Shown: in pieces, positions 1-64,000 of the stretch | Position numbering within the stretch: the first letter of the stretch is position 1 | Layout of the letters: each line of letters opens with the position of its first letter | DNA from: Syntrophales bacterium | GTDB lineage: Bacteria > Desulfobacterota > Syntrophia > Syntrophales > CG2-30-49-12 | Direction: 5' to 3' | NCBI GenBank assembly: GCA_030018935.1 | Contig: JASEGZ010000005.1 | Coordinates: 4,988 to 68,987 of the forward strand | DNA length: 64,000 bases | Position numbers and translations under genes: made by a program | Notes under the pieces: generated by a model | What the model was told of the DNA's origin: nothing | Databases searched by the model: none | What the model saw: the letters and a program-made list of their open reading frames with translations, nothing else

Positions 1-852
1 ACGACTGAAATCGGCCCTCCCAAAGGCGTAGACATCTCCGAAATGGTTCACCACATAGATTTGCTCAAGGAAAAGGTTGACGCTATTAACGTCACTGACC
101 ACCAGAGCTCAATGATGCGCTTTCCCTCCGTGGGTGGTTGTTTCCTGATAAAGGAACGTGGCGGTGAGCCTATCCTTCAGATGACTTGCCGGGACCGTAA
201 CCGGCTGGCGCTTCAAGCTGACCTTCTGCTGGCATACTCTAGAGGCATCACTAATGTGCTATGCCTTACTGGAGATTGTGTTGATGTAGGGGATCACAAG
301 GAAGCAAAGCCTGTTTTTGATTTGGATTCCGTGCAGTTGCTGAAAATGATCAGGACTATGGAATCAGGAACGGATGTGGCGGGGAACGCTCTCAAAGGCG
401 TTCCAAAATTCTGCCTCGGAGCCTCAGTTCATCCCGAAGCCGACTTTATTGATCCACAACTCGTCAAGTTTGAAAAAAAGGTTACAGCCGGGGCGCAATT
501 TTTCCAGACCCAGGGCATTTTTGACTTAGTGAGCCTTCGGAGGTTCATGCAATTTGCCTCCCCGTTTAACGTTAAAATCCTGGCGGGTATTATAGTCCTC
601 GCTTCAGCAAGGATGGCTCGATATATGAACGATAATGTCCCCGGAATAATTGTCTCTCAAGCCATTATCGATGAGCTAACTAATGCGGAGAAGGGCAAGG
701 GACTTCAGAAGGGAATCGAGATTGCGGCGAGATTTGTAAAAACCATTAAGGAAGAAAAACTGTGCCATGGTGTGCATATTATGGCCGTGGGCAGTGAAAG
801 GATAGTGCCTGATATCTTAGAGGCAGCTCAAGTGAGCGGAGCACATCGTTAA
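1..852 (+). CDS. metF: methylenetetrahydrofolate reductase-like protein (MetF family), 5' end cut by window edge
   Basis: Frame 1 is open from nt 1 (TTEIGPPKGVDISEM...), so the ATG at 43 is internal. The translated sequence DHQSSMMRFPS...MTCRDRNR...CLTGD...FFQTQ is typical of MTHFR barrels. Confidence 0.8.
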   Translation, partial: TTEIGPPKGVDISEMVHHIDLLKEKVDAINVTDHQSSMMRFPSVGGCFLIKERGGEPILQMTCRDRNRLALQADLLLAYSRGITNVLCLTGDCVDVGDHKEAKPVFDLDSVQLLKMIRTMESGTDVAGNALKGVPKFCLGASVHPEADFIDPQLVKFEKKVTAGAQFFQTQGIFDLVSLRRFMQFASPFNVKILAGIIVLASARMARYMNDNVPGIIVSQAIIDELTNAEKGKGLQKGIEIAARFVKTIKEEKLCHGVHIMAVGSERIVPDILEAAQVSGAHR

Positions 853-961
853 GGAGTACTTTAGTGAAGTAGATTAAATAAACATCGTATTGGAGGGACA
901 GTCGGAGGGAAACAGTGGCTCAAACAGAGTGGTTAAGTCTAATGGAAGGAGGTAAGGTAAA

Positions 962-1759
962 ATGGGAAAGGGTGAAAAAATCTTGATCGTAGATGATGAG
1001 CCCAATTTCGTAGAAGCTTTCCGTCGAACTTTGGAAGCCAAGTCCTATCAAGTAATGACTGCTTCTAACACAGAACTTGCTCAGGAGATGATGAAAGCAG
1101 ACCCAGCCCTCGTTGTCCTGGGTACACTAGCTCCTGCTGGCCAAGCATTCTCGATGTATCAGTGGCTAATCCAGCACCCTAGGTATAAAGACATACCACT
1201 ACTAGTTATCGATGCCCGCTACGAGGAGCGGTCGATTAGGGGATTGAGAAGGTTTGAGGGCATACAGATGGACCCTGACGAGTATCTATCAAAGCCAATT
1301 GAGCCAGCTTTACTGGTGCCCCAAATCCAAAGCTTGCTGGAGGCAGTGACAAGGGTGATAAGAGTACTGGTAGTAGACGACCATACCATGGTAAGAGCCG
1401 GAATATGTGCGGTTCTTGCATTGCAAAAAGACATGGAAGTGGTAGGCGAGGCTGTTAACGGGCAAGACGCGATTGATAAGGCGCTGCGGCTTGTGCCAGA
1501 TGTAGCGTTGATGGATATAGTCATGCCAGTGATGAGCGGAATAGAAGCGACAAAACGAATAAGCCAGGAATGCCCGCAGACAAAGATTTTGATCTTAACA
1601 CAATACGATGAGGAAGAGAATATGATTGTCGCCAAGCAGTCAGGAGCATATGGCTTCATTCCCAAGAAGGCTGCCAGCTCGGATCTCATAACTGGCATAA
1701 GGTTAGTAAGCCAAGGAAAGTATTTCCCTCCGCCTTTTGCCGAGATAGTTATTCGCTAG
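962..1759 (+). CDS. response regulator with two receiver domains and no output domain (first receiver degenerate)
   Basis: aa 5-125 carry ILIVDDE...LSKP, but Gly54 sits where the phospho-acceptor Asp is expected (ALVVLGTLAP). aa 133-250 form a NarL-type REC with VLVVDDH, VALMDIVMP, ILTQ and IPKK. The ORF ends about 12 aa after the second REC with no HTH. Confidence 0.85.
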   Translation: MGKGEKILIVDDEPNFVEAFRRTLEAKSYQVMTASNTELAQEMMKADPALVVLGTLAPAGQAFSMYQWLIQHPRYKDIPLLVIDARYEERSIRGLRRFEGIQMDPDEYLSKPIEPALLVPQIQSLLEAVTRVIRVLVVDDHTMVRAGICAVLALQKDMEVVGEAVNGQDAIDKALRLVPDVALMDIVMPVMSGIEATKRISQECPQTKILILTQYDEEENMIVAKQSGAYGFIPKKAASSDLITGIRLVSQGKYFPPPFAEIVIR

Positions 1760-1807
1760 AAGCAAAGGGAAGTACTTCCCTACGTCTTCTGTCTCACTAT
1801 CTGCCAA

Positions 1808-2096
1808 CTAACAGCAAGGGCGACGTGGTGAGAGGTCTGACCCGAACCAGCTAATTCGTTCCAGATTCAGACGGTACTTAGTAGTGGGCGCTCTCAGGCA
1901 GAGGTGTTGGCTTTGGGTCTGGTAGGAAATGTTGGTTATCTCCACTTTCCTGTTGAGAGAGGGAAAGACCATTTTTTTCTTTTCCTGAGGAATCCCATCT
2001 GACACCAGTGTTCCGGCAGATTTCCGCGGGGTTCTTTCCTGGCAGCGCCTCTTGGGCAATGTTCAGGACGGTCAGATAATCATCTATGCGAGGCAA
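1808..2096 (-). pseudogene. small frameshifted ORF remnant downstream of mobA (two overlapping frames joined at an A7 run)
   Basis: ORFs 1878-2096 and 1808-2059 overlap in different frames. The apparent sense continues across the run ggaaaagaaaaaaatgg. The start overlaps the mobA stop. Family assignment is uncertain. Confidence 0.25.
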
Positions 2097-2677
2097 GATA
2101 AACTCCTGGAAATCAGTTTAAGGTCCTCTTTTGCATTAACGTTGAAGAACATCCTCCCCTCTGGATCGAAAGATTTTATGATATCTTTGGAAATCCTGAA
2201 GATTTTTAATCCTCTGTAGAAACCTGTAATCTTCAATTTGTCCATGGTGATGAGTTTTTTGATGGAGGAAAGGCAACTTTTCGCGTAGATTGCATGCAGG
2301 GGCTGGAGTCCGTCGGCTGGATCAGGCGCCACAATATCGTAGGATCCGATGTGTTCCATCATGTATTCAATGAAATTTCTCTTTAAGAAGGGCATGTCGC
2401 AAGCCGATACAAAGGCATGTCCGTAAGAAGCGTAAAAAAGACCGGTATAGATACCCCCCAGGGCGCCCTTGTCTTTGAAGATATCGGTGACAATCTCGAC
2501 ATCCTGATCAAGGTAGGCAAGGGGAGAGTTGGTAACCAGAATGACTTCCTGGAAAATTTCTCTGAAAATCCTGACGATCCTGTCAATTAGCCGCTCATTG
2601 TCAATTTCAAGGAAGGCCTTGTCTGTTCCCATCCTTGTGTTTTTCCCGCCGGCTAAGATAATTCCTGTCATTTTCAT
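2084..2677 (-). CDS. mobA: molybdenum cofactor guanylyltransferase
   Basis: N-terminus GIILAGGKNTRMGTDKAFLEI and a size near 195 aa are typical of MobA. Confidence 0.85.
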   Translation of the reverse strand: MKMTGIILAGGKNTRMGTDKAFLEIDNERLIDRIVRIFREIFQEVILVTNSPLAYLDQDVEIVTDIFKDKGALGGIYTGLFYASYGHAFVSACDMPFLKRNFIEYMMEHIGSYDIVAPDPADGLQPLHAIYAKSCLSSIKKLITMDKLKITGFYRGLKIFRISKDIIKSFDPEGRMFFNVNAKEDLKLISRSLSCLA

Positions 2678-2705
2678 TTACTGTAATGTTGGCTAAAGCC
2701 AGTTC

Positions 2706-2734
2706 TTGACTGATTAAAAACATTCTAATATAAT
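2706..2734 (+). promoter_or_regulatory. sigma70-type promoter candidate upstream of lon (TTGACT-N17-TATAAT)
   Basis: ttgact at 2706-2711, a 17-nt spacer, then tataat at 2729-2734. It lies about 115 nt upstream of the lon start. Confidence 0.5.
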
Positions 2735-2849
2735 ATTAACAAATTCACAAGGGAAACTCTAAGCAGACCCCCTTCTGTGAAGGGGGGCAAAGGGGCGTGA
2801 GGCCCTGTATTTCTGGGGTGGCTTTCGCAAAAAATTTGATAAAAGGGGT

Positions 2850-5165
2850 TTGATGATGATGAATAAGCATTTGATGATTTTGCCGTTAAGAAATATGGTC
2901 CTATTTCCTGGGATACAGGTGCCTTTATTGATAGGAAGGGGGGAGTCCATCAGGTTGGTCAAGGATGCCTGGGAAAAGAAAGAGTGGATTGGTGTGGTTG
3001 CTCAAAAAGATGCGGAGAAGGATGAACCGACACCGCCGAAGGACCTCTATTCAGTGGGCACCGTGGCGAAACTTTTAGATTTAGTGAAAGAGGACGAAGG
3101 GTTTCGTATTGTGGTGGAAGGCATGCAGAGATTTAGGATAGCCAGGTACCTTGAGTCCATCTATTACTTTGTCGCCGAGGTAGAGGTAATCAAGGAGGAA
3201 GAGGCGACCTTAGAAGCAAAAAGGATGATGCATGAGGTAAAGAAGGCAGCATTGGAGTTAGTTCAACGTGTCAAGATGCCGGCATCAGTGGCAAAGGCGG
3301 GAAAAGAACAGATAAATCAGATTTCTCATCCTGGTCAATTGGCAGACTGGATAACCGTTTTTGGTCCCTTTGAGGTGGAAAAAAAGCAGGAGATTCTGGA
3401 GGCAATAAATATTGAAGAAAGATTGAAAAAACTTTTGCACCTCCTTAAGGAAGCGGAAGTAGGGATAGATGTTAAAGAAGAGGCCGGGAAGGAGGTTTTT
3501 AAAACCCAGAGGGCTTATTGGCTTCGTGAACAGATTAAGGCAGCGCAAAAAGAATTGAAAGAAATGGGAGAAGCAGAGGTATCGGGAGAGGTATCTGCCT
3601 TGAAGGAAAAGATAGAGGAAGCCCAGATGACAGAGGAAGCCCAGAAAGCGGCCGAAAAGGAGTTAGACCGGCTGAGTTATATTCACCCGGCCTCGGCCGA
3701 ATACGGGACTATCCGAACCTACTTAGATTGGCTGATAGAAATCCCCTGGTCGAAGAGCACGGAAGACAATCTGGATATCGATCAGGCCGAAAAGATTTTA
3801 GATGAAGACCATTATGATCTGGAAAAGATAAAAAAGAGAATGTTGGAATATTTGGCCGTTCATCAACTCAAGCCGGATGTGAAAGGACAGATCCTCTGCT
3901 TTGTGGGGCCGCCCGGCACCGGCAAAACTTCCTTAGGCCGGTCTATTGCGCGAGCACTGGGCAGAAAGTTTGTCAGGATCTCCCTGGGGGGAGTCAGGGA
4001 TGAAGCAGAAGTTAGAGGTCATCGCCGCACATACGTTGGCGCTTTGCCTGGCAGGATCATCCAGCAGATTAGAAAGGCCGGCTCCAGTAACCCGGTTTTT
4101 ATGCTCGATGAAATGGACAAGATCGGAACTGATTGGCGAGGCGACCCTTCTTCCGCTCTCCTGGAGGTCTTAGACCCGGAACAGAATTTTTCTTTTTCCG
4201 ACCACTATCTGGAAGTTCCCTTCGATCTGTCCAGGGTAATGTTTATCGGTACGGCTAATTTGGAAGACCCGATTTTACCCGCTCTGAAAGACAGGATGGA
4301 GATTTTGCGCCTGCCCGGTTATACCCGGGAAGAAAAACTCAGAATTGCCAAACAATTCCTGATTCCCAGACAACTCGAAGGACACGGCCTTTCCCCAGAA
4401 CAGCTTGAATTTGAGGATGAGGCGGTAGAAGTGATTATCAGGGATTATACGAGGGAGGCCGGGGTCAGGAATTTGGAACGGGAGATCGCCAGTTGCTGTC
4501 GAGGGGTAGCTAAGGATATTGCCGCCAAAAAGATTGAGAAAACCAGGATTAAAGTTGCCAATCTCCACGAACTTTTAGGACCGATAAAATTCTTCTCAGA
4601 GCTGGCAGAGAGAACCTCAAAGCCGGGAATAGCTATCGGTCTGGCCTGGACCCAATACGGTGGGGAAATCCTCTTTGTGGAAGCTGCCAGGATGGAGGGA
4701 AAGGAGAAACTTACCTTAACCGGGCAGTTAGGTGATGTGATGAAAGAATCAGCCCAGGCCGCCTTAAGCTATATAAGGTCCAATATTGCTAAATTTAATC
4801 TGGAGGCTAATTTTTTTGAAAAGAAAGAAATTCATCTCCATGTCCCTTCCGGGGCAACTCCCAAGGATGGGCCATCAGCGGGGATAGCCATGTTTATCGC
4901 CTTAATTTCTCTCCTGACAAAGAGACCGACACGTGCAGAAGTAGCCATGACAGGCGAGATCACTTTGCGGGGTAGAGTTCTACCCGTTGGTGGAATCAAG
5001 GAGAAGGTTCTGGCGGCCAAAGAGGCTGGACTCAAGACTGTCATTCTGCCGAAGAGGAATGAGAAAGATTTAGAAGAGGTGCCAAAGGAAGTAAGAGATG
5101 TGGTGGAATTTAAATTTATTGAAGAGATGGAAGAGGCCATAAGGATAGCTCTGGAGGAAAATTAG
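2850..5165 (+). CDS. lon: ATP-dependent Lon protease
   Basis: 771 aa with an N-terminal LON domain (LPLRNMVLFPG), Walker A GPPGTGKTS, and the protease serine motif PKDGPSAGIAM. Confidence 0.97.
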   Translation: MMMMNKHLMILPLRNMVLFPGIQVPLLIGRGESIRLVKDAWEKKEWIGVVAQKDAEKDEPTPPKDLYSVGTVAKLLDLVKEDEGFRIVVEGMQRFRIARYLESIYYFVAEVEVIKEEEATLEAKRMMHEVKKAALELVQRVKMPASVAKAGKEQINQISHPGQLADWITVFGPFEVEKKQEILEAINIEERLKKLLHLLKEAEVGIDVKEEAGKEVFKTQRAYWLREQIKAAQKELKEMGEAEVSGEVSALKEKIEEAQMTEEAQKAAEKELDRLSYIHPASAEYGTIRTYLDWLIEIPWSKSTEDNLDIDQAEKILDEDHYDLEKIKKRMLEYLAVHQLKPDVKGQILCFVGPPGTGKTSLGRSIARALGRKFVRISLGGVRDEAEVRGHRRTYVGALPGRIIQQIRKAGSSNPVFMLDEMDKIGTDWRGDPSSALLEVLDPEQNFSFSDHYLEVPFDLSRVMFIGTANLEDPILPALKDRMEILRLPGYTREEKLRIAKQFLIPRQLEGHGLSPEQLEFEDEAVEVIIRDYTREAGVRNLEREIASCCRGVAKDIAAKKIEKTRIKVANLHELLGPIKFFSELAERTSKPGIAIGLAWTQYGGEILFVEAARMEGKEKLTLTGQLGDVMKESAQAALSYIRSNIAKFNLEANFFEKKEIHLHVPSGATPKDGPSAGIAMFIALISLLTKRPTRAEVAMTGEITLRGRVLPVGGIKEKVLAAKEAGLKTVILPKRNEKDLEEVPKEVRDVVEFKFIEEMEEAIRIALEEN

Positions 5166-5184
5166 CTCCGGGAGTGGAGTTTCC

Positions 5185-5616
5185 ATGGTTCATAAAGATG
5201 AAAGGAGTTTTATAAAAGGGCAATCCGACACGCAGGTAAATGGGAAGATAGCAAAGGCGGTAAGGCTAAAGACTGTTGATGGGGAGATTACCTGTGCCGA
5301 TGCCGGCAGCATTGCCGGTGAACTCAATGTAGCGATGAGTGAGATAGGTGTTACCCTTGATCTTCTGGGGATACGCATTACCAAATGTCAGTTGGGCCTC
5401 TTCGGCTATGCCCCTCGTAAGATGATTATCCCTCCGGCGGAAACCGTCACTCCTGAACTGGAAAAAGCTATCCGTGATGCCCTAATGGATCATCGTCTTT
5501 CCTGTGCCGCTTCCTGGGAGATTGCGGCACGATTGGGTATGCCCAGAATAAAGGTTTCGTCTGCCTGCGAAGCCTTGAAGATCAAGATCAAGCCCTGCCA
5601 GTTGGGGGCTTTTTAG
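5185..5616 (+). CDS. hypothetical protein with an internal duplication of a Cys-containing module of about 45 aa
   Basis: Two repeats are visible: ITCADAGSIAGELNVAMSEIGVTLDLLGIRITKCQLGLFG and LSCAASWEIAARLGMPRIKVSSACEALKIKIKPCQLGAF. The gene starts 20 nt after the lon stop. Confidence 0.6.
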   Translation: MVHKDERSFIKGQSDTQVNGKIAKAVRLKTVDGEITCADAGSIAGELNVAMSEIGVTLDLLGIRITKCQLGLFGYAPRKMIIPPAETVTPELEKAIRDALMDHRLSCAASWEIAARLGMPRIKVSSACEALKIKIKPCQLGAF

Positions 5617-6171
5617 CTTACTGTGCCGCAGCTTCGTCCTATCAAAAGTAAAAACATAGAAAGGTCGTTGCTTATGTCAAAAGGGAGGGGAGTCACAAGG
5701 AGACAGAAAGATATACCCCGCTTATTGAGGGAAAGAAAACAACTTGTGAAGGACAAAAAAAGGGTCAAAAAGAAATAATAAGCCGTGGAAAACTATTTTA
5801 CAGATAACGGGGCGGCTCAGTGGTGCGCGGTAGCGCGTCCGACGGCAGCCGCTGGTTAGGCCAACTCTGGCCTGGCACTGGCAATTTATAATTTTATGGA
5901 CGTCCCCACTCACCTCAACCTCAGTATTTCTTCCTCCAGAGCGTCTCAGGAGTCCTTTATCGCATCAATTTTAACATGACAAACGTTGCCAACACCTAAT
6001 TTTGCATACATTTCTTATCACATAACAACCCAATTTTCAATAGAAAAGACCCGCACCAGAAGTAACTCATAAAGTTGTACTTTACAGTTTTATTGTATTT
6101 CGTTAAACTAAGTAAAATCATCAGGCGGGTCTACGGAAATAGCATCCCCGCGACAGAAAGGAGCTTAAGTC

Positions 6172-6702
6172 ATGGAAGTAAAGATCGGTAAAGGGACATT
6201 GGCCCTTGTGGAAGGGGATATTACCCATGAGGAAACAGATGCTATCGTAAACGCTGCCAATTCGAGACTCATGGGAGGTGCCGGTGTTGATGGCGCTATA
6301 CATCGCGCCGGGGGGCCTTCCATTATGGCGGAATGTCGAAAAATCGGGGGTTGTCCCACAGGTCAGGCTGTCATTACAACAGGTGAGAATCTCAAGGCAA
6401 GATACGTCATCCACACCGTTGGTCCCATTTATCAGAACGGGACAAAAGGTGAGGCAGACCTCTTGAGAAGTGCCTATCTTTCAAGCCTTAAACTCGCTTC
6501 GGCGAAGGGACTGAAAAGTATTGCCTTCCCGGCGATAAGCACGGGAGCTTACGCCTATCCATTGAGTGAGGCGGCACACATTGCCCTCAAGGCAGCCATA
6601 GATTACCTCAGAGAACACAGCGATATTGAGCTTATTCGCTTCGTCCTCTTTGGCCGCAAGACCTATGACACTTTTAGGGAAGAACTGAGAAAACTTATAT
6701 AA
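6172..6702 (+). CDS. macro domain protein (O-acetyl-ADP-ribose deacetylase-like)
   Basis: GDITHEETDAIVNAANSRLMGGAGVDGAIHRAGG...VIHTVGP is the canonical macro domain signature. Confidence 0.9.
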   Translation: MEVKIGKGTLALVEGDITHEETDAIVNAANSRLMGGAGVDGAIHRAGGPSIMAECRKIGGCPTGQAVITTGENLKARYVIHTVGPIYQNGTKGEADLLRSAYLSSLKLASAKGLKSIAFPAISTGAYAYPLSEAAHIALKAAIDYLREHSDIELIRFVLFGRKTYDTFREELRKLI

Positions 6703-6717
6703 ATATGAGAGAATTGG

Positions 6718-7536
6718 ATGGCGATTGAATTCTTTAAAATGAGTGGTAGCGGAAATGATTTCATCCTGATTGACAACAGAGACTGCTCCTTAGCCGTAGA
6801 GAACTTGGAAAGATTTGCTAGAACCATCTGCGAGAGAAAAGTCTCTGTGGGAGCAGATGGTTTGATTATCATCGAGAATTCTGACAGGACCGATTTTCGC
6901 TGGAGGTTTTTCAACGCTGATGGCAGCGAGGTGGAAATGTGCGGTAATGGAGGGCGATGTGCCGCCCGTTTCGCCAGCATCAAAGGTATCGCTAAAGAAA
7001 AGATGTCCTTTGAAACCGTGGCTGGCCTCATTGATGCCGAGGTAAAGGGCGATACGGTCAAGCTGAGATTAACCGACCCGTATCATTTACGGATAGATTA
7101 TCCGATCATCATCGAGGATCGGTCATTCGAAGTGAACAGTATCAATACTGGCGTTCCCCATGTGGCGCATTTTGTCCATGACCTTGATCACTACGACGTG
7201 TTTCATATTGGCCGGATGATTCGCTACCACCCCCAGTATCAGCCCGAGGGGACGAATGCAAATTTTGTAGAGGTAGTTGACGGGCATACCATCAAGATTA
7301 GAACATATGAAAGGGGTGTGGAGGATGAGACCCTGGCCTGCGGCACCGGTGCCGTCGCCTCGGCCCTGATATCTTCCTCAAAGGGGTTGATCGAATCACC
7401 CGTAGAAGTCAGTGTAAGGAGTGGGGAGATACTTAAAGTTTACTTTGAAAGGACAGAAGGGGGATTCGAAAATATCTATCTCGAAGGTAAAACAAAAATA
7501 GTCTATCAGGGTCTCCTCTGGGAAGAAAAGTCATAA
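6718..7536 (+). CDS. dapF: diaminopimelate epimerase
   Basis: FFKMSGSGNDFILID, the catalytic Cys motifs CGNGGRCAARF and ACGTGAVA, and a length of 272 aa. Confidence 0.95.
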   Translation: MAIEFFKMSGSGNDFILIDNRDCSLAVENLERFARTICERKVSVGADGLIIIENSDRTDFRWRFFNADGSEVEMCGNGGRCAARFASIKGIAKEKMSFETVAGLIDAEVKGDTVKLRLTDPYHLRIDYPIIIEDRSFEVNSINTGVPHVAHFVHDLDHYDVFHIGRMIRYHPQYQPEGTNANFVEVVDGHTIKIRTYERGVEDETLACGTGAVASALISSSKGLIESPVEVSVRSGEILKVYFERTEGGFENIYLEGKTKIVYQGLLWEEKS

Positions 7537-7660
7537 GTCGTAAGTCGTAAGTCGTAAGTCGTAAGTCGTAAGTCGTAAGTCGTAAGTCATAAGTCGTAAG
7601 TCATAAGTCGTAAGACATAAGACATAAGACGTAAGACGTATGACGTATGACGTATGACAT
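7530..7660. repeat. family A octamer-array hairpin (GTCGTAAG/GTCATAAG units, then ACATAAGA/ACGTAAGA/ACGTATGA units)
   Basis: Read directly. About 10 left-arm units and about 6 right-arm units fill the dapF-dapL spacer. The dapF stop (tcaTAAg) lies in the first unit. Confidence 0.9.
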
Positions 7661-7678
7661 AGAAGGAGGAACACAGAT

Positions 7679-8845
7679 TTGCAGATAGCCGACCGCTTGA
7701 AGAAAATCCCCCCCTACCTTTTTGTGGAGCTGAGAAAAAAAATAGCCCGGGCAAAGGACGATGGTGTAGACGTGATCAGTCTTGCCATCGGTGATCCCGT
7801 GGAGTCAACACCCGACCCCATTATTGATGAACTCTGCCTCAGGGCAAGAGATCCGGAAAATCACCGTTATCCCACGGATGAAGAAAAGGGGATGTTTGCC
7901 TTCCGGCAGGAGGTTGCCCGCTGGTACAGCAGTCGCTATGGTGTATCCCTGAATCCCGGGGACGAAATTTTAGGACTCATCGGCTCCAAGGAGGGTTGTC
8001 ACCACTTTATTCTGGCCTGTATCAATCCGGGGGATGTGGTCCTGATGACAGACCCCGGATACCCCGCCTACCGGGCAAGTATCCTGATGGGAGGGGGAGA
8101 GTCTTACTCCATGCCGATCCTGGTGGAAAACGGTTATCTCCCCGTTTTTGAGGACATCCAGCCTCATATCCTGAAAAAGGCGCGGGCGATGTTTCTCAAC
8201 TACCCCAATAATCCAACCGGCGCCTGCGCTACCATGGCGTTTTTTGACCGTGTGGTAAAGTTTGCCAGAGCGCATGATATTGCCGTCTGTTACGACAATC
8301 CATACAGTGAAATCGTCTTTGATGATCAGGAAAGATTAAGTTTCTTAATGGCCGAGGGGGCAAAAGAAGTGGGGGTGGAGTTAAATTCCCTGTCCAAGCC
8401 CTACAATATGACAGGCTGGCGGATCGGTATGGCGCTCGGGAACCCCGAAATCATTGCAGCAATGAGTAAGGTGAAGGAGAATACCGATTCTGGCATTTTT
8501 AATCCCATCCAGTACGCAGCCATCCATGCCCTGAGATATGAAGGGGCGGCCATAGAACACATGTTGAGTATCTATGCACGCAGGCGGGAAATGGTCCTGG
8601 CAACCCTCAGCCGTATCGAGATTACCTTTGATCCCCCCAAAGGGACCTTCTACCTCTGGGTACCGACACCGCCTGGTATGAGTTCCCTCGAATTTACCAA
8701 TCATCTGTTTGAAAAAACAGCCGTTGTCGTCGCTGCAGGTACAGCCTACGGCCAGTACGGAGAGGGTTACATCCGGATATCCCTTACCGTCCCCGATGAC
8801 AGGCTCAGGGAAGCGATGGCCCGGATTGAGAGAGAATTCGGTTAG
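7679..8845 (+). CDS. dapL: LL-diaminopimelate aminotransferase / class I aminotransferase
   Basis: TTG start after aggagga. IPPYLFVEL...ISLAIGDP...NYPNNPTG...SLSKPYNMTGWRIG (PLP lysine motif). Adjacent to dapF. Confidence 0.8.
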   Translation: MQIADRLKKIPPYLFVELRKKIARAKDDGVDVISLAIGDPVESTPDPIIDELCLRARDPENHRYPTDEEKGMFAFRQEVARWYSSRYGVSLNPGDEILGLIGSKEGCHHFILACINPGDVVLMTDPGYPAYRASILMGGGESYSMPILVENGYLPVFEDIQPHILKKARAMFLNYPNNPTGACATMAFFDRVVKFARAHDIAVCYDNPYSEIVFDDQERLSFLMAEGAKEVGVELNSLSKPYNMTGWRIGMALGNPEIIAAMSKVKENTDSGIFNPIQYAAIHALRYEGAAIEHMLSIYARRREMVLATLSRIEITFDPPKGTFYLWVPTPPGMSSLEFTNHLFEKTAVVVAAGTAYGQYGEGYIRISLTVPDDRLREAMARIEREFG

Positions 8846-8867
8846 AAAAACATCGTTATAAGAGCTT

Positions 8868-9082
8868 TGAAATTTGGGTTTATCCGCGCTCAAAAATCTT
8901 TTCCGACCATGCACGTTTAGTTTCGCTGCAAAGGCAAAACTCGCGCTTGAGCGCTCAAATATTGCCTTTGCGGACGCTTCGCTGTGACGGCAGGGTGTCC
9001 GAAAAACATTTGATTAGCTACGCTGAATCTTCGATCCAGCTACGCTGATTCTGCGAATTCGCTCTCCTGAATCCAAATTTCA
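8868..9082. repeat. family E long imperfect palindromic element
   Basis: Outer arms are tgaaatttgggtt / aatccaaatttca. Middle arms are gcgctcaaaaatcttttccgacc / ggtgtccgaaaaacatttgattagc. Inner arms are gcaaaggcaa / ttgcctttgc. It also has the direct repeat agctacgctgaatct / agctacgctgattct. Confidence 0.7.
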
Positions 9083-9131
9083 TTATTTTTCAAAGGTCTC
9101 GTTATATAAAATTCTTTGTGGAGACAAGAAA

Positions 9132-10160
9132 TTGGAAATAGGAATTCTGGGACTTCCCCGGAGCGGAAAGAGCACCTTGTTCGAAATCATGACTGGCGTA
9201 AAAAGCCATGACAGGCATGATGAATCATGTGTCCGCGGCCTGGCAACAGTCCCCGATGAGCGTTTCAACCATCTCGTTGATGTCTTCTGTCCGGCAAAGG
9301 CGTCTCCTGCCAAAGTGCTATTTATTGACGTCAATGCGGTGGGTGAGGGCGCCTGGAATTCGCTACGTCAGAACTTAAGCGGCACCGACGGCTTACTCCA
9401 CGTGGTGGATGGATTTTCTACCCCCGATGTCCAGGAAGTTGTGAAGCGATACCGAAAGCTTGAGGATGAACTGATATTATCCGATCTTTTAATCGTGGAA
9501 AACCGCTTGGAGAGGCTGGACAGGATGTCGAAAAAGGCCATCCATCCACAGGATGCCTCCCAGTATCAGCTCCTCCAGAGGTTGAAAGAGCAACTCGAAG
9601 GGGGGAAAGCGATCCGGGAATACGGTCTCACCACTGACGAGATCCGTTCCCTGCGGAGCTTTTCCTTCTGGACGATCTCTCCTGAGCTGGTGGTCATCAA
9701 CACGCGAGAGGACAACCCATTTGCCGATAGCTTTCAGGCGCAGGCGAACCTTTCTGTACCTGTTATCGGCATCTGCTGCCCGATCGAAAAGGAGATTGCC
9801 TCTCTGCCACCGGCGGAGCAGAGAGAGTACCTCTCCGTCATGGGTATCGAGGAGCCGGCGTTCAAGCACATTATCCGCATGGCATTTTCGCTACTTGGGT
9901 GTATTTCCTTCTTTACCGTTGCCGGGGATGAGGTGAAATCATGGATGATACTGGCCGGCTCAAAGGCTCTGAAAGCTGCGGGGACCATCCATAAGGATTT
10001 TGAACGGGGATTCATCAAGGCCGAAGTGGTGAGCTATGATGACTTCGTGACCCGCGGTAGTTCGCTTTCCGGCGCCAGGGCCACCGGCAAGCTCCGGCTG
10101 GAAGGAAAAGATTACATCGTCAAAGACGGTGACATTATCACCTTCAGATTCAATGTGTAA
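9132..10160 (+). CDS. ychF: redox-regulated ATPase YchF-like GTP/ATP-binding protein
   Basis: TTG start. P-loop GILGLPRSGKSTLF and a C-terminal TGS-like end LRLEGKDYIVKDGDIITFRFNV. Confidence 0.8.
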   Translation: MEIGILGLPRSGKSTLFEIMTGVKSHDRHDESCVRGLATVPDERFNHLVDVFCPAKASPAKVLFIDVNAVGEGAWNSLRQNLSGTDGLLHVVDGFSTPDVQEVVKRYRKLEDELILSDLLIVENRLERLDRMSKKAIHPQDASQYQLLQRLKEQLEGGKAIREYGLTTDEIRSLRSFSFWTISPELVVINTREDNPFADSFQAQANLSVPVIGICCPIEKEIASLPPAEQREYLSVMGIEEPAFKHIIRMAFSLLGCISFFTVAGDEVKSWMILAGSKALKAAGTIHKDFERGFIKAEVVSYDDFVTRGSSLSGARATGKLRLEGKDYIVKDGDIITFRFNV

Positions 10161-10447
10161 CAGAGAAACGGGTACCCCTCTCTGGTCATGTCATCAACAC
10201 TCACCAAACAATGCCGTGATCTGTGAGAGGAAGGATTCACGGTCATCCATTTAACGTTGAATGATAAAATATTACATTGTGTCACGAGATCGTCTTACCC
10301 TCCCTGAAAAAAATCTTTCCCCTCCTGATCGGACCTGTCTGAATTTCTTCTGTACACCCAACCCCTTGTCCTGGACCTTTATTCTTTTACTATAAGTGTA
10401 CATCAACGGGCAATTAAGTATTTTCTGTGATCACCCTTTCAATGAAA

Positions 10448-10587
10448 GTAAGCGTTCAGCTATCAGCTTTCAGCGAAAACAAAAAGATACAAAGAGAAGT
10501 CCACTGCTCCCAAGACAAGTTTTCATACGTAAGTTTCTGTCTTGACTTGTCTTACTGACCGCTGATCGCTGACGGCTGAACGCTTGC
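10448..10587. repeat. family B palindromic element (GTAAGCGTTCAGCTATCAGC ... GCTGATCGCTGACGGCTGAACGCTTGC) with an enlarged core
   Basis: The arms match the copies at 52174-52265 and 57239-57323. The core carries about 60 bp extra relative to those copies. Confidence 0.85.
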
Positions 10588-10657
10588 CAATTGCGGCATT
10601 ATCTGTTATGGAAGAGAACAATTTTGGGTCATAAAATCACGCTTGGGGAGGAAAGGG

Positions 10658-11422
10658 ATGAGCAACATTACGTACGGTCTTGAAGACATGGTTACCGTTG
10701 TGACGGGGGGAAGCCGGGGGATTGGCCTGGAAATAACGAGGCATCTCCTCCGGGAAAAGGCGAAGGTTGTTATCTGTGGCAGAAAACAGGAAGGTCTTGA
10801 TGCCGCCGTTTCTCACTTAGGTGGCGGGGATAATCTTCTCGCTGTTCAGGCCCACATCGTCAAAGAGAGTGATGTCGAAAATCTCTTTGATACCACTGTC
10901 GAACGCTATGACAAACTGGATATCCTGATTAATAACGTAGGGATGAACCTGCCGACCAAATCCGTTGTGGATACAGAGCTTCCCGTGTGGAACAAAATTC
11001 TTGAGGGGAATCTCACCGGGACATTCCTCTGTTCCCGAAAGGCAGCAGGAATTATGAAAAAAAACAAGCATGGAAAGATAGTCAACATTTCATCCCTCGC
11101 CGGGACTAAGGCCTCACCTGGTATGGGGATTTATGGAATTGCGAAAGCGGGTGTCGAGATGCTGACCAAGGTCCTGGCCGTTGAGCTTGCACCTTTCAAT
11201 ATCCAGGTCAACGCAGTGGCGCCGGGTCTGGTAAGAACAGCGTTCAGCAAGCCCTTCTGGTCTAACCAGACTATCTACGAGCAGATTATCAAATCCATTC
11301 CCGCGGGGCGTATTGCCGAGCCAGCAGATGTGGTTTACCCTGTTCTGTTTTTGTGTTCCCATCATTCAGACTATATTACGGGGCACACGATTGTGGTAAG
11401 TGGAGGTTCTGCAGCTATGTAA
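10658..11422 (+). CDS. SDR family oxidoreductase (FabG-like)
   Basis: VTGGSRGIG Rossmann motif, NNVG, and YGIAK (YxxxK). ATG at 10658 follows ggaggaaaggg; the ORF track starts at 10643. Confidence 0.85.
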   Translation: MSNITYGLEDMVTVVTGGSRGIGLEITRHLLREKAKVVICGRKQEGLDAAVSHLGGGDNLLAVQAHIVKESDVENLFDTTVERYDKLDILINNVGMNLPTKSVVDTELPVWNKILEGNLTGTFLCSRKAAGIMKKNKHGKIVNISSLAGTKASPGMGIYGIAKAGVEMLTKVLAVELAPFNIQVNAVAPGLVRTAFSKPFWSNQTIYEQIIKSIPAGRIAEPADVVYPVLFLCSHHSDYITGHTIVVSGGSAAM

Positions 11423-11595
11423 CCCATAATGATTCAGGTTCTGTAGTAGCCGTCCTGATCGTGGCAGAAAACAAGGTGTCCACTTTTTCATTGACACACA
11501 AGGGCCTTTCCCTTATATTCGCCTCGGTAGTAGGAAGTTACCTGTCGGTCTTGGGAAAACCATCATAGCATCATAGTAATTGAGAGAAAAGAGAC

Positions 11596-12411
11596 TTGAC
11601 CAGCGCCACATTATTCGGTGATACCCCAAAGTTGGTTTTTATGGTTAATCTGATTCAAAGATTGGGAAATTTTGTCATTACGTTTGTGGAAAAGCTGGGG
11701 AAAACGGGTGTTTTTCTGGGAACAGCAATTTTCTGGACCTTCATCCCTCCCCTGAAGATTGGAAGGATCATCAAGCAGATCAGCTTTATCGGTGTAAAAT
11801 CTTCTTTCATCGTAATCCTTACGGGGAGTTTCACAGGGATGGTTCTGACACTGCAAACGTATTACGGGATGGAGAAATTCGGTGCGGAAGCCCTCCTTGG
11901 TCCGACCGTCGCTCTTGCGCTGATTAGGGAACTGGGGCCGGTCCTCTCAGCTTTAATGGTAACGGGGAGGGCGGGATCAGCCATAGCAGCAGAAATAGGA
12001 ATTATGAGAATCACCGAGCAGATTGACGCCCTGGAAGTCATGGCCCTGAATCCTTACCGGTACCTGATTGTTCCCAACATCCTGGCCGGGATCATCACTT
12101 TTCCTCTACTGGCCTCCATCTTCAATGTGGTGGGAATTCTGGGAGGTTATCTGGTAGGCGTTAAACTTCTCGGTGTCAGTCAAGGTGCTTATTTTGGAGA
12201 AATGGTCAACTTTCTCGACATGAAAGATATTACCATTGGACTATACAAATCGTTGAGTTTCGGATTAATCGTAACCTGGATATGCTGCTATCAGGGATTT
12301 ACGACAAGTTACGGCGCGGAGGGAGTCAGCAAGGCCACTACCGGCGCAGTGGTTACCTCCTCCGTACTGATCCTCGTATGGGATTATTTCCTGACATCGG
12401 TGTTACTCTAA
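11596..12411 (+). CDS. mlaE: phospholipid/toluene-tolerance ABC transporter permease MlaE
   Basis: Multi-TM protein with the LIRELGPVLSALMVTGRAGSAIAAEIG motif typical of MlaE. The start is uncertain (TTG 11596 or ATG 11641). Confidence 0.85.
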   Translation: MTSATLFGDTPKLVFMVNLIQRLGNFVITFVEKLGKTGVFLGTAIFWTFIPPLKIGRIIKQISFIGVKSSFIVILTGSFTGMVLTLQTYYGMEKFGAEALLGPTVALALIRELGPVLSALMVTGRAGSAIAAEIGIMRITEQIDALEVMALNPYRYLIVPNILAGIITFPLLASIFNVVGILGGYLVGVKLLGVSQGAYFGEMVNFLDMKDITIGLYKSLSFGLIVTWICCYQGFTTSYGAEGVSKATTGAVVTSSVLILVWDYFLTSVLL

Positions 12412-12412
12412 A

Positions 12413-13150
12413 ATGATCGAAGTAATTGATCTCCATAAGTCATTAAATGGCACTGAGGTGTTAAAAGGGATCACTTTCAAGGTGGGAAAAGGAGAAATCC
12501 TGGCCTTGATCGGTAAAAGTGGTCATGGAAAATCTGTTTTATTAAAGCACGTTGTCGGCCTCATGAGGGCTGAATGTGGTAAGGTCCTCATTAACGGAGA
12601 GGATATTGGTCAAAGCCGCGGGCCAGCGAGAGAGCAACTGCGAAAAAAAATCGGTTTTCTTTTCCAGGGAGGGGCGCTCTTTGATTCTGTAAATGTGTTT
12701 GACAATGTAGCCTTTCCCCTGCGAGAAAAAACCCGCCTGAGAAAAGATAAAATAGGAGAAAGGGTTCTCTTTGAATTAGCCCAGGTCGGTTTATTGGAGG
12801 TGGAGAGTAAATTTCCCGCCGAGTTAAGCGGGGGAATGAAAAAAAGGGTGGCCCTTGCCCGTTGCCTCATCATGGACCCGGAGATTATGCTCTTCGATGA
12901 ACCGACAACCGGCCTTGATCCTGCAACAGCCAGGTCTATAAACAAGCTTATCAGGGAAACCCATGAGCGGCTGAAATTCACCGGTATTATCATTACCCAC
13001 GACATTTACCAGATCCTTGCCATCGTCCAGAAAATCGCCATACTTAATGAGGGAAAGATAGAGGTCATCGGAACCCCGGCGGAGATTAAAACATCGGCAG
13101 ATCCTTTGGTAAGACAATTTTTCCAGGAAATTCCTTTGGAGCCTTTATGA
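12413..13150 (+). CDS. mlaF: ABC transporter ATP-binding protein MlaF
   Basis: Walker A GKSGHGKS, signature LSGGMKKR, Walker B MLFDEPT. Confidence 0.9.
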   Translation: MIEVIDLHKSLNGTEVLKGITFKVGKGEILALIGKSGHGKSVLLKHVVGLMRAECGKVLINGEDIGQSRGPAREQLRKKIGFLFQGGALFDSVNVFDNVAFPLREKTRLRKDKIGERVLFELAQVGLLEVESKFPAELSGGMKKRVALARCLIMDPEIMLFDEPTTGLDPATARSINKLIRETHERLKFTGIIITHDIYQILAIVQKIAILNEGKIEVIGTPAEIKTSADPLVRQFFQEIPLEPL

Positions 13151-13249
13151 ATGAAAGGTCTTATTTTGGAAACAAAGATATCTTCATCCCTAAGTGGCGC
13201 TCTGAAGGGGGGGATGAGGGTTTATTCAGAATAAGGGGAGGGGGACATC

Positions 13250-13714
13250 ATGAAAAGATTTAACCTGGAGTTTCAGGTGGGGATATTTTTCCTTGTAGGT
13301 ATCGCCTGCCTGGCTTATCTCTCTGTTAAATTGGGAAAACTTGATATCACGGGCGGTAAAGGAACGGTTCTCTACGCAGTGTTTACCAATGTGGGAGGTC
13401 TCAAGGACGGGGCGGAAGTCCAGATCGCCGGGGTAAACATCGGCAGGGTCAAGGGAATTGTCCTTGATGATTATCAGGCCAGGGTAAAGCTCCAGATCAC
13501 GTCCAACGTCCAGATACAAGACGACGCCATTGCCGCGATAAAAACCAAGGGACTGGTCGGTGAAAAGTATATAGAAATAACACCCGGCAGTTCGGATACC
13601 ATAATTTCCGCTGGAGGTAAAATCCAGGAAACGCTTGCTCCCTTTGACCTTGAAAAAACCATCTCCAAATTTATTTTTGGAAAGGTGTCCGACGGGGAGA
13701 AAGAGAAAGAGTGA
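13250..13714 (+). CDS. mlaD: MCE-domain protein MlaD
   Basis: N-terminal TM segment followed by an MCE-like region (GLKDGAEVQIAGVNIGRV). Sits within the mla cluster. Confidence 0.8.
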   Translation: MKRFNLEFQVGIFFLVGIACLAYLSVKLGKLDITGGKGTVLYAVFTNVGGLKDGAEVQIAGVNIGRVKGIVLDDYQARVKLQITSNVQIQDDAIAAIKTKGLVGEKYIEITPGSSDTIISAGGKIQETLAPFDLEKTISKFIFGKVSDGEKEKE

Positions 13715-14697
13715 AGCAATTGGACTTTCTCAAGCTGCTAACCGGGGCGGCAATATTGGTTCTTTTTGCCTCTATTTTCCCCCAGTATGCCCAATCATCG
13801 CCTCCCCAGGAAGATGTTTTGGTCGAGGCAACAGAGGGGGGCAGGGAAGATGTCCAGAGGACGGAAGCTGTTGCCGATCCACCTCAAACTGAGGCACAGC
13901 AGGATGTTGAAAGTGTTGAAACCCCCGATAAAAACACCGCGCCAGAGGTAAAAACTTCCGATACTGCGAAAGCTGAAACCCCGTCGGCTGTAAAATCTGG
14001 GGAAACCGCTGATGAAGGCGCAGAAGAGGTAGGGGAAGAGGAGGAAATAGAAAGGGAGATAGAAATTATCCCCGATCCTTTAAAATCATTTAATCATCTT
14101 ATGTTCCGGTTCAATGACAAGCTATATTTCTATTTTTTAAAGCCCATTGCCAGGGGTTATAAGGCCGTTTTACCGGAAAAGGTAAGATTGTCCGTGCGGA
14201 ATGCGCTTTCAAACATTGCCACACCTGTGCGTTTCATAAATTGTACACTCCAGGGAAAGTTGAAAAGCGCGGGGACTGAACTGGCCAGGTTTCTCGTCAA
14301 TACAACGTGGGGGGTATTAGGTCTCTTTGATCCGGCCAAAAACTATTTCCATCTGGAAAAAGCCCAGGAGGACTTTGGCCAAACTTTAGGTAAGTATGGC
14401 ATAAAAGAGGGATTTTATATTATTTGGCCATTCTTTGGACCTTCTAATGTTCGGGATACGATCGGTATGGCGGGTGATTTTTTTGCCGATCCCTTATTTT
14501 ATATAAATCCTCGTACGGATCTGGGATTTGTTGAGGTGAACACAACTTACCCCACCATCGGAACCGCGACAGACAAACTCAATGAAACTTCCTTAACGCT
14601 CGGTACGTATGAGGAATTTAAGGAGTCTGCCATTGATCCTTATGTTTCCACGCGTAATGCCTACTTCGAATATCGAAGAAACCAGATAAAGAAGTAA
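13711..14697 (+). CDS. mlaA: MlaA/VacJ family lipoprotein with a long acidic N-terminal extension
   Basis: GTG start overlapping the mlaD stop. The core NHLMFRFNDKLYFYFLKPIARGY...RFINCTLQGK is VacJ-like. aa 30-115 are E/T/A-rich low complexity. Confidence 0.8.
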   Translation: MKQLDFLKLLTGAAILVLFASIFPQYAQSSPPQEDVLVEATEGGREDVQRTEAVADPPQTEAQQDVESVETPDKNTAPEVKTSDTAKAETPSAVKSGETADEGAEEVGEEEEIEREIEIIPDPLKSFNHLMFRFNDKLYFYFLKPIARGYKAVLPEKVRLSVRNALSNIATPVRFINCTLQGKLKSAGTELARFLVNTTWGVLGLFDPAKNYFHLEKAQEDFGQTLGKYGIKEGFYIIWPFFGPSNVRDTIGMAGDFFADPLFYINPRTDLGFVEVNTTYPTIGTATDKLNETSLTLGTYEEFKESAIDPYVSTRNAYFEYRRNQIKK

Positions 14698-14729
14698 CCT
14701 TGCTTGACTGATTTGCAAAAAGGAGAAAA

Positions 14730-15323
14730 ATGATAATGAAAATTACAAAATATCTTTTTGTTGGCCTGATCACGCTTTTAATATCTCTGGCGCTGGTGGT
14801 TTCTTCCTGGGCAACAGGTCCAACAGAACAGATCAAGGCAAAAGCCGATCTGGTCGTGAAGATTTTAAATGATCCCGCCTTGCAGAACAGAAAAGAAAAA
14901 CGCAAAGAATTGGTAATGGATATCGTTGAGGACATGATTGACTGGCAGGAAGTCTCCAAGAGGGCGCTGGCATTGCACTGGAAAAAACGGACCCCCCAGG
15001 AAAAAGAGGAATTCATTAATTTATTCCGTGATCTCTTGAAACGATCCTACAGCGAGAAACTGGATATCTATTCAGGTGAGCAAATTGTCTATGAAAATGA
15101 AACCATTGATGGGAATCGGGCTGTCGTCAAGACCAAGGTCATCAACAAGAAAAAGGGAACGGAAGCCACAGTAGAGTACCGTATGCTCAAAAAAGGAGAG
15201 CAGTGGCTTGCCTATGATATGGTTATTGAAGGAATAAGTGCGGTAAACAATTACCGAGTCCAATTCAATGAGATCATCGCTTCTTCATCTTATGACGCAT
15301 TGGTCAAGAAGATGAAAAACTAA
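14730..15323 (+). CDS. mlaC: MlaC/Ttg2D-like periplasmic lipid-binding protein
   Basis: Signal peptide, size near 197 aa, position at the end of the mla cluster, and the ...YRMLKKGEQWLAYDMVIEGIS motif. Confidence 0.75.
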   Translation: MIMKITKYLFVGLITLLISLALVVSSWATGPTEQIKAKADLVVKILNDPALQNRKEKRKELVMDIVEDMIDWQEVSKRALALHWKKRTPQEKEEFINLFRDLLKRSYSEKLDIYSGEQIVYENETIDGNRAVVKTKVINKKKGTEATVEYRMLKKGEQWLAYDMVIEGISAVNNYRVQFNEIIASSSYDALVKKMKN

Positions 15324-15350
15324 GGAACTTGAGAAAAGAGGAGGAAAAAC

Positions 15351-17006
15351 ATGGGAAAAAACATTCGAGAAGACCAGGAACGCTGGGAAAAGACAACGCT
15401 GAATAAAGTCCTCACAAAGGCAAAGGAGAGAGAGGCTGTATTTAAAACTACTTCTCAGATCGAGATGGAGCGATTATATACGTCCCTTGATACGGATGAT
15501 ACTGACTACTGCCGTGATCTGGGATTCCCCGGGGAATACCCATTCACCCGAGGGGTACAGCCTACGATGTACCGGGGCCGCTTCTGGACGATGCGGCAGT
15601 ATGCGGGGTTTGCCACAGCGGAGGAGACAAACAAACGTTACAAGTATCTTCTTGACCACGGACAGACAGGCTTAAGCGTGGCCTTCGACCTCCCCACGCA
15701 GATCGGATACGATTCCGATCATCCTCTCGCTAGAGGGGAAGTGGGAAAGGTCGGTGTTGCCATTGATACCTTGAAAGATATGGAGATCCTCTTCGACGGC
15801 ATCCCCCTCGATAAGGTTTCGACTTCAATGACGATCAACTCCACCGCGGCCATCCTCCTGGCGATGTACATCGGCGTGGCGGAAAAACAGGGGGTCAAGG
15901 CGGAAGTTTTACAGGGAACGATCCAGAACGATATCCTCAAAGAATATGCCGCCCGAGGGACACACATCTTCCCGCCCCTTCCCTCGATGCGTATTATCAC
16001 AGACATCTTCGCTTATTGTAAGGACCACATCCCCCGGTGGAATACCATCAGCATCAGCGGTTATCACATACGCGAGGCGGGTTCCTCCGCTGTTCAGGAA
16101 GTGGCCTTCACCCTAACAGATGGCATCGCCTACGTGGAGGCGGCTATAAAGGCGGGTCTTGATGTAGATTCCTTTGCCTCCAGGCTCTCTTTCTTTTTCA
16201 ACTCTCACAACAATTTCCTCGAAGAAATTGCCAAATTCAGGGCAGCCCGAAGACTCTGGGCAAAAATCATGAGAGAGCGCTTTGGGGCAAAAAGGGACGA
16301 ATCATGTATGTTAAGATTTCATACCCAGACGGCGGGCTGTACACTCACGGCACAGCAACCCGATAACAATGTAGTGCGGGTTGCCTTTCAGGCCCTGGCT
16401 GCCGTGTTAGGCGGAACACAGTCGCTTCACACCAATTCAAGAGATGAAGCTTTCGCTTTGCCCTCTGAAGACGCTGTGACGATTGCTCTGAGAACACAGC
16501 AAGTCATTGCCTATGAGAGTGGCGTTGCCGATATGGTGGATCCCCTGGGAGGCTCCTATGCCCTGGAAGTCCTCACAAATGAAATAGAGAAAAAAGCTAT
16601 GGAATATATCGAAAAGATAGACAGCATGGGCGGCGCCATAAAAGCCATCGAAGCAGGTTACATCCAACAAGAGATTGGAGATAGCGCTTATCAATATCAG
16701 AAAGAGATCGAAGCAAAGAAACGGATTATCGTTGGGGTCAACCAATTCCAGGTGAAGGAAGAACCCCTCCAGAATATCCTCCGTGTCAGTCCTGAAGTGG
16801 AGAAATACCAGCGGGAAAAGCTCTCCAGAATAAAGAAGGAAAGGGACCAGGGCAAGGTAAAGGATGCCTTGGCTGTTCTCAAGAAAACAGCCGAAGGAAC
16901 GGAAAATCTGCTTCCTCCTATCTTAGAGGCGGTCAATGCCTACGCCTCCCTGGGAGAGATTTCAGATACTTTGAGAGAGGTCTTTGGGGAGTACAGGGAA
17001 AGCTAA
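15351..17006 (+). CDS. methylmalonyl-CoA mutase, catalytic (large) subunit
   Basis: [53 protein letters not shown] and [10 protein letters not shown] match canonical MCM motifs. Confidence 0.93.
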
Positions 17007-17043
17007 AAATTCTAAATTTAAAATTTAGTATCAAGGAGGTTTT

Positions 17044-17442
17044 ATGTCTCGAAAGATTCGTGTGCTTCTTGCAAAACCGGGATTGGATGGTCACGACAGG
17101 GGGGTGAAGGTTATTGCCCGTGCTCTAAGAGACGCAGGGATGGAGGTGATCTACACGGGAATCCGTCAGACCCCTGAACAGATTGCAAATGCTGCTATTC
17201 AGGAGGGAGTTGATATTGTAGGCCTTTCCTGTCTCTCTGGCGCCCACAATCACCTCTTCCCAAAGGTGACCCAGGTTCTAAAAGAAAAAGGGGCCGAGGA
17301 TATTCCCGTCATGGGGGGAGGCATCATCCCGGGTGAGGATATTTCAGAATTAAAAAAAGCTGGAATCAGGGTGATATTTCAACCAGGTACATCTACGGAA
17401 GATATCATTAAATACATCGCCGAAACTGTGAGGCTATCCTGA
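17044..17442 (+). CDS. methylmalonyl-CoA mutase, B12-binding (small) subunit
   Basis: [10 protein letters not shown] (DxHxxG), SCLSGAH and GGGIIP are B12-binding domain motifs. Confidence 0.93.
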
Positions 17443-17492
17443 ATTGCAGGTCCTGAATCGCCAGTAATTGACAAGGAAGAAGTAGAAAGACG

Positions 17493-18332
17493 ATGAGAAA
17501 GATCAATGTAAGGTTAATTACCGAAAAGATTAGAAGACTTTGTATAGAGGCCAGTATCGTTCTCAGTGATGAGATGCTTGAAGCCTTCGACCAGGCGATA
17601 GAAAAGGAAGAATCCCCTCTTGGATTAGTTATACTGAAAGCATTAAAGGAGAATGCCCGCATCGCGCGAGAAGAGAGAATACCCATCTGCCAGGATACAG
17701 GGTTTGCCGTTGTATTCATCGAGTTAGGACAGGATGTTCATCTGATGGGAGGTGATCTGAAAGAGGCCATCCAGGAAGGTGTGCGACAGGGATACCAAGA
17801 TGGATACTTAAGGAAGTCAATTTGTCATCCCTTAACGCGGGTAAATACTGGAGATAATACGCCTGCCGTTATACATATGGACATTGTTCCCGGAGATAGA
17901 ATCAAGATCACAGTGGCGCCCAAAGGGGGTGGCAGCGAGAACATGAGCCGGGTGGCGATGCTTACCCCGGCAGAGGGGATAGAGGGTATCAAAAACTATG
18001 TTATCCAAAGGGTAAAAGAGTCGGGGCCTAATCCCTGTCCCCCTGTCATTGCCGGAGTCGGAATTGGGGGGACCTTTGAGCGGGCAGCTCTCCTTGCCAA
18101 GAAGAGTTTGCTGAGGCCCCTGGGGAGTAAAAATCCCAATCCAGAATTAGAAAAATTAGAAGAAGAAATATTAACTGGAATTAATAAACTTGGCATCGGT
18201 CCACAGGGAGCTGGTGGCAGGGTCACGGCGCTTGCGGTTCATATATTAATGATGCCGTGCCATTACGCCAGCCTACCTGTGGCAGTGAATATTCAGTGCC
18301 ACGCACACAGATACAGAGAAACCGTAATTTAA
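17493..18332 (+). CDS. class I (Fe-S) fumarate hydratase, alpha/N-terminal subunit
   Basis: PICQDTG...APKGGGSEN...GVGIGGT are typical of the fumarase/tartrate dehydratase alpha subunit. Confidence 0.9.
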   Translation: MRKINVRLITEKIRRLCIEASIVLSDEMLEAFDQAIEKEESPLGLVILKALKENARIAREERIPICQDTGFAVVFIELGQDVHLMGGDLKEAIQEGVRQGYQDGYLRKSICHPLTRVNTGDNTPAVIHMDIVPGDRIKITVAPKGGGSENMSRVAMLTPAEGIEGIKNYVIQRVKESGPNPCPPVIAGVGIGGTFERAALLAKKSLLRPLGSKNPNPELEKLEEEILTGINKLGIGPQGAGGRVTALAVHILMMPCHYASLPVAVNIQCHAHRYRETVI

Positions 18333-18335
18333 CAT

Positions 18336-18395
18336 GGTTCGTAAAACATAAGTCGTAAGACATAAGACATAAGACAAAGGGGTATAGGGGTATAG
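18336..18395. repeat. family A-related short repeat block (cataagtcgtaagacataagacataagac, then ggggtata x2)
   Basis: Read directly. It fills the spacer between the two fumarase subunit genes. Confidence 0.75.
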
Positions 18396-18950
18396 ATGAG
18401 CGAATTAATTCGTTTACAAGCGCCACTTTCCAACGAGGATGTAGAGAAATTAAAAATCGGAGATCGGGTACTGATCAGCGGTATCGTTTACACGGCCAGG
18501 GATTCCGCCCATAAAAGACTCTTTGATTTATTGAAGAACGGTCAGGAACTTCCTTTCGATATCAGATATCAGATTATCTATTATGTCACCCCCACACCTA
18601 CAAAACCGGGGAGAATCTTCGGCTCGGCAGGTCCCACAAGCAGTTATCGTATGGATTACTATACCCCTGCCCTGCTTGAGAAAGGCCTGAAAGGGATGAT
18701 TGGAAAGGGTATGCGATCCGATGCAGTCAAAGAGGCAATAAAAAGATATAAAGCGGTCTACTTTGTCGCCATCGGGGGCGCTGGCGCCCTTTTGAGCAAG
18801 CGGGTCAAGAAAGAGGAGATCATAGCATATGAGGAGGGACCAGGGACGATACGAAGATTGGAGGTGGAGGACTTTCCTGTGATTGTGGTCAATGATGTTA
18901 ATGGAAACGATCTTTATGTCGAGGGTCAAAAAAAATACCACTTAGAATAA
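18396..18950 (+). CDS. class I fumarate hydratase, beta/C-terminal subunit
   Basis: [21 protein letters not shown]...GPTSSYRMD...GKG are typical of the beta subunit. Confidence 0.9.
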
Positions 18951-19240
18951 TACTACTCCGACAGATATAAGGGAACTGGGGCTGGATCATTTTGAGGGAC
19001 GCTCCTGGCAGGGCTGGCATCATCATGTCACCCTTGTTGCCATGGCCTATGCCTTTCTCATGCTTGAACGCATCGGCAATAAAAAAAATTTCTGGATTGA
19101 CCTTGCCGGCTGTCCGCCGCTGGCTCCAGAAACTATTGCTCATGTACACCGGCATATGCCCAACCTGCGGTAAGAAAATTCGAGGGAAAAAAGAAAACAT
19201 TGTTACCTATGATGACTCTTACTACTTAACGTAGTAGTAC
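18951..19240 (+). mobile_element. internally deleted IS701/IS4-like transposase remnant (C-terminal about 90 codons, frameshifted)
   Basis: Translation gives [33 protein letters not shown], then after an A8 run the sense continues in another frame ([14 protein letters not shown]...CPTCGKK). Possible terminal inverted repeats are tactactccg (18951) and cgtagtagta (about 19231). Confidence 0.7.
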
Positions 19241-19360
19241 TAAAGTTAAGGTAAGATTCCTCAACTTTAGTTTACTTTAGTCATTTTAGCTCGCTTCAAA
19301 CTTCACACTCATCTTTTTTTTTCTTGCTTATATCTATATACGGTAGTATATTTAAAAGCA

Positions 19361-19376
19361 GTTCAATATATTGAGT
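19361..19376 (+). promoter_or_regulatory. candidate NrdR box upstream of nrdD
   Basis: The central CAATATATTG of gttCAATATATTGagt matches the palindromic NrdR-box core as I remember it. A weaker box (tatCTATATAcgGtag) lies about 30 bp upstream. Confidence 0.35.
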
Positions 19377-19436
19377 TTTGCATATTGTAAAAGAGATAAA
19401 AATTTTCTCGTTATGAGGAGAGGAGGGAAAGTTTTC

Positions 19437-21521
19437 ATGCATACGAAGATAAGAAAAAGGGACGGCCGTTTGGTAAAGTTTAATGCTGAAAAGATCACTA
19501 ATGCTATTGCCAGGGCAGGTATGGCAACGGGTGAATTCGATCTTGCCACGGCGCGAAAACTTACCATCAAGGTGCTTAATTTAGCAGAGGAACTATTTGA
19601 CGATAAAATCACCACTGTGGAAGAGATTCAGGATATCGTGGAAGAAGTCCTCTTATCTTCTCCTTATCGCCGCACGGCAAAGGCCTATATCATCTACCGT
19701 GATCAGCATGCCAGATTAAGGGAAATTGCCAATAAGATGGAGGTTGATTTAGTTGACCAATATCTGAAAAAGATTGACTGGAAGATTAATGAAAATAGTA
19801 ACATGGATTATTCTTTACAGGGATTGAATAACTATATTTCTTCTGAAGTTAGCAAGGTATACTGGTTAAACAATATCTATTCTCCGGAAATTAAAAAAGC
19901 TCATGTGGAAGGTGACTTCCACATCCACGATTTAAGTCTTCTTTCTGTTTACTGTGTGGGCTGGGATGTCTTTGACCTCCTTACGGAAGGATTCAAAGGT
20001 GTATCGGGTAAGGTGGAGAGTAAACCGGCCAAACACCTCCGGAGCGCATTAGGGCAGATTGTCAATTTCTTCTATACTCTTCAGGGGGAGGCGGCTGGCG
20101 CCCAGGCTTTCTCAAATTTTGATACACTTCTGGCCCCTTTCGTACGATACGACCGTCTGAATTTTAAGGAAATAAGACAGGCCATGCAGGAGTTTATCTT
20201 CAACATCAATGTGCCTACGAGGGTCGGCTTTCAGACTCCCTTCACCAATGTAACTCTCGATGTCACTGTACCAGCGTATTATGCAAATCAGAATGTAATT
20301 ATTGGCGGCCTGCCACAGAAGGAAACATACGGGGAATTTCAGGAAGAGATGAACCTGTTCAACAGGGCGTTTCTCGAGGTAATGGCGGATGGGGATGCCA
20401 AAGGCAGGGTATTTACCTTTCCGATTCCTACTTATAACATTACGAAGGAATTTCAGTGGGACGATCGGAATCTCGATGGAATCTGGGAGATGACGGCCAA
20501 GTATGGGGTGCCCTATTTTTCTAATTTTATCAATGCAGACATGAACCCGGAGGATGCCAGAAGTATGTGCTGTAGACTCCGCATTGACAACAGGACATTG
20601 GAGAAAAGAGGTGGGGGACTTTTTGGTTCCCATCCCCTCACGGGCTCCATCGGGGTGATCACCATAAATATGCCGAGGATCGGTTATCTGTCTGACGGCG
20701 AAGATGAATTTTTCGGGCAACTGGAGAAACTGATGATTATTGCCAAGGAAAGTATGGAGACCAAGAGAAAAGTCCTGGAAACGTTTACAGAGGGAAACCT
20801 TTATCCCTATACAAAATATTATCTGAGAGATGTAAAGAAGCGGTTTAATGAGTACTGGAAGAATCATTTTTCCACAATTGGTCTTGTGGGTATGAATGAG
20901 GCCTGTCTGAACTTCCTGGGCAGGAGTATTGCAACCCCTCCCGGGCAGGAATTTACCCGGAAGGTCCTGGGTTTTATGAGAGACAAGTTAATCGAGTTTC
21001 AGAGAGAAACGGGCAATAATTACAACCTTGAGGCAACACCGGCGGAAGGAACATCCTACCACCTGGCAAAAATTGATAAAGAAAAATATCCTGACATCAT
21101 CTGTGCCAATGAGGATAAATCGGGGAACCCAGAGCCATTCTATACTAATTCAACGCAACTGCCGGTCAATTTCACAGATGATATCTTTGAAGCCCTTGAT
21201 CTCCAGGACAGCATCCAGGCAAAATATACGGGGGGAACGGTTTTTCATATCTATGCTGGTGAACGGCTTCCCGATCCTGCTGCGGTAAAGACCCTTATCC
21301 GTAAGATCTGCACTCGCTACCATTTGCCGTATCTAACTTTCACTCCCACATTCAGTGTCTGTCCCTCTCATGGGTATCTAAGCGGTGAGAGAGCAACATG
21401 TCCGAGATGTGAGGAACCATGTGAAATCTATTCCCGAGTTGTTGGTTATTTACGTCCTGTCAAGCAGTGGAACAGGGGAAAACAGGAAGAATTCAATTTG
21501 AGAAGGGTATTTACTTTTTAA
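19437..21521 (+). CDS. nrdD: anaerobic ribonucleoside-triphosphate reductase (class III)
   Basis: ATP-cone start MHTKIRKRDGRLVKFNAEKI after aggagaggaggg. C-terminal Zn ribbon CPSHG...CPRCEEPC and glycyl-radical motif SRVVGYLRPV. Confidence 0.95.
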   Translation: MHTKIRKRDGRLVKFNAEKITNAIARAGMATGEFDLATARKLTIKVLNLAEELFDDKITTVEEIQDIVEEVLLSSPYRRTAKAYIIYRDQHARLREIANKMEVDLVDQYLKKIDWKINENSNMDYSLQGLNNYISSEVSKVYWLNNIYSPEIKKAHVEGDFHIHDLSLLSVYCVGWDVFDLLTEGFKGVSGKVESKPAKHLRSALGQIVNFFYTLQGEAAGAQAFSNFDTLLAPFVRYDRLNFKEIRQAMQEFIFNINVPTRVGFQTPFTNVTLDVTVPAYYANQNVIIGGLPQKETYGEFQEEMNLFNRAFLEVMADGDAKGRVFTFPIPTYNITKEFQWDDRNLDGIWEMTAKYGVPYFSNFINADMNPEDARSMCCRLRIDNRTLEKRGGGLFGSHPLTGSIGVITINMPRIGYLSDGEDEFFGQLEKLMIIAKESMETKRKVLETFTEGNLYPYTKYYLRDVKKRFNEYWKNHFSTIGLVGMNEACLNFLGRSIATPPGQEFTRKVLGFMRDKLIEFQRETGNNYNLEATPAEGTSYHLAKIDKEKYPDIICANEDKSGNPEPFYTNSTQLPVNFTDDIFEALDLQDSIQAKYTGGTVFHIYAGERLPDPAAVKTLIRKICTRYHLPYLTFTPTFSVCPSHGYLSGERATCPRCEEPCEIYSRVVGYLRPVKQWNRGKQEEFNLRRVFTF

Positions 21522-21528
21522 CAAAAAG

Positions 21529-22218
21529 ATGAAGATTGGGGGGCTTCAGAAAGTTTCTCTTCTTGAGTATCCTGGACAGATATGCGCCATTGTCTTTTCC
21601 CAGGGCTGTAATTTCAGATGTCCTTACTGCCATAATCCGGAACTGGTAGATCCCGATCTTTACGGTCAATGTCTGGCAGAGGAGGAATTTTTTTCCTTCT
21701 TAAACAAACGGAAGGGGAAACTGGATGCGGTAACCATTACCGGTGGTGAACCGACCATTCAGGCCGATTTGCTATCATTCATAAGACATATTAAAAAAAT
21801 GGGGCACCTGATCAAAATTGATACAAACGGTTCACATCCTGAGGTTCTCACTAAACTCATTGAGGGTAAACTGGTAAACTATATTGCCATGGATATAAAG
21901 GGACCTCTGGAAAAATATGGGATAATTACGGGAACTCAGATTCACCAGTGCCTGATTAAAGAGAGCATTGAGATGATTATGCATTCAGGTATTGAATACG
22001 AGTTTCGTACAACAGTGGTAAGATCGCAGTTGACAAAAAACGACCTTTTCCATTGCGGAAAGTTAATAAAAAATGCCCGCCTTTACGTGTTGCAGCCGTT
22101 TATTCCTTCAAAGACCTTAGACAGAGAATTTCTTGCAGAAACAACTTATTCATACGAGGAATTCAAAGACATAAAGAAGAAACTTGAGAAACACATCTCC
22201 CGTGTTGCAATTCGGTAA
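21529..22218 (+). CDS. nrdG: anaerobic ribonucleotide reductase activating protein (radical SAM)
   Basis: CNFRCPYCHNPEL cluster motif, GGEPT, and position directly after nrdD. Confidence 0.9.
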   Translation: MKIGGLQKVSLLEYPGQICAIVFSQGCNFRCPYCHNPELVDPDLYGQCLAEEEFFSFLNKRKGKLDAVTITGGEPTIQADLLSFIRHIKKMGHLIKIDTNGSHPEVLTKLIEGKLVNYIAMDIKGPLEKYGIITGTQIHQCLIKESIEMIMHSGIEYEFRTTVVRSQLTKNDLFHCGKLIKNARLYVLQPFIPSKTLDREFLAETTYSYEEFKDIKKKLEKHISRVAIR

Positions 22219-22238
22219 ATTTAGAGGAAAGAAGTCTT

Positions 22239-23912
22239 ATGAAGAAAAGGGATAAGGGGTTTGTTTGTTTTACCGACAATGACCAGATCAACCGTTTGCT
22301 GAATAAGCTGGTATCCGATGTCAGAGAATTTACCGAGGAACAAATAGGCCACATCAGGCAGATGACCAGGATAGGTGCTGCCCTCTCTGCCGAGCGGAAC
22401 CTGGACCGGCTCCTTGAAATGATCGTAGAAGAGGCCAGAAGATATACCTGTGCCGATGGGGGTACTCTGTATATTATGTCCGATGACGAGACGGCCCTCC
22501 ACTTTGCCATCGTGCAGAACGACACATTAAAGGTCCGTATGGGAGGAACCAGCGGAAAGATTACCTGGCCCCCGGTCATGCTGAAGAACCCCGATGGTAG
22601 TCCTAATTATGCCAATGTCTCTGCCTATGCAGCCATCTCGGGTGAGGTGGTCAATATTCCTGATGTCTACAATGCCAGTGGGTTCAACTTTGAAGGCACG
22701 AGGAAGTTTGATGCTGAAACCGGCTACCGCTCTCGATCCATGCTCGTGGCGCCCATGCGGAATCATGAAAACAATATTATCGGGGTCCTCCAGTTATTGA
22801 ATGCCCTCGACACTGCTACAGGTGAGGTTATTACCTTTTCCCTGGAAAGCCAGCGGATGACGGAGTCTCTCGCCTCCCAGGCAGCGGTGACCCTTTCTAA
22901 CAACCGTCTCATTTATGATCTCGAGAACCTGTTAGAATCCTTTATCAAAACAATCGCTACGGCCATTGATGAGAAATCACCTTACACTGGTGGCCATGTT
23001 CGCAGGGTGGCAGATTTGACGATGGCAATTGCGAGGAAGATCAATGAAGCCACGGAAGGCCCTTACGCAGATGTCTGCCTTAGCGAAGACCAGATGAGAG
23101 AACTGCGGATCGCGGCATGGCTTCATGATATGGGTAAGATAACCACCCCGGAATACATTATTGACAAGGCCACAAAACTGGAGACGATCTGTGACCGAAT
23201 TGAGTTCCTGAAAACCCGCTTTGAGGTAATCAAAAGAGATCATGAGATTGAGTTGCTGAAGAGGGGAGTTGGGAGGGATTGGGATTCTGGCAGGGAGGTT
23301 GTTTTGGCCGAAGATGATGAATTCATCAAGGCATTGAGGGAAGATTTTAATTTTCTATGTGCTGCCAATGTTGGTGGCGAATACATGGCTGACGGGATGA
23401 TTGAAAGATTGAAAAGCGTTGCGCAAAGACAATGGGCTTTAGATGGGAAACTACAACCCCTGCTCAACGATAACGAAATTTATAACCTCAGCATTCGCCG
23501 GGGCACCTTGACAGACGAAGAGAGGGGTATTATCAACAACCATGCCGCAGTCACACATAAGATGCTTTCTCAACTGCCTTTTCCGAAGAAATTAAGACAT
23601 GTCCAGGATTATGCCGCTGCCCATCATGAAAAGCTCGATGGTACAGGCTATCCCTCTGGCTTGAAAGGCGATCAACTTCCCCTCCAGTCCCGTATCCTGG
23701 CACTGGCCGATGTGTTCGAAGCTTTAACGGCCAAGGATCGGCCCTATAAGAAGGGAAAGACCCTTTCCGAGGCAATGAAAATTATGGAGCTTATGGTAGC
23801 CGACCATCATCTAGACTCCGACCTCTTTGATCTATTTATCAAGGAACGGCTCTATGACGATTATGCCCAGAAAGAACTGGCACCGCAACAGGTGGATAGG
23901 GTCGAATTTTAG
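22239..23912 (+). CDS. GAF domain-containing HD-GYP phosphohydrolase (putative c-di-GMP phosphodiesterase)
   Basis: An N-terminal GAF-like region is followed by HVRRVADL...WLHDMGKI...HHEKLDGTGYPSGL (HD and GYP motifs). Confidence 0.85.
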   Translation: MKKRDKGFVCFTDNDQINRLLNKLVSDVREFTEEQIGHIRQMTRIGAALSAERNLDRLLEMIVEEARRYTCADGGTLYIMSDDETALHFAIVQNDTLKVRMGGTSGKITWPPVMLKNPDGSPNYANVSAYAAISGEVVNIPDVYNASGFNFEGTRKFDAETGYRSRSMLVAPMRNHENNIIGVLQLLNALDTATGEVITFSLESQRMTESLASQAAVTLSNNRLIYDLENLLESFIKTIATAIDEKSPYTGGHVRRVADLTMAIARKINEATEGPYADVCLSEDQMRELRIAAWLHDMGKITTPEYIIDKATKLETICDRIEFLKTRFEVIKRDHEIELLKRGVGRDWDSGREVVLAEDDEFIKALREDFNFLCAANVGGEYMADGMIERLKSVAQRQWALDGKLQPLLNDNEIYNLSIRRGTLTDEERGIINNHAAVTHKMLSQLPFPKKLRHVQDYAAAHHEKLDGTGYPSGLKGDQLPLQSRILALADVFEALTAKDRPYKKGKTLSEAMKIMELMVADHHLDSDLFDLFIKERLYDDYAQKELAPQQVDRVEF

Positions 23913-23947
23913 CCCTTTGGGCAGGCACGGGGGAGGGGGACTTGCCC

Positions 23948-25381
23948 CTACGATGGTTTCAGGGCTTCCATTTCTTTTTTTATCTCCTTTGCCCTCTGAG
24001 AGTCTTGGGGAAAGTATTTCAGTGCTTCCTTAAAATGAAATAGGGCGCTTTCCCTTTTATTTTTTTTCTTGAAGTAGATCCCAAAGTTGTAATGTGAATC
24101 GCCTGGGTTGTTTGTTTTGCCGTAGGCCATGGCGATATTGTAATATATATCTGCATCGTCAATATTTTTCTTCTCAAGTTTTCTGTAGAGGGTAAGAGCT
24201 GTTGCATAATCTTCCTGCGCCTCATAAGATCTTCCGAGATAGAGAAGAGTGTTTACATCGTCCTCATTAATGCTTAGAGCCTTCTTGAGAAAGTTAATAG
24301 CTTCGGCTGCCCGACCGATCTTAAAGTAAGTAATGCCTGAGTCTCTGAGGATATCCTCATCGTCAGGAGAGAGTTTTAAGGCCTGGTGAAAATTTTTTAG
24401 GGATTCGGGAATGAGACCGAGCTTTTCCTGGGTCACAGCAAGGCCATAAAGGTCATCAACGCTGTTCGGATTCTTCTCTAATTCGTTTTGAAAGTGTTTT
24501 AGTGTTGCATTAAGATTTCTGTCATTGAGGAGCAGGATTGTCTGAATCCTTTTAAACCCACCGATGATGCTTTCTGCCCCGTGGTGGGTGTAGATGGTCT
24601 GAATGAGTCCATCGAGGTATCCGATCCTCTCGTCGGTGCCCGGATGGGTCAGAAAGTAAGACGGAACAGAGTTTGAGTAGAACTCATACCTCCTCATAAT
24701 TTTTAAGAAATCTAACATGGCCTTTCCATCATATCCTGTACTAACCAGGTAGGAGATGCCGAGCCTGTCCGCTTCTTCTTCATGCTCTCGCGTGTACTTC
24801 AGACTTAAATGGGTAGCACCTGCTATGGCAAAAGTCGTTATTGCCGCAGAAGCTTCACCCCCTCCGCCAAGGAAGGCTCCGGCAAGAATTGCGGCAAGGG
24901 TACCGATACTGACCTTCTTCGACTTATCAATAATGTCAGCGATATGTCTTGCATTTACATGGGCTATTTCATGTGCCAGTACACCGGCAAGCTGGCTTTC
25001 GTTTTCTACAAGGTTGATGAGTCCTCTATTGACATAGATGTAACCTCCCGGGGTGGCAAAGGCATTGATGGCGGAACTCTTGATGATAGAGAATCGGAAG
25101 TCGAAAGGGGCTTTCTGACTGTGTGAGAGGATTCGATTACCGAGCTGGGCGATGTAACTGTTAACCTTTGGATTCTGGATAAGGGCGCCGCTCTGTTCTA
25201 ATTTTTCAAAAAATTCTTTCCCGAGCTTTTTCTCATCGTCAATAGTAAAGGCGCTATGGGCAAGTCCTGCAGTTTGAAACAGGTAAAGGAGAATGATGGC
25301 GGGAAAAAGCCCCATTTTTTTTCTTCTAAATTGGTTAAATGTATTCACTGTTTGACCTTGTTGTAAAGCTAAAGCTCTCAT
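23948..25381 (-). CDS. M48 family metallopeptidase with C-terminal TPR repeats (BepA-like)
   Basis: HEIAHVNARH (HExxH) is followed by TPR-like repeats. A signal-like MGLFPAIILLYLF suggests the true start is at 25315. Confidence 0.85.
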   Translation of the reverse strand: MRALALQQGQTVNTFNQFRRKKMGLFPAIILLYLFQTAGLAHSAFTIDDEKKLGKEFFEKLEQSGALIQNPKVNSYIAQLGNRILSHSQKAPFDFRFSIIKSSAINAFATPGGYIYVNRGLINLVENESQLAGVLAHEIAHVNARHIADIIDKSKKVSIGTLAAILAGAFLGGGGEASAAITTFAIAGATHLSLKYTREHEEEADRLGISYLVSTGYDGKAMLDFLKIMRRYEFYSNSVPSYFLTHPGTDERIGYLDGLIQTIYTHHGAESIIGGFKRIQTILLLNDRNLNATLKHFQNELEKNPNSVDDLYGLAVTQEKLGLIPESLKNFHQALKLSPDDEDILRDSGITYFKIGRAAEAINFLKKALSINEDDVNTLLYLGRSYEAQEDYATALTLYRKLEKKNIDDADIYYNIAMAYGKTNNPGDSHYNFGIYFKKKNKRESALFHFKEALKYFPQDSQRAKEIKKEMEALKPS

Positions 25382-26347
25382 CTAAGTTGAACTGATCAGT
25401 TTTTCCACCCCTTTTTCAATCTCGTCCCTCACCTCACGCATAAAGCTTATGGGTTTGTCGGAGGGGTCCGGTAAATCCCAGTCCTGGATGGGTACGCCGG
25501 GAATTGAAGGGCATTCATCTTTGCAACCCATGGTGACGATCAGGTCCGGCTTCATATAGCTTAAGACCTCATCAATGGAGGTTGTCCGGCGAAAAGCCAT
25601 GTCTATTCCCTTTTCCTTCATCGTCTCCACCATGGAAACGTTTATTTCTTTGGCTGGTTGACTGCCGGCGCCTTCCACTTCCATCCTGTCCCCCGCGTAA
25701 TACCGGGCAAACGCGCTCGCCATCTGGCTACGGCAGGCATTTTCCCGGCAGAGAAAGAGGATTTTTTTCCTCTTGAGAAATGGTTGTATGAGCCCTCCGG
25801 CCATTTCCTTTACCTCTGACAGGGCGGTCGGGTGCTTTGCGATGTCTCCCGGTTCCTCTATCTGCCTGTAAGTGAGGCTCCCGACAAAGCTGGCCCCCAC
25901 GGCATCGAAAAAATATTTAGCGGTGAGGGTAACCCCGTCGAAGAGTTTCCCGCCTCTTGTCGCACCGAGGGATAATAAAAACCCTTGCCTCCACCTCCGG
26001 CCTGGATCGGTGAGATTATATACGTACCTTCTGGACCAGAGGGCCTGAGAGCGGTCAATGAGGGCCTTCATTTGGGCCGGTGGACCGTAGAAGAAGACAG
26101 GAGTAGCCATAACGATGATATCTGCCCGCCAGAGGAGGGGATATATCTCCTCCATGTCGTCCTTCAGAAGACAAAAACCCTCTCTTTCACAGATTCTGCA
26201 TCCCTGGCAGGGTGTTATCTTCTTTTCGGCCACTGGCAGACTGTGTATGCGGGCGCCAAGCTTTTCCGTCTCCGCTAAAAATGAGGCAAGTAGATGGGCT
26301 GTATTTCCATTCTTGCGTGGACTACCATGCAGTCCAAGAACAAACAT
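25382..26347 (-). CDS. fusion protein: iron-sulfur flavoprotein (NADPH-dependent FMN reductase fold) + ArsC/low-molecular-weight phosphatase domain
   Basis: aa 1-190 carry GLHGSPRKNGNT plus C47-x2-C50-x2-C53-x5-C59. aa 194-321 carry the KKILFLCRENACRSQMA P-loop (C-x5-R-S), TMGCKDECP and DWDLPDP. Confidence 0.8.
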   Translation of the reverse strand: MFVLGLHGSPRKNGNTAHLLASFLAETEKLGARIHSLPVAEKKITPCQGCRICEREGFCLLKDDMEEIYPLLWRADIIVMATPVFFYGPPAQMKALIDRSQALWSRRYVYNLTDPGRRWRQGFLLSLGATRGGKLFDGVTLTAKYFFDAVGASFVGSLTYRQIEEPGDIAKHPTALSEVKEMAGGLIQPFLKRKKILFLCRENACRSQMASAFARYYAGDRMEVEGAGSQPAKEINVSMVETMKEKGIDMAFRRTTSIDEVLSYMKPDLIVTMGCKDECPSIPGVPIQDWDLPDPSDKPISFMREVRDEIEKGVEKLISST

Positions 26348-26415
26348 AAAAAGGGCCCTTTTCTTCTTTCCCTGGTAGAGTTTAGAACATTTTTCCTTTC
26401 AGGTCTTCAATGTAG

Positions 26416-26617
26416 ATCTAACGGTGACCTTCCTTTACCTGCACCACTCTAAGCTAAGCCCCAACGAAGGAGTAGTAGTAACGCCCCACAGGCATACCAT
26501 TTCTCTTGATGACTATTTCTCGTATCTTTCCCATGTTCCTGATCCGAGAGAAGAGATGGACATTTGCCGGGTGGTGTGGGGGCTGGGGGAGAAAATCCCC
26601 CGGCTACCCGATTAGAT
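26416..26617 (-). other. attC-like site 4 (tentative, unusually long) after the RHH-RelE cassette
   Basis: On the minus strand, ATCTAAT overlaps the relE stop (26617-26611) and GTTAGAT lies at 26422-26416. Arm pairing is only weak by hand. Confidence 0.3.
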
Positions 26618-26872
26618 TTCGCCTTTATAGACATTTCTTCGGTGACCAATTCTGAGGATAAGGATATCGTCACCTAATAATGCGTAAATTACCCGATAGT
26701 CACCTACTCGAAATTTGCGAAGCCCGGCAAATTGTCCTTTGAGGACGGGATTTGACTCAGGTTTTTTTAAAAGCTCCCGTTCAATTTGGTCGAGGATACG
26801 ACCAGCCTCTGCTTTTGAAAGCTTTTTTAAGTCGCGATGAACCGACTTTTTGTAGACGATATTATAAGCCAA
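26612..26872 (-). CDS. type II toxin, RelE/ParE family
   Basis: 86 aa. ...FRVGDYRVIYALLGDDILILRIGHRRNVY is a typical RelE/ParE C-terminus. It overlaps the upstream antitoxin by 11 nt. Confidence 0.85.
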   Translation of the reverse strand: MAYNIVYKKSVHRDLKKLSKAEAGRILDQIERELLKKPESNPVLKGQFAGLRKFRVGDYRVIYALLGDDILILRIGHRRNVYKGEI

Positions 26873-27080
26873 GAGATTTCCTTAGCTCTTTGCCAGAAAC
26901 TATAGGATCTGTTTTATCATGGAGCCGATCGAGAGCTACCTGTAGATCTGCATAATCTTCTATGTAGGACTCTAACGCTTTCTGGATTATAAAAGAGCGT
27001 GGTCTCTCTGTTTCCTTGGCTATGCTCTCCAATTGCTCGGATAGCTCCTTAGGGAGCCTAACGGATATGGCTGTACTCAT
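26862..27080 (-). CDS. ribbon-helix-helix (CopG-like) antitoxin
   Basis: ISVRLPKELSEQLESIAKETERPRSFIIQKALESY is an RHH fold signature. Confidence 0.8.
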   Translation of the reverse strand: MSTAISVRLPKELSEQLESIAKETERPRSFIIQKALESYIEDYADLQVALDRLHDKTDPIVSGKELRKSLGL

Positions 27081-27154
27081 GAAGCACCTCCTGATTCAAT
27101 TGTAATACAATGTATACGATAGTGCGTGAAATGTCAAGAGTATTTTATAGAGAA

Positions 27155-27227
27155 ATCTAACGACCAAACTGAGGGGTGCGAAAAAGCGTCAGCTTTTTTC
27201 GCACCCCTCTCCAGTGATTTGTTATGT
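27155..27227 (-). other. attC-like site 1 (73 bp)
   Basis: On the minus strand, R'' ACATAAC (27227-27221) overlaps the ORF stop and R' GTTAGAT (27161-27155) fits GTTRRRY. The internal arms caaactgaggggtgcgaaaaa / tttttcgcacccctctccagtgatttg pair with bulged bases. Confidence 0.6.
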
Positions 27228-27682
27228 CAAAATCCCCATATTTCTTCTGGGTCTTCAATATCAGGATCATCATATCTCTCCATTGTAGCAAGCCATTCTG
27301 GCATATCTTCCTTGATTGTCTGTTTCAATTCATCTAATGATTCCTTTGATATTTTCCCTTTTTCAAACATAAATTGATAAAATTTTTTTAGACTCGAAGC
27401 GTTCTCCTTTATAGCTGTTAGGCTTGCCCACATGGCTTTACGAATAAACCAATAACCCAGAAACCCTCCTATATTTCCAGCTCCATCAGCAGCTTCTATT
27501 GCCTCTTCATACAGAAGGAAATCATTGATATAGAAATCAATGTTTGAGCAGTGCTTTCTTGTTGTTTTTGCTGAAAGGTTCTTTTCCGCAAGCCAGCTTT
27601 CAAAATCTTTCAAAAGGGCTACATTCAGTTCTCGTATTCTTTTACAATCTTTTTCATATTGTTCATATGAGTCCATTATCAT
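27227..27682 (-). CDS. hypothetical cassette protein; possible stand-alone tyrosine-recombinase core-binding (SAM-like) domain
   Basis: 151 aa. The pattern LLKDFESWLAEKNLSAKTTRKHCSNIDFYINDFL ... SLTAIKENASSLKKFYQFMFEKGKI resembles integrase N-terminal domains. No catalytic domain is present. Confidence 0.5.
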   Translation of the reverse strand: MIMDSYEQYEKDCKRIRELNVALLKDFESWLAEKNLSAKTTRKHCSNIDFYINDFLLYEEAIEAADGAGNIGGFLGYWFIRKAMWASLTAIKENASSLKKFYQFMFEKGKISKESLDELKQTIKEDMPEWLATMERYDDPDIEDPEEIWGF

Positions 27683-27698
27683 TATTCCTTTTCTTTAG

Positions 27699-27837
27699 AC
27701 ATAACGGCAGGCATGAGTGGCTGGGAAAAGCTTGCGATAACCTTGGAAACTACATCAAAAGTTTGCTATTTAGACGGCCTGTGCAAAAGAAAAAAATCGC
27801 CGGCTTTTACCAGTCCATCTCAATGCCCTTGTTCGCT
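27699..27837 (-). other. attC-like site 2 (139 bp)
   Basis: On the minus strand, R'' is AGCGAAC (27837-27831) and R' is GTTATGT (27705-27699). The arms ataacggcaggcatgagtggctgggaaaagc / gcttttaccagtccatctcaatgcccttgttcg are imperfectly complementary. Confidence 0.5.
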
Positions 27838-27841
27838 ACTC

Positions 27842-28117
27842 TTAGGCAACTTCGAGTTGGAGGTGTTTGCCTACCGCTTGAGCATAATTTACTAATGTAG
27901 AGAGGCGGATGTCTTCTGCATGGTTTTCAATCCGGGAGATGGCAGATTTCTTAGTACGCAATTTCTTAGCCACTTGTTCCTGGGTGAAGCCAGCTTCAAT
28001 ACGAGCCTGTTTCAGGAGGATACCAATCTTGAATTGTTCATATCCTTTGTCAAAATCTTTTGCAAATTGGGGGCTTTGCTTCTTTCTTGTTTCAATGTAT
28101 TTATCCAGATCGTCCAT
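27842..28117 (-). CDS. higA: XRE-family HTH antitoxin (HigA-like)
   Basis: [32 protein letters not shown] is an HTH. The gene is downstream of the toxin (toxin-first order). Confidence 0.8.
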
Positions 28118-28124
28118 CTTCTAT

Positions 28125-28469
28125 TTACCTCCTGCTCAAATATTCTTTCTTCCGCTTTTCTGCCAGTTTAATCTCCTTTAAAGGAATTTTCTGGCTCTTC
28201 TTTTGGAAGGAGTTGGTCAGTATGATCAACTCTTGACCATGAAAGAAGCCAAGAAGACGGAAGGTGTTTCTTCCCACATCAACTCTGGCTTCCCAAATAT
28301 CGTTTGTCTTGACCAGCTTCTTGAGGTATTTAGATGGAACCTGATCAATCTCTCGAATCAATTTCAATACCCATGCTATCTTGGTCGCCTGTGTGTCTGT
28401 CAGCCTATCCAAGTGCTCTTTAACAGGACACTTGCCTGACGCAGTCCGATAGAATGAGATTGTTTTCAT
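28125..28469 (-). CDS. higB: HigB/Gp49-like RelE-superfamily toxin
   Basis: 114 aa. FYRTASGKCPVKEHL...IWEARVDVGRNTFRLLGFFHGQELIILTNSFQKKSQKIP is typical of the phage Gp49-like toxin family. Confidence 0.8.
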   Translation of the reverse strand: MKTISFYRTASGKCPVKEHLDRLTDTQATKIAWVLKLIREIDQVPSKYLKKLVKTNDIWEARVDVGRNTFRLLGFFHGQELIILTNSFQKKSQKIPLKEIKLAEKRKKEYLSRR

Positions 28470-28528
28470 GATTATAAGGTAAACAAATATGTGAACATTG
28501 TCAAGATATGAATTTTAAATCTTCAGAC

Positions 28529-28586
28529 AACGAACGGCAAAAATCAGCCGGCGCTGCAAGCGATTGGCTGGATTGTTTTGTTAGGT
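28529..28586 (-). other. attC-like site 3 (58 bp)
   Basis: On the minus strand, R'' ACCTAAC (28586-28580) fits RYYYAAC perfectly, while R' GTTCGTT (28535-28529) is weak. The central stem is cagcc/ggctg. It lies 20 nt after the PAP2 stop. Confidence 0.5.
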
Positions 28587-28605
28587 GCATTCTATATCTC
28601 TTGTT

Positions 28606-29169
28606 CTACCAAGTGCGACTCAGCCTGATGCTGTAATACTTGCCATCGGCCTCCGCCTGAACATACCAGTCTTTGTATGGTTTGGTAAAGACGTAGCTGC
28701 TGAGGATACCGATGCCGGCGCCGACTACAACATCATGTACATGATGCTGTCGGGCCTCAACACGACTGTAAGCCACAAAGGACGCCGCTACATAAGCCGG
28801 TATCCCATAGTCCCAGCCATAACGTTTGCGCATGAACTCGGCGGCGGAGAAGGAAATGGAAGTGTGTCTCGAAGGAAAGGAATGTCTTCCGCCGTTGGGA
28901 CGACTCTCGTTCACAGTATATTTGAGGCCGTAGGTGACACCGAGAGTAAGTGCTGCCGATTCCCCAAACTGTAACGCTCCTGCGCCGTCCTTGTATCCTA
29001 TTGTCAGCCCGACCGCGGTCGCTGGCAGAACAAACTGCAACACATCGCCTGCGGCCTCCACCCCGCCGCTTGCTTTTGCTTCTACAATAGTGATGAGGCA
29101 CAGGAAAAGTCCCACGAGGAAAGTGGCAGCATGATAGATGTAAGGTGCCGAAATACGCATTGCTTTCAT
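28606..29169 (-). CDS. PAP2 family membrane phosphatase
   Basis: All three PAP2 motifs are present: [13 protein letters not shown] and [12 protein letters not shown]. The protein has multiple TM segments. Confidence 0.85.
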
Positions 29170-29446
29170 GGTGAAGTCCCTCCATCATCAGGATCTTGAG
29201 GATGGGTTCGGAGAGGTCTACATCCCCGAGTCCCTATCCCGGAAATACCCCAAGGATAGGCGGGAGACCGGCTGTCACACCCTGCGCCATAGTTTTGCCA
29301 CCCACATGCTGGAAAACGGGGTGAACATCCGCGTGCTCCAGGAACTCCTCGGCCACGCGGACGTGAAGACCACCGAGATTTACACCCATGTCATGGCCCG
29401 GGACATCCGGCAACTGCAAAGCCCGCTGGACCGCTTGCCGGGCTGA
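29168..29446 (+). pseudogene. intI: integron integrase (IntI) remnant with internal deletions
   Basis: [14 protein letters not shown]...[40 protein letters not shown]...SPLDRL matches, from memory, the ALERKYP motif and the C-terminus of IntI proteins. The segment of about 60 aa between RKYP and HTLRHSF, and the whole N-terminal half, are missing. Confidence 0.75.
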
Positions 29447-29656
29447 CCGCCGGTGCCAGGTCACACCCCGTGGCTTTCTTCTCGTTTCCGCCCTGTGTGA
29501 ACCCTCTTCTTTCATCCTTCTTTCTCCTCCCTTGGAACAGGACGTTTTTTTGTGCTATGCTGAAGGGCAGGCAGGAGGTAGGTCTTGTTTTCCGACCAGT
29601 TGGCCAATCTCTCAGCATAGTACATTTCTAAATCCTCCCATTTTTAATTACAGTAG

Positions 29657-30088
29657 TCAGGTGTTTAGCGAATTTTTTGACATCTCAAAGACAAAGTCCA
29701 CGATCTCGCACGGCGCCGAGCCCGGCTTGAATACTTTCTTTATCCCCATATCCAAAAGTTCAGGTATATCCCTCGTGGGGATGACACCCCCCATGATCAC
29801 CGGTATTTCTATCTTTTGTTCATTCAGCACTTTCACCAGATTGGAGGCGACGTAGAAATGCTCTCCCATAGAACTGCTGATGCCTATAATGTCCACATCC
29901 TCCTGTTCGGCTGCCTTAGCCAGTTCTTTCGGATCACTAAAGTAGGTATAGACAACCTCGATACCTCTATTCCTGAAACTGCTCATGACAGAGAGAAGCC
30001 CCCGGTCGTGTCCGTCCAGAGAAAAACGCGCCAACAGGGCCCTCATTTTACCCTTCCCCTTCCCCTTCCCCTTGCCCTGGTCTTTCAT
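29657..30088 (-). CDS. B12-binding small subunit of a divergent acyl-CoA mutase
   Basis: SLDGHDRG, SSSMGEH and GGVIP motifs. ATG 30088 follows gagagga. The N-terminus has a (GK)5 repeat encoded by a hexanucleotide microsatellite at 30051-30080. Confidence 0.85.
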   Translation of the reverse strand: MKDQGKGKGKGKGKMRALLARFSLDGHDRGLLSVMSSFRNRGIEVVYTYFSDPKELAKAAEQEDVDIIGISSSMGEHFYVASNLVKVLNEQKIEIPVIMGGVIPTRDIPELLDMGIKKVFKPGSAPCEIVDFVFEMSKNSLNT

Positions 30089-30098
30089 GGTTTCCTCT

Positions 30099-31796
30099 CT
30101 AAGCATATATTCTACCTCCACTGACCTCTACTATTGACTCCATCATTTCACCCAGTGTACATTTAGCCCTGGCGGCCTCTAACAAAGCAGGCATAAGGAT
30201 CCCTGCCTTTTCCACCGCATCAAAATTCACCATGGACTCCTTCACCCTCTCTAAGGAATCTTTCACCTTGCTGTTGTCCCGGTTCTTCTTCCATTTTTCC
30301 GTCCTCTTTATGATCTCTGCCTCGATCTCAGGCTGGTATCCGGTAAAAGCCGGCACTTCTTCCTCTTCTTCCACTCTGAACTTATTCAAACCCACGACGA
30401 CCCTCTCCCCGCTATCAACCTCCTGACGCCATTTTATGCTCTGTTTTTCTAAGAGCTGGCGGAGCCAGCCATTCTTTATGCACCCGAAATAGCCCCCCCG
30501 GCTTTCTATCTCACTCCTGACCTTCTCTGTTTCTTCTTCCACCTTGTCCGTGAGCCATTCTAAATAGTAAGAACCACCCAGCGGGTCAGTCACCTGGGGT
30601 ATCCCCGTTTCATGGAGGACGATCTGGTTTATCCGGATGGCCGTACGCACCGCCTCCTCGGAAGGCAGGCCGATAGCTTCATCGTAAGAATTGGTATGCA
30701 TGGACTGCACGCCACCAAGAACACAGGCCAGCACCTGGAGGGTGGAGCGGGTAATGTTATTCAAAGGCTGCTGGGATGTGAGCGAAGAACCGGCGGTATG
30801 CACATGGATCCTGTACTGGAGGGACCTCGGATCCTTGCAGCCGAACCTCTCCTTCATGATCTTTGCCCACATCCGTCTCCATGCACGGAGTTTTGCTATC
30901 TCTTCAAAGAAGTTCATCCCCAAGTGAACTTGAGAACTGAACCGGGGAACAAAATCGTCCGGCTTAAGGCCGGCCTTTATCCCCCCTTCAACCAGGTCAA
31001 TGGCCTTGGAAAGTACGATTCCCAGTTCCTGGGCCGGCGTAGCATTCATTTCCCCTAAGACATAACCGCAGAGGTTTGTGTGGTTCCACCTCTTGATAGC
31101 CTGGGAGGTATATTTTATCAACTCGATCTCCAGCTTGTACTGGGTATCAGGGACAGGAGACGGCAGATTGGTGGTCAGGCACCTGTTACCCAATCCATTC
31201 TGGCTTTGACCGTTTAACTCCCCGGGACTGTGTCCCCTGCCTTCGGCGTAGACTACATACATCGCCAGGAAGGGCAGGCAGGTGAATCTGATGTTATCGG
31301 CCACGCGGGTATTGGGGAGATCGTAGTCTTTAAGGAGGGTGTCAATATCTTCGAGGGTGGTTATATTGACACCGCCCAGACCAATCATGCCGCGCGCCCT
31401 GGGGTTATCGGGATCAAAACCGCAATGGGTAGGAGTATCCACGGCAAAGAGGACGGCCGGTTGTTCTCCGTATCCTTTCATTCCTTCCTTTACCAGGTAT
31501 TTGGTGCGTTCCCTCGTCTCCTCGCTGGTGCCGTAGCCATGGAGCAACTGGATCATCCAGGGCATATACTGATACCCCAGCGCCCTGTTCCCCCTGGTAT
31601 AGGGGAAAGCCCCGGGCGCCTCCACTTCTAAATCCTTCACATCATCCGGCGTGTAAACATACTTGAGGGGTATCCCGGATTCTGAAGTATATTGAGGAGA
31701 TTCAAACTTCAGCTTCTTTTTATAGATATCTTCTACCTCTCTCTCCCATTGCTCCAACATCTTTTTTGTCTTCTCGAGGGCTTCTTTTGTAAACAT
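30099..31796 (-). CDS. divergent methylmalonyl-CoA-mutase-family large subunit (substrate unknown)
   Basis: FPYTRG, MNFFEEIAKLRAWRRMWAKIM, HTAGSSLTSQQP, QSMHTNSYDEA and DPLGGSYY are family motifs. The RQYAGF, VRNTY and GYH regions are replaced (see findings). ATG 31796 follows aggaaagga. Confidence 0.85.
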   Translation of the reverse strand: MFTKEALEKTKKMLEQWEREVEDIYKKKLKFESPQYTSESGIPLKYVYTPDDVKDLEVEAPGAFPYTRGNRALGYQYMPWMIQLLHGYGTSEETRERTKYLVKEGMKGYGEQPAVLFAVDTPTHCGFDPDNPRARGMIGLGGVNITTLEDIDTLLKDYDLPNTRVADNIRFTCLPFLAMYVVYAEGRGHSPGELNGQSQNGLGNRCLTTNLPSPVPDTQYKLEIELIKYTSQAIKRWNHTNLCGYVLGEMNATPAQELGIVLSKAIDLVEGGIKAGLKPDDFVPRFSSQVHLGMNFFEEIAKLRAWRRMWAKIMKERFGCKDPRSLQYRIHVHTAGSSLTSQQPLNNITRSTLQVLACVLGGVQSMHTNSYDEAIGLPSEEAVRTAIRINQIVLHETGIPQVTDPLGGSYYLEWLTDKVEEETEKVRSEIESRGGYFGCIKNGWLRQLLEKQSIKWRQEVDSGERVVVGLNKFRVEEEEEVPAFTGYQPEIEAEIIKRTEKWKKNRDNSKVKDSLERVKESMVNFDAVEKAGILMPALLEAARAKCTLGEMMESIVEVSGGRIYA

Positions 31797-31933
31797 GGCA
31801 AATTTTCCTTTCCTAATCAAATAACATTAAAAGATTGATTCAATCTTAACCTGTCTCGCTTTATCCTGTTAAACATTTTATGTTATCTTTTTTTTACATT
31901 ATTACTTCAAGATGTTTTGTAACTTTTCCTACA

Positions 31934-31963
31934 ATTATAGAAACCCTTGTGCTCCCCTGTCAA
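31934..31963 (-). promoter_or_regulatory. near-consensus sigma70-type promoter for the divergent mutase operon (TTGACA-N18-TATAAT)
   Basis: On the minus strand, ttgaca is at 31963-31958 and tataat at 31939-31934, about 135 nt upstream of ATG 31796. Confidence 0.55.
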
Positions 31964-31964
31964 T

Positions 31965-32001
31965 AAAAAGGCATCACAGGCGGCGTTCTGGATGCCTTTT
32001 T
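31965..32001 (-). terminator. intrinsic terminator after the CooC-like gene (symmetric, possibly bidirectional)
   Basis: aaaaaggcatc-N15-gatgccttttt, with A and T runs on both sides. Confidence 0.6.
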
Positions 32002-32103
32002 CGGTCAATGTCAACGGTAATGCAATAGTGGACCCAAGATGGTAATGAAAAGTGTACCATCTGGATGATTAACCTGTGGTAATGTCTCCTCTCAGAGAGG
32101 AGC

Positions 32104-32850
32104 TCAGTTTTTGGTTCTAAGTCCGGCCAGTATCTGACCAACGGCACGGTCAAGTTCATCCCGCTCAATAAGGTTGAGGACCGAAGGGGAGTTTAACTGC
32201 CGATTGGCAAGAGAGGGAAGATGGGGGATAGTAGCCACAAGGGGAGGCAGGCCCTCGATTTCCGGGAGCCTGAAATCATTGGTAGCCCGATTTATAAGCA
32301 ATACCTGTCGGGTTAGTCTCATGTTCCTGGCCAGGGTGCTGATGCGGGAGGCTGTCTGGAGGCTCCTGAGGCTCGGTTCACTGACCACGATCAGACCATC
32401 CACAAACTGGATCGTACCCCGGCCCAGATGTTCCACTCCCGCTTCAAGATCAACGATAACCCATTGTCTGCGCTGGATGATCAGGTGGGCCAGAAGGGCC
32501 TTCAGCAGGGCATTGGCCGCGCAGGCACAGCCGCCACCGGCGGCGGCAATGCCACCCATAACCAGGAGGTTGAGATTCCCTGCCCGCCTTGCGAGGCGCT
32601 CCGGTAGATCTTGCACTTCCGGGTTGAGATGGATTAAACCTTCTCCCACCCGTTCCCGGATGAGTTCTTTTTCCTGGATTAAGGGCGTGGGAATTTCGCC
32701 CTCCGGCAGACCCAGGGCCTGCCCGAGGGAAAGGGCCGTGTCCGCATCTACCAGCCAGACCTCTTCCTCACAGCGGGCCAGATAATCACCCACCCAGACG
32801 GTAACGGATGTCTTTCCCACTCCGCCTTTTCCTGCCACCGCTAATTTCAT
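32104..32850 (-). CDS. CooC/MinD-family P-loop ATPase (metallocentre maturation factor-like)
   Basis: MKLAVAGKGGVGKTS deviant Walker A, and a GGGCACAANALL CxC motif as in CooC/AcsF. ATG at 32850 (ORF track starts at 32889). Confidence 0.75.
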   Translation of the reverse strand: MKLAVAGKGGVGKTSVTVWVGDYLARCEEEVWLVDADTALSLGQALGLPEGEIPTPLIQEKELIRERVGEGLIHLNPEVQDLPERLARRAGNLNLLVMGGIAAAGGGCACAANALLKALLAHLIIQRRQWVIVDLEAGVEHLGRGTIQFVDGLIVVSEPSLRSLQTASRISTLARNMRLTRQVLLINRATNDFRLPEIEGLPPLVATIPHLPSLANRQLNSPSVLNLIERDELDRAVGQILAGLRTKN

Positions 32851-32943
32851 GCCTCTTTCCTTTGATTTTGATAGAGAAACGCAGAACAACTCCCGCTATG
32901 GATGGGGGAAGGCGGGGCTTCCCGGATACGCCTCCCGTCATCC

Positions 32944-33891
32944 TTATGAATACTTTTGCGTCCTGTAGGTATATCCGTTTTTGATGTGCTCCTTTGCCTT
33001 TAAGTGTCTCATCACGTACTGGCCGCAGTTGCTGCCAATATGGTTTTCTTCAATCTCGCCGATGCTGACGATAACCTCGTAACCGGAGGCACGGAGTTCC
33101 CTCACTACCTGATTATCCTTTTCCTCCTGATAGGGGTCAATATACGAGGAAAGCCTGTTTTTCACTGCCTGATGAGTTGGATTTAGCGGGGTTATTTTAA
33201 TTAAGAATTTACCGGGATCGAAGTGTCTCAGAAGGATTCCCGGATCAACCGGCGTCTCCGCGGCGAGGGCAAAATTCAAGGTTATCTTCCTGTCATCCTT
33301 AACATAGAATTCCTCTCCATATTCAGCCAGCCTGGCAAAATTCCACTTCTTTGCCGGAACCAGGTGGTCTCTCAATCTTTCATCTGTCGTATGAATGGAA
33401 AACTGAAGCTGAAATCGTCCTCTGGAATAGCTCTTGTTCTTTATCTCTATGAGTCTGTTAAAGAATCTATCAGTACCTGTCGGAGCAATGGTAGAAATTG
33501 AGGGGATTAAGCCGGTGGCGTTGTAACGATGGGGAAGTTCCTCGAGGACATCAAGGGTATTTAAATTCAAAGAAGGCTCTCCCATCCTGGCAAACTGAAC
33601 CTTGAATTTATCTACCGGAATGCTGCCGTCGGGAAACCTCTTTTTCACTAAGAAGTCTATCTGGGCGAAGATATCTTCCCGGGATAGTTTACCCTCGTAA
33701 TAGCTTCCCGCATCGCACATGAGGCATCTCACGGGACAACCAAACAGAGTGGAGACGATCAGAACCCACTTCTTTTCTCTCGGTAGCGGTGGCTGCACAG
33801 ATTCCACAAATTCCACCAGCTTTCCCTGTCTGATCTCGGCCATATAGACCATGGCAACATCTTCTCTTCCCGTTGAGGCAAGGACTTTCAT
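32944..33891 (-). CDS. RlmN/Cfr-family radical SAM protein lacking the N-terminal domain
   Basis: GCPVRCLMCD (CxxxCxxC), RMGEPSLNLN, SIHTTDERLRDHLVPAKKWN, IKITPLNP and IGSNCGQY align by eye with RlmN motifs. ATG 33891 follows ggaggagg. Confidence 0.75.
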   Translation of the reverse strand: MKVLASTGREDVAMVYMAEIRQGKLVEFVESVQPPLPREKKWVLIVSTLFGCPVRCLMCDAGSYYEGKLSREDIFAQIDFLVKKRFPDGSIPVDKFKVQFARMGEPSLNLNTLDVLEELPHRYNATGLIPSISTIAPTGTDRFFNRLIEIKNKSYSRGRFQLQFSIHTTDERLRDHLVPAKKWNFARLAEYGEEFYVKDDRKITLNFALAAETPVDPGILLRHFDPGKFLIKITPLNPTHQAVKNRLSSYIDPYQEEKDNQVVRELRASGYEVIVSIGEIEENHIGSNCGQYVMRHLKAKEHIKNGYTYRTQKYS

Positions 33892-34024
33892 GGACACGCC
33901 TCCTCCCATCTTTAAGACGATTTCTTTCTACCAGAAAGATTGACAGAATTCAAGCCTGAAATGCCACAGAAAGGCCACAGAAAGGAAGAATAAACACCTA
34001 TTTTGAAATGGCAGGTGAACTGTG

Positions 34025-35689
34025 CTATTTGTCCTTGAAGATGGCGCCGGTACCCGCTGAGGTGACCAGTCTGGCATATCTGGCAAGGTACCCGCCTGTT
34101 ATGAGAGGGGGGCGAGGCTGGAAACTCTTTTTCCTTCTGGCCAATTCTTCTTCGCTTACCAACAAGGTGAGCTTTTTATGGGGGATGTCAATGGCAATCC
34201 TGTCACCTTCCCGGATGAGGGCGATGGGCCCGCCCTCCGCCGCCTCCGGCGATATGTGACCTATCGCTGCCCCCCTTGTCCCGCCGCTGAATCTCCCGTC
34301 CGTCAGCAGGGCCGTCCTGTCATCGAGCCTCATCCCGGCAAGGGCGGAAGTGGGGGCAAGCATCTCCCGCATCCCTGGTCCCCCTCTGGGGCCTTCGTAG
34401 CGGATTACCACGATGTCACCGGGGTGAATCTTTCCGCCAAGGATGGCGGCCATAGCCTCGTCCTCTCCGTCGAAGACGCGGGCGGGGCCCTCGTTTACCA
34501 GCATATTCTGCGCAACTGCCGACTGCTTGACCACCGCGCCATCGGGGGCGAGATTTCCCCTCAAGATAGCAATGCCTCCCTCATGACGGTATGGTGCGGC
34601 AATGGAGCGGATGACGTCATGGTTGACGACCCGGAAACCTTTCAGGTTGTCGCCCACGGTTTTGCCCGTTACGGTCAGGGAGGACAGATGGATCACGCCC
34701 AGCGGACTGATCTCTTTCATCACGCCCTGAACTCCGCCGGCCAGGTCAAGATCCTCGACATGGTGTGGCCCTGCCGGGCTGAGGCGGCAGATATTAGGGG
34801 TCTTTTCACTGATGGTATTGAACAGGTCAATGTTTAGCCTGATTCCCGCTTCATGGGCGATCGCAAGAATATGGAGGACGGTGTTGGTTGAGCAACCGAG
34901 GGCCATGTCCACCGCCATGGCGTTTTCGAAGGCCTCGAAGGTGGCGATTGCCCGCGGACGGAGATCTTTCTTAAGGAGAGCGAGGATCCTCATGCCTGTA
35001 TCTTTGGCGAGACGCCTCCGGGCGGCATGGACGGCGGGGATCGTTCCACTCCCCGGCAGGCTAAGACCGAGGGCCTCGGTGAGGCAGTTCATGGAATTTG
35101 CCGTATACATCCCCGAGCATGATCCGTATCCCGGACAGGCACAATCCTCTAATGACTTCAGCGTCTTCTGGGTCATCCGGCCGGATTTTACCGCTCCCAC
35201 CCCTTCGAAGACACTGATCAGATCAACCGCTTTCCCCTCGTAGGTACCGGCCAGCATGGGACCACCGCTGATGAATATGGAGGGGATGTTCAAGCGGAGG
35301 GCCGCCATGAGCATACCGGGGACGATCTTGTCGCAGTTGGGAATAAATACCAGGCCGTCGAAGGGATGGGCCATGGCCATTACCTCAATGGAGTCGGCGA
35401 TCAACTCCCGGCTGGCGAGGGAGTATTTCATACCCGTGTGACCCATGGCAATCCCATCGCAGACGCCAATGACGGGAAATTCAACCGGTGTTCCCCCGGC
35501 CATCCTTATCCCGGCCTTAACATCTTGTGCAATCATGTCGAGGTGGATATGGCCGGGGATGATCTCATTTGCCGCATTCACCACACCGATCAGGGGCCGG
35601 GCGAGTTCCTTGTCGGTGTATCCCATGGCCTTGAAGAGAGAGCGATGGGGGGCCCTTTCCAGGCCCTTTTTCATGATGTCACTTCTCAT
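34025..35689 (-). CDS. ilvD: dihydroxy-acid dehydratase
   Basis: [23 protein letters not shown]..., [19 protein letters not shown] and [15 protein letters not shown]. Start chosen at 35689, just after the ilvC stop. Confidence 0.95.
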
Positions 35690-35694
35690 GTTTT

Positions 35695-36747
35695 TTATTT
35701 TTCTCTCTTTTCCGGTCTTAGGGAACGGATGGCGGCGCCTGCCTGCCACATCTCCATATTTCTCATCGCCTCCAACTCCCTTTCGAGCCGCTGCCTGTAG
35801 TCGGGGGCGCTGTTGGCCTCGAGCACGATCTGGACCTCCCTACCTGAGACAACCCTTTCATATAAGGCATCGAAAACGGGGGCAACGGCGTCCCGAAACC
35901 TGTTTTTCCAGTCGAGAGCGCCCCGCTGGGCAGTGGTGCTGCAATTGGCATACATCCAGTCCATGCCGTTTTCCGCAACAAGGCGGATCAGGCTCTGGGT
36001 CAGTTCCTCCACCGTCTCATTGAAGGCCTCACTGGGGGTATGACCATTTTTCCGGAGGAGATTATACTGAGCTTCCATGACACCGGCCAGGCAGCCCATG
36101 AGGACCCCCCGTTCTCCCGTCAGGTCACTGTATACCTCGTTCTTAAAGGTCGTAGAGAAAAGATAACCCGAACCGATAGCAATCCCGAGGGCAAGGGTCC
36201 TTTCTGTTGCCCGCCCGGTATAATCCTGAAAAACGGCATAGCTCGCATTGATGCCGCTGCCGGCAAGAAAGTTGCTGCGGACGGTGCGCCCCGACCCTTT
36301 AGGGGCCACCAGGATCACGTCTATATTTTTCGTGGGGATGACACCGGTCAGGTCTTTGTAAACAATGGAAAACCCGTGGGAAAAATAGAGGGCATTTCCT
36401 TCCTCCAGGCAGGGTTTGATCACCGGCCACATGACCTTCTGGCCTGCATCGGAGAGCAGGTACTGGATAATGGTTCCCCGCCGGGCAGCTTCTTCCGGTG
36501 AGAAGAGGGTCTCACCGGGGATGAATCCGTCCTCTACCGCCCTCTGCCAGGACGGGCCCCCCTCCCGCTGTCCGACGATAACCCGGATGCCGTTGTCTCT
36601 CATGTTCAATGCCTGTCCCGGCCCCTGGACACCGTAGCCAAGGACAGCCACCGTTTCATCCCTCAGGATATCCCGGGCCTTTGCGAGGGGAAATTCTTCG
36701 GAGGTTATCACCTCTTCCCACACACCGCCAAAGTTGATCTTTGCCAT
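35695..36747 (-). CDS. ilvC: ketol-acid reductoisomerase
   Basis: [21 protein letters not shown] and the overall KARI pattern; 350 aa. Confidence 0.95.
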
Positions 36748-36848
36748 AATTTACCCCTTCCTGAAAATGCGAGTCACCGCTTCTTATTTTTTTAATCTTT
36801 ATCCACGCTTACCACTTCTCTTTCGGTGTGTCAAGAATACCATAGAAA

Positions 36849-38534
36849 TCAACTGAGGACCATTTCGGTCAGGGGCGCCCCCGGTTTGACCATGGGATAA
36901 ACACCTTCCTCTGGTTCAACATGAAAATCCATTACCACCACACCTGGTGTATCGAGACCCTGTCTGAGGAGGGTTTCTACCTCTTCCGGCCTTGTTGCCC
37001 GCAAACCACGGGCTCCGTAAGCTTCGGCCAGTTTTACAAAATCAGGGGCATGGGTCATGTCGGTCTGGAAGTAGCGTCTTCCATAAAATAATTCCTGCCA
37101 CTGGCGGGGCAGGCCCAGGAAATGATTGTTTAAGATAACCACTTTAACCGGCAGATGGTAATGTACTGCTGTTGCCAGTTCCTGAACGTTCATCTGTATG
37201 CTGCCGTCTCCGGCAATGTCAATGACGAGCTTATTAGGACAGGCTACCTGCGCCCCTATTGCCGCCGGCAATCCGAAACCCATCGTGCCCAGGCCACCTG
37301 AGGAAACAAAGGTCCGGGGATGATCGAAACGGTAAAATTGTGCCGTCCACATTTGATGCTGTCCCACATCGGTGGTGATGATCGCCTCTCCTCCGGTGAG
37401 CCGATACAGTTTTTCAATGACCTCCTGGGGTTTGATTTTTTCGCTCTTCTTACAGTACCCTAGAGGCGCCTCCCTTTTCCACTGCATGATCTGACGGAGC
37501 CAATCACTTATCTGTTCTTCAGGGATATTAAAATGACCATCAGTTATACGACGGTTGAGAAATTCCAGGATAGACTTACAGTCACTCACAATCGCTAGAT
37601 CGGCCCTGACGGATTTATTGATAATTGCGGGGTCAATATCAATGTGAATTATTCTGGCATGGGGAGCAAAGGCATCAACCCTGGAGGTGACACGGTCGTC
37701 AAACCGAACGCCTATAGCGATCAAAAGGTCGCAATGACTAATAGCCATGTTGGCGTAGTAGGTACCGTGCATTCCGGGCATGCCGAGCCAGAGGGGATCT
37801 GCTCCGGGGAATGCCCCGAGTCCCATCAACGTTGAGGTAACAGGTATGTTGAGGGTTTTCGCGAATAGTCTCAACGCATGTGAGGCATTGCCGCGGATTA
37901 CGCCACCTCCGGTAATAAGGAGAGGCTTCCTGGCCTTAGTGATCAGGTCGAGGATTTCCGGACACTTCTTTTCCCACGAATTGTATGTATTATCGGGGGC
38001 GCTCAGGGGATATGATAATTCCCCCCCGTTTGTAACTGACTGGATAACGTCCTTGGGTAGATCAACCAATACCGGTCCGGGACGTCCTGTGCGGGCAATA
38101 TGAAATGCCTCTTTAATGGTTGCCCCTAATTCCTCAACCCGCCTGACCAGAAAATTACGCTTCGTACATGGCATTGTAATGCCGGTGATATCAACTTCCT
38201 GAAAAGCGGTACTGCCGATCATTGTTGTCGGGACCTGTCCGGTAAAGACGACAACCGGGATGGAATCCATGCGGGCATTAGCAATACCGGTTACTGTATT
38301 GGTAGCCCCCGGCCCCGAGGTCACTAAACAAACACCAACCTTGCCGGAGACCCTCGCATACCCGTCGGCGGCATGTATAGCGCCCTGTTCGTGCCGTACC
38401 AGGATATGCTTGATGTCCTGCCTTGTCATCTCATCATAAATATCCATCACGTTACCACCTGGATAACCGAAGATGGTATCCACGTTCTCCTGTTTTAAGG
38501 TCTTAAAAAAGATTTGTGATCCTGTTAATTCCAT
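36849..38534 (-). CDS. ilvB: acetolactate synthase large subunit
   Basis: GYPGGNVMDIYDE, a TPP-binding GDGSIQMNVQELAT motif, 561 aa. Confidence 0.95.
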   Translation of the reverse strand: MELTGSQIFFKTLKQENVDTIFGYPGGNVMDIYDEMTRQDIKHILVRHEQGAIHAADGYARVSGKVGVCLVTSGPGATNTVTGIANARMDSIPVVVFTGQVPTTMIGSTAFQEVDITGITMPCTKRNFLVRRVEELGATIKEAFHIARTGRPGPVLVDLPKDVIQSVTNGGELSYPLSAPDNTYNSWEKKCPEILDLITKARKPLLITGGGVIRGNASHALRLFAKTLNIPVTSTLMGLGAFPGADPLWLGMPGMHGTYYANMAISHCDLLIAIGVRFDDRVTSRVDAFAPHARIIHIDIDPAIINKSVRADLAIVSDCKSILEFLNRRITDGHFNIPEEQISDWLRQIMQWKREAPLGYCKKSEKIKPQEVIEKLYRLTGGEAIITTDVGQHQMWTAQFYRFDHPRTFVSSGGLGTMGFGLPAAIGAQVACPNKLVIDIAGDGSIQMNVQELATAVHYHLPVKVVILNNHFLGLPRQWQELFYGRRYFQTDMTHAPDFVKLAEAYGARGLRATRPEEVETLLRQGLDTPGVVVMDFHVEPEEGVYPMVKPGAPLTEMVLS

Positions 38535-38604
38535 ACTTTCATATCCTCCCCGTTTTTCCCTGAGCGGCGGACAAGCCGGAATGAGATTCTGTCATTGAAT
38601 TTTT

Positions 38605-38641
38605 ACAACAAAAAAACCGTTACCAGGGGCTGGTAACGGTT
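38605..38641 (-). terminator. intrinsic terminator forming the ilv attenuator
   Basis: On the minus strand, ACCGUUACCAG-CCC-CUGGUAACGGU is followed by U7. It lies between the leader ORF and ilvB. Confidence 0.8.
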
Positions 38642-38676
38642 TTTAAATCCTTAAAAGGCATGTCAAACGCAAGCCA

Positions 38677-38766
38677 TCAACCAGCTCCCTTGCGGAAGGG
38701 AATAAGTACCCCTGTAATTATTACTACGAGATTGCCGGTATAGGTTACATCGTTTAAACAATGCAT
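38677..38766 (-). CDS. ilv operon leader peptide (29 aa, branched-chain-rich)
   Basis: ATG 38766 lies about 10 nt after gagg. The peptide is MHCLNDVTYTGNLVVIITGVLIPFRKGAG, with 7 of 10 residues at positions 13-22 being L/V/I. Stop TGA at 38679-38677. Confidence 0.65.
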   Translation of the reverse strand: MHCLNDVTYTGNLVVIITGVLIPFRKGAG

Positions 38767-38855
38767 ATCAAATTATCCTCTCTTTAAGGAGAATCTCTCG
38801 TAACAGGTTCCGCGAACGTTGTCAAGTAAATTTTAAAGATGGTGTCAAGCCAAAT

Positions 38856-38908
38856 TAAGCATTCGGCTATCAGCGGTCAGCTTTCAGCTTCTTCCTGACC
38901 AGTAACAG
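38856..38908. repeat. family B half-element
   Basis: taagcattcggctatcagcggtcagctttcagc resembles the left arm of family B. A local hairpin ggtcag...ctgacc is also present. Confidence 0.5.
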
Positions 38909-39040
38909 GTAAATTTGCCTTGCACATGAGACAGTTTTTTGATAGCCTTGTTCCCGCAACAGTAATCGTGTTTTCTTGTCATGAATTGTATTTCTTGAGG
39001 GGGAAACGGGGAAAATAAATATTTTAAGGAGGAGTAAGTT

Positions 39041-39979
39041 ATGGATCTTAAAGGTAGAGTTGTTGTAATAACAGGAGCGGGCAGAGGTCTTGGGAGAGAA
39101 CATGCACTGCTATTTGCTAAAAAAGGGGCAAAGGTAGTGGTAAACGATCTCGGTGGAAGTTTTGACGGAACAGGGGCAAGCAAGACCCCGGCCCAGGAAG
39201 TGGTGGATGAGATTAAGGCCCTGGGAGGAGAGGCCGTTGCAAATTACGACAGTGTTGCTGATTTTCAGGGGGCGAAGAGGATCATTCAGTGTGCCGTTGA
39301 TACTTTTGGAAAATTGAATATCCTGGTCAATAACGCCGGCATCTTGAGAGACAGAATGACCTTCAGTATGAGTGAAGCGGACTGGGATGCAGTCATTGCC
39401 GTTCACCTCAAGGGCACCTTTAATTGTTCCCATCATGCATGTGTATACTGGAGAGAGCAGCACAAGGCGGGAAATATCCTCAATGGCAGGATAATAAGCA
39501 CTACTTCTGACGCCGGTCTGCTTGGGAACGTAGGGCAACTGAACTATGGGGGAGCGAAGGCTGCTATTGCTGCCATGACTATCATTATGGACCAGGAGAT
39601 GAAGAGATACGGCGTAACCTGTAACGCTATTGCCCCCCTGGCGAGGACAAGATTGACAACGGAGGCCACGCCGTCAACCGCCGCTATTATGGGAAAGCCA
39701 CAGGAAGGTAAGTTTGATGCCCTTGGACCGCAGAATGTTTCTCCCGTAGTGGTCTATCTGGCCAGTGAAGAGGCAGGTGATATCCACGGGGAGGTCTTCA
39801 GAGTTGGAGGAGGAAACGTTTGGGTCATGAGAGGTTGGACTTCGATGAAGAGAATTTCCAAGGCGGGCGAATGGGATTTAGATGAACTGGGGAAAAAGAT
39901 AAAAAGTGATTTGCTGGCAGGTCTGGCGCCCAAGGAACAGATGGAAACTATCTTCGGGGAAATGTCAAAAATGGCTTAA
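39041..39979 (+). CDS. SDR family oxidoreductase (hydroxyacyl-CoA dehydrogenase-like)
   Basis: VVVITGAGRGLGREHALLFAKKGAKVVVNDLG, NNAG and YGGAK motifs. Confidence 0.85.
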   Translation: MDLKGRVVVITGAGRGLGREHALLFAKKGAKVVVNDLGGSFDGTGASKTPAQEVVDEIKALGGEAVANYDSVADFQGAKRIIQCAVDTFGKLNILVNNAGILRDRMTFSMSEADWDAVIAVHLKGTFNCSHHACVYWREQHKAGNILNGRIISTTSDAGLLGNVGQLNYGGAKAAIAAMTIIMDQEMKRYGVTCNAIAPLARTRLTTEATPSTAAIMGKPQEGKFDALGPQNVSPVVVYLASEEAGDIHGEVFRVGGGNVWVMRGWTSMKRISKAGEWDLDELGKKIKSDLLAGLAPKEQMETIFGEMSKMA

Positions 39980-40078
39980 CAATTCCCCAAAGACTGGTGT
40001 CTCTGGAAAAGATGGGCAACGAGAAGTTAAATTTGCCCATGAGGAGGCATACTTATATAGGGTTAAAGTTTAAAACAG

Positions 40079-40567
40079 ATGAACAAACGAGAGTTACCCT
40101 ACAGGTCGGTCCTGTTTGTCTGTGATGTAAACACCTGCAGGAGTCAGATGGCAGAGGCTATATTCAAGAAAATGCTCAAAGACCGGCATGTAGATACAGA
40201 AATTGAGGTTAACTCCGGAGGGATAGCTCCTCATGCCCGTAACGGAGCCCTTGTATCTCTTGATGCAAGACTTTCCTTGAAAGAGGAGGGAATCATCCTC
40301 GACGATCAGAAATCTTCTCTGGACCTGAAAAGGCGCCCGGAATTTATCGCGGGGGCGGATTTGCTGATTACCATGACTAAGCAGCAAAAGGAATGGATAG
40401 GCAGCTACCCCGAAGCTAAAGGCAAGGAATTATGGACCTTGAAAGAATTTGTTGGCAGCAATGGCGATATAGAAGACCCTTCAGGGAAAGGGGATGAGAT
40501 TTACAGACAGGGCAAAGAGGAGATAAAGAGGTGCCTCACCCTGGCGATTGATAAAATCATCGCATGA
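40079..40567 (+). CDS. low-molecular-weight protein phosphatase (Tyr/Arg phosphatase family)
   Basis: VLFVCDVNTCRSQMAEAIF P-loop and a DP motif (DIEDPSG). Confidence 0.85.
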   Translation: MNKRELPYRSVLFVCDVNTCRSQMAEAIFKKMLKDRHVDTEIEVNSGGIAPHARNGALVSLDARLSLKEEGIILDDQKSSLDLKRRPEFIAGADLLITMTKQQKEWIGSYPEAKGKELWTLKEFVGSNGDIEDPSGKGDEIYRQGKEEIKRCLTLAIDKIIA

Positions 40568-40665
40568 AGGATAATCAAAGAGCGGCTCACCCGTCTGGTG
40601 TTAATTTGTAGGGGACAGGTTTGAAACCTGCCCCCTACTGCCGGATTCCGTAAGGAAGCGGAGCA

Positions 40666-41226
40666 ATGGAACAGAAGAGAATAGTCATGGATGCAGCGGG
40701 CATTGACAGATCCCTTACCAGGATTGCTCACGAGATCCTCGAAAAAAATAAAGGCACAGAGGAACTGATCCTCATCGGGATCAGGACGGGCGGAGTTTTT
40801 CTGGCGGAAAGGCTGCAGAAGAAGATTGCAAAGATAGAAGGGGTTGAAATCCCCCTGGGCATCCTGGATATTACCATGTACAGGGACGATTTACTCTCCA
40901 CCAATAGAAAGCCAAAGATAGGAAAGACAGACATCCCCTTTTCCCTGGAGAAGAGGAAGGTGATTCTTGTGGACGATGTCCTCTTTACCGGCAGGACGAT
41001 AAGGGCTGCCATGGATGCCCTGATAGATTTCGGTAGACCTAAACTCATCCAGCTTGCGGTGCTTATTGACAGGGGCCATCGTGAACTTCCCATCAGGGCG
41101 GATTTTGTGGGTAAGGACCTGCCGTCGTCTTTATGGGAAGCCGTCAGCGTGAACCTCACAGAGAAGAGCGGCAGGGATGAGGTGGTAATTGAAGAAAGTG
41201 GTCAGGGGTCAGGGGTCAATAACTAA
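40666..41226 (+). CDS. pyrR: bifunctional pyrimidine regulator / uracil phosphoribosyltransferase PyrR
   Basis: ILIGIRTGGVFLAERL and the VILVDDVLFTGRTIRAA PRPP-binding motif. Confidence 0.9.
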   Translation: MEQKRIVMDAAGIDRSLTRIAHEILEKNKGTEELILIGIRTGGVFLAERLQKKIAKIEGVEIPLGILDITMYRDDLLSTNRKPKIGKTDIPFSLEKRKVILVDDVLFTGRTIRAAMDALIDFGRPKLIQLAVLIDRGHRELPIRADFVGKDLPSSLWEAVSVNLTEKSGRDEVVIEESGQGSGVNN

Positions 41227-41266
41227 CCGATAATAGATAACTTGGAACTTATTTGAGCTCCTTTCC

Positions 41267-42187
41267 ATGAAGCTATCAAAGAAAGACCTTTTAGGAATCA
41301 GAGACCTTACCGTTGAGGAAATTAATCTCATTTTGGAGACGGCGGAATCCTTTATCGAGGTATCTACAAGAGACATCAAAAAGGTTCCTACCTTAAGGGG
41401 TAAAACCGTGATCAATCTGTTTCTTGAGGCCAGTACGAGGACAAGAACATCCTTCGAGATCGCCGGAAAGAGGTTGAGCGCCGACACGATCAACATCTCA
41501 TCAACGACAAGCAGCATCGTCAAGGGGGAAACCCTTATTGATACGGCGAGGAACCTGGAGGCCATGAATCCGGATGTAATCGTCATCCGGCATAGCGCCG
41601 CCGGCGCGCCACAAATATTGGCCAGGATTATGAAGCAGCCAATTATCAATGCCGGTGACGGGGCACATGAACACCCGACCCAGGCATTGTTGGATCTGAT
41701 GACCATCAGGGCAAAAAAGGGAAAGGTCGCCGGTCTCAAGGTAGCCATTGTCGGTGATATTGCCCACAGTCGGGTGGCCCGCTCCAACATTTACGGTCTT
41801 ACCAAGATGGGCGCCCATGTCACCGTGGCCGGTCCCGCCACAATGATGCCACGCTATATTGACCGGATGGGGGTGACTGTTTGCTACCGTTTGGAAGAGG
41901 CCATAAGAGATGCCGATATCATCATGATGCTCCGGATACAGACCGAAAGGCAGCAGGAAAACCTCTTCCCATCCCTGCGGGAGTATGCGAATTATTTCTG
42001 TCTTAACGGCGAGAATATCAAGTTGGCGAAGGACGATGTCCTGGTCATGCACCCGGGACCGATCAACAGGGGGGTGGAAATCGCCCCCGAGATCGCCGAT
42101 GGCCCCTACTCGGTGATCCTTGACCAGGTAACTAACGGTGTTGCTGTGAGGATGGCGCTTCTCTACCTGTTGACAGGAGGTAAATAA
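41267..42187 (+). CDS. pyrB: aspartate carbamoyltransferase catalytic subunit
   Basis: [17 protein letters not shown] and HPGP motifs. Confidence 0.95.
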
Positions 42188-43494
42188 TGGATAGGCTCTT
42201 GCTGCGGGGCGGAAGAATTATTGACCCTTCCCAGAATATTGACGGTGAGATGGACCTCCTTATAGAAGGCGGAAAAATCGCTGCGATAGGGAAAGATATT
42301 TACCGGTCCGGCGTGGATTCCCCAAAGACATCCGTGGCAGACTTTAAGATCCTTGACCTTCTGGGAATGGTAGTGGCGCCCGGATTAATTGATATGCACA
42401 CCCACCTGCGGGAACCCGGATTTGAGTATAGGGAGACGATCCGGACAGGGAGCGAAGCTGCCTCCCATGGGGGATTTACCTCTGTTGCCTGTATGCCCAA
42501 CACAAGACCGGTCAACGATAACCGTTCGGTAACTGAGTTTATCATCAGAAGGGCGGCGGAGTGTAACCTTGTTAACGTGTACCCCATCGCTGCTATCAGT
42601 AGGGGGTCTAAAGGGGTCACCATGACAGAGTTCTGGGATTTAAAGAATGCCGGCGCTGTGGCCTTCTCAGATGACGGGAAACCAGTCACAAACAGCGCCC
42701 TGATGAGGAGGGCGCTTGAGTATGCCTCCTCTCTTGACATGCCGATCATCTCCCACTGCGAGGATGTCAGCCTGTCGGCAGGGGGGACGATAAACGAAGG
42801 GTTAGTATCCACCGAGTTGGGGCTTGCCGGCATCCCTGACGTGGCGGAAGATGTGATGGTTGCCAGGGATATTATCATTTCCGAATTTACCGGAACGGTC
42901 CTCCATATTGCCCATGTCAGTACCGCAGGAGCGGTTCGTCTGATCAGGGATGCCAGAGAAAGGGGAGTGAAGGTAACAGCGGAAACGGCTCCCCACTACT
43001 TTTCTCTTACCGATGAGGCGGTGAAAGAATTTGATACCAATGCAAAGGTCTACCCGCCCCTGAGGAGTATGGAAGACATCATAGCAATAAAAGAGGGGCT
43101 CAGGGACGGCACTATAGCCGCAATTGCATCTGACCATGCTCCACATGCCATTACCGACAAGGAAGTGGAGTTCGAATATGCTGCAAGCGGCATCGCCGGG
43201 TTGGAAACCGCCCTCGCCCTTAGCCTGAAATTAGTGACTGACGGCATCCTCACCCTGAACCAGTTAATTGAAAAGATGAGCGCCAATCCGGCAAGGATAC
43301 TCCATATACCGAAGGGGACACTGCAGGTAGGCGCCGATGCCGACATCACCGTTATTGACCTGGAAAAGGTATGGACGGTTGATCCCCATGGGTTGCGTTC
43401 CAAGGGTAAGAATTCTCCTTTCCTCGGCTGGACGGTGAAGGGAAAGGCGATACTGACCATCGTGGGAGGGGGGATAAAACATCGGGAGACTTAA
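42187..43494 (+). CDS. pyrC: dihydroorotase
   Basis: IDMHTHLREPG and ASDHAPH motifs. The start overlaps the pyrB stop. Confidence 0.93.
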   Translation: MDRLLLRGGRIIDPSQNIDGEMDLLIEGGKIAAIGKDIYRSGVDSPKTSVADFKILDLLGMVVAPGLIDMHTHLREPGFEYRETIRTGSEAASHGGFTSVACMPNTRPVNDNRSVTEFIIRRAAECNLVNVYPIAAISRGSKGVTMTEFWDLKNAGAVAFSDDGKPVTNSALMRRALEYASSLDMPIISHCEDVSLSAGGTINEGLVSTELGLAGIPDVAEDVMVARDIIISEFTGTVLHIAHVSTAGAVRLIRDARERGVKVTAETAPHYFSLTDEAVKEFDTNAKVYPPLRSMEDIIAIKEGLRDGTIAAIASDHAPHAITDKEVEFEYAASGIAGLETALALSLKLVTDGILTLNQLIEKMSANPARILHIPKGTLQVGADADITVIDLEKVWTVDPHGLRSKGKNSPFLGWTVKGKAILTIVGGGIKHRET

Positions 43495-43508
43495 GGTGCG
43501 CTGTTGAT

Positions 43509-44291
43509 ATGAATACAAGGAACACCTTTAAGACGCCGGCGATTGTCCTCCGCTGTCTGGACTATGGAGAATCCGACCGGATTGTAACCTTCTATACCAG
43601 CGATTTCGGCAAACTCAAGGGAATCGCCAAGGGGGCGAGGCGAAGTCGCAGGAGATTCGCCAACAATGCCCTGGAACCGTTTGCCTGTTCCCATACCCTC
43701 TTTTCGAGAAAAGGCCGTGATAACCTGGCCCTCATCGAAGACTGCGATATCATCAACTCCTATCCCGATATCAGGGATGACCTGGAGAAAATGCTTCTCG
43801 CTTCCTATCTGGTTGATCTGGTTGACCAGTTCACCAGGGGAGGGAAAGAAAACGGTAATTTATTCAGACTATTGCAGGACTTCCTGACCATTATTGATGC
43901 CGGGGACACCTCGGAGTGGTTGGTCCGGTTTTTTGAGATACGTCTCCTCAAGCTCAGCGGGTATGAACCGGTTTTAGATCGGTGTCTGACCTGCAAAAAA
44001 CCGGTGAGCGATGTGTACACTTACAGATTCAATGTGAAAGAGGGCGGCTTGAGATGCAACACCTGCTGCCCCAGTGGCTTTGGTTCCCTCCCTGTTTCCT
44101 TTGGCGCCATCAAAATGCTCCTTATGGGAGAGGAAGCCTGGTCAGAGCCGGGTCAGATTAACAGGTTGCTCCTGTCGGGGCAGTCAGCAGAGGAGAGCAG
44201 AGTTCTCCTTGTTAGCTTTATCCAGTATCTTCTTGGAAAGGAGTTAAAGTCTCTACGTGCCCTCGGTGAAATCCGAAGTATGGGAATTTAA
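43509..44291 (+). CDS. recO: DNA repair protein RecO
   Basis: An N-terminal OB-like region (AIVLRCLDYGESDRIVTFYT) and a central Cys cluster CLTC...CNTC. Confidence 0.85.
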   Translation: MNTRNTFKTPAIVLRCLDYGESDRIVTFYTSDFGKLKGIAKGARRSRRRFANNALEPFACSHTLFSRKGRDNLALIEDCDIINSYPDIRDDLEKMLLASYLVDLVDQFTRGGKENGNLFRLLQDFLTIIDAGDTSEWLVRFFEIRLLKLSGYEPVLDRCLTCKKPVSDVYTYRFNVKEGGLRCNTCCPSGFGSLPVSFGAIKMLLMGEEAWSEPGQINRLLLSGQSAEESRVLLVSFIQYLLGKELKSLRALGEIRSMGI

Positions 44292-44374
44292 CAGGGAAAA
44301 CAGAAAAAATCTTTCCGCAACCTCTCCAAAATTGTTCTTGTCATTCGCTTCAATCTCTGGTAGTCCCATGTCTC

Positions 44375-45760
44375 ATGTTCAGGGAAATACTTACCGTTTC
44401 CGCATTAAACGAAAATATCAAACACCTTCTCGAATCAAGCTTTGATCTCCTGCTGGTGGAAGGAGAGATTTCCAACCTGCGCCGGCCGGCTTCCGGTCAT
44501 CTATACTTCACTCTTAAAGATGAAAAGAGCCAGATCCGGGCCGTTATCTTCCGGTCTCCCTTCGTGCAGAGACCGGGTCTCGACAATGGTGGCAGCCAGG
44601 GATTTGATATTGAGGAGGGAATGAGTGTCATCTGCCGGGCCAGGTTAAGTGTTTATCAGCCGAGGGGCGAGTACCAGCTGATTGTCAGCGCCGTGGAATT
44701 GAAGGGTCTCGGCGCCCTCCAGAAGGCCTTCGAACAATTGAAATCCCGCCTGGAGGCGGAGGGTCTCTTTGATCCCGCGAGGAAGAAACCTATTCCCTTT
44801 CTCCCTCACAGGATCGGAGTGATTACCTCACCGACCGGTGCGGTCATCAGGGATATCCTGAACATTACAGGGCGGCGGTTCTCCTCAGTGGATATCATGA
44901 TTGCCCCGGTCCGTGTGCAGGGTGCGGAAGCGCCTGACGAAATCGCCGGCGCCATTGCCGATATGCATGCCGTCGGGGATATAGATGTGATTATTCTGGC
45001 CAGGGGAGGGGGATCGCTTGAGGACCTTGCCCCTTTCAATGATGAAAGGGTTGCCCGGGCGATTCACCGCTCCCGGATTCCGATCATCTCCGCAGTGGGA
45101 CATGAAACGGACTTTACCATCGCCGATTTTGTGGCGGACCTCAGGGCCCCTACGCCCTCTGCGGCGGCTGAACTGGTTGTGCCGGTAAAGGTAAAACTCA
45201 TCACATCCCTCGAATCCCTGCATCTTAGGATGATCGTCCATCAACACCGGATCATGGAGAGACTTCGCGAGAGGGTGTCCGCCCTGAGAGAGCGGTTTAG
45301 AGACCCGGGGAGAAGGATTGCCGATCTCTTCATCACTCTTGATGATCGCTGCGAGCGGATCAAATCGGCCCTGGACAACAAATTGACCATACAGAGGCAC
45401 AAAGAACTCAATCTGAATATCCGTTTAAGACATGCCGCCCCCCTGTCACGGATAAGGGATGGGCGATTTGTCCTTGAAAATTTGCAGAAAAATATGATAG
45501 CCGAATTACGTAATGCCATAGAAGGCCTGAAAAAAAGAGTGCGATCAGACATGGCCGTACTGGATACCTTGAGTCCCCTATCCGTCCTGAACAGGGGTTA
45601 CAGTATCGTCAGAAGCCTTCCCGAGGGTCTCATCATCAGAAGGGCGGATGCCGTCACGGTGGGAAGCGATGTGGACGTCAAGGTTTCACAGGGCGGCTTT
45701 CATGCGCGGGTAACCAGGGTTTACGAGGAGAGGAAAAGGGATGGCGAAGGAAAAATTTGA
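44375..45760 (+). CDS. xseA: exodeoxyribonuclease VII large subunit
   Basis: TVSALNENIKHLLE...VEGEISNLRRPASGHLYFTLKD and RGGGSLEDL. Confidence 0.93.
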   Translation: MFREILTVSALNENIKHLLESSFDLLLVEGEISNLRRPASGHLYFTLKDEKSQIRAVIFRSPFVQRPGLDNGGSQGFDIEEGMSVICRARLSVYQPRGEYQLIVSAVELKGLGALQKAFEQLKSRLEAEGLFDPARKKPIPFLPHRIGVITSPTGAVIRDILNITGRRFSSVDIMIAPVRVQGAEAPDEIAGAIADMHAVGDIDVIILARGGGSLEDLAPFNDERVARAIHRSRIPIISAVGHETDFTIADFVADLRAPTPSAAAELVVPVKVKLITSLESLHLRMIVHQHRIMERLRERVSALRERFRDPGRRIADLFITLDDRCERIKSALDNKLTIQRHKELNLNIRLRHAAPLSRIRDGRFVLENLQKNMIAELRNAIEGLKKRVRSDMAVLDTLSPLSVLNRGYSIVRSLPEGLIIRRADAVTVGSDVDVKVSQGGFHARVTRVYEERKRDGEGKI

Positions 45761-45974
45761 AGGTATGCTGGAGAAATTGGAGGAAATTGTCAGAAGGATG
45801 GAGACAGGGGAGATGACCCTCGAAGAATCCCTCAAGGCCTTTGAAGAGGGGATAAAACTCGCCCGGCTGTGTGCCGCCAAGCTTGATGAGGCACAGAGGC
45901 GGGTTGATATCCTCCTTAAACAGGGGGAAGAACCGGTCATTAAGCCATTTCAAGAAGGGGAAGAGGAACAGTGA
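45741..45974 (+). CDS. xseB: exodeoxyribonuclease VII small subunit
   Basis: FEGMLEKLEEIVRRMETGEMTLEESLKAFEEGIKL is typical of XseB. Confidence 0.9.
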   Translation: MAKEKFEGMLEKLEEIVRRMETGEMTLEESLKAFEEGIKLARLCAAKLDEAQRRVDILLKQGEEPVIKPFQEGEEEQ

Positions 45975-46894
45975 GTGTAGAACATGACCATAATTTCCTG
46001 ATGGCGTATCTTAAGGAAAAAAAGGGGATCATTGATGAGGCCCTTGACCGTTACCTCCCCGAAGAGGAAAACTACCCGCCGGTGATCTTTAAAGCTGTCC
46101 GGTACAGCCTTTTTGCAGGAGGGAAGAGGATCAGGCCGATCTTATGTCTGGCCTCGGCAGAGGCAGTCGGAGGGGGAAGCGGGGAGAGCCTGCATTCAAT
46201 CCTGCCGGTGGCCTGCGCCTTGGAGCTTATCCATACCTACTCCCTGATTCATGATGACCTTCCCGCCATGGATAACGACGATTACAGGAGAGGGAAACCG
46301 ACAAATCATAAGGTGTTTGGTGAAGGCATTGCCATTCTGGCCGGTGATGCCCTCCTGACGGAAGCCTTCCACCTGATGTCAAGGCGGGACGTTATGGGAG
46401 ATGTCCCGCCGGAATTGCTTCTCACCGTAATTCATGATATTGCAGAGGCAGCGGGATACTTCGGAATGGTTGGGGGGCAGGTGGTTGATCTCCAATCGGA
46501 GGGGAAGGATGCCGATAACGAAACGCTTCATTACATCCACTCCCATAAGACGGGGGCGATGATCTCTGCTTCTGTCAGGGCGGGTGCATTATTGGCCGGC
46601 GCCGGAAAAAACGATCTCCATGCCCTCTCCGCATACGGCAGGCATGTGGGCCTCGTCTTCCAGATAGCAGACGATATCCTCAATATTGAAGGGGACAGGA
46701 AGTTGCTGGGAAAGAACACGGGGAGCGATGCCTCGCGTGGTAAGATCACCTTTCCTGCCCTGATGGGCGTGGAAACGTCCCGCAGGAAGGCCCGGGAGCT
46801 TGTGGAACAGGCCCTGACCGATATTGCAGACTTTGATCACAGGGCTCGTCCTTTGCGGGAGATAGCAAGGTATGTCATAAGTCGTAAGTCATAA
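45971..46894 (+). CDS. ispA: polyprenyl (farnesyl/geranylgeranyl) diphosphate synthase
   Basis: Aspartate-rich motifs IHDDLPAMDNDD and ADDILN. GTG start overlaps the xseB stop. The last codons and the stop lie inside the repeat A3 left arm. Confidence 0.92.
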   Translation: MSVEHDHNFLMAYLKEKKGIIDEALDRYLPEEENYPPVIFKAVRYSLFAGGKRIRPILCLASAEAVGGGSGESLHSILPVACALELIHTYSLIHDDLPAMDNDDYRRGKPTNHKVFGEGIAILAGDALLTEAFHLMSRRDVMGDVPPELLLTVIHDIAEAAGYFGMVGGQVVDLQSEGKDADNETLHYIHSHKTGAMISASVRAGALLAGAGKNDLHALSAYGRHVGLVFQIADDILNIEGDRKLLGKNTGSDASRGKITFPALMGVETSRRKARELVEQALTDIADFDHRARPLREIARYVISRKS

Positions 46895-47106
46895 GTCGTA
46901 AGTCAAACATAGATGAAAATTGGGAAATCCAAGGATATTAAAAGGATATTAAGGTGTGGCAGATGGCAGGGAAACCGGCAAGAGAGAGTTTAAAGGATAA
47001 ATTTGCCAAAGATTTGGGCTTGAAGGATCAAATTCGCAGGGCGGCTGTGTTCAATATTTCGGGGGGTTTTGTATGACATATGACATACGACATACGACAT
47101 ACGACA
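46873..47106. repeat. family A element with a unique core of about 165 bp (left arm 46873-46905, right arm 47071-47106)
   Basis: The left arm tgtcataagtcgtaagtcataagtcgtaagtc and right arm gtatgacatatgacatacgacatacgacatacgacat are about 7/8 complementary per unit by hand pairing. Confidence 0.85.
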
Positions 47107-49025
47107 TTTTAGAAAGGGTCAATTTCCCCGATAATATCAGGGGACTCGATATTGTGGCATTAAATGCGCTGGCCCAGGAGATAAGAGATAAGATTATTGA
47201 GACCACATCCAGACGTGGCGGTCATCTCGCCTCATCTCTGGGTAGCGTGGAATTGACCCTTGCGCTCCACTATGTCTTTGATACTCCAAAAGACAAGCTC
47301 ATCTGGGACGTGGGGCACCAGGCCTATGCCCACAAGATCATTACCGGACGAAAAGACCTGTTTGATACCCTTCGCCAGAGGGGGGGAATCAGTGGTTTCC
47401 CCCGGAGAGAGGAGAGTTCTTATGATGTTTTCAATACGGGGCATAGTGGCACATCCATCTCGGCTGCGTCTGGCATTGCGGAAGCGAGATGTCTGAGAGG
47501 TGGAGACTTTAAGGTAGTTGCCGTCATTGGTGACGGCTCCATGGCGGCCGGCATGGCGTTTGAGGCTCTCAACTGGGCGGGAGACCGCAACAAGGACCTG
47601 ATCATCATCCTGAATGACAATGAGATGAGCATCTCACCCAATGTCGGCGCCATGTCCTCTTATCTGAACCGCATTATGACCGGTCAGAGGGTTACCAAAT
47701 TAAAGATGGAGATCAAGAACTTCATGAAATCCATCCCCCAGATTGGTGAACAGATGTTGAAATTCACGAAAAAGATAGAAGAATCACTGAAGACCTTCGT
47801 TGTGCCGGGTGCCCTGTTTGAAGAATTAGGATTTACCTATGTAGGCCCCCTTCAGGGACACCGCCTGGATCATCTCATTAAAAACCTGGAAAACGTGAGG
47901 AAACTTCAAGGGCCGGTTCTTGTCCATGTGATCACCAGGAAGGGAAAGGGTTACAGGTTTGCCGAAGAGGATCCTTTACGGTTTCACGGGATAGGTCCTT
48001 TCCGGATTGATACGGGTGAAACTGTTACCAGAGACGCCGCTCCCCCGTCTTATACGAAAATATTCGGCAGGACGGTGGTAAAGCTGGCGCATGACAATCC
48101 CCGCATTGTGGCGATAACGGCTGCCATGTGTGGGGGGACGGGACTCGATCAGTTTGTTAGCGAGTTCCCGGAGCGGTTTTATGATGTGGGTATCGCCGAA
48201 CAGCATGGCGTGACCTTTGCTGCCGGTCTGGCCACGGAAGGGCTGATCCCGGTGGTAGCCATCTATTCGACCTTTATGCAGAGGGCTTACGATCAAATTC
48301 TCCACGATGTCTGTCTTCAAAAACTGCCGGTTGTCCTTGCCCTCGATCGCGGAGGGCTTGTGGGGGAAGACGGTCCCAGCCATCATGGACTATTTGACTT
48401 TGCCTATCTACGCTCTATTCCGAATATCATTGTGATGGCCCCGAAGGATGAAAACGAACTCCAGCATATGCTAAAAACAGCGGTGGAGTGTGGATGTCCC
48501 GTTTCCGTGAGATACCCGAGAGGGAAAGGAGTGGGTGTACCCCTCGATGACATACCGGTTTCTCTTGAAATCGGGAAAGGTGAGGTTGTGTTAGGGGAGA
48601 GGGGGGCTGATCTGGCCATATTTGCCATCGGGTCTACCGTTCATCCTGCGATGGCGGCTGCCGGAAAACTCCGCCAGGAAGGTATCAGCGCCATGGTCAT
48701 CAACGCCCGCTTTGTAAAGCCCATTGATGGCGCTCTCCTCTGTGAGGTGGCGGCATCCCTGAAGAAAATCATTACCGTGGAAGAAAATGTCCTCATGGGG
48801 GGGTTCGGGAGCGCCGTCCTCGAATTGTTTGAGGAAAAAGGAGTTCACGGAATCACGGTAAAAAGGCTTGGTATCCGGGACGAATTTGTGGAACATGCTC
48901 AGCAGGCAGAGTTGAGAAGGATGTACGGTATTGATGAAGATGGTATCATCGCGGCTGCACGAAGTATGATTGCTGAATATGGATGTAAAAAACACCAGAG
49001 AAAGATTAGACAAGTTGCTGGTTGA
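47073..49025 (+). CDS. dxs: 1-deoxy-D-xylulose-5-phosphate synthase
   Basis: GGHLASSLG, GHQAYAHKIITGR and GDGSMAAGMAFEALN. The only in-frame start upstream of the conserved N-terminus is the ATG inside the repeat (MTYDIRHTTYDILE...). Confidence 0.93.
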   Translation: MTYDIRHTTYDILERVNFPDNIRGLDIVALNALAQEIRDKIIETTSRRGGHLASSLGSVELTLALHYVFDTPKDKLIWDVGHQAYAHKIITGRKDLFDTLRQRGGISGFPRREESSYDVFNTGHSGTSISAASGIAEARCLRGGDFKVVAVIGDGSMAAGMAFEALNWAGDRNKDLIIILNDNEMSISPNVGAMSSYLNRIMTGQRVTKLKMEIKNFMKSIPQIGEQMLKFTKKIEESLKTFVVPGALFEELGFTYVGPLQGHRLDHLIKNLENVRKLQGPVLVHVITRKGKGYRFAEEDPLRFHGIGPFRIDTGETVTRDAAPPSYTKIFGRTVVKLAHDNPRIVAITAAMCGGTGLDQFVSEFPERFYDVGIAEQHGVTFAAGLATEGLIPVVAIYSTFMQRAYDQILHDVCLQKLPVVLALDRGGLVGEDGPSHHGLFDFAYLRSIPNIIVMAPKDENELQHMLKTAVECGCPVSVRYPRGKGVGVPLDDIPVSLEIGKGEVVLGERGADLAIFAIGSTVHPAMAAAGKLRQEGISAMVINARFVKPIDGALLCEVAASLKKIITVEENVLMGGFGSAVLELFEEKGVHGITVKRLGIRDEFVEHAQQAELRRMYGIDEDGIIAAARSMIAEYGCKKHQRKIRQVAG

Positions 49026-49722
49026 CAGGGGTCTCTCCATGACACGGGAGCGGGCAAGAGCGCTCATCATGTCCGGGGCTGTGATCGTTGGGGATTGCCT
49101 GGTGGATAAGCCGGGCGTACTTGTGCCCCGGGATGGAGAAGTCAGGATCAGGGGCGACGATAACCCCTACGTGAGCAGGGGAGGGTTGAAACTTAAAGGA
49201 GCCCTCCTGACATTCGGCATCTGTGTAAAAGGTCTCGTTGTCCTCGATGTGGGCGCCTCCACGGGCGGTTTTACCGACTGCCTCCTCCAGGAAGGGGCAG
49301 GAAAGGTCTATGCCCTTGATTGCGGTTACGGTCAACTGGCGTGGAAACTGAGGAAAGACAGAAGGGTGACCGTTATAGAACGGACAAACATCCGCTACTT
49401 CGAGGGCGCCGGCATTCATGATGAGGTAGATATGGCCGTGATAGATACCTCTTTTATTTCCCTCAAACTGGTCATTTCCCCTGTCCTTAAGTTCATAAAA
49501 GATGGCGCTATGATCATTGCCCTCATTAAACCGCAGTTTGAGGTGGGGCAAAAAGATGTGGGAAAACAAGGGGTGGTCAGGGATCCTGAGCTACAGAGGA
49601 AGGTGGTTGAGGAGATGACGGCATTCTGCGAGGGATTAAACCTTGAGGTTGTGGGAACATGCGAGTCCCCCTTGTTGGGGCCCGCCGGCAACAGAGAATT
49701 CTTTATCTATGCAAAAAAATAA
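48979..49722 (+). CDS. tlyA: TlyA family rRNA (cytidine-2'-O)-methyltransferase
   Basis: S4-like N-terminus RLDKLLVDRGL and the SAM motif VLDVGASTGGFTD. ATG 48979 (ORF track TTG 48970) overlaps the dxs 3' end. Confidence 0.88.
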   Translation: MDVKNTRERLDKLLVDRGLSMTRERARALIMSGAVIVGDCLVDKPGVLVPRDGEVRIRGDDNPYVSRGGLKLKGALLTFGICVKGLVVLDVGASTGGFTDCLLQEGAGKVYALDCGYGQLAWKLRKDRRVTVIERTNIRYFEGAGIHDEVDMAVIDTSFISLKLVISPVLKFIKDGAMIIALIKPQFEVGQKDVGKQGVVRDPELQRKVVEEMTAFCEGLNLEVVGTCESPLLGPAGNREFFIYAKK

Positions 49723-49811
49723 GGCTTGAGAGGCACAAAGAAAAAAGGATGAAGTCTCCGGATTAACTTTGTGCCTTTGCCCCTCTGTGCCTCTCAAGCC
49801 TGAGTAGTTAC
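49722..49811. repeat. family C hairpin (GGCACAAAG / CTTTGTGCC arms)
   Basis: aggcttgagaggcacaaag ... ctttgtgcctttgcccctctgtgcctctcaagcctgagtagttac. It fills the tlyA-ispH spacer and ends 1 nt before the ispH ATG. Confidence 0.85.
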
Positions 49812-49812
49812 G

Positions 49813-51555
49813 ATGGTTGTTAAACTGGCGAGGGCGGCAGGATTCTGCATGGGTGTCAAGAGGGCTGTTGACATGGTCCTCGATATTGCCCGGCGCAAGG
49901 GTAAAGAGAATATCTACACGTACGGGCCACTGATCCATAATCCCCAGACGATAGAACTTCTCAGGATGCGGGGGATCATTCCTGTCTCTCACCTGGATGA
50001 AATCCGTGAGGGAGGGGCGACTATTATCATCAGGGCGCACGGTATATCGCCCCAGGAGAGAGAGAGGATCAGGGAAAGAGGGATCAGGATCATTGACGCT
50101 ACCTGTCCTAAGGTTGCACATGTCCAGGCTATTATTAAAAAACATGCCCTTCTCAATTATACCGTCCTGATCGTTGGTGATGGTGAGCACCCGGAGGTGA
50201 ATGGCCTCCTCGGATATACCTATGGTAAGGGCATTGTCATTGGCAGCAGGGATGAAGTGGATTGTCTTCCCGAGCTGGATAGGGTTTGCGTAGTTGCACA
50301 GACGACACAAAGTATCGTCGAATATAACGAAATCGTAAAGAGGATCAAGGAAAAATTCCCCGATAATGTCGTTTTTGATACCATCTGTAATTCTACGGAG
50401 CAGAGACAGTCCGAGGTTAAAGAACTGGCTGGACAGATGGATGCCATGGTTATCGTGGGAGGGAAGAACAGCGCAAACACGAAGCGATTGGCCAGGTTAT
50501 CTGAACTTACGGGAACGCCTACATTTCACATTGAAACTGTGGAAGAGCTTAAAAAAATGACAATGAACAGTTACGAAAGAATCGGTGTTTCTGCAGGGGC
50601 ATCGACACCCAACTGGATCATTGACCGGGTGGTGGATAGCATTACAAGCTATCAAGGCCAAAAGAGGAAAAAGATCGGGGGGCTTTTTAATCTCTGGGTA
50701 TTTACCATCAGGTGCGATATATATTCCGCCATCGGCGCCGGATGCCTGTCCTTTACAGGCATGCTTTTACAGAAGCTCAACGTTAGTATCTTGAATATCC
50801 TGACCACATCACTTTATGTTTACGCCATGCATACCCTTAATCGTTTCATCAACAGGAAAACCAGCAGCAGCATCATCGGCTCGTTCAGGGAAGAACTATA
50901 TCGGAAGCATGAAAAGCTCTATCTGTTCATGGCGTTGCTCGCCCTCTTCCTTGCCATGGTATCTTCCTTCTTCACAGGTCTGGCCCCTTTTTTTCTGCTT
51001 TTACTGATTTCTGTCCTGGGGGTACTCTACAATACCAGGTTGTTACCGGAGAACTGGCGTTTAAAAAGACTGAGAGACCTGCCGGGATCAAAAAATGTCT
51101 CCATGGCCATGGCCTGGGGTACTGTGGCAGCGGTGCTACCACAGATGGAGATTGATCTGGCGATTACTCCCGGTATGACTGTAGCTTTTCTGTTTATCTT
51201 TTTCCTGGTTTTTATCCGCTCGGCAATGTCCGATACACTCGACATCCAGAGCGATCGTCTGATTGGCAGAGAAACGATCCCCGTCCTGATTGGAGAGGAA
51301 TATACCCGGATTCTTCTGCAGGGGATACTGGTTTTCCTGGTCATTTTACTCGTTATCGCCTATCCCGCGGGGTGGGCTCCCTCGTTGAGTCTTGCCCTTT
51401 TATCCTGCCCATTTTATGTATGGATTTGTTTTAAGCTCTGTGATAGAAGGTCGCAACTGTCCGGTGTAGTTCTGGAAGGTCTACTTGAGACCTGCTACAT
51501 CGTAGCCGGTATGAGTGCATTTTTGTGGTTCATTTTCACCAGGCATGTTCCGTAA
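49813..51555 (+). CDS. ispH: IspH (HMBPP reductase) fused to a C-terminal UbiA-like polytopic membrane domain
   Basis: aa 1-285 carry LARAAGFCMGVKRAV, ATCPKV, CNST and the VSAGASTPNW IspH motifs. aa about 290-580 are multi-TM with SDTLDIQSDRLIGRETIPVLIG, resembling the second Asp-rich UbiA motif. Confidence 0.85.
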   Translation: MVVKLARAAGFCMGVKRAVDMVLDIARRKGKENIYTYGPLIHNPQTIELLRMRGIIPVSHLDEIREGGATIIIRAHGISPQERERIRERGIRIIDATCPKVAHVQAIIKKHALLNYTVLIVGDGEHPEVNGLLGYTYGKGIVIGSRDEVDCLPELDRVCVVAQTTQSIVEYNEIVKRIKEKFPDNVVFDTICNSTEQRQSEVKELAGQMDAMVIVGGKNSANTKRLARLSELTGTPTFHIETVEELKKMTMNSYERIGVSAGASTPNWIIDRVVDSITSYQGQKRKKIGGLFNLWVFTIRCDIYSAIGAGCLSFTGMLLQKLNVSILNILTTSLYVYAMHTLNRFINRKTSSSIIGSFREELYRKHEKLYLFMALLALFLAMVSSFFTGLAPFFLLLLISVLGVLYNTRLLPENWRLKRLRDLPGSKNVSMAMAWGTVAAVLPQMEIDLAITPGMTVAFLFIFFLVFIRSAMSDTLDIQSDRLIGRETIPVLIGEEYTRILLQGILVFLVILLVIAYPAGWAPSLSLALLSCPFYVWICFKLCDRRSQLSGVVLEGLLETCYIVAGMSAFLWFIFTRHVP

Positions 51556-51585
51556 GAACGATACAGGGGGGGGGGTATTTAAATA

Positions 51586-52167
51586 ATGAAAAAAAAGTGT
51601 TTTGTAGTAATCCTTCTGGTGTTGATGCTCTCCGGTTGTGGCGGACTCCGTTATTCCCAGGTTGCCCCGGAGGCAAAGGATTTTCATCCCCGGAGGATAG
51701 GTGTGCTTCCCGTTGATGTGGGAACCTACGAAGAGGCGAGGGGTGTTATTGACCAGGTTATTGCCGGTGTCCTTGTTGATAAAAAATGGTTTGCCGATGT
51801 GGTTGCTGCCGACACGATCAATAACCAGTTACAGTCCAATGAGGAACTGAGAAAGGTCGTAATGGATTATCTCGCCAAACTCAAAACCGTCAACTTTTCC
51901 GACCCTGAACTGAGTAAAAAGATTGGCGAACTTTCGCAGATTGATGCCTTTCTTGTGGTGAATGTGGACTACTGGAATTACACGGTGGAAAATGAAAAAA
52001 AGCTGGCCAAGGTCGGCATAGGGATTAAGATGGTGGAGGCCGGCACCGGGAAGATCATCTGGAAGGCAGGCCATCATCTATCAGAAGATTATCTGCTCTT
52101 CAAACCAGCCCTTCCTGACGTGGCCAGGGACCTTTGCAAGAAAATGATAGGCTACATGCCGCATTGA
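51586..52167 (+). CDS. lipoprotein of unknown function
   Basis: Signal peptide with lipobox LMLSGC; 193 aa. Confidence 0.7.
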   Translation: MKKKCFVVILLVLMLSGCGGLRYSQVAPEAKDFHPRRIGVLPVDVGTYEEARGVIDQVIAGVLVDKKWFADVVAADTINNQLQSNEELRKVVMDYLAKLKTVNFSDPELSKKIGELSQIDAFLVVNVDYWNYTVENEKKLAKVGIGIKMVEAGTGKIIWKAGHHLSEDYLLFKPALPDVARDLCKKMIGYMPH

Positions 52168-52173
52168 TTTTTT

Positions 52174-52265
52174 GTAAGCATTCAGCCGTCAACGATCAGC
52201 GATCAGTAACCCCTGGTATCTTTTTGTTTTTGCTGAAAACTGAAGGCTGACAGCCGAACGCTTAC
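52174..52265. repeat. family B palindromic element (inverted orientation relative to 57239-57323)
   Basis: The reverse complement aligns almost end to end with the 57239-57323 copy. Confidence 0.85.
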
Positions 52266-52289
52266 TAATTTTTATCTGGAGGTTGTCTC

Positions 52290-52514
52290 ATGAAGGAAAA
52301 GGTACAAAAAGCGATAGAGCGTATAAGGCCATCTCTTCAGGCTGACGGGGGAGATGTTGAGCTGGTTGATGTGAGCGATGACGGCATCGTGAAGGTTAGA
52401 TTAGTAGGTGCCTGTTGTGGCTGTCCCATGTCACAGATGACATTAAAGATGGGAATTCAGAAACATCTGCAGAAGGAAATTCCTGAAATTAAAGAAGTTG
52501 TTTCTGTATCGTAG
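52290..52514 (+). CDS. NifU-like (Nfu C-terminal domain) Fe-S assembly protein
   Basis: IRPSLQADGGDVELVDV...VRLVGACCGCPMSQMTLK is the NifU C-terminal domain signature. Confidence 0.85.
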   Translation: MKEKVQKAIERIRPSLQADGGDVELVDVSDDGIVKVRLVGACCGCPMSQMTLKMGIQKHLQKEIPEIKEVVSVS

Positions 52515-52545
52515 GTTTACCAGTCTCATGCAAGGAGAAGAAAGT

Positions 52546-52725
52546 ATGGCGTACGTAATTACGGATGAGTGCATTTGCTGTGGTTCCTGTCAGGAGGAAT
52601 GTCCTGAAGAGGCGATCAGTGAGGGAGAGGACAAATACGTTATTAATCCCAATCTTTGTATAGATTGCGGGACCTGTGCCGATCAATGCCCGGTTGAGGC
52701 AATCATACCGGCAGATGAAAGATAG
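52546..52725 (+). CDS. 2x[4Fe-4S] ferredoxin
   Basis: CICCGSCQEECP and CIDCGTCADQCP. ATG 52546 follows aaggagaag (ORF track starts at 52498). Confidence 0.9.
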   Translation: MAYVITDECICCGSCQEECPEEAISEGEDKYVINPNLCIDCGTCADQCPVEAIIPADER

Positions 52726-52819
52726 GTTGTATTCAGGAGTAAAGGGCGACCTCCGTCACCCCCAAAAGACTGCAAGCATTTCATACCCGTTAATTTCCCT
52801 ATTTTCTTGGTAAGTCCAA

Positions 52820-53470
52820 ATGGGACAATTCATCACCTTCGAGGGTATTGAAGGTTGTGGTAAAACCACCCAGATCAGGATGGCAAGTGAATACCTGAAG
52901 CGCCATCACATCCCTTTTCTCATCACCTCGGAACCCGGCGGGACCCCCCTGGGGGAAAAGATCAGAGAAATCCTTTTAAATAGAGGCGGTTATAAGATAT
53001 GCGCTGAAGCGGAAATTCTCCTCTTTTCTGCGGCCAGGGTCCAGCATGTAAGAGATGTAATCTCGCCTGCACTTTCGGAGGGTAAGATCGTCTTATGCGA
53101 CCGTTTTTCCGACTCTACCATGGTCTATCAGGGTTTAGGGAGGGGATTGGATCTTGATTTCATCAGGGGGCTTAATGCAATTGTCTCGGTTGGCCTGAAA
53201 CCAGACCTGACCCTTGTTTTTGATCTACCCGTTGAGATTGGCCTCAAGAGGGCTAGGGAGAGGATGCGTTTCGAGGGGTCTGCCTTAGAGGATCGTTTCG
53301 AGAGAGAAGATTTAGAATTTCACAGAAGGATCAGGGAAGGTTATCTTCTTCTTGCGAAACAGGAACCGGGGCGATTCAGGGTCATAGATGGCGAAAAAGA
53401 CATTATCAGCATCAATCGTGAGGTGTGTTCTTACCTGAGGGGTAGGGGGCTTGTGCATGGAAGGCATTGA
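52820..53470 (+). CDS. tmk: thymidylate kinase
   Basis: FITFEGIEGCGKTTQ P-loop and the DRF motif. Confidence 0.93.
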   Translation: MGQFITFEGIEGCGKTTQIRMASEYLKRHHIPFLITSEPGGTPLGEKIREILLNRGGYKICAEAEILLFSAARVQHVRDVISPALSEGKIVLCDRFSDSTMVYQGLGRGLDLDFIRGLNAIVSVGLKPDLTLVFDLPVEIGLKRARERMRFEGSALEDRFEREDLEFHRRIREGYLLLAKQEPGRFRVIDGEKDIISINREVCSYLRGRGLVHGRH

Positions 53471-53486
53471 GTACTGAGGTAATTTC

Positions 53487-54467
53487 ATGTCCTTCAAAGA
53501 CATTTACGGTCACGATAAACAGATCGGTATCCTCCAAGCCGCCGTGGCAAGGAGCCGTGTCCCCCATGCGTACCTCTTTTACGGCATGAAGGGTATTGGC
53601 AAGAGGACAACAGCGGTGGTGTTCGCCAAAGCCCTGAATTGCCGGGAAGGGGGAGATGTCTTTGATGCTTGTGATAAGTGTTCGTCCTGCCGGAAAACAG
53701 ATCACAGAAACCATCCCGATGTTACGATCATAGAAGCTGAAGGGCAATTTATCAGGATCAGAGAGATTAGAGATATCCAGAACCAGATGAAATTCAAGCC
53801 TTTTGAAGGGGGGAAAAGGATATTTATCATTGTTGATGCAGATAAAATGAACATCACCTCGGCCAATGCGTTGCTTAAGACACTTGAGGAGCCTTCTCCA
53901 TCCAATATACTGATATTGATCACATCACGACCTTACCAGCTTCCCCTTACGGTCCTTTCCCGTTGTCAGCATTTAAGGTTCAATCCTTTGCTGAAGGAAA
54001 CCATCCATTCATTTTTACAGGATCGTTTAGTTATGGATTCTGAATCGGCCATGGTGCTCGCTTCATCGTCAGGCGGGAGCATTGGAAAGGCGTTGGAGAT
54101 GAGCAAGGATGCCTTTCTGACGTTGCGGAATGAAGTTCTGAGCAAGATATCAGAAAACCGGATGAAGGATCCTCCGAACATTTTATCCTTTGCAAGTAAT
54201 TTTGGAAAGGATCGCAGGGAGATCATTGACAGGCTTGATATCTTGAGGATCTGTTACAGAGATGCTCTGGTCTATAAGGAAACGGCGGAAATGGAACGTC
54301 TGATCAATCAGGATCACACGGACATCATCAAATCTATCGCTGACAGGCTGTCAGGACAGGACATCATGAACAACATCAAGACAGTTGATTGGGCTTCTGA
54401 CGCCATTGACCGGAATGCCAATAAAGCATTGACTTTGGAAGCGATGATGTTTAAAATTATTTGGTAA
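53487..54467 (+). CDS. holB: DNA polymerase III delta' subunit
   Basis: HAYLFYGMKGIGKRT, the Zn module C..CDKCSSC, and SRCQ. Confidence 0.88.
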   Translation: MSFKDIYGHDKQIGILQAAVARSRVPHAYLFYGMKGIGKRTTAVVFAKALNCREGGDVFDACDKCSSCRKTDHRNHPDVTIIEAEGQFIRIREIRDIQNQMKFKPFEGGKRIFIIVDADKMNITSANALLKTLEEPSPSNILILITSRPYQLPLTVLSRCQHLRFNPLLKETIHSFLQDRLVMDSESAMVLASSSGGSIGKALEMSKDAFLTLRNEVLSKISENRMKDPPNILSFASNFGKDRREIIDRLDILRICYRDALVYKETAEMERLINQDHTDIIKSIADRLSGQDIMNNIKTVDWASDAIDRNANKALTLEAMMFKIIW

Positions 54468-54485
54468 TTGTAGATAAAAAGGAGG

Positions 54486-55283
54486 ATGGATGGGTTGAGG
54501 AATATTGTTGGTGTAAAGTTCGATAAGGGGGGGAAGGTACGCTTCTTTAATGCCTCTGGTCTTTTGCTGAAAAAGAAAGATGAGGTAATTGTCAATACCG
54601 ATAATGGACCGGCAATCGGCAGGGTTGTGACAGATGTGAGGTCTGTGCCCATCTATAAAGCACCGATCAACTTTCAGGATGTTGTCCGTAAAGTTACAGG
54701 AAAAGATTTGAAGGTTAAAGAAGATAATCGGGAGTTAGAACAAGTTGCCCGCCAATTCTGCCTGGAAAGGATCAAGGCGAGAAACCTTCCCATGAAACTG
54801 ATAGATGTGACGTATTTCTTTGATAGAAGCAAGGTGATGTTCTACTTTACTGCGGAAAACCGTGTTGATTTCAGGGAACTCGTCAGGGATCTGGTGCAAA
54901 AGTTCAAGACCAGAATTGAGTTAAGGCAGATTGGCGCCAGACATGAGGCCTGTATTATCAAAGGGATAGGAGTCTGCGGCAGAGAGGTCTGCTGCGCCGG
55001 TTCACACTATAATCCTGATCGGGTTTCAGTCAAGATGGCAAAAGAACAGGGTGTGTCTCTGAATATAGAGAAGATTTCGGGGCTTTGCGGGAGACTCATG
55101 TGCTGTATGTCCTTTGAGTACGATGTCTATCAGGATATGAAAAAGAATATGCCGAAATGTGGAAAAATGCTCCAGACTAGCGGGGGACGTGGCAAGGTCG
55201 TCAGGCAAAACGTCCTCCGGGATGAGATTATTGTAGAGCTGGAAAATGGTAAAGAGATTGCCGTCAATGTGAAAGATCTGTAA
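54486..55283 (+). CDS. ricT: PSP1-domain protein (RicT/YaaT-like)
   Basis: VGVKFDKGGKVRFF, a C-terminal Cys-rich CGREVCC...GLCGRLMCC, and synteny after tmk-holB. Confidence 0.8.
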   Translation: MDGLRNIVGVKFDKGGKVRFFNASGLLLKKKDEVIVNTDNGPAIGRVVTDVRSVPIYKAPINFQDVVRKVTGKDLKVKEDNRELEQVARQFCLERIKARNLPMKLIDVTYFFDRSKVMFYFTAENRVDFRELVRDLVQKFKTRIELRQIGARHEACIIKGIGVCGREVCCAGSHYNPDRVSVKMAKEQGVSLNIEKISGLCGRLMCCMSFEYDVYQDMKKNMPKCGKMLQTSGGRGKVVRQNVLRDEIIVELENGKEIAVNVKDL

Positions 55284-55474
55284 CTACTCAGGTAGGCACA
55301 AAGGTTTGAGAGCACCAAAGGCACAAAGTCAAGAGATCTGAAGAGAATGAGTTGATTAAGTTCCTATAAGATGTTTACAAGGCGGTATTTGGACAGGTTG
55401 TATCATGCGTTCCGATCGTATTCCTTTGAACTTTGTGCCTATGTGCCTTTGCCCCTTTGTGCCTGAATAGTTAC
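55280..55474. repeat. family C hairpin with a unique core of about 105 bp
   Basis: gtaactactcaggtaggcacaaagg...ggcacaaag / ctttgtgcctatgtgcctttgcccctttgtgcctgaatagttac. Confidence 0.85.
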
Positions 55475-55505
55475 AAAGATCTTTAGCCCTTACAAAAGAG
55501 TTTTT

Positions 55506-57077
55506 ATGGAGAAAGTATTTTTTATCACCACGCCGATATACTATGTCAATGCCTCTCCTCATATTGGTCATGCCTACACCACCATTGCCGCCGATGTCCT
55601 GACAAGGTATTACCGCCTTTCCGGTTACAGAACGTTTTTTCTGACCGGCACAGACGAGCACGGTGACAAAGTCGCCCAGGCTGCCCGAAAAGCGAATGAA
55701 ACCCCAAAGACATTTGCAGACCGCATTAGCAATCAGTTCAGAAATCTCTGGTCGGAACTTGGCATCAGCAACGATTATTTCATCAGGACAACCGATGCCA
55801 ATCACGTCGAGACGGTCAGGCTGATCCTGCAGAAGGTTTACGATGCGGGAGATATATATTTCGGGGAATATGAGGGACACTACTGTGTCGGTTGTGAGCG
55901 GTTTTATATGGAAAAAGAACTGGTGGATGGTCAATGCCCTGATCACCAGACCGTGCCGGAATACCGTAGAGAGAGCAACTACTTCTTCAGGATGGGCAAA
56001 TATCAGGACTGGCTCGTTCAACACATCAAAGACCATCCTGATTTTATCAGACCGGAGCGATACAGGAATGAGGTCCTTGCCTTTCTCCGAGAATCGCTCG
56101 AGGACCTCTGCATCTCGAGACCGAAGACAAGGCTGAGCTGGGGAATCACCCTTCCCTTCGATGAAGATTACGTGACATACGTCTGGTTCGATGCCCTCAT
56201 CAATTATATCACGGGATTGGGCTGGCCGGATGGGGAAAGGTTCAGGATATTCTGGCCTCATGCCCAGCACCTGATCGCGAAGGATATACTGAAACCCCAC
56301 GGCATCTACTGGCCTGTTATGCTTAAGGCAGCGGGCATCGAACCTTACCGCCATCTTAATGTGCATGGCTACTGGAATATCGGCCAAGGCAAGATGTCCA
56401 AAAGCCTGGGCGATGTGGTACACCCCTTGGCATTGAAGGATAGATACGGGCTGGAGCCTTTTCGCTATTTTCTCATGAGGGAAATGGTCTTTGGCCTTGA
56501 TGCAAGCTTTAATGAGGAGAGCTTTGTTAAAAGGATCAACGCCGATCTGGCCAATGACCTTGGTAACCTGGTGAGCAGGATCATGGCCATGGCCATAAAA
56601 TACTGTGGCGGGAAGATACCTGATGTCCCTATCCCTTCCGGGGAAGACAGGCCGCTCTTTGCGGCGGCAGGGAAAGCTGTAGCCGAGGCAGAAAACTTTT
56701 TTGCGGAGATCTCCCTGCACAGGGCATTGATTGCCACCTGGGAATTCATCAATCTGGTAAACAGGTACATTGTGGAAAGAGAGCCCTGGACGATGGCGAA
56801 AGACCCCTCCCAGAGGGACAGGCTGGAGATGGTCATCTATAACCTGTTAGAGTCCCTCCGTATCATTGCCGTTCTTATTTTGCCGTTTATGCCGGATTCA
56901 GCAAAGAAGATAATGGAGCAAATCGGAATTGAGGACATCAAGACCCAGGATTTCAAAAGTATCCGTAGCTGGGGTGGCCTCCCGGCCGGGAATGCTCTGA
57001 AACGTGCCGATGCCCTTTTCCCCCGCATTGAATATAAAGAGGAAGAGCCTGATGTTAAACAGGGGGGAGTCAGTTAG
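55506..57077 (+). CDS. metG: methionine--tRNA ligase (short form)
   Basis: TTPIYYVNASPHIGH (HIGH), KMSKS, and Zn-knuckle Cys CVGCERF...CPDH. Confidence 0.95.
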   Translation: MEKVFFITTPIYYVNASPHIGHAYTTIAADVLTRYYRLSGYRTFFLTGTDEHGDKVAQAARKANETPKTFADRISNQFRNLWSELGISNDYFIRTTDANHVETVRLILQKVYDAGDIYFGEYEGHYCVGCERFYMEKELVDGQCPDHQTVPEYRRESNYFFRMGKYQDWLVQHIKDHPDFIRPERYRNEVLAFLRESLEDLCISRPKTRLSWGITLPFDEDYVTYVWFDALINYITGLGWPDGERFRIFWPHAQHLIAKDILKPHGIYWPVMLKAAGIEPYRHLNVHGYWNIGQGKMSKSLGDVVHPLALKDRYGLEPFRYFLMREMVFGLDASFNEESFVKRINADLANDLGNLVSRIMAMAIKYCGGKIPDVPIPSGEDRPLFAAAGKAVAEAENFFAEISLHRALIATWEFINLVNRYIVEREPWTMAKDPSQRDRLEMVIYNLLESLRIIAVLILPFMPDSAKKIMEQIGIEDIKTQDFKSIRSWGGLPAGNALKRADALFPRIEYKEEEPDVKQGGVS

Positions 57078-57102
57078 TCGAAAATCTCTTCAGAATATTT
57101 AC

Positions 57103-57200
57103 TGGCGGAAGTGCATGGGAATCGAACCCACCTGGGACGGTTTTAGCGCCCCACACTGGATTTGAAGTCCAGGAGGCCCACCAGTGACCTTGGCACTTCC
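57103..57200 (-). tRNA. selC: tRNA-Sec (anticodon UCA), CCA encoded
   Basis: The reverse complement is GGAAGTGCCAAGGTCACTGGTGGGCCTCCTGGACTTCAAATCCAGTGTGGGGCGCTAAAACCGTCCCAGGTGGGTTCGATTCCCATGCACTTCCGCCA. It has an 8-bp acceptor stem, a long variable arm, and an anticodon arm identical to the E. coli selC CUGGACUUCAAAUCCAG. Confidence 0.92.
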
Positions 57201-57238
57201 ACGCAGGATGTAAAGAACTTTTTGCAAATGGTTATAGG

Positions 57239-57323
57239 GTAAGCGTTCAGCTATCAGCCTTCAGTTTTCAGCGAAAACAAAAAAATACGAGGGGTTACTG
57301 ATCGCTGAGGGCTGAACGCTTGC
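57239..57323. repeat. family B palindromic element
   Basis: gtaagcgttcagctatcagccttcagttttcagcgaaaacaaaaaaatacgaggggttactgatcgctgagggctgaacgcttgc. Confidence 0.85.
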
Positions 57324-57324
57324 A

Positions 57325-58566
57325 TTATAGGTATCCAGGCTGAGCTGTCTGTTCGAGAGAAGTATCAATCAACTGCACTGTCACCTCATCACCCTTTCTG
57401 GCCGATGCTATATCCTCAGGCAGGATGATGAGTCCATTCGCCCTGACCATAGACTTCAGGATGCCAGAACCCTGTTCACCTGTGGTGCTGACGGTATATC
57501 TTCCCCCTTCGTATTTGACCCTGGCCCTGATAAAGTGTTTCACCCCTTTGCTTTTTGTGATATCTTCGTGAAGACAGGCCTTGATCGTCTTGCGAAACAG
57601 GTTTTTATGGCCCATCATCTTGAGTATAGAGGGCCTGACAAACTGTTCAAAGGAGATCATTGACGATACCGGGTTGCCGGGTAATCCAAAAACCGGAATC
57701 CCCTCCATGGCGCCAAAGGCAAGGGGTCTCCCCGGTCTCATTGCCACACGCCAGAATTCCATGGCGTTTCCCACTTCCTTCATGATATCTTTCACGAGAT
57801 CGTAATCTCCCACCGAGACCCCGCCGGATGAAATGATGATATCTGCCCGGAGGGCAGCCCGGAACTTGGCGACCAAGTCTTCCCTCGTATCTTTTGCTAT
57901 CCCGATATGCAGTGGGATGCCACCGCAGTCCATCACCTGGGCGGTAAGGGAATAGCTGTTGCTGCTGATGATTTTCCATGGCGATGGTATTTCGTCAATG
58001 TCAACCAGCTCGTCACCGGTGGACAGGATGGCGACAAGGGGCCTCTGATAAACATATATAAAGGAACGACCCAGAGCGGCCAGCATGCCTACCTCTGCCG
58101 GTCTTACGATCTCTCCCCGTGAGATGACCAGCTCTCCCTCTTTGACATCCTCTCCCGCATACCTGATATCCTGTCCCTGTTCGGTCTGTACATAGACCTT
58201 TACCCTCTGTCCATCCCTTTCCGTATCTTCCATTCTGATGACGGCATCCGCTCCCTCCGGTACAGGAGCGCCGGTCATGATCCTGGATGCAGTACCAGGT
58301 TCCACACTTTTCCGGGGAATATAACCGGCGGGGATATCTTCGATGACATCAAGGGTAACCGGGTTTTTCCTTGTCGCCCCCAGGGTGTCCTTCCAGCGGA
58401 GGGCATAGCCGTCCATAGCCGAGTTGTCTTTCGGCGGGATGTTACGTATGGCGTATATATCCTCACCGATAACCCTTCCCAGGGCATCCAGGAGACTGAC
58501 CTTCTCCAGACCGAGAGGGGCAATGTTTTTAAGAATACGGTTCAGGGCGTCTTCAACAGTGATCAT
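57325..58566 (-). CDS. moeA: molybdopterin molybdenumtransferase
   Basis: SAMDGYA, PGNPVSS and overall MoeA architecture; 413 aa. Confidence 0.93.
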   Translation of the reverse strand: MITVEDALNRILKNIAPLGLEKVSLLDALGRVIGEDIYAIRNIPPKDNSAMDGYALRWKDTLGATRKNPVTLDVIEDIPAGYIPRKSVEPGTASRIMTGAPVPEGADAVIRMEDTERDGQRVKVYVQTEQGQDIRYAGEDVKEGELVISRGEIVRPAEVGMLAALGRSFIYVYQRPLVAILSTGDELVDIDEIPSPWKIISSNSYSLTAQVMDCGGIPLHIGIAKDTREDLVAKFRAALRADIIISSGGVSVGDYDLVKDIMKEVGNAMEFWRVAMRPGRPLAFGAMEGIPVFGLPGNPVSSMISFEQFVRPSILKMMGHKNLFRKTIKACLHEDITKSKGVKHFIRARVKYEGGRYTVSTTGEQGSGILKSMVRANGLIILPEDIASARKGDEVTVQLIDTSLEQTAQPGYL

Positions 58567-58770
58567 TTTTCCCTATTGTAGTAACGATTGTAATAATTGT
58601 AATAGCGGTTCAATTTCTGACAGAGCATCTATAGAAAATATCTTAAATGATTTACCCTGTCAATACGTAATCGGAGAGATGTTTTTATCCTTGAATAAAT
58701 CATGTTTGTATTATAAATTACAAAATTCAACAATATCCCTGATTTTATCAAGAGTTGGGTTGTTTACAAG

Positions 58771-61700
58771 GTGAGGAAGATTATTGAGAAAAAGTATACC
58801 ATATCTGATCCTGCTTTCCATGCCCTGTTTGACAGGATCAGTGGTGGAGAAAAAAAGATAAGGGTCGGTGGTCTTCAGGGCGCGGCAAAATCCCTCCTCC
58901 TTTCCATCCTTTTCAGACGTATTGATAAGTCATTGCTCGTGGTCACTCCTACGGAGAGAGAAGCGAAGGATACCTATCAGGGCATTTCTTTTTTTCTGGG
59001 AGAGGACAAGGTATCCCTTTACCCCCCCTGGGATACTATTTCCCTTGACCTGTTTACTTTCCAGAGGGAAGTGGAATTACGGCGGATGGATGTACTCTAC
59101 CGGTTGTTATTAGGAGAGGCGGCGATAGTCGTAGCGCCCTTAAAGGCCCTGATGCAGAGGGTTATCCCCGAAAATGTCTTCGAGAGTTATCTTGAATTCA
59201 TCTCTGTGGGGGATGTCATCGAAAGGGAGGAGCTGGTAGCAAAATTGTTTGCTGGAGGGTACAGCAGGGCGCCCCTCGTGGAGGGAAAGGGTGAATTCAG
59301 CCTGAGGGGTTATGTAATTGATGTTTTCCCTCCCCAGGCGGCGAGACCTGTCCGGATGGAGTTCATGGGGGACGAGGTGGAATCAATCAGGGAGTTTGAT
59401 ACCGCATCACAGCGATCCACGGGGAAGTTGGAAGAATTTACCATTACTCCGGCAAGAGAGGTCATCCTGACTCCCATGAGGAAGCAACAGGCCATAAGAA
59501 ATATAAGACACAGGGCGAATGAACTGGAACTCCAGGGGATAATGAAACACCGCCCCGTGGAGATGATGGAAAATGGCATGGTATCTTCGATAAATCCCCT
59601 GTTCCTTCCTCTCTTTTACGAATCCTTTACCAATAATGAAAACCTGGAGGATCATGATACGCTCGGAACATTGTTTGACTTCATGCCCCGGGGTACTGGT
59701 ATCGTTTTTGATGATTTCCTGGCCTTACGGTCCTCTGAAGAGAGAATAGTAAATGAAATAGACCGTCTCTTAATGAAGGCCGGCAGTGAGGGGAAATTTT
59801 ACTTGGGCAAGGAATCTTCTTGTCTGACGGGGGAGAAACTCCTCCGGTGCTATGAGGATTTCCAGCAGATATATCTCGAAGGCCTGGCCCTCGGCGGTCC
59901 TGGTGAGGGTGACCACCCTGCCGCACAGGTGAAATTTCTCATGGATGCGGATGTGGAATGGAAGGAAGCAATGAAGACACGGGGTGAGGAGGAGGGACTT
60001 CTCACCCCCCTCGTGGAAAGGATCAAGGGGTGGCTTGAAGAGGGGAATCTGGTGACCCTTCTCTGTGCGGGCCAGGAGAGAACCCAGAGGATGTCCTATC
60101 TTTTAGCGCAATACTCCCTTCCCGTCAGCCAGCCCCACGCTCACCCTCTTCCCTTCCTGGCCGAGGTTCTTCAACATGACGGCAAGGGACGTCTCGTCCT
60201 CAGAGAGGGTAGGATAACCGCGGGGTTTCACTTCCCCGGCCTGAAACTGGTGGTGATCAGTGAAGAGGATATCTTCGGTAAAAAGGTGGCGAGAAGGCGG
60301 GGAAGGCCAGCCAGAGAGGGGTATTTTCTTCAATCCTTTGGTGAGCTTAAGGAGGGAGATTATGTCGTCCATACCGACCACGGCATCGGGACCTATCGGG
60401 GACTTCAGAAACTTACCGTCGGTAAGACCGGTATTATCAACGATTTCCTCCTTGTTGAGTACCAGGAAGGAGATAAACTCTATATACCGGTAGACCGTCT
60501 CGACCGGATACAGAGGTACGTCGGCCAGGAAGGTTATGTGCCGAAGATTGATAGATTAGGGGGGACTTCCTGGGAGTCGGTAAAGGAAAGGGTCAAGAGA
60601 TCGGTGAGAGAGGTTGCCGAAGAGCTTGTTTCGGTCTATGCCGCCAGGGCGGTGATGGAAAGGCAACCCTTTTCTTTACCTGACAGGATTTACAATGAAT
60701 TTTCTTCCACCTTTGAGTTTGAGGAGACACCCGATCAGGACAGGGCGATTGAGGATGTCTGTCTTGACATGGGCAGTGCCAGACCTATGGACAGATTGAT
60801 CTGCGGCGATGCCGGGTTTGGTAAGACCGAGGTGGCCCTGCGGGCCTCTTTTCGGGCCGTCATGGATGGGAAACAGGTCGCTGTTTTAGTTCCCACGACG
60901 ATCCTTGCCGAGCAGCACTACCAGACATTTTCCCGCAGATTGAGCGATTATCCCATTTGTGTTGAGGTCCTGAATCGTTTTAAAACGAAGAAGGAGCAAC
61001 AGAAAATCATAGAGGAGACCAGAAAGGGGACCATGGATATCATTATCGGCACCCACCGGATCCTGCAGAAGGACATTGCCTTCAAAGACTTAGGCCTTGT
61101 CGTTATAGACGAAGAACAGCGTTTCGGGGTAACTCATAAGGAAAAATTGAAGAAGCTCCGCACTCTCGTTGACGTCCTTACCCTGACAGCAACCCCCATC
61201 CCGAGGAGTCTGCATCTTTCGCTTGTCGGTATCCGTGATCTGTCTGTCATCAATACCCCTCCCAAGGATCGCCTTTCTATCAAGACTTATGTGCTTGAAT
61301 TTAATGAAGACGTGATAAGAGAGGCAATCCGGGAAGAACTCAGGAGAAATGGGCAGGTCTTCTTTCTCCATAACCGGGTACAATCCATATTCACCGCGGC
61401 GCGGTTTGTGGAAAGGCTCGTTCCTGAGGCCAGCGTCGCTGTTGTTCATGGCCGCATGAAGGGAAAAGAGACAGAGGATACGATGGCAAAGTTTATCAGG
61501 GGAGACTACAATGTTCTGGTTTGCACGACGATCATCGGCTCCGGCATTGATATCCCCACGGCCAATACCATCATCATCAATCGGGCCGACCGGTTTGGCC
61601 TTTCCCAGCTATACCAGCTCAGGGGAAGGGTAGGGAGGTCGAAGGAGGAGGCGTATGCCTATCTTCTGATACCTAAGGGAGTGATGCTCCTGCCGGATGC

Positions 61701-62343
61701 GAGGAAGAGACTGCAATCGCTCATGGATTTTTCCGAGGCCGGCTCCGGTTTCCGCATTTCCATGAATGACCTGAATATCAGAGGGGGAGGGGATATCCTT
61801 GGCACCTCTCAATCGGGGCACATCTCGGCTGTTGGCTATGAACTTTATACCGAATTGATGGAAAAGACCATCAGAGAACTGAAGGGGGAGGTGATCGAAG
61901 AGGAGGTAAAGCCGGAGATTAATCTCGGTCTGCCTGCCTTTATTCCTGAGGACTATATGACCGATTGCGTAAGGAGGCTTGTCACCTACAAGAGGTTGTC
62001 CCTGGCGTCAACGGATGAAGAACTGTCTGAGATTAAAGAAGAATTGATAGACTGCTATGGATTCATACCACCTGAACTTGCGAACCTGTTAGAGGTGATC
62101 AGCCTCAGGAACATCCTGAAGCATCTCAAGAGCAAGAAGATGGGGTATGACGGGAAGACCATGTTCATCCTTTTCCAGGAGACTTCTCCCGTGGAAGCGG
62201 CCAAAATCGTCGAGCTCTCCCGGAAAAGGATGAAGGGGATGAGACTGACTTCCGATTTCAAACTCTATGTTCCCATGCCGTCTCTGACAGGGGATGAAAT
62301 TATCAGACATGCGAAAGGCCTGTTACAGGCATTGATGAACTGA
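58771..62343 (+). CDS. mfd: transcription-repair coupling factor
   Basis: GTG start, 1190 aa, helicase motifs GDAGFGKTEVA and DEEQRFGV, and RID/CarD-like GDYVVHTDHGIG. Confidence 0.96.
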   Translation: MRKIIEKKYTISDPAFHALFDRISGGEKKIRVGGLQGAAKSLLLSILFRRIDKSLLVVTPTEREAKDTYQGISFFLGEDKVSLYPPWDTISLDLFTFQREVELRRMDVLYRLLLGEAAIVVAPLKALMQRVIPENVFESYLEFISVGDVIEREELVAKLFAGGYSRAPLVEGKGEFSLRGYVIDVFPPQAARPVRMEFMGDEVESIREFDTASQRSTGKLEEFTITPAREVILTPMRKQQAIRNIRHRANELELQGIMKHRPVEMMENGMVSSINPLFLPLFYESFTNNENLEDHDTLGTLFDFMPRGTGIVFDDFLALRSSEERIVNEIDRLLMKAGSEGKFYLGKESSCLTGEKLLRCYEDFQQIYLEGLALGGPGEGDHPAAQVKFLMDADVEWKEAMKTRGEEEGLLTPLVERIKGWLEEGNLVTLLCAGQERTQRMSYLLAQYSLPVSQPHAHPLPFLAEVLQHDGKGRLVLREGRITAGFHFPGLKLVVISEEDIFGKKVARRRGRPAREGYFLQSFGELKEGDYVVHTDHGIGTYRGLQKLTVGKTGIINDFLLVEYQEGDKLYIPVDRLDRIQRYVGQEGYVPKIDRLGGTSWESVKERVKRSVREVAEELVSVYAARAVMERQPFSLPDRIYNEFSSTFEFEETPDQDRAIEDVCLDMGSARPMDRLICGDAGFGKTEVALRASFRAVMDGKQVAVLVPTTILAEQHYQTFSRRLSDYPICVEVLNRFKTKKEQQKIIEETRKGTMDIIIGTHRILQKDIAFKDLGLVVIDEEQRFGVTHKEKLKKLRTLVDVLTLTATPIPRSLHLSLVGIRDLSVINTPPKDRLSIKTYVLEFNEDVIREAIREELRRNGQVFFLHNRVQSIFTAARFVERLVPEASVAVVHGRMKGKETEDTMAKFIRGDYNVLVCTTIIGSGIDIPTANTIIINRADRFGLSQLYQLRGRVGRSKEEAYAYLLIPKGVMLLPDARKRLQSLMDFSEAGSGFRISMNDLNIRGGGDILGTSQSGHISAVGYELYTELMEKTIRELKGEVIEEEVKPEINLGLPAFIPEDYMTDCVRRLVTYKRLSLASTDEELSEIKEELIDCYGFIPPELANLLEVISLRNILKHLKSKKMGYDGKTMFILFQETSPVEAAKIVELSRKRMKGMRLTSDFKLYVPMPSLTGDEIIRHAKGLLQALMN

Positions 62344-62346
62344 TAA

Positions 62347-62422
62347 AGTCGTAAGTCGTATGTCGTAAGTCGTATGTCATAATATAAAAGACATAGGACG
62401 TAAGACGTAAGACGTAGGACTT
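62347..62422. repeat. family A octamer-array hairpin
   Basis: agtcgtaagtcgtatgtcgtaagtcgtatgtcat - aatataaaag - acataggacgtaagacgtaagacgtaggac. Confidence 0.85.
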
Positions 62423-62446
62423 ATTGATGAAGGGGGGAGTGGGAAA

Positions 62447-63418
62447 ATGACAGGAAAAACATTAAAGACCTGGGTGGTTCTTTCTTTTGCGGTTTTTCTA
62501 ACTACTTCGGTATATGCCGAAATTGCAGACAGAATCGTGGCCATTGTAAATGATGAGGTTATCACCATGTTCGATTTGAACAGCGCCCTGGAGTCATACC
62601 GGAAAAAGATAGAAGAATCTTACACGAGTCGGGATAAGGACAGTGTTGTTGCCGAGGCTAAAGTCGCCATGTTGAATAAGCTGATTGATGGTCACCTGAT
62701 CGAACAGGAGGCGAAAAAAGCGGGGATTGTCGTCAAAGATGAGGAGGTTATGGAAACAATCAAAGACATCCTCGGCAAAAGAAATATCAAGATAGGGGAT
62801 TTTACAGAAATCCTTGTCAGGGAAGGGTCCAGTTTTGATGCCTACAGGAAAGAGATCAGAGATCAGATGACCAGGATGAGACTCATCAGGCGGGAGCTGA
62901 GGCCCAAGGTTAGGGTTAGTGAAGATGAAATAGGTGAGTATTACCGTAAGCACAGGGAGGATTATGAGGGCAGAGAAGCGGTCCGGGTTAAGCAGATATT
63001 TATTCCAATTCCGAAGGACTGTGATCAGGAGATGAGGGCAAGGCTTAGGGCCAATGCCGAAATGATCCGCAAACAGATAAATACGGCGGAATCCTTTGAC
63101 CTTGTCGCGGCAACCTATGCGACAGGACCTGCCGCGGCCATAGGTGGCGATACCGGTTTTGTTGAGAGGGGGATGATGATCCCCGCAGTAGAAGAGGTGG
63201 CCTTCAGCCTGGGAAAAGATGGGATCAGTGATATAATTGAGTCCCCCATGGGTTTTCATATCATCAGGGTTGTTGATAAGAGAGGAGGGGGGATTAAGCC
63301 CCTCGAATCCGTCCGTGAAGAGATCAAAGAAAAGATAGAGGATGAAAAAATGGATAAGAAGTACGAAGAATGGATCGGAGAATTGAGAGCGAAATCTCAC
63401 ATTGAGATAAAACTTTAG
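62447..63418 (+). CDS. SurA-like periplasmic chaperone / parvulin-type peptidyl-prolyl isomerase
   Basis: Signal peptide, SurA N-domain-like IVAIVNDEVIT, and the parvulin motif GFHIIRV. Confidence 0.85.
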   Translation: MTGKTLKTWVVLSFAVFLTTSVYAEIADRIVAIVNDEVITMFDLNSALESYRKKIEESYTSRDKDSVVAEAKVAMLNKLIDGHLIEQEAKKAGIVVKDEEVMETIKDILGKRNIKIGDFTEILVREGSSFDAYRKEIRDQMTRMRLIRRELRPKVRVSEDEIGEYYRKHREDYEGREAVRVKQIFIPIPKDCDQEMRARLRANAEMIRKQINTAESFDLVAATYATGPAAAIGGDTGFVERGMMIPAVEEVAFSLGKDGISDIIESPMGFHIIRVVDKRGGGIKPLESVREEIKEKIEDEKMDKKYEEWIGELRAKSHIEIKL

Positions 63419-63643
63419 GAACTACTTAGGAGCCAGGAGCCAGAATTCAGGAGCCAGTATGAAAAGAAAGCCCGCTAAGGATTTTCACACCGATGGAGTA
63501 TAAGTGTTAAACAATATCAAATGACCAAAACACAAAATTCGAGACAACGCAGGGAGGATAAAGAAGAAGTCAGTAAGTTGATAGAGGCATACACTCTTTT
63601 ATTCTGGATTCTGGCTCCTGACTTCTGACTCCTGAGTAATTAC
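63418..63643. repeat. family D hairpin (AGGAGCC/AGAATTC units) with a unique core of about 150 bp
   Basis: ggaactacttaggagccaggagccagaattcaggagccag ... ctggattctggctcctgacttctgactcctgagtaattac. It ends 2 nt before the uvrA ATG. Confidence 0.85.
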
Positions 63644-63645
63644 GC

Positions 63646-64000
63646 ATGAATTATATAAAAATCAAAAGGGCCTCCCAACACAATCTAAAGAATATAAATA
63701 TAGAGATACCGAGGGATAAGCTTGTTGTCATCACCGGTGTCAGCGGTTCCGGTAAGTCATCCCTTGCCTTCGATACCATCTATGCCGAAGGACAGAGGCG
63801 TTATGTGGAATCGCTGTCTACCTACGCCCGGCAGTTCATCGGTCAGATGGACAAACCTGAGGTTGAATCAATTGAGGGCCTCTCTCCTGCCATTGCCATC
63901 GAACAGAGAACGGCAAGTCAGAATCCCCGTTCGACCGTGGGAACAGTCACCGAGATCTATGACTACCTTCGCCTCCTCTATGCTCGCATAGGCATACCCC
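63646..64000 (+). CDS. uvrA: excinuclease ABC subunit A, 3' end cut by window edge
   Basis: [58 protein letters not shown]... The frame is open to nt 64000. It is absent from the ORF track because no stop is reached. Confidence 0.93.

Follow-up and report, generated by a model that had tools for sequence, protein, structure and literature searches.

Spacers between housekeeping genes of an uncultured Syntrophales bacterium contain hairpin-forming DNA elements with arms of 7-base repeats, and several of these elements are MITEs with IS66-type ends. They are variants of already known repeat types and not a new kind of system. The best explanation as a whole, to which we give a probability of roughly 0.7, is that most of the elements are non-autonomous MITEs now resident in short spacers within housekeeping operons; families B and C are MITEs, and families D and E probably are as well.

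Architecture and abundance of the elements

The 64-kb stretch of DNA analysed here (the window) carries elements at 13 loci (Table 1). Repeat-armed elements are present at essentially all positions where an initial annotation had placed them (12 loci), and one further heptad locus missing from that annotation overlaps the 3' end and stop codon of the ORF at 40666-41226. The unit of this extra locus also forms a (GGGGTCA)4 / (TGAACCY)3 hairpin between lolD and lolC of relative L048.

Table 1. Positions and composition of the elements in the window
Locus	Coordinates	Strand	Description
A1	7530-7660	.	~18 heptads in one phase-coherent array: 11 x RTAAGTC, then 7 x RTAWGAC
A2	18341-18376	+	5 direct heptads: GTAAAAC ATAAGTC GTAAGAC ATAAGAC ATAAGAC
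A3	46870-47106	.	true inverted pair; left arm (RTAWGTC)5 at 46870-46904, right arm (GACATAY)5 at 47072-47106
A4	62344-62422	.	11 heptads, phase-coherent: 5 xTAxGTC, ATAATAT, 5 xxAxGAC
B1	10448-10587	+	B-type MITE; left arm GTAAGCG TTCAGCT ATCAGCT TTCAGCG, right arm inverted equivalent
B2	52174-52265	-	92-nt B-type MITE, orientation opposite to B1 and B3
B3	57231-57331	+	85-nt B-type MITE at 57239-57323, between tRNA-Sec and moeA
B4	38856-38908	+	solo left arm, B-type: TTAAGCATTCGGC TATCAGC GGTCAGC TTTCAGC; divergent promoter region
C1	49722-49811	.	C-type element without left terminal motif
C2	55272-55482	.	195-nt C-type MITE (55280-55474); termini GTAACTACTCAGG / CCTGAATAGTTAC
D	63418-63643	.	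226 nt; C-type termini GGAACTACTTAGG / CCTGAGTAATTAC; arms of NYCAGRA heptads
E	8853-9106	.	238-bp MITE-like element (8861-9098); terminal inverted repeats AGAGCTTTGAAA / GACCTTTGAAA
Extra locus	41200-41221	+	3 NTCAGG-type heptads: GGTCAGG GGTCAGG GGTCAAT

A period scan of the 64 kb returns 11 period-7 runs, one period-6 run and none at periods 4, 5 or 8-12, and this excess of period-7 runs is far above chance (11 in 64 kb versus 8 in unrelated bacterial contigs totalling 798 kb). The pattern (NTCAGNN)x3 occurs seven times in the window versus never in the 798 kb of controls, and the terminal motifs CCTGAGTAGTTAC and GCTGAACGCTTAC have five and eight matches where 0.83 and 0.72 are expected. 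Ten of the 13 loci sit between co-directional genes, though the impression that almost all elements fill their whole spacer does not extend to B1, which takes up only 140 of 482 nt; the genes flanking the elements share no function.

Elements of family B end in GTAAGCG and those of families C and D in GTAACTA, and an NTCAG heptad comes next in each case. The MITEs have a common plan: behind the terminal GTAA heptad stands an NTCAGSN heptad, reiterated three to five times per arm in B and D, and the arms enclose a variable and dispensable core (84 nt in B1, 147 nt in D). Family C is the only one with a period of about 8 (CTTTGTGC), and the arms of C2 consist of GCACAAAG octamers. C and D have a 13-nt terminal motif in common and form one superfamily, and the five or more families originally distinguished reduce to fewer architectural types: GTAA-ended MITEs (B and C/D), a separate MITE-like element (E) and pure heptad arrays (A).

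The description of the arms as tandem-repeat arrays forming long inverted repeats holds for most loci, but E has short terminal inverted repeats without period-7 heptad arms, and A2 and B4 do not fold (RNA z +0.9 and -0.3, respectively; B4 has no partner arm). Folding of RNA and single-stranded DNA, as the initial annotation had suggested, predicts long hairpins at most loci with energies far below those of shuffled sequences. RNA z-scores are -8.0 (A4), -7.6 (B1), -7.4 (B3), -6.3 (C1), -5.5 (A1), -5.2 (C2), -4.2 (A3), -3.0 (D) and -2.9 (B2), with a multi-hairpin fold of z -3.2 for E, and single-stranded DNA z-scores range from -3.5 to -6.6 for A1, A4, B2, B3 and C1 (A4, -6.6). Microsatellite-like arms had been thought to lack a match in the literature, yet heptamer-repeat hairpins and paired arrays are published: STRR hairpins between co-transcribed genes of filamentous cyanobacteria (PMC2670836), inverted pairs of tandem arrays with 7-9-nt units and variable spacing in Geobacter metallireducens (PMC2700814) and inverted heptamer pairs in Xanthomonas and Nostoc (PMC4692102).

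Target duplications, empty sites and the link to IS66

Insertion of the elements creates an 8-bp target duplication, and among related genomes the orthologous sites are either filled or empty. In the window, such duplications flank C2 (8/8; AAAGATCT at 55272-55279 and 55475-55482, exactly at the terminal inverted repeats), E (8/8; TCGTTATA at 8853-8860 and 9099-9106) and B3 (7/8; GTTATAGG / ATTATAGG, with the moeA stop codon inside). The flanking repeat of B2 is 6/8 (GATTTTTT / TAATTTTT) and that of B1 has decayed to 4/8, and no duplication is recognisable at D, at B1 or at the copy of relative L056 described below. C-type copies with perfect duplications are also found in relatives L163 (AGTATTCC) and L048 (GAATTCGG(T)).

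Comparison of presence and absence between related strains, likewise suggested at the outset, finds empty sites for C2, B3 and D. Relative L181 has exactly the empty site predicted for C2 (GAAGATAT-TTAG-TCTTTACAAAAG) in a ricT-metG spacer of 19 nt, and the same spacer is occupied by a heptad hairpin of 47 nt in L178 and by three D-like heptads in L180. For B3, the empty site is TGG-CTAAGGG-TATCCAGG in L056. D separates the stop codon of prsA from the uvrA ATG, and these are 2 nt apart in the 82% relative L054 (TTTAG-GG-ATGAATTA); L056 has an 88-nt element there with the termini of D but TGNAGGC arms. Other sites vary as well: in L048, a C-type MITE replaces E between dapL and ychF, and the ychF-SDR spacer around B1 measures 22 nt versus 482 nt here. 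C1 finishes with its right end CCTGAGTAGTTAC 1 nt upstream of the ispH ATG; L178 has only a solo end CAAGCCTGAGTAGTTAC inside the 3' end of tlyA, and tlyA and ispH overlap. B2, in contrast, is found at the same site in the 89% relative L178 with two to three substitutions, and because it has been kept in place since that split, at least some copies are no longer active. The original comparison to MITEs is thus borne out for B and C, and probably for D and E, by terminal inverted repeats, target-site duplications and orthologous sites that are filled in one genome and empty in another.

B-type elements reach far beyond this lineage. The 26-nt B arm pattern matches at least 120 metagenome contigs with a GC content of 31% to 68% and is absent from viral contigs. 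Among 58 complete distinct copies (85-296 nt), 23 have an 8/8 and seven a 7/8 duplication, so that 30 of 58 reach 7/8 or better versus 0.16% of displaced-boundary controls. Hosts identified from flanking proteins are four cyanobacterial genera (Crocosphaera, Trichodesmium, Symplocastrum/Microcoleus and Trichormus azollae) and Ca. Binatota. We conclude from the 8-bp duplications that the elements arrived by transposition. To our knowledge, duplications of this kind are not a feature of REPs, and no REP-associated tyrosine transposase (RAYT) was found among the window ORFs scanned.

The combination of GTAAGCG ends and 8-bp duplications in B-type elements is the published hallmark of IS66, which has 20-30-bp terminal inverted repeats starting with GTAAGCG and generates 8-bp direct repeats (PMC11946415). 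The inverted repeat of ISPsk01, GTAAGCGTCCGGCG (PMC12888890), agrees with the B terminus GTAAGCGTTCAGCT in 11 of 14 positions. It therefore seems probable from these sequences that an IS66-family DDE transposase, with its gene at another place in the genome, mobilises the elements in trans. No element has a transposase next to it, whatever the family, in the window or in ~0.69 Mb of element-bearing contigs (ORF listing and IS66 motif search), and for this reason the link to IS66 consists solely of the termini and the duplication length.

Heptads, hairpins and host transcripts

From their conservation pattern, the heptads probably serve the transposase or an accessory protein as recognition sites in multiple copies. 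Between the arms, core positions 2-6 (TCAGC) are 95% complementary while positions 1 and 7 are at 29%, about chance level, which points to reiterated recognition sites and not to selection for a perfect stem. Heptad units would be gained and lost through replication slippage, and this would explain the microsatellite look of the arms; (TCAGTTA)n varies between three and five copies among six samples of one species.

It is possible, though unlikely, that the heptad arrays are instead sites at which a chromosomal protein (global regulator or nucleoid-associated) binds dsDNA cooperatively, much like the runs of direct or inverted 7-bp heptads bound by the omega repressor of plasmid pSM19035. Each heptad combines a conserved 5-nt core with two free nucleotides in both arms, arrays occur both direct (A1, A2, A4) and inverted, and the NTCAG heptads that are so enriched in the window recur across unrelated families and hosts. 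The right-arm unit of D (CTYCTGA) equals the Geobacter class 3 consensus MTYCTGA, the Geobacter paired sites have been proposed to bind such a protein (PMC2700814), and relatives have a (TAACTGA)n array immediately ahead of the ompH ribosome-binding site, as is also the case in Beggiatoaceae (PMC4679880). However, the binding protein has no candidate so far, the many heptad sequences in one genome would require many proteins or very loose specificity, flanking genes lack a common function, and arrays are gained and lost between close relatives. Binding by a chromosomal protein would in any case be compatible with, and not opposed to, heptads that serve a transposase.

After insertion, a MITE would form a long imperfect hairpin within the operon transcript. 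Stop codons would come from its GTAA or TGA-rich ends, as at C2, whose GTAA end now provides the stop codon of ricT, and its stem would bring the upstream stop near the downstream start codon; insertions are probably tolerated for these reasons, and the host may later have co-opted some elements. A role as host-selected RNA structures comparable to REP/BIME (mRNA stabilisation, attenuation or termination, or translational coupling), in which repeats would matter only for making long stems, is rather improbable. It would fit the prevalence of co-directional neighbours, folds far more stable than shuffled sequences (z down to -8), the hairpin kept at the mfd-prsA site in three lineages though its repeat sequence differs, and element ends at stop codons and 1-3 nt from the ispH and uvrA start codons. 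Family F copies in L056 have a conserved, terminator-like terminal T-run (CATTTTTTAAGTA), and transcript stabilisation or translational coupling has been proposed as the function of STRR hairpins (PMC2670836). Yet B copies point either with or against transcription, complementarity at two of the seven positions of each arm heptad is no better than chance, close relatives do with empty prsA-uvrA and ricT-metG sites of 2 and 19 nt, and the 8-bp duplications indicate arrival by transposition. Moreover, no Rfam family matches the elements, and no terminator-like site coincides with them at 46-64 kb in a scan allowing loops of 3-8 nt only.

Family A arrays and their origin

In family A, (GTAAGTC)n and (GTAAGAC)n follow one another in phase as a single array whose mobility would at most be putative: both a terminal inverted repeat of the GTAA type and a valid duplication are missing. 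Its unit, at first taken to be 8 nt long, is GTCGTAA or equivalently GTAAGTC, 7 nt by TRF and period scan; a period of ~8 nt is particular to family C. A1, A2 and A4 are single direct arrays of (RTAAGTC)n followed by (RTAAGAC)n, the halves of which are 6/7 identical in direct orientation and 5/7 complementary.

A1 includes a near-perfect array of 91 nt and is situated between the dapF stop codon, which falls within its first unit, and the dapL ribosome-binding site; the orthologous spacer of L048 (90% DapL identity) has kept the ends and the right array, with one left unit (versus 11 here) and a GC hairpin core. A2 separates the genes of two fumarate hydratase subunits. The arms of A3 enclose a 165-nt core, and the left arm codes for the final eight codons of ispA while dxs takes its start codon and its first ~11 codons from the right arm; at this site, the spacer of the 89% relative L178 is unrelated and 133 nt long, and the C-terminal IspA and N-terminal Dxs residues of that relative differ. 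A4 is situated between the mfd stop and the prsA ribosome-binding site, with five left units versus four in the 94% relative L057, and the 78% relative L056 has (GGRGTAA)7 TTTTTA (CRCCTCA)4 at this site. A TTGATGAA repeat around A4 was considered as a target-site duplication and rejected because it is native sequence: L180, a relative with no element there, has it at both positions.

The closest resemblance of family A is to the STRR hairpins of cyanobacteria and to the paired repeat arrays of Geobacter. Together with the arrays (GTAAGGR)n, (GCAAGTT)n, (TCAGTTA)n and (GGGGTCA)n of relatives, which have in common with it GTAAG or TCAG heptad themes and variable copy number, it belongs to the pure heptad arrays of the STRR kind. 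A B-type copy in L092 (duplication CTTAGAAT) has a (GTAAGNN)4 hairpin as its core, showing that heptad arrays are able to ride inside B-type MITEs.

For the elements at large, it is quite improbable that they are plain replication-slippage microsatellites that arose in place, inverted via template switching at quasi-palindromes and never moved, and only for family A is such an origin still worth considering. Among the long simple repeats of bacteria, heptamers are the most frequent, with slippage proposed as the cause (Mrazek 2007, as cited in PMC4679880 and PMC4692102), and copy number differs between strains. A1, A2 and A4 are single phase-coherent arrays, and the first family A unit corresponds to native coding sequence: DapF ends in AAG TCA TAA and IspA in RKS* in both species. 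This account fails, however, on the 8-bp duplications, the common 13-nt termini, the conserved cores and a 26-nt arm pattern found across phyla, and four unlinked loci are unlikely to have acquired one and the same family A unit independently. Assembly artefacts, i.e., collapsed or chimeric repeats in a metagenome-assembled genome (MAG), had been named as what would refute the elements and can practically be discounted: the window is from a MAG, and short reads could misjudge the exact copy number of the A1 array, but flanking genes are intact and in frame, duplications and empty sites are mutually consistent, and identical junctions hold the elements in independent assemblies of other samples and sources (ENA, JGI, Logan), with the same elements at the same sites in L048-L053, L057 and L178/L179.

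Heptad-repeat elements between housekeeping genes

The window carries ordinary housekeeping genes, most of them on the plus strand (dapF, dapL, ychF, the genes of both fumarate hydratase subunits, xseA/B, ispA, dxs, tlyA, ispH, tmk, holB, ricT, metG, moeA, mfd, the gene of a SurA/PrsA-like isomerase, and uvrA), and the closest relatives beyond the host itself, including Syntrophaceae bacterium CG2_30_49_12, are ca. 90% identical in LL-diaminopimelate aminotransferase. Between these genes, the initial annotation had placed at least five families of hairpin elements with arms of tandem repeats (families A to E, with copies numbered within each family and B4 being a half copy). Repeat elements are real at 12 loci, and a thirteenth, absent from that annotation, consists of heptads, i.e., 7-nt repeat units (see the table). 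Together the elements amount by our coordinates to ca. 1.6 kb, or around one quarter of the intergenic DNA in the window (6.7 kb). The repeat unit of family A had been given as 8 nt, but Tandem Repeats Finder and a separate period scan both return a period of 7, and a unit of ca. 8 nt is found in family C only. Across the window, the period scan detected 11 runs of period 7, 1 of period 6, and none of periods 4, 5, or 8 to 12; by comparison, 798 kb of unrelated bacterial contigs, which had given only distant matches to Mfd (best-segment identity below 50% for most), contain 8 period-7 runs. Folding as RNA and as single-stranded DNA supported the proposed hairpins at most loci, which are far more stable than shuffled sequence (z-scores of -8.0 for A4, -7.6 for B1, -7.4 for B3, -6.3 for C1, -5.5 for A1, -5.2 for C2, -4.2 for A3, and -3.0 for D), while A2 and B4 gave no fold and E folds (z-score -3.2) without having tandem-repeat arms. 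No element in the window matched Rfam at the curated gathering score; the sole match is a tRNA-Sec gene with anticodon TCA between metG and moeA, which adjoins B3 and is kept in a relative without B3 (contig L056).

Coordinates of repeat elements and neighboring features in the window and in other contigs
Contig	Position	Strand	Feature
Window	18378-18395		8-nt direct repeat AGGGGTAT, 2.2 copies, directly after the A2 heptads
Window	ca. 24000-38500	-	gene block with switched GC and AT skew
Window	26612-28469	-	small accessory island
Window	26612-26872		ParE-family toxin (island)
Window	27227-27682		phage-integrase N-terminal fragment (island)
Window	27842-28117		HTH_3 antitoxin-like protein (island)
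Window	28125-28469		Gp49/HigB-like toxin (island)
Window	38535-39040		divergent spacer with half element B4
Window	41200-41221		three GGTCAGG heptads, thirteenth locus
Window	46871-46894		A3 left arm
Window	46954-47076	+	40-aa ORF in A3 core
Window	47073-47106		A3 right arm
Window	49813-51555	+	580-aa ORF, IspH (LytB) domain fused to UbiA-type prenyltransferase domain
Window	57103-57200	-	tRNA-Sec gene (Rfam match 57107-57200)
Window	63461-63505	+	short ORF in D core
L048	11171-11343		C-type copy
L048 to L053	ca. 383-434		(TCAGTTA)n array in the bamA-ompH spacer
L121	4074-4154		second B-type copy with PF05635 remnant
L181	2878-3658		IS110-family transposase (DEDD_Tnp_IS110 / Transposase_20)

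Read in heptad phase inward from the element ends, family B follows the plan GYAAGCR, TTCRGCY, and two to three NTCAGCN, then AAAACAAAAAGATA, a variable core, and the inverted equivalent, with ends of GTAAGCG or GCAAGCG at 6 of 6 arms in the window. C and D have a 13-nt terminus GTAACTA CTCAGGN in common (5 matches versus 0.83 expected); D reiterates its second heptad as NYCAGRA, while the arms of C are GCACAAAG octamers. Compared end to end, B and C/D thus share one plan, in which an amplifiable NTCAG-type heptad comes after a terminal heptad of the GTAA type. A1, A2, and A4 are built differently, each as a single phase-coherent direct array of (RTAAGTC)n followed by (RTAAGAC)n. The two halves are identical at 6 of 7 positions as direct repeats and complementary at 5 of 7, so that the stem consists of GUC:GAC triplets and two A-U pairs per heptad with mismatches at regular intervals. 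A3, in turn, is a true inverted pair flanking a core of 165 nt. The short ORFs in the cores of A3 and D begin alike (MAGKPARE... from an internal ATG of the A3 ORF and MKRKPAKD..., 14 aa, in D), a likeness that may be due to chance, and the A3 ORF has no match in Pfam.

Evidence for mobility and for IS66-type ends in families B, C, and D

C2, located between ricT and metG, has a perfect 8-bp duplication AAAGATCT on its flanks, directly abutting the terminal repeats. Removal of C2 together with one duplication copy predicts the sequence ...GTGAAAGATCT-TTAG-CCCTTACAAAAG, and an 80% identical relative (L181) carries the empty site as ...GAAGATAT-TTAG-TCTTTACAAAAG. B3 is flanked by GTTATAGG and ATTATAGG, a duplication matching at 7 of 8 positions, and its empty site in L056 reads TGG-CTAAGGG-TATCCAGG. 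D is absent from another relative (L054), where only 2 nt separate the prsA stop from the uvrA start. Differences in presence between relatives, proposed earlier as a check on the elements, are therefore borne out for C2, B3, and D. Two further C-type copies in relatives have perfect duplications, AGTATTCC in L163 (8/8) and GAATTCGG(T) in L048 (8/8 plus 1), and E is flanked by a perfect 8-bp direct repeat TCGTTATA. The flanks of B2 agree at 6 of 8 positions, and no 8-bp duplication was seen at D, at B1, or at an 88-nt element of L056 that has the termini of D and arms of TGNAGGC. B2 is in place in L178, an 89% identical relative, with 2 to 3 substitutions and is thus an old, fixed copy, while C1 is represented there by a solo right end within the 3' end of tlyA. 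In L181, an IS110-family transposase gene lies upstream of nifU, where the window has a lipoprotein gene and B2.

One spacer can house different occupants in different lineages. Between ricT and metG these are, depending on the lineage, nothing, C2, a 47-nt hairpin of GCAAGTT/GTAAGTC, or three D-like heptads, and the dapL-ychF spacer holds E in the window versus the C-type copy in L048.

We searched metagenomes using a degenerate 26-nt arm pattern designed to fit all six B arms of the window and found it on at least 120 contigs with GC contents of 31% to 68%, while viral contigs searched with the same pattern gave 0 matches. In the window, B has 3.5 copies and C/D has 3, with at least 5 more C/D copies in relatives. 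We delimited 58 complete and distinct B-type elements of 85 to 296 nt (median 147), all of which have GTAAGCG/GCAAGCG-type ends by construction of the search pattern. Their flanks are duplicated at 8 of 8 positions in 23 copies and at 7 of 8 in another 7, i.e., at 7/8 or better in 30 of 58 versus 0.16% of boundary-displaced controls. Judged from the proteins encoded alongside, the hosts include Crocosphaera, Trichodesmium, Symplocastrum/Microcoleus, Trichormus (Nostoc) azollae, and Candidatus Binatota. One B-type element (L087, reverse strand, ca. 461 nt) encloses an intact 128-aa ORF of the 23S-rRNA-intervening-sequence / four-helix-bundle family PF05635 (E = 5e-26) whose C-terminus is encoded by the right arm of the element, suggesting that B-type copies can carry cargo; a second copy (L121) retains a 27-residue remnant of this ORF.

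Insertion sequences of the IS66 family have terminal inverted repeats of 20 to 30 bp starting with GTAAGCG and generate 8-bp direct repeats (PMC11946415). B ends in GTAAGCG-type sequence, and its terminus equals the inverted repeat GTAAGCGTCCGGCG of ISPsk01 (PMC12888890) at 11 of the 14 terminal bases. C and D start with GTAACTA and thus share with IS66 the GTAA start and the second-heptad theme alone. The description of the IS66 family admits a GTAA start more generally. The duplications at C2, B3, the L163 and L048 copies, and just over half of the metagenomic B-type copies have the length typical of IS66. On the strength of these termini and duplications, we infer that B, and more loosely C/D, are IS66-type MITEs, an assignment that stays inferential because no transposase was found in the window or adjoining the fetched copies: No full-length partner with the IS66 TnpC (with or without TnpA/TnpB) was found among the ORFs next to the unpaired ends examined, no IS66 catalytic motif was found in the window (64 kb of the host genome) or the fetched loci, and a plasmid BLAST search for an autonomous partner gave one 35-nt match and nothing informative. 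The elements further have the general features of MITEs in being non-coding and dispersed, with terminal inverted repeats, filled and empty orthologous sites, and sizes of 85 to 296 nt, and they resemble other bacterial MITEs in being small, hairpin-forming, and intergenic (PMC3184786). Unlike the unique inverted repeat of IS66, their arms of ca. 35 to 50 nt are composed of 3 to 5 reiterated NTCAGCN heptads. The cyanobacterial MITE Nezha is a different element, since its direct repeat measures 10 bp (PMC6042816), and no paper of the open-access literature that we searched contains the B-type terminal sequences.

Family A, the proposed role of the heptads, and possible effects on host genes

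Mobility of family A could not be demonstrated. An apparent 8-bp duplication TTGATGAA at A4 was discarded because both copies are native in an element-free relative (L180), and the 7/8 match flanking A3 (TAGCAAGG / TAGAAAGG) was not accepted as a duplication because comparison with L178 shows that A3 took the place of an unrelated spacer instead of simply interrupting it. Natively, dapF ends in AAG TCA TAA in the two species compared, and the first unit of A1 corresponds to these codons. At the mfd-prsA site, the GTAAGTC/GTAAGAC arrays of the window and of a 94% identical relative (L057) contrast with (GGRGTAA)7 TTTTTA (CRCCTCA)4 in L056, a type that we call family F, so that the architecture is kept while the repeat unit differs. 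The GTAAG strand is the sense strand, immediately following a stop codon, at 6 of 6 independent A- or F-type loci. Family A and the other pure arrays are intergenic heptanucleotide repeats that vary in copy number between relatives, as do STRR and other long simple repeats, and family A is best filed with such STRR-like arrays. This likeness is one of kind and not of sequence homology, since STRR were defined in heterocystous cyanobacteria with other units. The GTAAG theme that family A has in common with the terminal heptad of the MITEs is a resemblance rather than an established derivation. In the B-type copy of contig L092 (duplication CTTAGAAT), the core itself is a (GTAAGNN)4 hairpin, and family-A-like hairpins can thus travel inside a B-type MITE. 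The 8-nt repeat that follows the A2 heptads overlaps the ribosome-binding region of the fumarate hydratase beta-subunit gene.

Among the 58 B-type elements, the five positions of the TCAGC core are complementary between the arms in 95% of cases versus 29%, or about chance, for the two variable positions. Selection for a stem or gene conversion would match all seven positions, and the heptads therefore fit a 5-nt motif reiterated at 7-nt spacing. We propose that they serve as multiple binding sites for the transposase or an accessory protein that were amplified by slippage. The involvement of slippage is supported by differences in copy number: (TCAGTTA)n has 3 to 5 units, with point variants, in six samples of one species (identical DapL), A4 has 5 left units in the window and 4 in L057, and A1 has 11 left units in the window versus 1 in L048. 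A chromosomal heptad-binding protein, as hypothesized for Geobacter and with omega repressor as a precedent, would be a compatible alternative by analogy. By contrast, the idea that heptads are leftovers of repeated 7-bp target duplications is ruled out by the duplication length of 8 bp.

The elements rewrite the ends of genes; examples are the stop codon of ricT, the N-terminus of Dxs, and, in a relative, an extended DapL. Elements start at or within stop codons, and GTAA, TAA, and TGA provide stops in all frames within three heptads. At ricT, the original TAG has become TAA through the GTAA end of C2, leaving the RicT C-terminus unaltered. The right arm of A3 supplies the start codon and N-terminus of Dxs (MTYDIRHTTYD versus MEGKGKS in L178), and its left arm encodes the C-terminus of IspA (YVISRKS* versus YLVERKS* in L178); a copy-number change by one heptad in these translated arms would shift the reading frame. 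In the CG2_30_49_12-like relative L048, the C-type MITE sits just before the dapL stop, and the called DapL closes with 17 residues that this element encodes. C1 and D have termini that stop 1 to 3 nt before the start codons of ispH and uvrA, with no Shine-Dalgarno sequence present. A stem at these sites would draw the stop upstream and the start downstream close to each other, and judging from this layout such proximity may preserve the translational coupling of relatives with empty sites. Scans for promoters and, in the 46- to 64-kb part, for intrinsic terminators found nothing coincident with the elements. It is likely that such elements are prone to break or confuse short-read assembly and gene calling in these uncultured lineages. 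The ispH gene downstream of C1 encodes a fusion protein (see the table) that is also called in L178.

Relation to described repeats

The earlier statement that the elements match no named repeat was too strong. STRR, the Geobacter sites, TAACTGA repeats, and inverted heptamer pairs in Xanthomonas and Nostoc (PMC4692102) have all been described, and the phenomenon is therefore not categorically new. STRR of cyanobacteria are likewise hairpin-capable 7-bp tandem repeats between co-transcribed genes such as hupS and hupL, with suggested roles in transcript stability or translational coupling (PMC2670836), and the hupS-asr0689 region of Nostoc contains (TTGTCAG)n and (CTGACNA)n, i.e., NTCAG-type heptads on both strands (PMC2408588). 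Different from STRR, the host studied here is a member of the Syntrophales and not a cyanobacterium, the units are GTAAGTC, NTCAGCN, and NYCAGRA, and some arrays demonstrably serve as arms in elements that have terminal inverted repeats and 8-bp duplications, while the accessible papers on STRR draw no link to transposition.

Also similar are the "putative global regulator binding sites" of classes 1 to 3 in Geobacter metallireducens, which the main text of Aklujkar et al. 2009 (PMC2700814) describes as paired arrays of 3 to 5 tandem 7- to 9-nt repeats on opposite strands at variable distance. According to the same text, they are intergenic, including within operons (proB-proA), and fall into several sequence classes within this one deltaproteobacterial genome; the class 3 consensus MTYCTGA is the unit of the right arm of D. 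Its authors read them as binding sites of IHF/HU or a regulator and note insertion sequences (ISGme8/9) whose distance from class 1 sites is constant, while that main text reports neither a GTAA motif at the termini nor any target duplication or empty site.

The TAACTGA repeats of Beggiatoaceae, Cyanobacteria, and Bacteroidetes (MacGregor 2015) are also intergenic heptamer arrays just upstream of start codons, and their patchy distribution across phyla points to horizontal transfer (PMC4679880). No TAACTGA array is present in the window, but in the nearest relatives (contigs L048 to L053) the ribosome-binding site of ompH is closely preceded by an array that reads (TAACTGA)n on the gene strand, the exact Beggiatoaceae/cyanobacterial heptamer. 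The published sets, 169 direct and one indirect, have not been reported as arms of hairpins or mobile elements (PMC4679880). Like REP/BIME sequences, our elements are abundant intergenic palindromic units within operons. REPs are, however, single palindromes of 20 to 40 bp with a GTAG or CGTC tag and RAYT association (PMC3733652), while the units of the window have other termini, measure 85 to 240 bp, and have tandem-repeat arms and 8-bp duplications. No RAYT was found among the window ORFs scanned. To our knowledge, REPs make no target duplications. In the open-access text searched, we found no description of a MITE that spans phyla, has IS66-type ends and 8-bp duplications, and uses heptad arrays as its arms.

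In many bacteria, no long simple repeats are as overrepresented as those of heptanucleotides. Detailed literature on heptamer repeats was stated to be lacking in 2015 (PMC4692102), and their patchiness across phyla has been considered a puzzle (PMC4679880). At least one type of heptad array, (NTCAGCN)n, makes up the arms of a bona fide transposable element; this element has IS66-type ends and occurs in cyanobacteria, Syntrophales, and Ca. Binatota. The contigs bearing B-type elements are rich in other arrays, with 33 period-7 runs per 100 kb (B arms counted in) and heptamers including TAACTGA, CAGGAGT, and AATTATC types, so that B-type MITEs and the general heptamer-repeat phenomenon co-occur in this sample. 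A much broader reading, which we consider improbable, is that the heptad is the functional unit of a widespread, IS66-related system of transposition and that the heptamer-repeat excess in scattered lineages largely consists of the end-recognition heptads (GTAAGNN, NTCAGNN) of IS66-related MITEs and their products of decay and expansion. It would cover STRR, the Beggiatoaceae TAACTGA repeats, the paired Geobacter sites, and the Syntrophales arrays, all spread horizontally and remodeled by slippage with no intrinsic polymerase bias. If the link held more widely, it would explain the spread of the arrays and would point to the transposase or an accessory protein as the missing heptad-binding factor. 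In a stronger version, a dedicated heptad-binding protein would coat the arrays, for which the PF05635 protein of one B-type copy is an anecdotal candidate.

GC and AT skew of the window switch sign over a minus-strand gene block that includes acetolactate synthase and, within the small accessory island, toxin-antitoxin genes, and the B4 half element in its divergent spacer bounds this block.

Follow-up and report, generated by a model that had tools for sequence, protein, structure and literature searches.

Gene content and layout of the locus

The locus lies in a 64-kb stretch of DNA (the window, analysed at its full length) and comprises the stump of an integron integrase gene (intI) and, to its left and on the opposite strand, genes for a PAP2-family phosphatase, a HigB-HigA pair, a 151-aa protein and a RelB-RelE pair, punctuated by attC recombination sites (Table 1; loci used for comparison carry L numbers). 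The seven open reading frames are found at the coordinates and on the strands of the original prediction, and profile searches return the families that it named, namely Phage_integrase/TIGR02249 (as a fragment), PAP2, Gp49/HigB, HTH_3/HigA, RHH/RelB and RelE/ParE. The island had also been described as AT-rich; this holds for 26750-28250 only (GC 0.37-0.41) and fails for the PAP2 gene and the intI remnant (GC 0.51-0.59).

Table 1. Features of the locus, from right to left in the window. E-values come from clade-specific covariance models (R1, R2) and are rough.
Feature	Position	Strand	Details
Terminator-like hairpin	29458-29476	+	just 3' of the intI stop codon, inside the conserved 3' flank
intI pseudogene remnant	29168-29446	+	92-aa ORF; TIGR02249 116 bits in two stretches
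Deletion junction in intI	29270-29274	+	single GGCTG copy left; nucleotide alignment with L133, L091 and L097, and protein alignment
PAP2-family phosphatase	28606-29169	-	PF01569; first-cassette position; start codon abuts truncated intI
attC1	28529-28586	-	58 nt; R'' ACCTAAC, R' GTTCGTT; R1 47.6 bits, E 2.8e-11; R2 51.2 bits, E 5.8e-12
HigB-HigA pair, one cassette	27842-28469	-	HigB (Gp49) 28125-28469; HigA (HTH_3) 27842-28117
attC2	27699-27837	-	139 nt; R'' AGCGAAC, R' GTTATGT; R2 30.7 bits, E 4.2e-6
151-aa tyrosine-recombinase core-binding (SAM-like) protein, stand-alone	27227-27682	-	PF13102 27 bits, above cut-off 22.3
attC3	27155-27227	-	73 nt; R'' ACATAAC, R' GTTAGAT; R1 18.9 bits; R2 30.6 bits, E 4.6e-6
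Sigma-70-like promoter, predicted	27109-27137	-	TTGACA-17-TACATT, 10/12 consensus; inside cassette 4, upstream of relB
RelB-like RHH antitoxin and RelE/ParE toxin	26612-27080	-	RelB 26862-27080; RelE 26612-26872; 11-nt overlap
Fourth-attC remnant	26582-26617	-	R''-like ATCTAAT, 5-nt spacer, 9-bp hairpin

The integrase remnant

The remnant matches residues 197-230 plus 278-335 of an integron integrase of 335 aa and keeps the HxxR, GH and tyrosine motifs; the N-terminal 196 residues are missing, and no such N-terminal half is present anywhere in the 64-kb window. Its TIGR02249 score lies below the cut-off of 265 that intact 335-aa relatives pass with 425-444 bits, and exceeds its scores against the XerD (79 bits) and XerC (76 bits) profiles. 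The top PDB match is 2a3v (VchIntIA/IntI4), aligned over residues 186-208 and 262-320. Compared with the intact IntI of L091, 85 of the 92 residues are identical (92%), the C-terminal 59 aa without exception, and nucleotide identity to the L091 gene is 88-95%. The remnant is thus nearer to the IntI profile and to proven IntI proteins than to XerC or XerD, in keeping with the earlier reading of it as part of an integron integrase, and it does not group with Xer recombinases.

Of the additional domain specific to IntI, which the nearest intact relatives carry, the first residues (..SRKYPKD) are left and the other 47 aa are gone. The loss is an in-frame deletion of 141 nt (47 codons, residues 231-277), flanked in intact relatives by a GGCTG direct repeat, and the segment removed is the IntI-specific WQWVFP...DPRSG..RHH stretch; its length had been put at about 60 aa, which the alignment corrects to 47. 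MacDonald et al. 2006 are said to have found that the IntI-specific insertion touches the extrahelical bases. Unlike VchIntIA/IntI4, the remnant lacks this insertion, the N-terminal domain and the region of the first catalytic arginine.

Homology with related integron platforms begins at 29170 (blastn) and runs past the stop codon through about 90 nt of conserved 3' flank to about 29536, the matches to L091, L093 and L097 ending at 29495-29536. The intI-proximal regions of related integrons have no counterpart in the island by blastn, and it is from this missing homology that the absence of attI and Pc is deduced, attI being undefined in the clade; together with a PAP2 start codon that abuts the intI stump, this agrees with the prediction that neither element survives.

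Most close IntI relatives in metagenomes are intact; close relatives of the intI of this locus are often split too (L081, L082-L086). C-terminal IntI reading frames of about 145 aa, which recur among the best protein matches, were considered as a family of functional mini-integrases and discarded, as in its contig each is the last piece of an intI gene broken up by frameshifts or stop codons, and as most close relatives in metagenomes are intact.

The attC sites and the cassette boundaries

The covariance models R1 and R2 were built solely from attC sites outside the window, near close intI relatives; 65 of the 66 matches among these source sites fall on the opposite strand from intI. The modelled stems show covariation, with compensatory changes at 10 pairs and 86.9% of cells paired where shuffles reach 73.3%, and the consensus (gCCUAAC...GUUAGGc) has two bulge columns, both on one side. 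When the whole window was scanned with R2 on both strands and with filters off, the top three matches were attC1, attC2 and attC3. Three of the four proposed sites were thereby recovered with precisely the proposed coordinates and strand, far beyond chance; the background was 2 matches (E<=1) over 979 kb of DNA from unrelated loci of related bacteria. The same scan returned a solo attC-like site at 5802-5861. A search of 24-32 kb against Rfam, which is without an attC family, gave noise only. A generic scan for AAC...GTT hairpins was abandoned as an attC detector: it is non-specific, with 617 candidates in the window, among which attC1 ranked only about 30th.

Each of attC1-3 is an imperfect palindrome bounded by RYYYAAC- and GTTRRRY-like boxes, and all of the heptamers originally claimed are present in their places. 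attC1 is the site in the window nearest to the consensus of its own integron clade. attC2 has a long variable centre, and all 16 of its model pairs are standard under R2; its fold has three single-base bulges on one arm. attC3 folds with a z-score of -6.5. It had been proposed that bottom-strand folding would reveal extrahelical bases, and when the + strand was folded as DNA, every bulge of attC1-3, whether of one base or several, indeed fell on the 3' arm. Two R'' boxes overlap stop codons, as had been noted: that of attC3 shares one base with the stop codon of the 151-aa gene, and the ATCTAAT at 26617-26611 covers the stop codon of relE.

In the arrays of related integrons, the R' of one site complements the R'' of the next at all four outer bases in 27 of 39 consecutive pairs (4.4% in random pairings). 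The same comparison in the window gives 3/4, 4/4 and 4/4, and the cassette boundaries thus carry the integron crossover signature (G|TT). Between crossover points, the HigBA cassette spans 28534-27705 (830 bp) and cassette 3, with the 151-aa gene, 27704-27161 (544 bp); cassette 4, with RelBE, begins at 27160 and is eroded distally.

The fourth attC that had been proposed, a weak and long one at 26617-26416, did not survive scrutiny. This 202-nt segment has no covariance match even in a 361-base search and is not one hairpin (z-score -1.4, branched minimum-energy structure); moreover, it has AAT for AAC and no L'/R' partner. What is there is the ATCTAAT box, the outer 4 bases of which complement the R' of attC3, followed by a hairpin of 9 bp at 26582-26604. 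As the fourth attC is undetectable, the distal boundary of the array is undefined.

The HigBA, 151-aa and RelBE cassettes

HigB and HigA score 59.9 bits (Gp49) and 42.3 bits (HTH_3), and the second pair 55.3 bits for RelB (NF048017) and 46.9 and 35.8 bits for the toxin (ParE_toxin, TIGR02385), all above the cut-offs. As judged from family and adjacency in the sequence, HigBA and RelBE/ParDE are intact type II toxin-antitoxin modules. Toxin-antitoxin cassettes are the commonest cargo of decayed integrons and of clusters of attC sites lacking an integrase (CALINs).

A homologue of the HigBA pair (59%/64% identical at the amino acid level) stands between two attC sites, among other neighbours, in the integron L134; its cassette has the same R'' (AGCGAAC) and the same start (GTTCG[T/C]T), and its attC stem differs from that of attC2 by three compensatory changes. 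The L189 array likewise holds the 151-aa gene as a cassette, and the R'' is the same there (ACATAAC). These cases are evidence that a HigBA cassette and a cassette with a stand-alone recombinase core-binding domain circulate among the integrons of different hosts.

The 151-aa protein, earlier called an orphan, has more than 1300 homologues and is one of a large family of recombinase core-binding domains that stand alone. Its AF2 model (pLDDT 88.5) finds its best fold matches in the N-terminal domains of XerA and IntI. The idea that it might be the displaced N-terminal half of the present IntI was rejected, as the two have no significant similarity and the protein represents an independent, widespread family.

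The PAP2 gene

The PAP2 gene, of which full-length 187-aa homologues exist, has its stop codon 20 nt from the R'' of attC1, as in normal cassettes; its 5' cassette boundary, attI and Pc are lost. We infer that it is a cassette. Copies in L172 and L173 lack attC and are homologous (91% at the nucleotide level) over 28593-29170 only, the similarity stopping with the start codon on one side and 7 nt short of R'' on the other. No attC was found beside the closest PAP2 homologues at ten loci, which represent four other genomic contexts, and no close homologue occurs among about 90 integron loci. The GC content of the gene (0.51-0.58) is like that of the host flanks, as against 0.37-0.41 in the other cassettes. 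All four observations speak for a different origin, in which PAP2 is chromosomally derived and came to lie between attC1 and the intI stump through illegitimate (non-IntI) recombination, leaving HigBA, the 151-aa gene and RelBE as the only true cassettes and attC1 as an orphaned cassette end whose ORF was replaced. This origin is a serious possibility, albeit the less probable one: it needs two precise and correctly oriented illegitimate joints where a true cassette needs one deletion, the spacing of stop codon and R'' is that of a normal cassette, and recombination by IntI never takes place on the R'' side, which makes a gene contiguous with R'' cassette content by definition.

The host-like GC content, the attC-less copies elsewhere and an attC of its own that is the nearest to consensus have also suggested, as an unlikely but instructive reading, that PAP2 acquired attC1 in this lineage and that the pair is a snapshot of cassette birth. 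To our knowledge, the addition of attC to a resident gene is an unsolved step in integron biology; group II introns have been proposed as participants in cassette formation. Were PAP2 to have gained attC1 here, the way in which a resident gene receives an attC could be read directly from the junction at 28587-28593, which is in this sense a possible lead on the origin of cassettes.

Relatives and the chromosomal site

The presence or absence of the island at the syntenic locus was compared in one short contig, L133, which is 90% identical at the nucleotide level and has the same junction between intI and a B12-binding gene; the L133 intI carries a group II intron. Variation at cassette boundaries among relatives, proposed as a check on the interpretation, is seen in L082 and L084 versus L083, which share the same intI pseudogene and right flank and have different cassettes, and in the HigBA cassette of L134. 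On the left side, the FMN-reductase/LMWPc protein of the flank led to 80 loci that share no neighbour genes with the window, even at 86% amino acid identity.

Nature and proposed history of the locus

A complete integron has a functional intI with the IntI-specific additional domain, attI and Pc between intI and the first cassette, and at least one attC-ended cassette read away from intI. The last of these is present, with three model-verified attC sites on the strand opposite intI; of the integrase 92 aa are left, and attI and Pc are lacking. CALINs are defined by at least two attC sites less than 4 kb apart and no functional intI nearby (Cury et al. 2016, IntegronFinder, PMC4889954); here attC1-3 occupy a stretch of 1.43 kb (27155-28586), and the intI beside them is a pseudogene. 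The locus is very probably a decayed chromosomal integron of an uncultured Syntrophales-like deltaproteobacterium, that is, a CALIN with an intI pseudogene still attached. The three tests named beforehand as able to overturn the original prediction, on the attC model, the grouping of the recombinase and the variation of cassettes among relatives, were all run and none spoke against it.

In the history that we propose, an intact ancestral integron would have stood beside a methylmalonyl-CoA-mutase-type operon, with intI reading rightward and the cassette array leftward. One deletion would have taken intI codons 1-196, attI and Pc, together with all that lay before the PAP2 start codon; another, the 141 nt between the GGCTG repeats, would have taken the IntI-specific domain, and the far end of the array may have eroded inside the last attC. 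Left today are three structurally intact attC sites, which delimit the HigBA and 151-aa cassettes and mark the start of that of RelBE, with PAP2 in first place. The locus would be unable to recombine alone and its cassettes would be frozen unless IntI came in trans. The two toxin-antitoxin cassettes probably use their own promoters and probably keep the segment stable through post-segregational killing; the platform promoter would be lost to PAP2 and the 151-aa gene.

Whether the locus is really dead deserves consideration, as attC1-3 retain all model pairs, the AAC/GTT cores and one-sided bulges, and could still be used by an IntI supplied in trans from a second integron or mobile element of the same genome, the cassettes then forming an exchangeable pool. 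According to Cury et al. 2016 (PMC4889954), half of CALINs come from genomes with an IntI encoded at another place, and the solo site at 5802-5861 hints at IntI activity elsewhere on the chromosome. Such continued use is a real possibility, albeit the less probable one: no second intI lies within the 64-kb window, and without attI cassettes could be excised here and not re-inserted. Far less credible is the proposal that there is no integron at all, the ORF being a piece of a tyrosine recombinase of Xer or phage type and the palindromes being ordinary terminators, or REP-like repeats that follow unrelated genes; the XerD and XerC matches of the remnant, the abundance of generic AAC...GTT hairpins and the terminator-like stem of attC3 lend it some colour, against which stand the higher IntI score in two stretches that include the ALxRKYP segment, the 92% identity to a bona fide IntI, attC1-3 as the top matches of a clade-specific model with its 2 matches per 979 kb of control, the crossover signature, and the homologous cassette with a compensated attC stem in L134, so that it can be set aside as extremely improbable.

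Comparison with known systems

The locus matters little in itself. Both decayed integrons and CALINs that have intI pseudogenes are well documented; the kind is already known from many genomes, and the present case is an ordinary example of it. Its value is that of a clean worked example, with both inactivating deletions mapped to the nucleotide, and a clade-specific set of attC sites has been gained for the integrons of Syntrophales and other Thermodesulfobacteriota. Among 279 CALINs, 15 had an IntI pseudogene nearby (Cury et al. 2016, PMC4889954), and the locus resembles them in three respects: within 4 kb there are at least two attC sites, a functional integrase is lacking, and a recognisable C-terminal IntI pseudogene is found within 10 kb. 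It differs from the CALINs of that study in that the pseudogene is contiguous with the array and both deletions are mapped; those CALINs come from complete reference genomes, whereas the host here is an uncultured Syntrophales-like lineage.

With sedentary chromosomal integrons of the Vibrio superintegron type (for example PMC11023631 and bioRxiv 10.1101/2022.08.03.502626), the locus shares its chromosomal location, cassettes read away from intI, toxin-antitoxin cassettes with their own promoters (predicted in the present case) and attC sites near the clade consensus, but those arrays hold tens to hundreds of cassettes and this one three to four. As the integrase is destroyed and attI and Pc are absent, the regulatory role proposed for toxin-antitoxin cassettes during recombination cannot operate here. 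A decayed resident intI is also the mark of pseudo-integrons (Nemergut et al. 2008, PMC2426708; Xanthomonas integrons), whose intI genes have lost their function through stop codons, frameshifts or indels; in contrast, the damage here consists of two deletions, one of which took more than half of intI together with attI, and no point lesion.

Organisation of the island and its flanks

The locus is a CALIN, a cluster of attC sites lacking an integron integrase, with an adjacent intI pseudogene, an already known kind of element. It differs from a complete integron in having no functional IntI and no attI-homologous sequence within the island, and agrees with the definitions of the CALIN and of the attC site. 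Pseudogenes of intI lie near 15 of 279 CALINs (Cury et al. 2016; PMC4889954), about one third of intI genes are pseudogenes (Nemergut et al. 2008; PMC2426708), and chromosomal integrons classically carry toxin-antitoxin (TA) cassettes (PMC11023631; bioRxiv 10.1101/2022.08.03.502626).

All the ORFs and protein families of the original prediction were borne out by the ORF map and family scans. Both flanks are chromosomal housekeeping genes: on the left an FMN-reductase/LMW-phosphatase fusion and an M48 peptidase, with best genome matches in Syntrophaceae/Syntrophales MAGs at 81-86% amino acid identity, and on the right a B12-binding subunit and a methylmalonyl-CoA-mutase-type large subunit. The AT-richness ascribed to the whole island holds for 26750-28250 only (GC 0.37-0.41) and fails for PAP2 and the recombinase fragment (GC 0.51-0.59).

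Features of the island, and one attC-like site outside it, in window positions
Feature	Position	Strand	Basis
Tyrosine-recombinase fragment, 92 aa	29168-29446	+	ORF map, family scan
PAP2	28606-29169	-	ORF map, family scan
Gp49/HigB toxin	28125-28469	-	ORF map, family scan
HTH_3/HigA antitoxin	27842-28117	-	ORF map, family scan
151-aa protein	27227-27682	-	ORF map, family scan
RHH/RelB antitoxin	26862-27080	-	ORF map, family scan
RelE/ParE toxin	26612-26872	-	ORF map, family scan
HigBA cassette	28534-27705	-	830 bp, crossover points
151-aa gene cassette	27704-27161	-	544 bp, crossover points
RelBE cassette	from 27160 onwards	-	crossover point
attC1	28586-28529	-	R2 51.2 bits, E 5.8e-12
attC2	27837-27699	-	R2 30.7 bits, E 4.2e-6
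attC3	27227-27155	-	R2 30.6 bits, E 4.6e-6
attC-like site outside the island	5861-5802	-	R2 20.9 bits, E 0.0026

The integrase remnant

The recombinase remnant is that of an integron integrase, as had been proposed: TIGR02249 ranks first in NCBIfam with 116 bits, against 79 for XerD and 76 for XerC, and its match falls in two stretches. The best solved structure is VchIntIA (2a3v), of which residues 186-228 and 262-320 align with the remnant, and a 47-aa stretch kept in the closest database proteins (WQWVFPA..DPRSG..RHH..KKxG) is absent from the window. A metagenome scan with one close database protein as query yielded 80 loci, most with an intact intI of 330-345 aa; five intact products score 425-444 bits with TIGR02249 (cut-off 265). 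The remnant corresponds to residues 197-230 and 278-335 of the intact IntI of one such locus, L091, with 85 of 92 retained residues identical and the last 59 residues 100% identical. In the DNA alignment, the intervening 141-nt deletion is clean and in-frame and lies between two GGCTG repeats, the sole copy left in the window being at 29270-29274. Because the GGCTG repeat encodes conserved Gly-Trp and Gly-Cys, slippage may cause this loss of the IntI-specific domain more than once. The N-terminal 196 residues are found nowhere within the 64-kb window, nor does any homologue of the relatives' intI-proximal sequence survive in the island; homology begins at 29170, beside the PAP2 start codon.

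Decay is also seen among the relatives. By protein sequence alone, P0017, an IntI fragment of 106 aa belonging to a different lineage (70% identity), has the same 47-aa internal deletion (..REPG|CHTLR..), and P0101 a different deletion with the same right-hand motif as end point. In several close intI relatives (L081, 2511-3509, and L082-L086), frameshifts or stops divide the gene into two or three ORFs. Upstream of the C-terminal fragment, many contigs terminate at a distance of about 420 bp (starts of L085-L090), as expected where strain-variable cassette arrays break assemblies. At L091, an attC match (2323-2381, minus strand, 45.6 bits) reaches or runs into the 5' end of the intact intI ORF, in the position expected of attI.

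attC sites and cassette boundaries

Rfam holds no attC family, and covariance models were derived without any window sequence. Related intI genes have obvious sites after the ORFs of their upstream arrays; an alignment of 20 such sites is the basis of the proposed attC structure, which is supported by covariation, 10 pairs having changed on both sides and 86.9% of cells being paired, against 73.3% in shuffled and 25-43% in slid controls. A first model, R1, gave 66 sites across 52 integron loci; for 65 the strand is opposite to that of intI, and from the full set of 66 the model R2 was built. R2 was run over the entire window, on both strands and with filters off; its top three matches reproduce exactly the coordinates predicted for attC1-3, a fourth lies outside the island, and no further match on either strand has E below 2. 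As a negative control, unrelated loci of related bacteria, 979 kb in all, gave two matches at E<=1, one of which, ahead of a HicA-like ORF, may be a genuine attC. When the bottom strands of attC1-3 (the plus strand) are folded as DNA, every bulged base falls on the 3' arm; in structural work on VchIntIA, one-sided bulges reportedly determine strand choice.

IntI cleaves between G and TT of the GTT triplet; the last six bases of R' are thus part of the following cassette, whose own R'' they should complement. In related arrays, all four outer bases match in 27 of 39 consecutive site pairs, against 4.4% of random pairings, and matching is poor between R'' and R' within a single site. In the window array, GTTCGTT complements AGCGAAC at three of the four outer bases; complementarity extends to all four for GTTATGT with ACATAAC and for GTTAGAT with ATCTAAT, the box overlapping the relE stop codon. 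The cassette boundaries are fixed by this crossover pairing.

The fourth predicted site, of 202 nt (26617-26416), is not an attC: it gives no R2 match even in a 361-base search and has a branched fold with a z of -1.4. The ATCTAAT box is probably a genuine remnant of an R''. It is followed by a spacer of 5 nt and then a hairpin of 9 bp (26582-26604), beyond which no L' or GTT partner is present. The site is read here as an attC truncated distally.

Cassette movement and a shared chromosomal site

Cassettes move. The integron of locus L134 holds a HigB/HigA pair, with 59% and 64% amino acid identity to that of the window, between attC matches at 5732-5851 and 4609-4730; the alignment of the two cassettes begins in the promoter region, spans higB and higA and reaches into the attC, and their neighbours are not alike. 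AGCGAAC is the R'' of both, and both start with GTTCG(T/C)T. Three double substitutions, all compensatory, separate the stems of their attC sites (CTGG/CCAG to CCGG/CCGG, TGG/CCA to GGG/CCC and GAG/CTC to AAG/CTT). Among strains with one intI pseudogene and the same right flank in common, L082 and L084 differ from L083 in their cassettes.

The chromosomal site of the platform is common to the window and a relative, because the short contig Ga0210056_1058796 (L133), the only syntenic relative found, matches the window at 90% nucleotide identity from intI into the B12-binding gene, across the same junction. In this relative a group II intron (556-880, minus strand; RF02003, 49.2 bits), antisense to intI, breaks the gene at around codon 205, about 20 nt from the truncation point of the window intI.

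The 151-aa protein

The 151-aa protein had been taken for an orphan; it has more than 1300 homologues of about 149 aa at 65-91% identity, spread over Nitrospirota, Thermodesulfobacteriota, Marinimicrobia and MAGs labelled archaeal, and frequently annotated as 'recombinase'. Its Pfam score for the integrase SAM-like domain is above the cut-off, and its AlphaFold model (pLDDT 88.5) best matches the N-terminal core-binding domain of XerA (rmsd 1.7 A over 84 columns) and also that of VchIntIA (2.1 A over 87 columns), with weak E-values of 0.4-2. The family consists of stand-alone tyrosine-recombinase core-binding (SAM-like) domains with no catalytic domain. It does not derive from the IntI of the window, the two showing no significant similarity. 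L189 has four cassettes, each with an attC match behind it; this gene (2457-2976) is among them, and the R'' of its attC is also ACATAAC. In Nitrospirae contigs (among L181-L188), no attC accompanies it.

The origin of PAP2

The PAP2 protein is full length against 187-aa homologues, and its gene has a host-like GC content. The simplest account is that PAP2 is the true first cassette and that one deletion took its 5' end, attI and half of intI; the joint would lie at a TCAC(C) motif common to both partners. The native ribosome-binding region of PAP2 (..CAGAAGGAGCATCAC) is swapped in the window for antisense intI sequence, which by chance supplies GGAGG. Alternatively, PAP2 may have been imported by illegitimate recombination, or be a newly formed cassette. 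Copies at 84-91% nucleotide identity occur in at least four unrelated genomic contexts with no attC. No attC is present at the closest DNA relatives (L172 and L173, 91%) or at the homologous loci L171 and L174-L180. The match to the closest relatives is limited to 28593-29170 (2539-3116 in L172), and homology ends at the start codon on one side and 7 nt before the R'' of attC1 on the other (28587-28606, 29167-29175).

Present state of the locus

The integrase is destroyed, both TA pairs are intact ORFs and attC1-3 are structurally intact. By consensus match, relB is preceded by a good predicted sigma-70-like promoter and higB by weaker ones. The array would be frozen unless IntI acts in trans, the TA modules would be self-expressed and stabilise the segment, and PAP2 and the 151-aa gene would rely on read-through or internal promoters.

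attC-like sites outside the island

The solo attC-like site outside the island (GCCTAACCAGCGGCTGCCGTCGGACGCG...) lies in a gene-less spacer (5617-6171) with no cassette ORF; its neighbours are a macro-domain gene and, on the other side, an ORF of 143 aa and unknown family. At its 5' end, 25 of 27 positions are identical to those of an attC from integron L104. An off-site cassette insertion may have left it behind as a single attC. A far weaker R2 match is found at 6020-6108 (plus strand, E 2.3). In Syntrophaceae bacterium CG2_30_49_12, the closest genome relative of the window, an attC match (L001, 4314-4383, plus strand, 31.4 bits) sits just upstream of a HicA-like toxin ORF (4424-4678); integron cassettes are therefore present elsewhere in the lineage too.

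Follow-up and report, generated by a model that had tools for sequence, protein, structure and literature searches.

The locus and the in-frame fusion

In the window, by which we mean the whole 64,000-nucleotide stretch of Syntrophales DNA that was analysed, we found an ispH-ubiA gene that starts with ATG and encodes 580 amino acids in a single reading frame, with both Pfam domains in that frame (LYTB at aa 3–277, E 9e-92; UbiA, PF01040, at aa 369–546) and with no stop and no frameshift at the junction in the window sequence (Table 1). The full-length AlphaFold2 model (pLDDT 94.2, pTM 0.91) has two domains. At the junction, where a KRKK run occupies aa 284–287, helices 267–284 and 287–300 lie 2 residues apart and the pLDDT falls to about 79.

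Table 1. Features of the ispH-ubiA locus, in window coordinates (L numbers are our handles for the compared loci).
Feature	Coordinates	Strand	Evidence
ispA-like polyprenyl synthetase	45971..46894	+	PF00348 3.9e-61; syntenic in L002, L004, L006, L011 and L003 (shorter match)
dxs (DXP synthase), first MEP-pathway enzyme	47073..49025	+	Translation; syntenic upstream in L002, L004, L006, L007, L008
TlyA-like S4/FtsJ methyltransferase gene, directly upstream of the fusion	48970..49722	+	PF01728 and PF01479
ispH-ubiA fusion gene, 580 aa and stop	49813..51555	+	Single ORF, both Pfam domains in one frame
IspH (LytB) domain, aa 1–285, complete predicted catalytic set	49813..50667	+	LYTB, TIGR00216, 3DNF alignment, Foldseek
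Cys12, first [4Fe-4S] ligand (AGFCMGV)	49846..49848	+	Sequence; aligns with first cluster Cys of solved IspH structures
Cys98, second [4Fe-4S] ligand (DATCPKV)	50104..50106	+	Invariant column C98; 3DNF alignment
Cys192, third [4Fe-4S] ligand (DTICNST)	50386..50388	+	Invariant column C192; 3DNF alignment
Junction, aa 286–302: short basic linker and pre-membrane helix aa 287–300	50668..50718	+	AlphaFold2 model
UbiA-fold membrane domain, aa 303–577, nine helices, N-terminus inside	50719..51543	+	PF01040, AlphaFold2, Foldseek, K+R count
First Asp-rich motif position, aa 342–352, LNRFINRKTSS	50836..50868	+	Family columns, hhalign to CyoE, Pfam coverage
Cytoplasmic loop 4–5 motif LRDLPGSKN, aa 420–428, family signature	51070..51096	+	83 representatives
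Second Asp-rich motif and loop 6–7, aa 473–494, SDTLDIQSDRLIGRETIPVLIG	51229..51294	+	Family columns; alignment to E. coli UbiA

The same in-frame fusion is common to 8 species-level genomes (L001–L008), where it is 577–583 aa long wherever the gene is complete (the L005 copy ends at the contig end). Among the best 150 representatives of 50%-identity clusters, at least 84 are 540 aa or longer, with the membrane-half match beginning at about residue 290. The initial annotation had read IspH as joined in frame to a membrane domain and had proposed looking for a stop or frameshift at the junction and surveying other genomes, and its reading holds on both counts, the junction having been checked by comparison between assemblies and not by reads. 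The recurrence of the fusion in these 8 genomes, all from Syntrophales species, and in at least 84 of those 150 representatives means that the junction is not an artefact. Although the databases contain some split or truncated entries (P0047 comes in 96-aa and 446-aa pieces, and dxs on its contig is broken too), there is next to no chance that assembly or sequencing fused two neighbouring genes, since independent assemblies share a conserved junction and the published IspH-UbiA family has 47 members (PMC4746011); we dropped this reading, the truncated entries being contig-end fragments or, as with P0047, frameshifted calls.

In the Syntrophales lineage, the gene order is dxs-tlyA-fusion-190-aa ORF-NifU-ferredoxin-tmk-holB. 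The TlyA-like gene is syntenic in L002, L004, L006, L007 and L008, and a DXP_synthase was also called near the fusion gene in L011 and L016. Outside this lineage we found no conserved partner: the neighbours are unrelated in a Desulfovibrionales MAG, in a contig of Nitrospinota type and in a further metagenome contig, so genomic context gives no clue to an acceptor. Within the 64-kb window no second ispH or ubiA was found, a small downstream lipoprotein-like ORF had no family match, and an Rfam search with a hairpin in the upstream spacer returned sub-threshold noise only.

The family comprises 421 representatives at E below 1e-10, many more than were published, and reaches MAGs labelled Nitrospinota and Desulfovibrionales. 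The window protein is 34–64% identical to 75 full-length members, and its closest genomes are MAGs of Syntrophaceae, Syntrophales and Syntrophus. The Syntrophales, which are not classical sulfate reducers but syntrophs, belong broadly to the same phylum as the previously reported hosts of such fusions. To our knowledge, IspH has only two abundant fusions, of which IspH-UbiA is one. The initial annotation had taken the architecture to be uncharacterised, but it is already known: 47 IspH-UbiA "Rosetta stone" proteins were described by Rao, O'Dowd, Li, Wang and Oldfield (2015, Chem Sci 6:6813; PMC4746011), in the same paper as the IspH-S1 fusions. These authors reported that expression of IspH-UbiA failed and left its function open, suggesting membrane localisation, local IPP/DMAPP supply or a sensor; they assigned the UbiA domain to the CDD subgroup PT_UbiA_5 and noted two DXXXD repeats in this domain of the Desulfobacterales members (PMC4746011). 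What is added here is the weakness of the first motif family-wide, a clade in which it is free of Asp, and the conservation of the remaining pocket.

A complete IspH domain and a nine-helix UbiA-fold domain

IspH, the last enzyme of the MEP pathway, is essential and serves as a drug target. The IspH half of the fusion scores above the cut-offs of both family models (307.6 bits against PF02401, cut-off 24.5; 293 bits, or 293.3, against TIGR00216, cut-off 187.85) and can be aligned over its full length with A. aeolicus IspH (3DNF, 3e-69); it also aligns to 3KE8-type chains. By Foldseek, it has the trefoil three-domain fold of the IspH structures 3KE8, 3SZU and 4N7B (TM 0.82–0.85, with about 0.84 for 3KE8 and 3SZU; rmsd 1.6–1.9 Å). 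Across 76 family sequences, H42, H76, C98, H126, E128, T165, C192, S220, N222 and S264 are invariant; we take the catalytic set of E. coli IspH to be C12, C96, C197, H41, H74, H124, E126, T167, S225, N227 and S269. With the cluster cysteines and substrate-binding residues present, the earlier description of this half as complete stands, and it is predicted to be a fully equipped [4Fe-4S] HMBPP reductase that would make IPP and DMAPP.

The C-terminal half had been likened to the UbiA superfamily, and the proposed HMM and topology checks bear this out. PF01040 matches with 51.1 bits over the whole protein and 55 bits over the C-terminal half (gathering score 34.2), and the AlphaFold2 model has nine membrane helices (pLDDT 94). 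When the model of the fusion was searched with Foldseek, it matched IspH structures together with ApUbiA, AfUbiA, DGGGP synthase and UBIAD1; the membrane domain aligned with 4OD4, 7BPU, 4TQ4, 6M31 and 8DJK at E 2e-5 to 5e-3 over about 290 columns. Queried with the membrane half, either as one sequence or as a profile of 33, the PDB yielded no UbiA protein and only noise at E near 1, so the link to solved structures comes from the fold search and Pfam. By the positive-inside rule the N-terminus is inside, the inside loops carrying at least 15 K+R and the outside loops 1, which puts loops 2–3 and 6–7 on the cytoplasmic side as in the UbiA fold. Judged from dN/dS, which is 0.14–0.18 in the membrane half and 0.09–0.23 in the IspH half, the membrane half is under purifying selection.

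The two Asp-rich motifs and the rest of the pocket

In AfUbiA, the first motif NDxxDxxxD comprises N68, D72 and D76; D72 is essential for Mg2+-dependent GPP binding, which D72A abolishes, and function is lost in the MenA equivalents (PMC4106721). The window protein instead reads N343-R-F-I-N347-R-K-T-S351: N343 is retained, N347 stands in place of the Mg2+-ligand Asp equivalent to D72 and S351 in place of the second Asp, and there is no D or E anywhere in aa 344–358. The placement of this site relies on several lines of evidence. A family-wide anchor, MHxLN, marks the cytoplasmic end of helix 2, and the helix boundaries of the AlphaFold2 model agree with the LNRFINRK site. By hhalign, N343, N347 and S351 pair with the N, D and D of fNnyiDrdiD in E. 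coli CyoE (E 0.0028, a weak match); the alignments of the family profile to single E. coli UbiA and CyoE sequences have probabilities of 1–11% and are supporting evidence, not proof. The Pfam UbiA model covers its positions 70–238 in the window protein, as compared to 5–239 in relatives that keep NxxxD, which score 40–66 bits against PF01040.

The window protein belongs to a monophyletic, Syntrophales-centred clade in which the first motif (LNRFINRK) lacks Asp throughout and most members have no acidic residue at 344–358. Across representatives of the whole family, the key Mg2+-ligand position (347) carries D in 53%, E in 18% and some other residue in 29%, with at least 17 state changes on the family tree, and D occupies the second Asp position in 16%. 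The initial annotation was right that Asp is missing here, but it called the motif degenerate, and this term fits less well: clade members share a conserved LNRF[IVM][NS]R[KRE], and purifying selection acts on the domain, which argues against a decaying, purely inert anchor. On these comparisons, the motif would be better described as remodelled and conserved.

The second motif, which had been recognised as UbiA-like, is intact. The canonical DxxxD is present as D477-I-Q-S-D481, and SDTLDIQSDRLIGRETIPVLIG aligns with the E. coli UbiA second motif mvDrdDDvkIGiksTailfG (a low-probability hhalign match). In 83 representatives we found D474 in 78%, D477 in 73%, D481 in 99%, G485 in 98%, E487 in 89%, T488 in 90%, P490 in 88% and G494 in 95%. 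The LRDLPGSKN signature of loop 4–5 is conserved in the same set (D422 80%, P424 89%, S426 92%, K427 86%), as are Y406 (99%) and R469 (94%), and the basic residues R344, R348, K349 and R359 are kept. Sequences without an acid at 347 keep the pocket as well (D481 and Y406 in 32/33 each, K427 and R469 in 30/33 each). We rejected the possibility that these are dead copies, with other pocket residues lost along with the motif-1 acid, as no such correlation was found.

Candidate roles of the membrane domain and comparison with known proteins

With the fusion, its fold and topology, the intact IspH site, the conservation of the membrane half and the loss of the first-motif acid established, the explanation that we favour, with about an even chance of being correct, is that a UbiA-fold domain with a functional but non-canonical pocket attaches a housekeeping IspH to the membrane. 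The IspH half, encoded inside an ispA-dxs cluster of apparent housekeeping character, would make IPP and DMAPP. In the model, a two-residue break links it to the nine-helix domain, and since the N-terminus is predicted to be cytoplasmic, IspH would sit against the inner membrane face, where the polar mouth of the UbiA cavity also lies. The membrane half is, we infer, no canonical two-Mg2+ prenyltransferase and yet has a working pocket, which probably still binds a phosphate-bearing isoprenoid ligand, given that D477, D481, Tyr406, Lys427, Arg469, R344, R348, K349 and R359 are kept. Its most likely role would be to capture, or pass on, at the membrane a prenyl diphosphate derived from the IspH products. 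This could involve transfer through a remodelled metal site, in which Asn/Ser and basic residues stand in for Asp-Mg2+, or alternatively binding without turnover.

As the AfUbiA residue that corresponds to N347 is essential for GPP binding, prenyl diphosphate binding may, by analogy, have been lost altogether in the window clade. An inert anchor or scaffold, with a UbiA-fold domain that in this clade no longer catalyses or binds a ligand and serves only to keep IspH membrane-bound, is a reading that we consider unlikely; with comparable reserve, such an anchor could place IspH, for example, near an electron donor or near downstream prenyl-consuming enzymes. The absence of any acid at aa 344–358 in the window protein and most clade members, the effects of D72A in AfUbiA and of the MenA equivalents (PMC4106721), the failure of the Pfam UbiA model to align any longer at the motif-1 region, and the localisation idea of Rao et al. 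(PMC4746011) are all consistent with an anchor. However, an anchor needs no near-invariant polar residues in cytoplasmic loops, and D481, Y406, R469, K427, E487 and T488 are conserved at 86–99%; pocket conservation is equal in sequences without an acid at 347, dN/dS is equally low in the membrane and enzyme halves, and the replacement motif is itself conserved in the clade.

A sensor or regulator, whose pocket would take up a membrane isoprenoid or prenyl (di)phosphate and in response adjust IspH allosterically as feedback on the last MEP step, is quite improbable in our estimation, and we know of no precedent for a UbiA-fold sensor. The conservation of the pocket without the catalytic Asp is compatible with such a role, and the very short linker and high pTM of the model suggest rigid coupling of the domains; a sensor was also raised by Rao et al. 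(PMC4746011).

We give a low probability to the 2015 proposal of a canonical bifunctional enzyme, in which a Mg2+-dependent prenyltransferase with two Asp motifs is fed by IspH-derived prenyl diphosphates. The UbiA fold and second motif are intact, relatives such as P0122 read NHFTDKEAD at the first motif, and two DXXXD repeats were reported in Desulfobacterales members (PMC4746011). In contrast, the first motif has no Asp in the window clade, where the D72A result in AfUbiA (PMC4106721) would predict loss of binding, and it is so variable in the family, with at least 17 changes on the tree, that the shared function of the family cannot depend on the canonical motif.

Because the canonical first-motif Mg2+ ligand is dispensable family-wide and absent in the clade, while the second motif and Tyr406, Lys427 and Arg469 are near-invariant, it may follow that the UbiA-fold domain is, across the family, not a prenyltransferase of a known kind and has a new, motif-1-independent role, a proposal that we make tentatively and at well below an even chance. 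It could be a membrane prenyl-phosphate or quinone receptor that reports the status of either to IspH as feedback on the last MEP step, or it could carry out new chemistry on the substrate or products of IspH itself (HMBPP or DMAPP), with basic residues in place of the first Mg2+.

The 2015 case for an active prenyltransferase rested partly on the "two DXXXD repeats" (PMC4746011). A first motif that is dispensable family-wide and absent in a conserved clade that keeps the remaining pocket weakens the simple prenyltransferase reading. The natural variants N347 and D347 and the positions D481, Y406 and K427 offer concrete handles on the role of the domain. Were it a sensor or a new transferase, the MEP pathway of anaerobic Thermodesulfobacteriota would have at its end a control point coupled to the membrane; were it an ordinary anchor, the finding would be of local interest only.

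Compared with known systems, the fusion shares every catalytic and cluster-binding residue with stand-alone IspH (E. coli 3KE8, A. aeolicus 3DNF), and its IspH half is 41–42% identical to the A. aeolicus protein (TM 0.73–0.81); stand-alone bacterial IspH is soluble, about 280–316 aa long and, unlike the fusion, has no membrane domain. The IspH-RPS1 fusions of Firmicutes (NCBIfam NF000907) carry the same IspH subtype, and the window's IspH half scores 321 bits against positions 1–281 of that model, far below its cut-off of 624 bits; their C-terminal partner consists of soluble, RNA-binding ribosomal protein S1 repeats, whereas here the partner is a membrane domain. The archaeal UbiA homologues (ApUbiA, 4OD4/4OD5; AfUbiA, 4TQ3–4TQ6) and DGGGP synthase (6M31, 7BPU) have the same nine-helix fold as the membrane domain (Foldseek E 2e-5 to 5e-4; target-normalised TM 0.58–0.68) and have in common with it the second Asp-rich motif, basic residues, cytoplasmic active-site loops and, probably, a conserved Tyr, but they are only 13–16% identical to it, and in the fusion an entire IspH is added at the N-terminus. 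D477-I-Q-S-D481 is the counterpart of D198 and D202 in AfUbiA, and in the model Y406 and K427 lie at the end of helix 4 and in loop 4–5, the places expected for candidate counterparts of Y139 and K146, which are near the diphosphate in AfUbiA. The window protein resembles the IspH-UbiA proteins of Rao et al. in having an N-terminal IspH, a C-terminal 9-TM UbiA-like domain and a length of about 580 aa, and its host is probably of a similar kind to their anaerobic Deltaproteobacteria (Thermodesulfobacteriota); their sequences are mainly from Desulfobacterales and are reported to have two DXXXD repeats, whereas the window clade keeps only the second.

The ispH-ubiA fusion gene and its relatives

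In the fusion gene (table), we found that IspH runs into the membrane domain with no stop and no change of frame at the junction, as the initial annotation had read it. LYTB (Pfam) covers aa 3-277 of the protein (E 9e-92) and UbiA (PF01040) covers aa 369-546; the gathering score of PF01040, 34.2, is exceeded with the whole protein (51 bits) and also when the C-terminal half is run by itself (55 bits). The fusion protein passes the NCBIfam IspH equivalog TIGR00216 (293 bits, cut-off 187.85), and the NCBIfam model that the C-terminal half matches best, a generic 'prenyltransferase' one, is hit well under its cut-off. The peptides quoted in the annotation lie at aa 473-494 (second Asp-rich motif, motif 2) and aa 342-352 (LNRFINRKTSS, the motif 1 site).

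The IspH half, which the annotation had called complete, aligns full length to A. aeolicus IspH (3DNF, 3e-69) and to E. coli IspH. In a 76-sequence family alignment, H42, H76, C98, H126, E128, T165, C192, S220, N222 and S264 are invariant; their counterparts in E. coli IspH are the substrate- and cluster-binding H41, H74, C96, H124, E126, T167, C197, S225, N227 and S269. C12 is present within AGFCMGV, and Foldseek matches to E. coli and Plasmodium IspH have TM 0.82-0.85 and rmsd 1.6-1.9 Å. Nothing in the sequence or the model suggests an impaired enzyme, and we assign the protein to the IspH family and the UbiA superfamily fold.

When we scanned one genome per species, we found eight loci with a relative (55-90% identity), all in MAGs that carry the label Syntrophaceae, Syntrophales, Syntrophus or 'delta proteobacterium'. 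It is hardly credible that the fusion is a product of assembly or sequencing error, since every complete copy at these loci is a single ORF of 577-583 aa that passes in frame through a conserved junction. Using only the C-terminal half as query, we searched 1.84 billion cluster representatives exhaustively with HMMER and obtained 1150 matches, 421 of them with E below 1e-10. Among the best 150 of these 1150, 84 representatives are at least 540 aa long and match at about residues 290-578; the shorter entries are mostly contig-end fragments, several beginning inside IspH. In the representative P0047 (locus L011, 7591-9341), which lies on a long metagenome contig, two pieces stand in place of the fusion gene, one of 96 aa with LYTB and one of 446 aa with LYTB+UbiA, and dxs on that contig is broken too (shortened to 384 aa); this looks like assembly frameshift errors and not a natural split, and splitting of this type would account for many 'short' database entries of the family. 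Another representative, P0181 (locus L017, 301-1224), is a stand-alone membrane-domain homologue of 307 aa, with no ispH coding sequence and stops in every frame over the 300 bp upstream. This UbiA subgroup does occur without a fused IspH, but seemingly only rarely among the best 150 representatives. Named family members come from MAGs of Thermodesulfobacteriota, Desulfovibrionales, 'Deltaproteobacteria' and Nitrospinota, and NCBI annotates them as plain IspH. As judged by comparison across genomes, which settles the question, the fusion is real.

Gene neighbourhood

Features at and around the fusion gene (window coordinates)
Feature	Position	Strand	Remarks
tlyA-like/dxs overlap	48970-49025		56 nt, tlyA-like ORF read from its first possible start (TTG, 48970)
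Spacer hairpin	49722-49801		arms ggcttgagaggcaca / tgtgcctctcaagcc, plus inner stem
ispH-ubiA fusion gene	49813..51555	+	single ORF, ATG start, 580 codons
Lipoprotein-like ORF	51586-52167	+	193 aa; lipoprotein signal MKKKCFVVILLVLMLSGCGG; starts 31 nt past fusion gene
NifU-like gene (74 aa) and overlapping 2x[4Fe-4S] ferredoxin gene (75 aa)	52290-52725	+	2-3 genes downstream of fusion

The genes upstream of the fusion are xseA-xseB-ispA-dxs-tlyA-like, and those downstream are the lipoprotein-like ORF, the NifU-like and ferredoxin genes, tmk, holB, PSP1 and metG. The Syntrophales loci, L011 and the locus of P0229, a divergent Asp-free representative, share this gene order; around fusion members from other lineages, the neighbouring genes are unrelated. 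Linkage to ispA and dxs agrees with a housekeeping MEP role for the fusion, and we found no second ispH or ubiA within the 64-kb window. The NifU-like gene holds the same position in L002, L004, L005, L006, L007, L011 and L016, and the ferredoxin gene was confirmed there in L011 and L016 only; it is plausible, as speculation, that the two serve in Fe-S cluster delivery and low-potential electron supply for IspH, an Fe-S enzyme. The lipoprotein-like ORF is conserved in position in L001, L002, L003, L006 and L008, L011 and L016 have an ORF of comparable size and position, and in Pfam and NCBIfam it had no match above threshold and only a weak LpoB-like N-terminal one.

The true start of the tlyA-like ORF may lie downstream of its first possible one. 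The 90-nt spacer from its stop to the fusion start holds a long, nearly perfect hairpin (MFE -41.5 kcal/mol, z = -7.5 against shuffles), with no U-tract after it and no matching Rfam family. In the closest relative (L001), the spacer has another sequence that is also strongly self-complementary; in other relatives, the genes overlap in place of a spacer.

Fold and first Asp-rich motif of the membrane half

An AlphaFold2 model computed with the family alignment (mean pLDDT 94.2, pTM 0.91) places the final IspH helix at 267-284, followed by a two-residue gap, a helix at 287-300 and nine membrane helices. At least 15 Lys+Arg residues lie on the IspH-side loops as compared to one on the opposite side, which indicates an N-in topology; loops 2-3 (motif 1), 4-5 (LRDLPGSK) and 6-7 (motif 2) all lie on the cytoplasmic side, the arrangement also seen in UbiA proteins of solved structure (PMC4106721). 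Foldseek matched the membrane half to ApUbiA 4OD4 (E 2e-5), DGGGP synthase 7BPU/6M31, AfUbiA 4TQ3-6 and UBIAD1 8DJK, in alignments of about 290 columns; the fold is common to these proteins, identity is only 13-16%, and PDB searches with the single sequence or a profile recovered none of them. The membrane half is UbiA-like, as had been proposed, and is a deeply diverged UbiA subgroup.

Canonical motif 1 reads N-D-x-x-D-x-x-x-D, and N68 and D72 of AfUbiA bind the diphosphate-bridging Mg2+ (PMC4106721). In the window protein, the site reads N343-R-F-I-N347-R-K-T-S351. The annotation's placement of the motif and its 'no Asp' reading are supported: the family's common MHxLN anchor sits at the cytoplasmic end of helix 2; hhalign pairs the motif 1 positions of the family profile with fNnyiDrdiD of E. 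coli CyoE (E 0.0028, low probability) and, against E. coli UbiA, pairs the second motifs; and the Pfam UbiA profile is covered from 5 to 239 in N-x-x-x-D relatives and just from 70 to 238 in the window protein and P0229. Because this defining feature of canonical Mg2+-dependent UbiA prenyltransferases is absent, we do not assign the protein to them. The window clade and the divergent representatives P0123, P0229 and P0207 form one monophyletic group, in which residues 344-358 hold no acidic residue except for one each in L007 and P0207, and IGS replaces the N-[DE]-P otherwise common at 355-357. The replaced motif is conserved in the Syntrophales clade as LNRF[IVM][NS]R[KRE].

Proposed role of the membrane half and comparison with known UbiA proteins

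In 83 representatives that do not belong to the close clade of the window, N occupies column 343 in 87%, column 347 holds D in 53%, E in 18% and another residue in 29%, and D at column 351 is found in only 16%. The acid at 347 changed state at least 17 times on a neighbour-joining tree (a rough estimate), and sequences without it mostly have 1-4 acidic residues nearby, unlike the window clade. In contrast, D481 (99%), Y406 (99%), G485 (98%), G403 (96%), W435 (95%), G494 (95%), R469 (94%), P443 (94%), S426 (92%), T488 (90%), E487 (89%) and K427 (86%) are near-invariant, and equally so in the 33 sequences without an acid at 347. The membrane half has a dN/dS of 0.14-0.18 (IspH half, 0.09-0.23).

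We hold with moderate confidence that the UbiA-fold domain would keep a housekeeping IspH at the membrane, with a pocket that is remodelled yet functional and would accommodate a phosphate-bearing isoprenoid. The part of Asp-Mg2+ may be taken over by Asn/Ser at 347 together with the basic residues R344, R348, K349 and R359; the pocket may catalyse transfer or may only bind. It is unlikely that the membrane half merely anchors IspH, since selection clearly acts on the whole pocket, whose residues are just as conserved where the acid at 347 is missing. The 2015 description of this architecture (Rao, O'Dowd, Li, Wang, Oldfield, Chem Sci 2015; PMC4746011) suggested that the domain localises the protein to the membrane and supplies IPP/DMAPP locally, or that it acts as a sensor; that it senses a ligand and thereby regulates the attached IspH seems rather improbable to us. 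Canonical prenyl transfer, also proposed in 2015, is very doubtful, since motif 1 is without Asp in the window clade and weakly kept family-wide, so that a function shared by the family cannot rest on the canonical first Mg2+ site.

That description reported 47 sequences, mainly from Desulfobacterales, assigned them to CDD subgroup PT_UbiA_5, noted 'two DXXXD repeats' and included a Phyre2 model based on ApUbiA; when expression of the D. autotrophicum, Desulfobacca acetoxidans and Thermodesulfatator proteins was attempted, the products were truncated or insoluble (PMC4746011). The annotation's view of the architecture as uncharacterised thus holds for its biochemistry but not for its description, and in the literature searched we found no later paper characterising the fusion. 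What is new, at the level of sequence comparison, is that the family has far more members and a wider taxonomic range than reported, that motif 1 is weakly conserved across it, that a monophyletic Syntrophales-centred clade is entirely without motif 1, and that the remaining pocket and the entire membrane domain are still under purifying selection.

In AfUbiA, N68A and D72A abolish GPP binding, D198A only weakens it 45-fold and D202A 21-fold, and the equivalent changes in MenA abolish function (PMC4106721), so motif 1 residues matter most in canonical enzymes. Conservation in the IspH-UbiA family is the reverse, with an invariant motif 2 and a dispensable motif 1. Taken together, the window fusion is real and of an already known type, and its difference from the 2015 set, the loss of the first of the two DXXXD repeats, is modest and mechanistically relevant.
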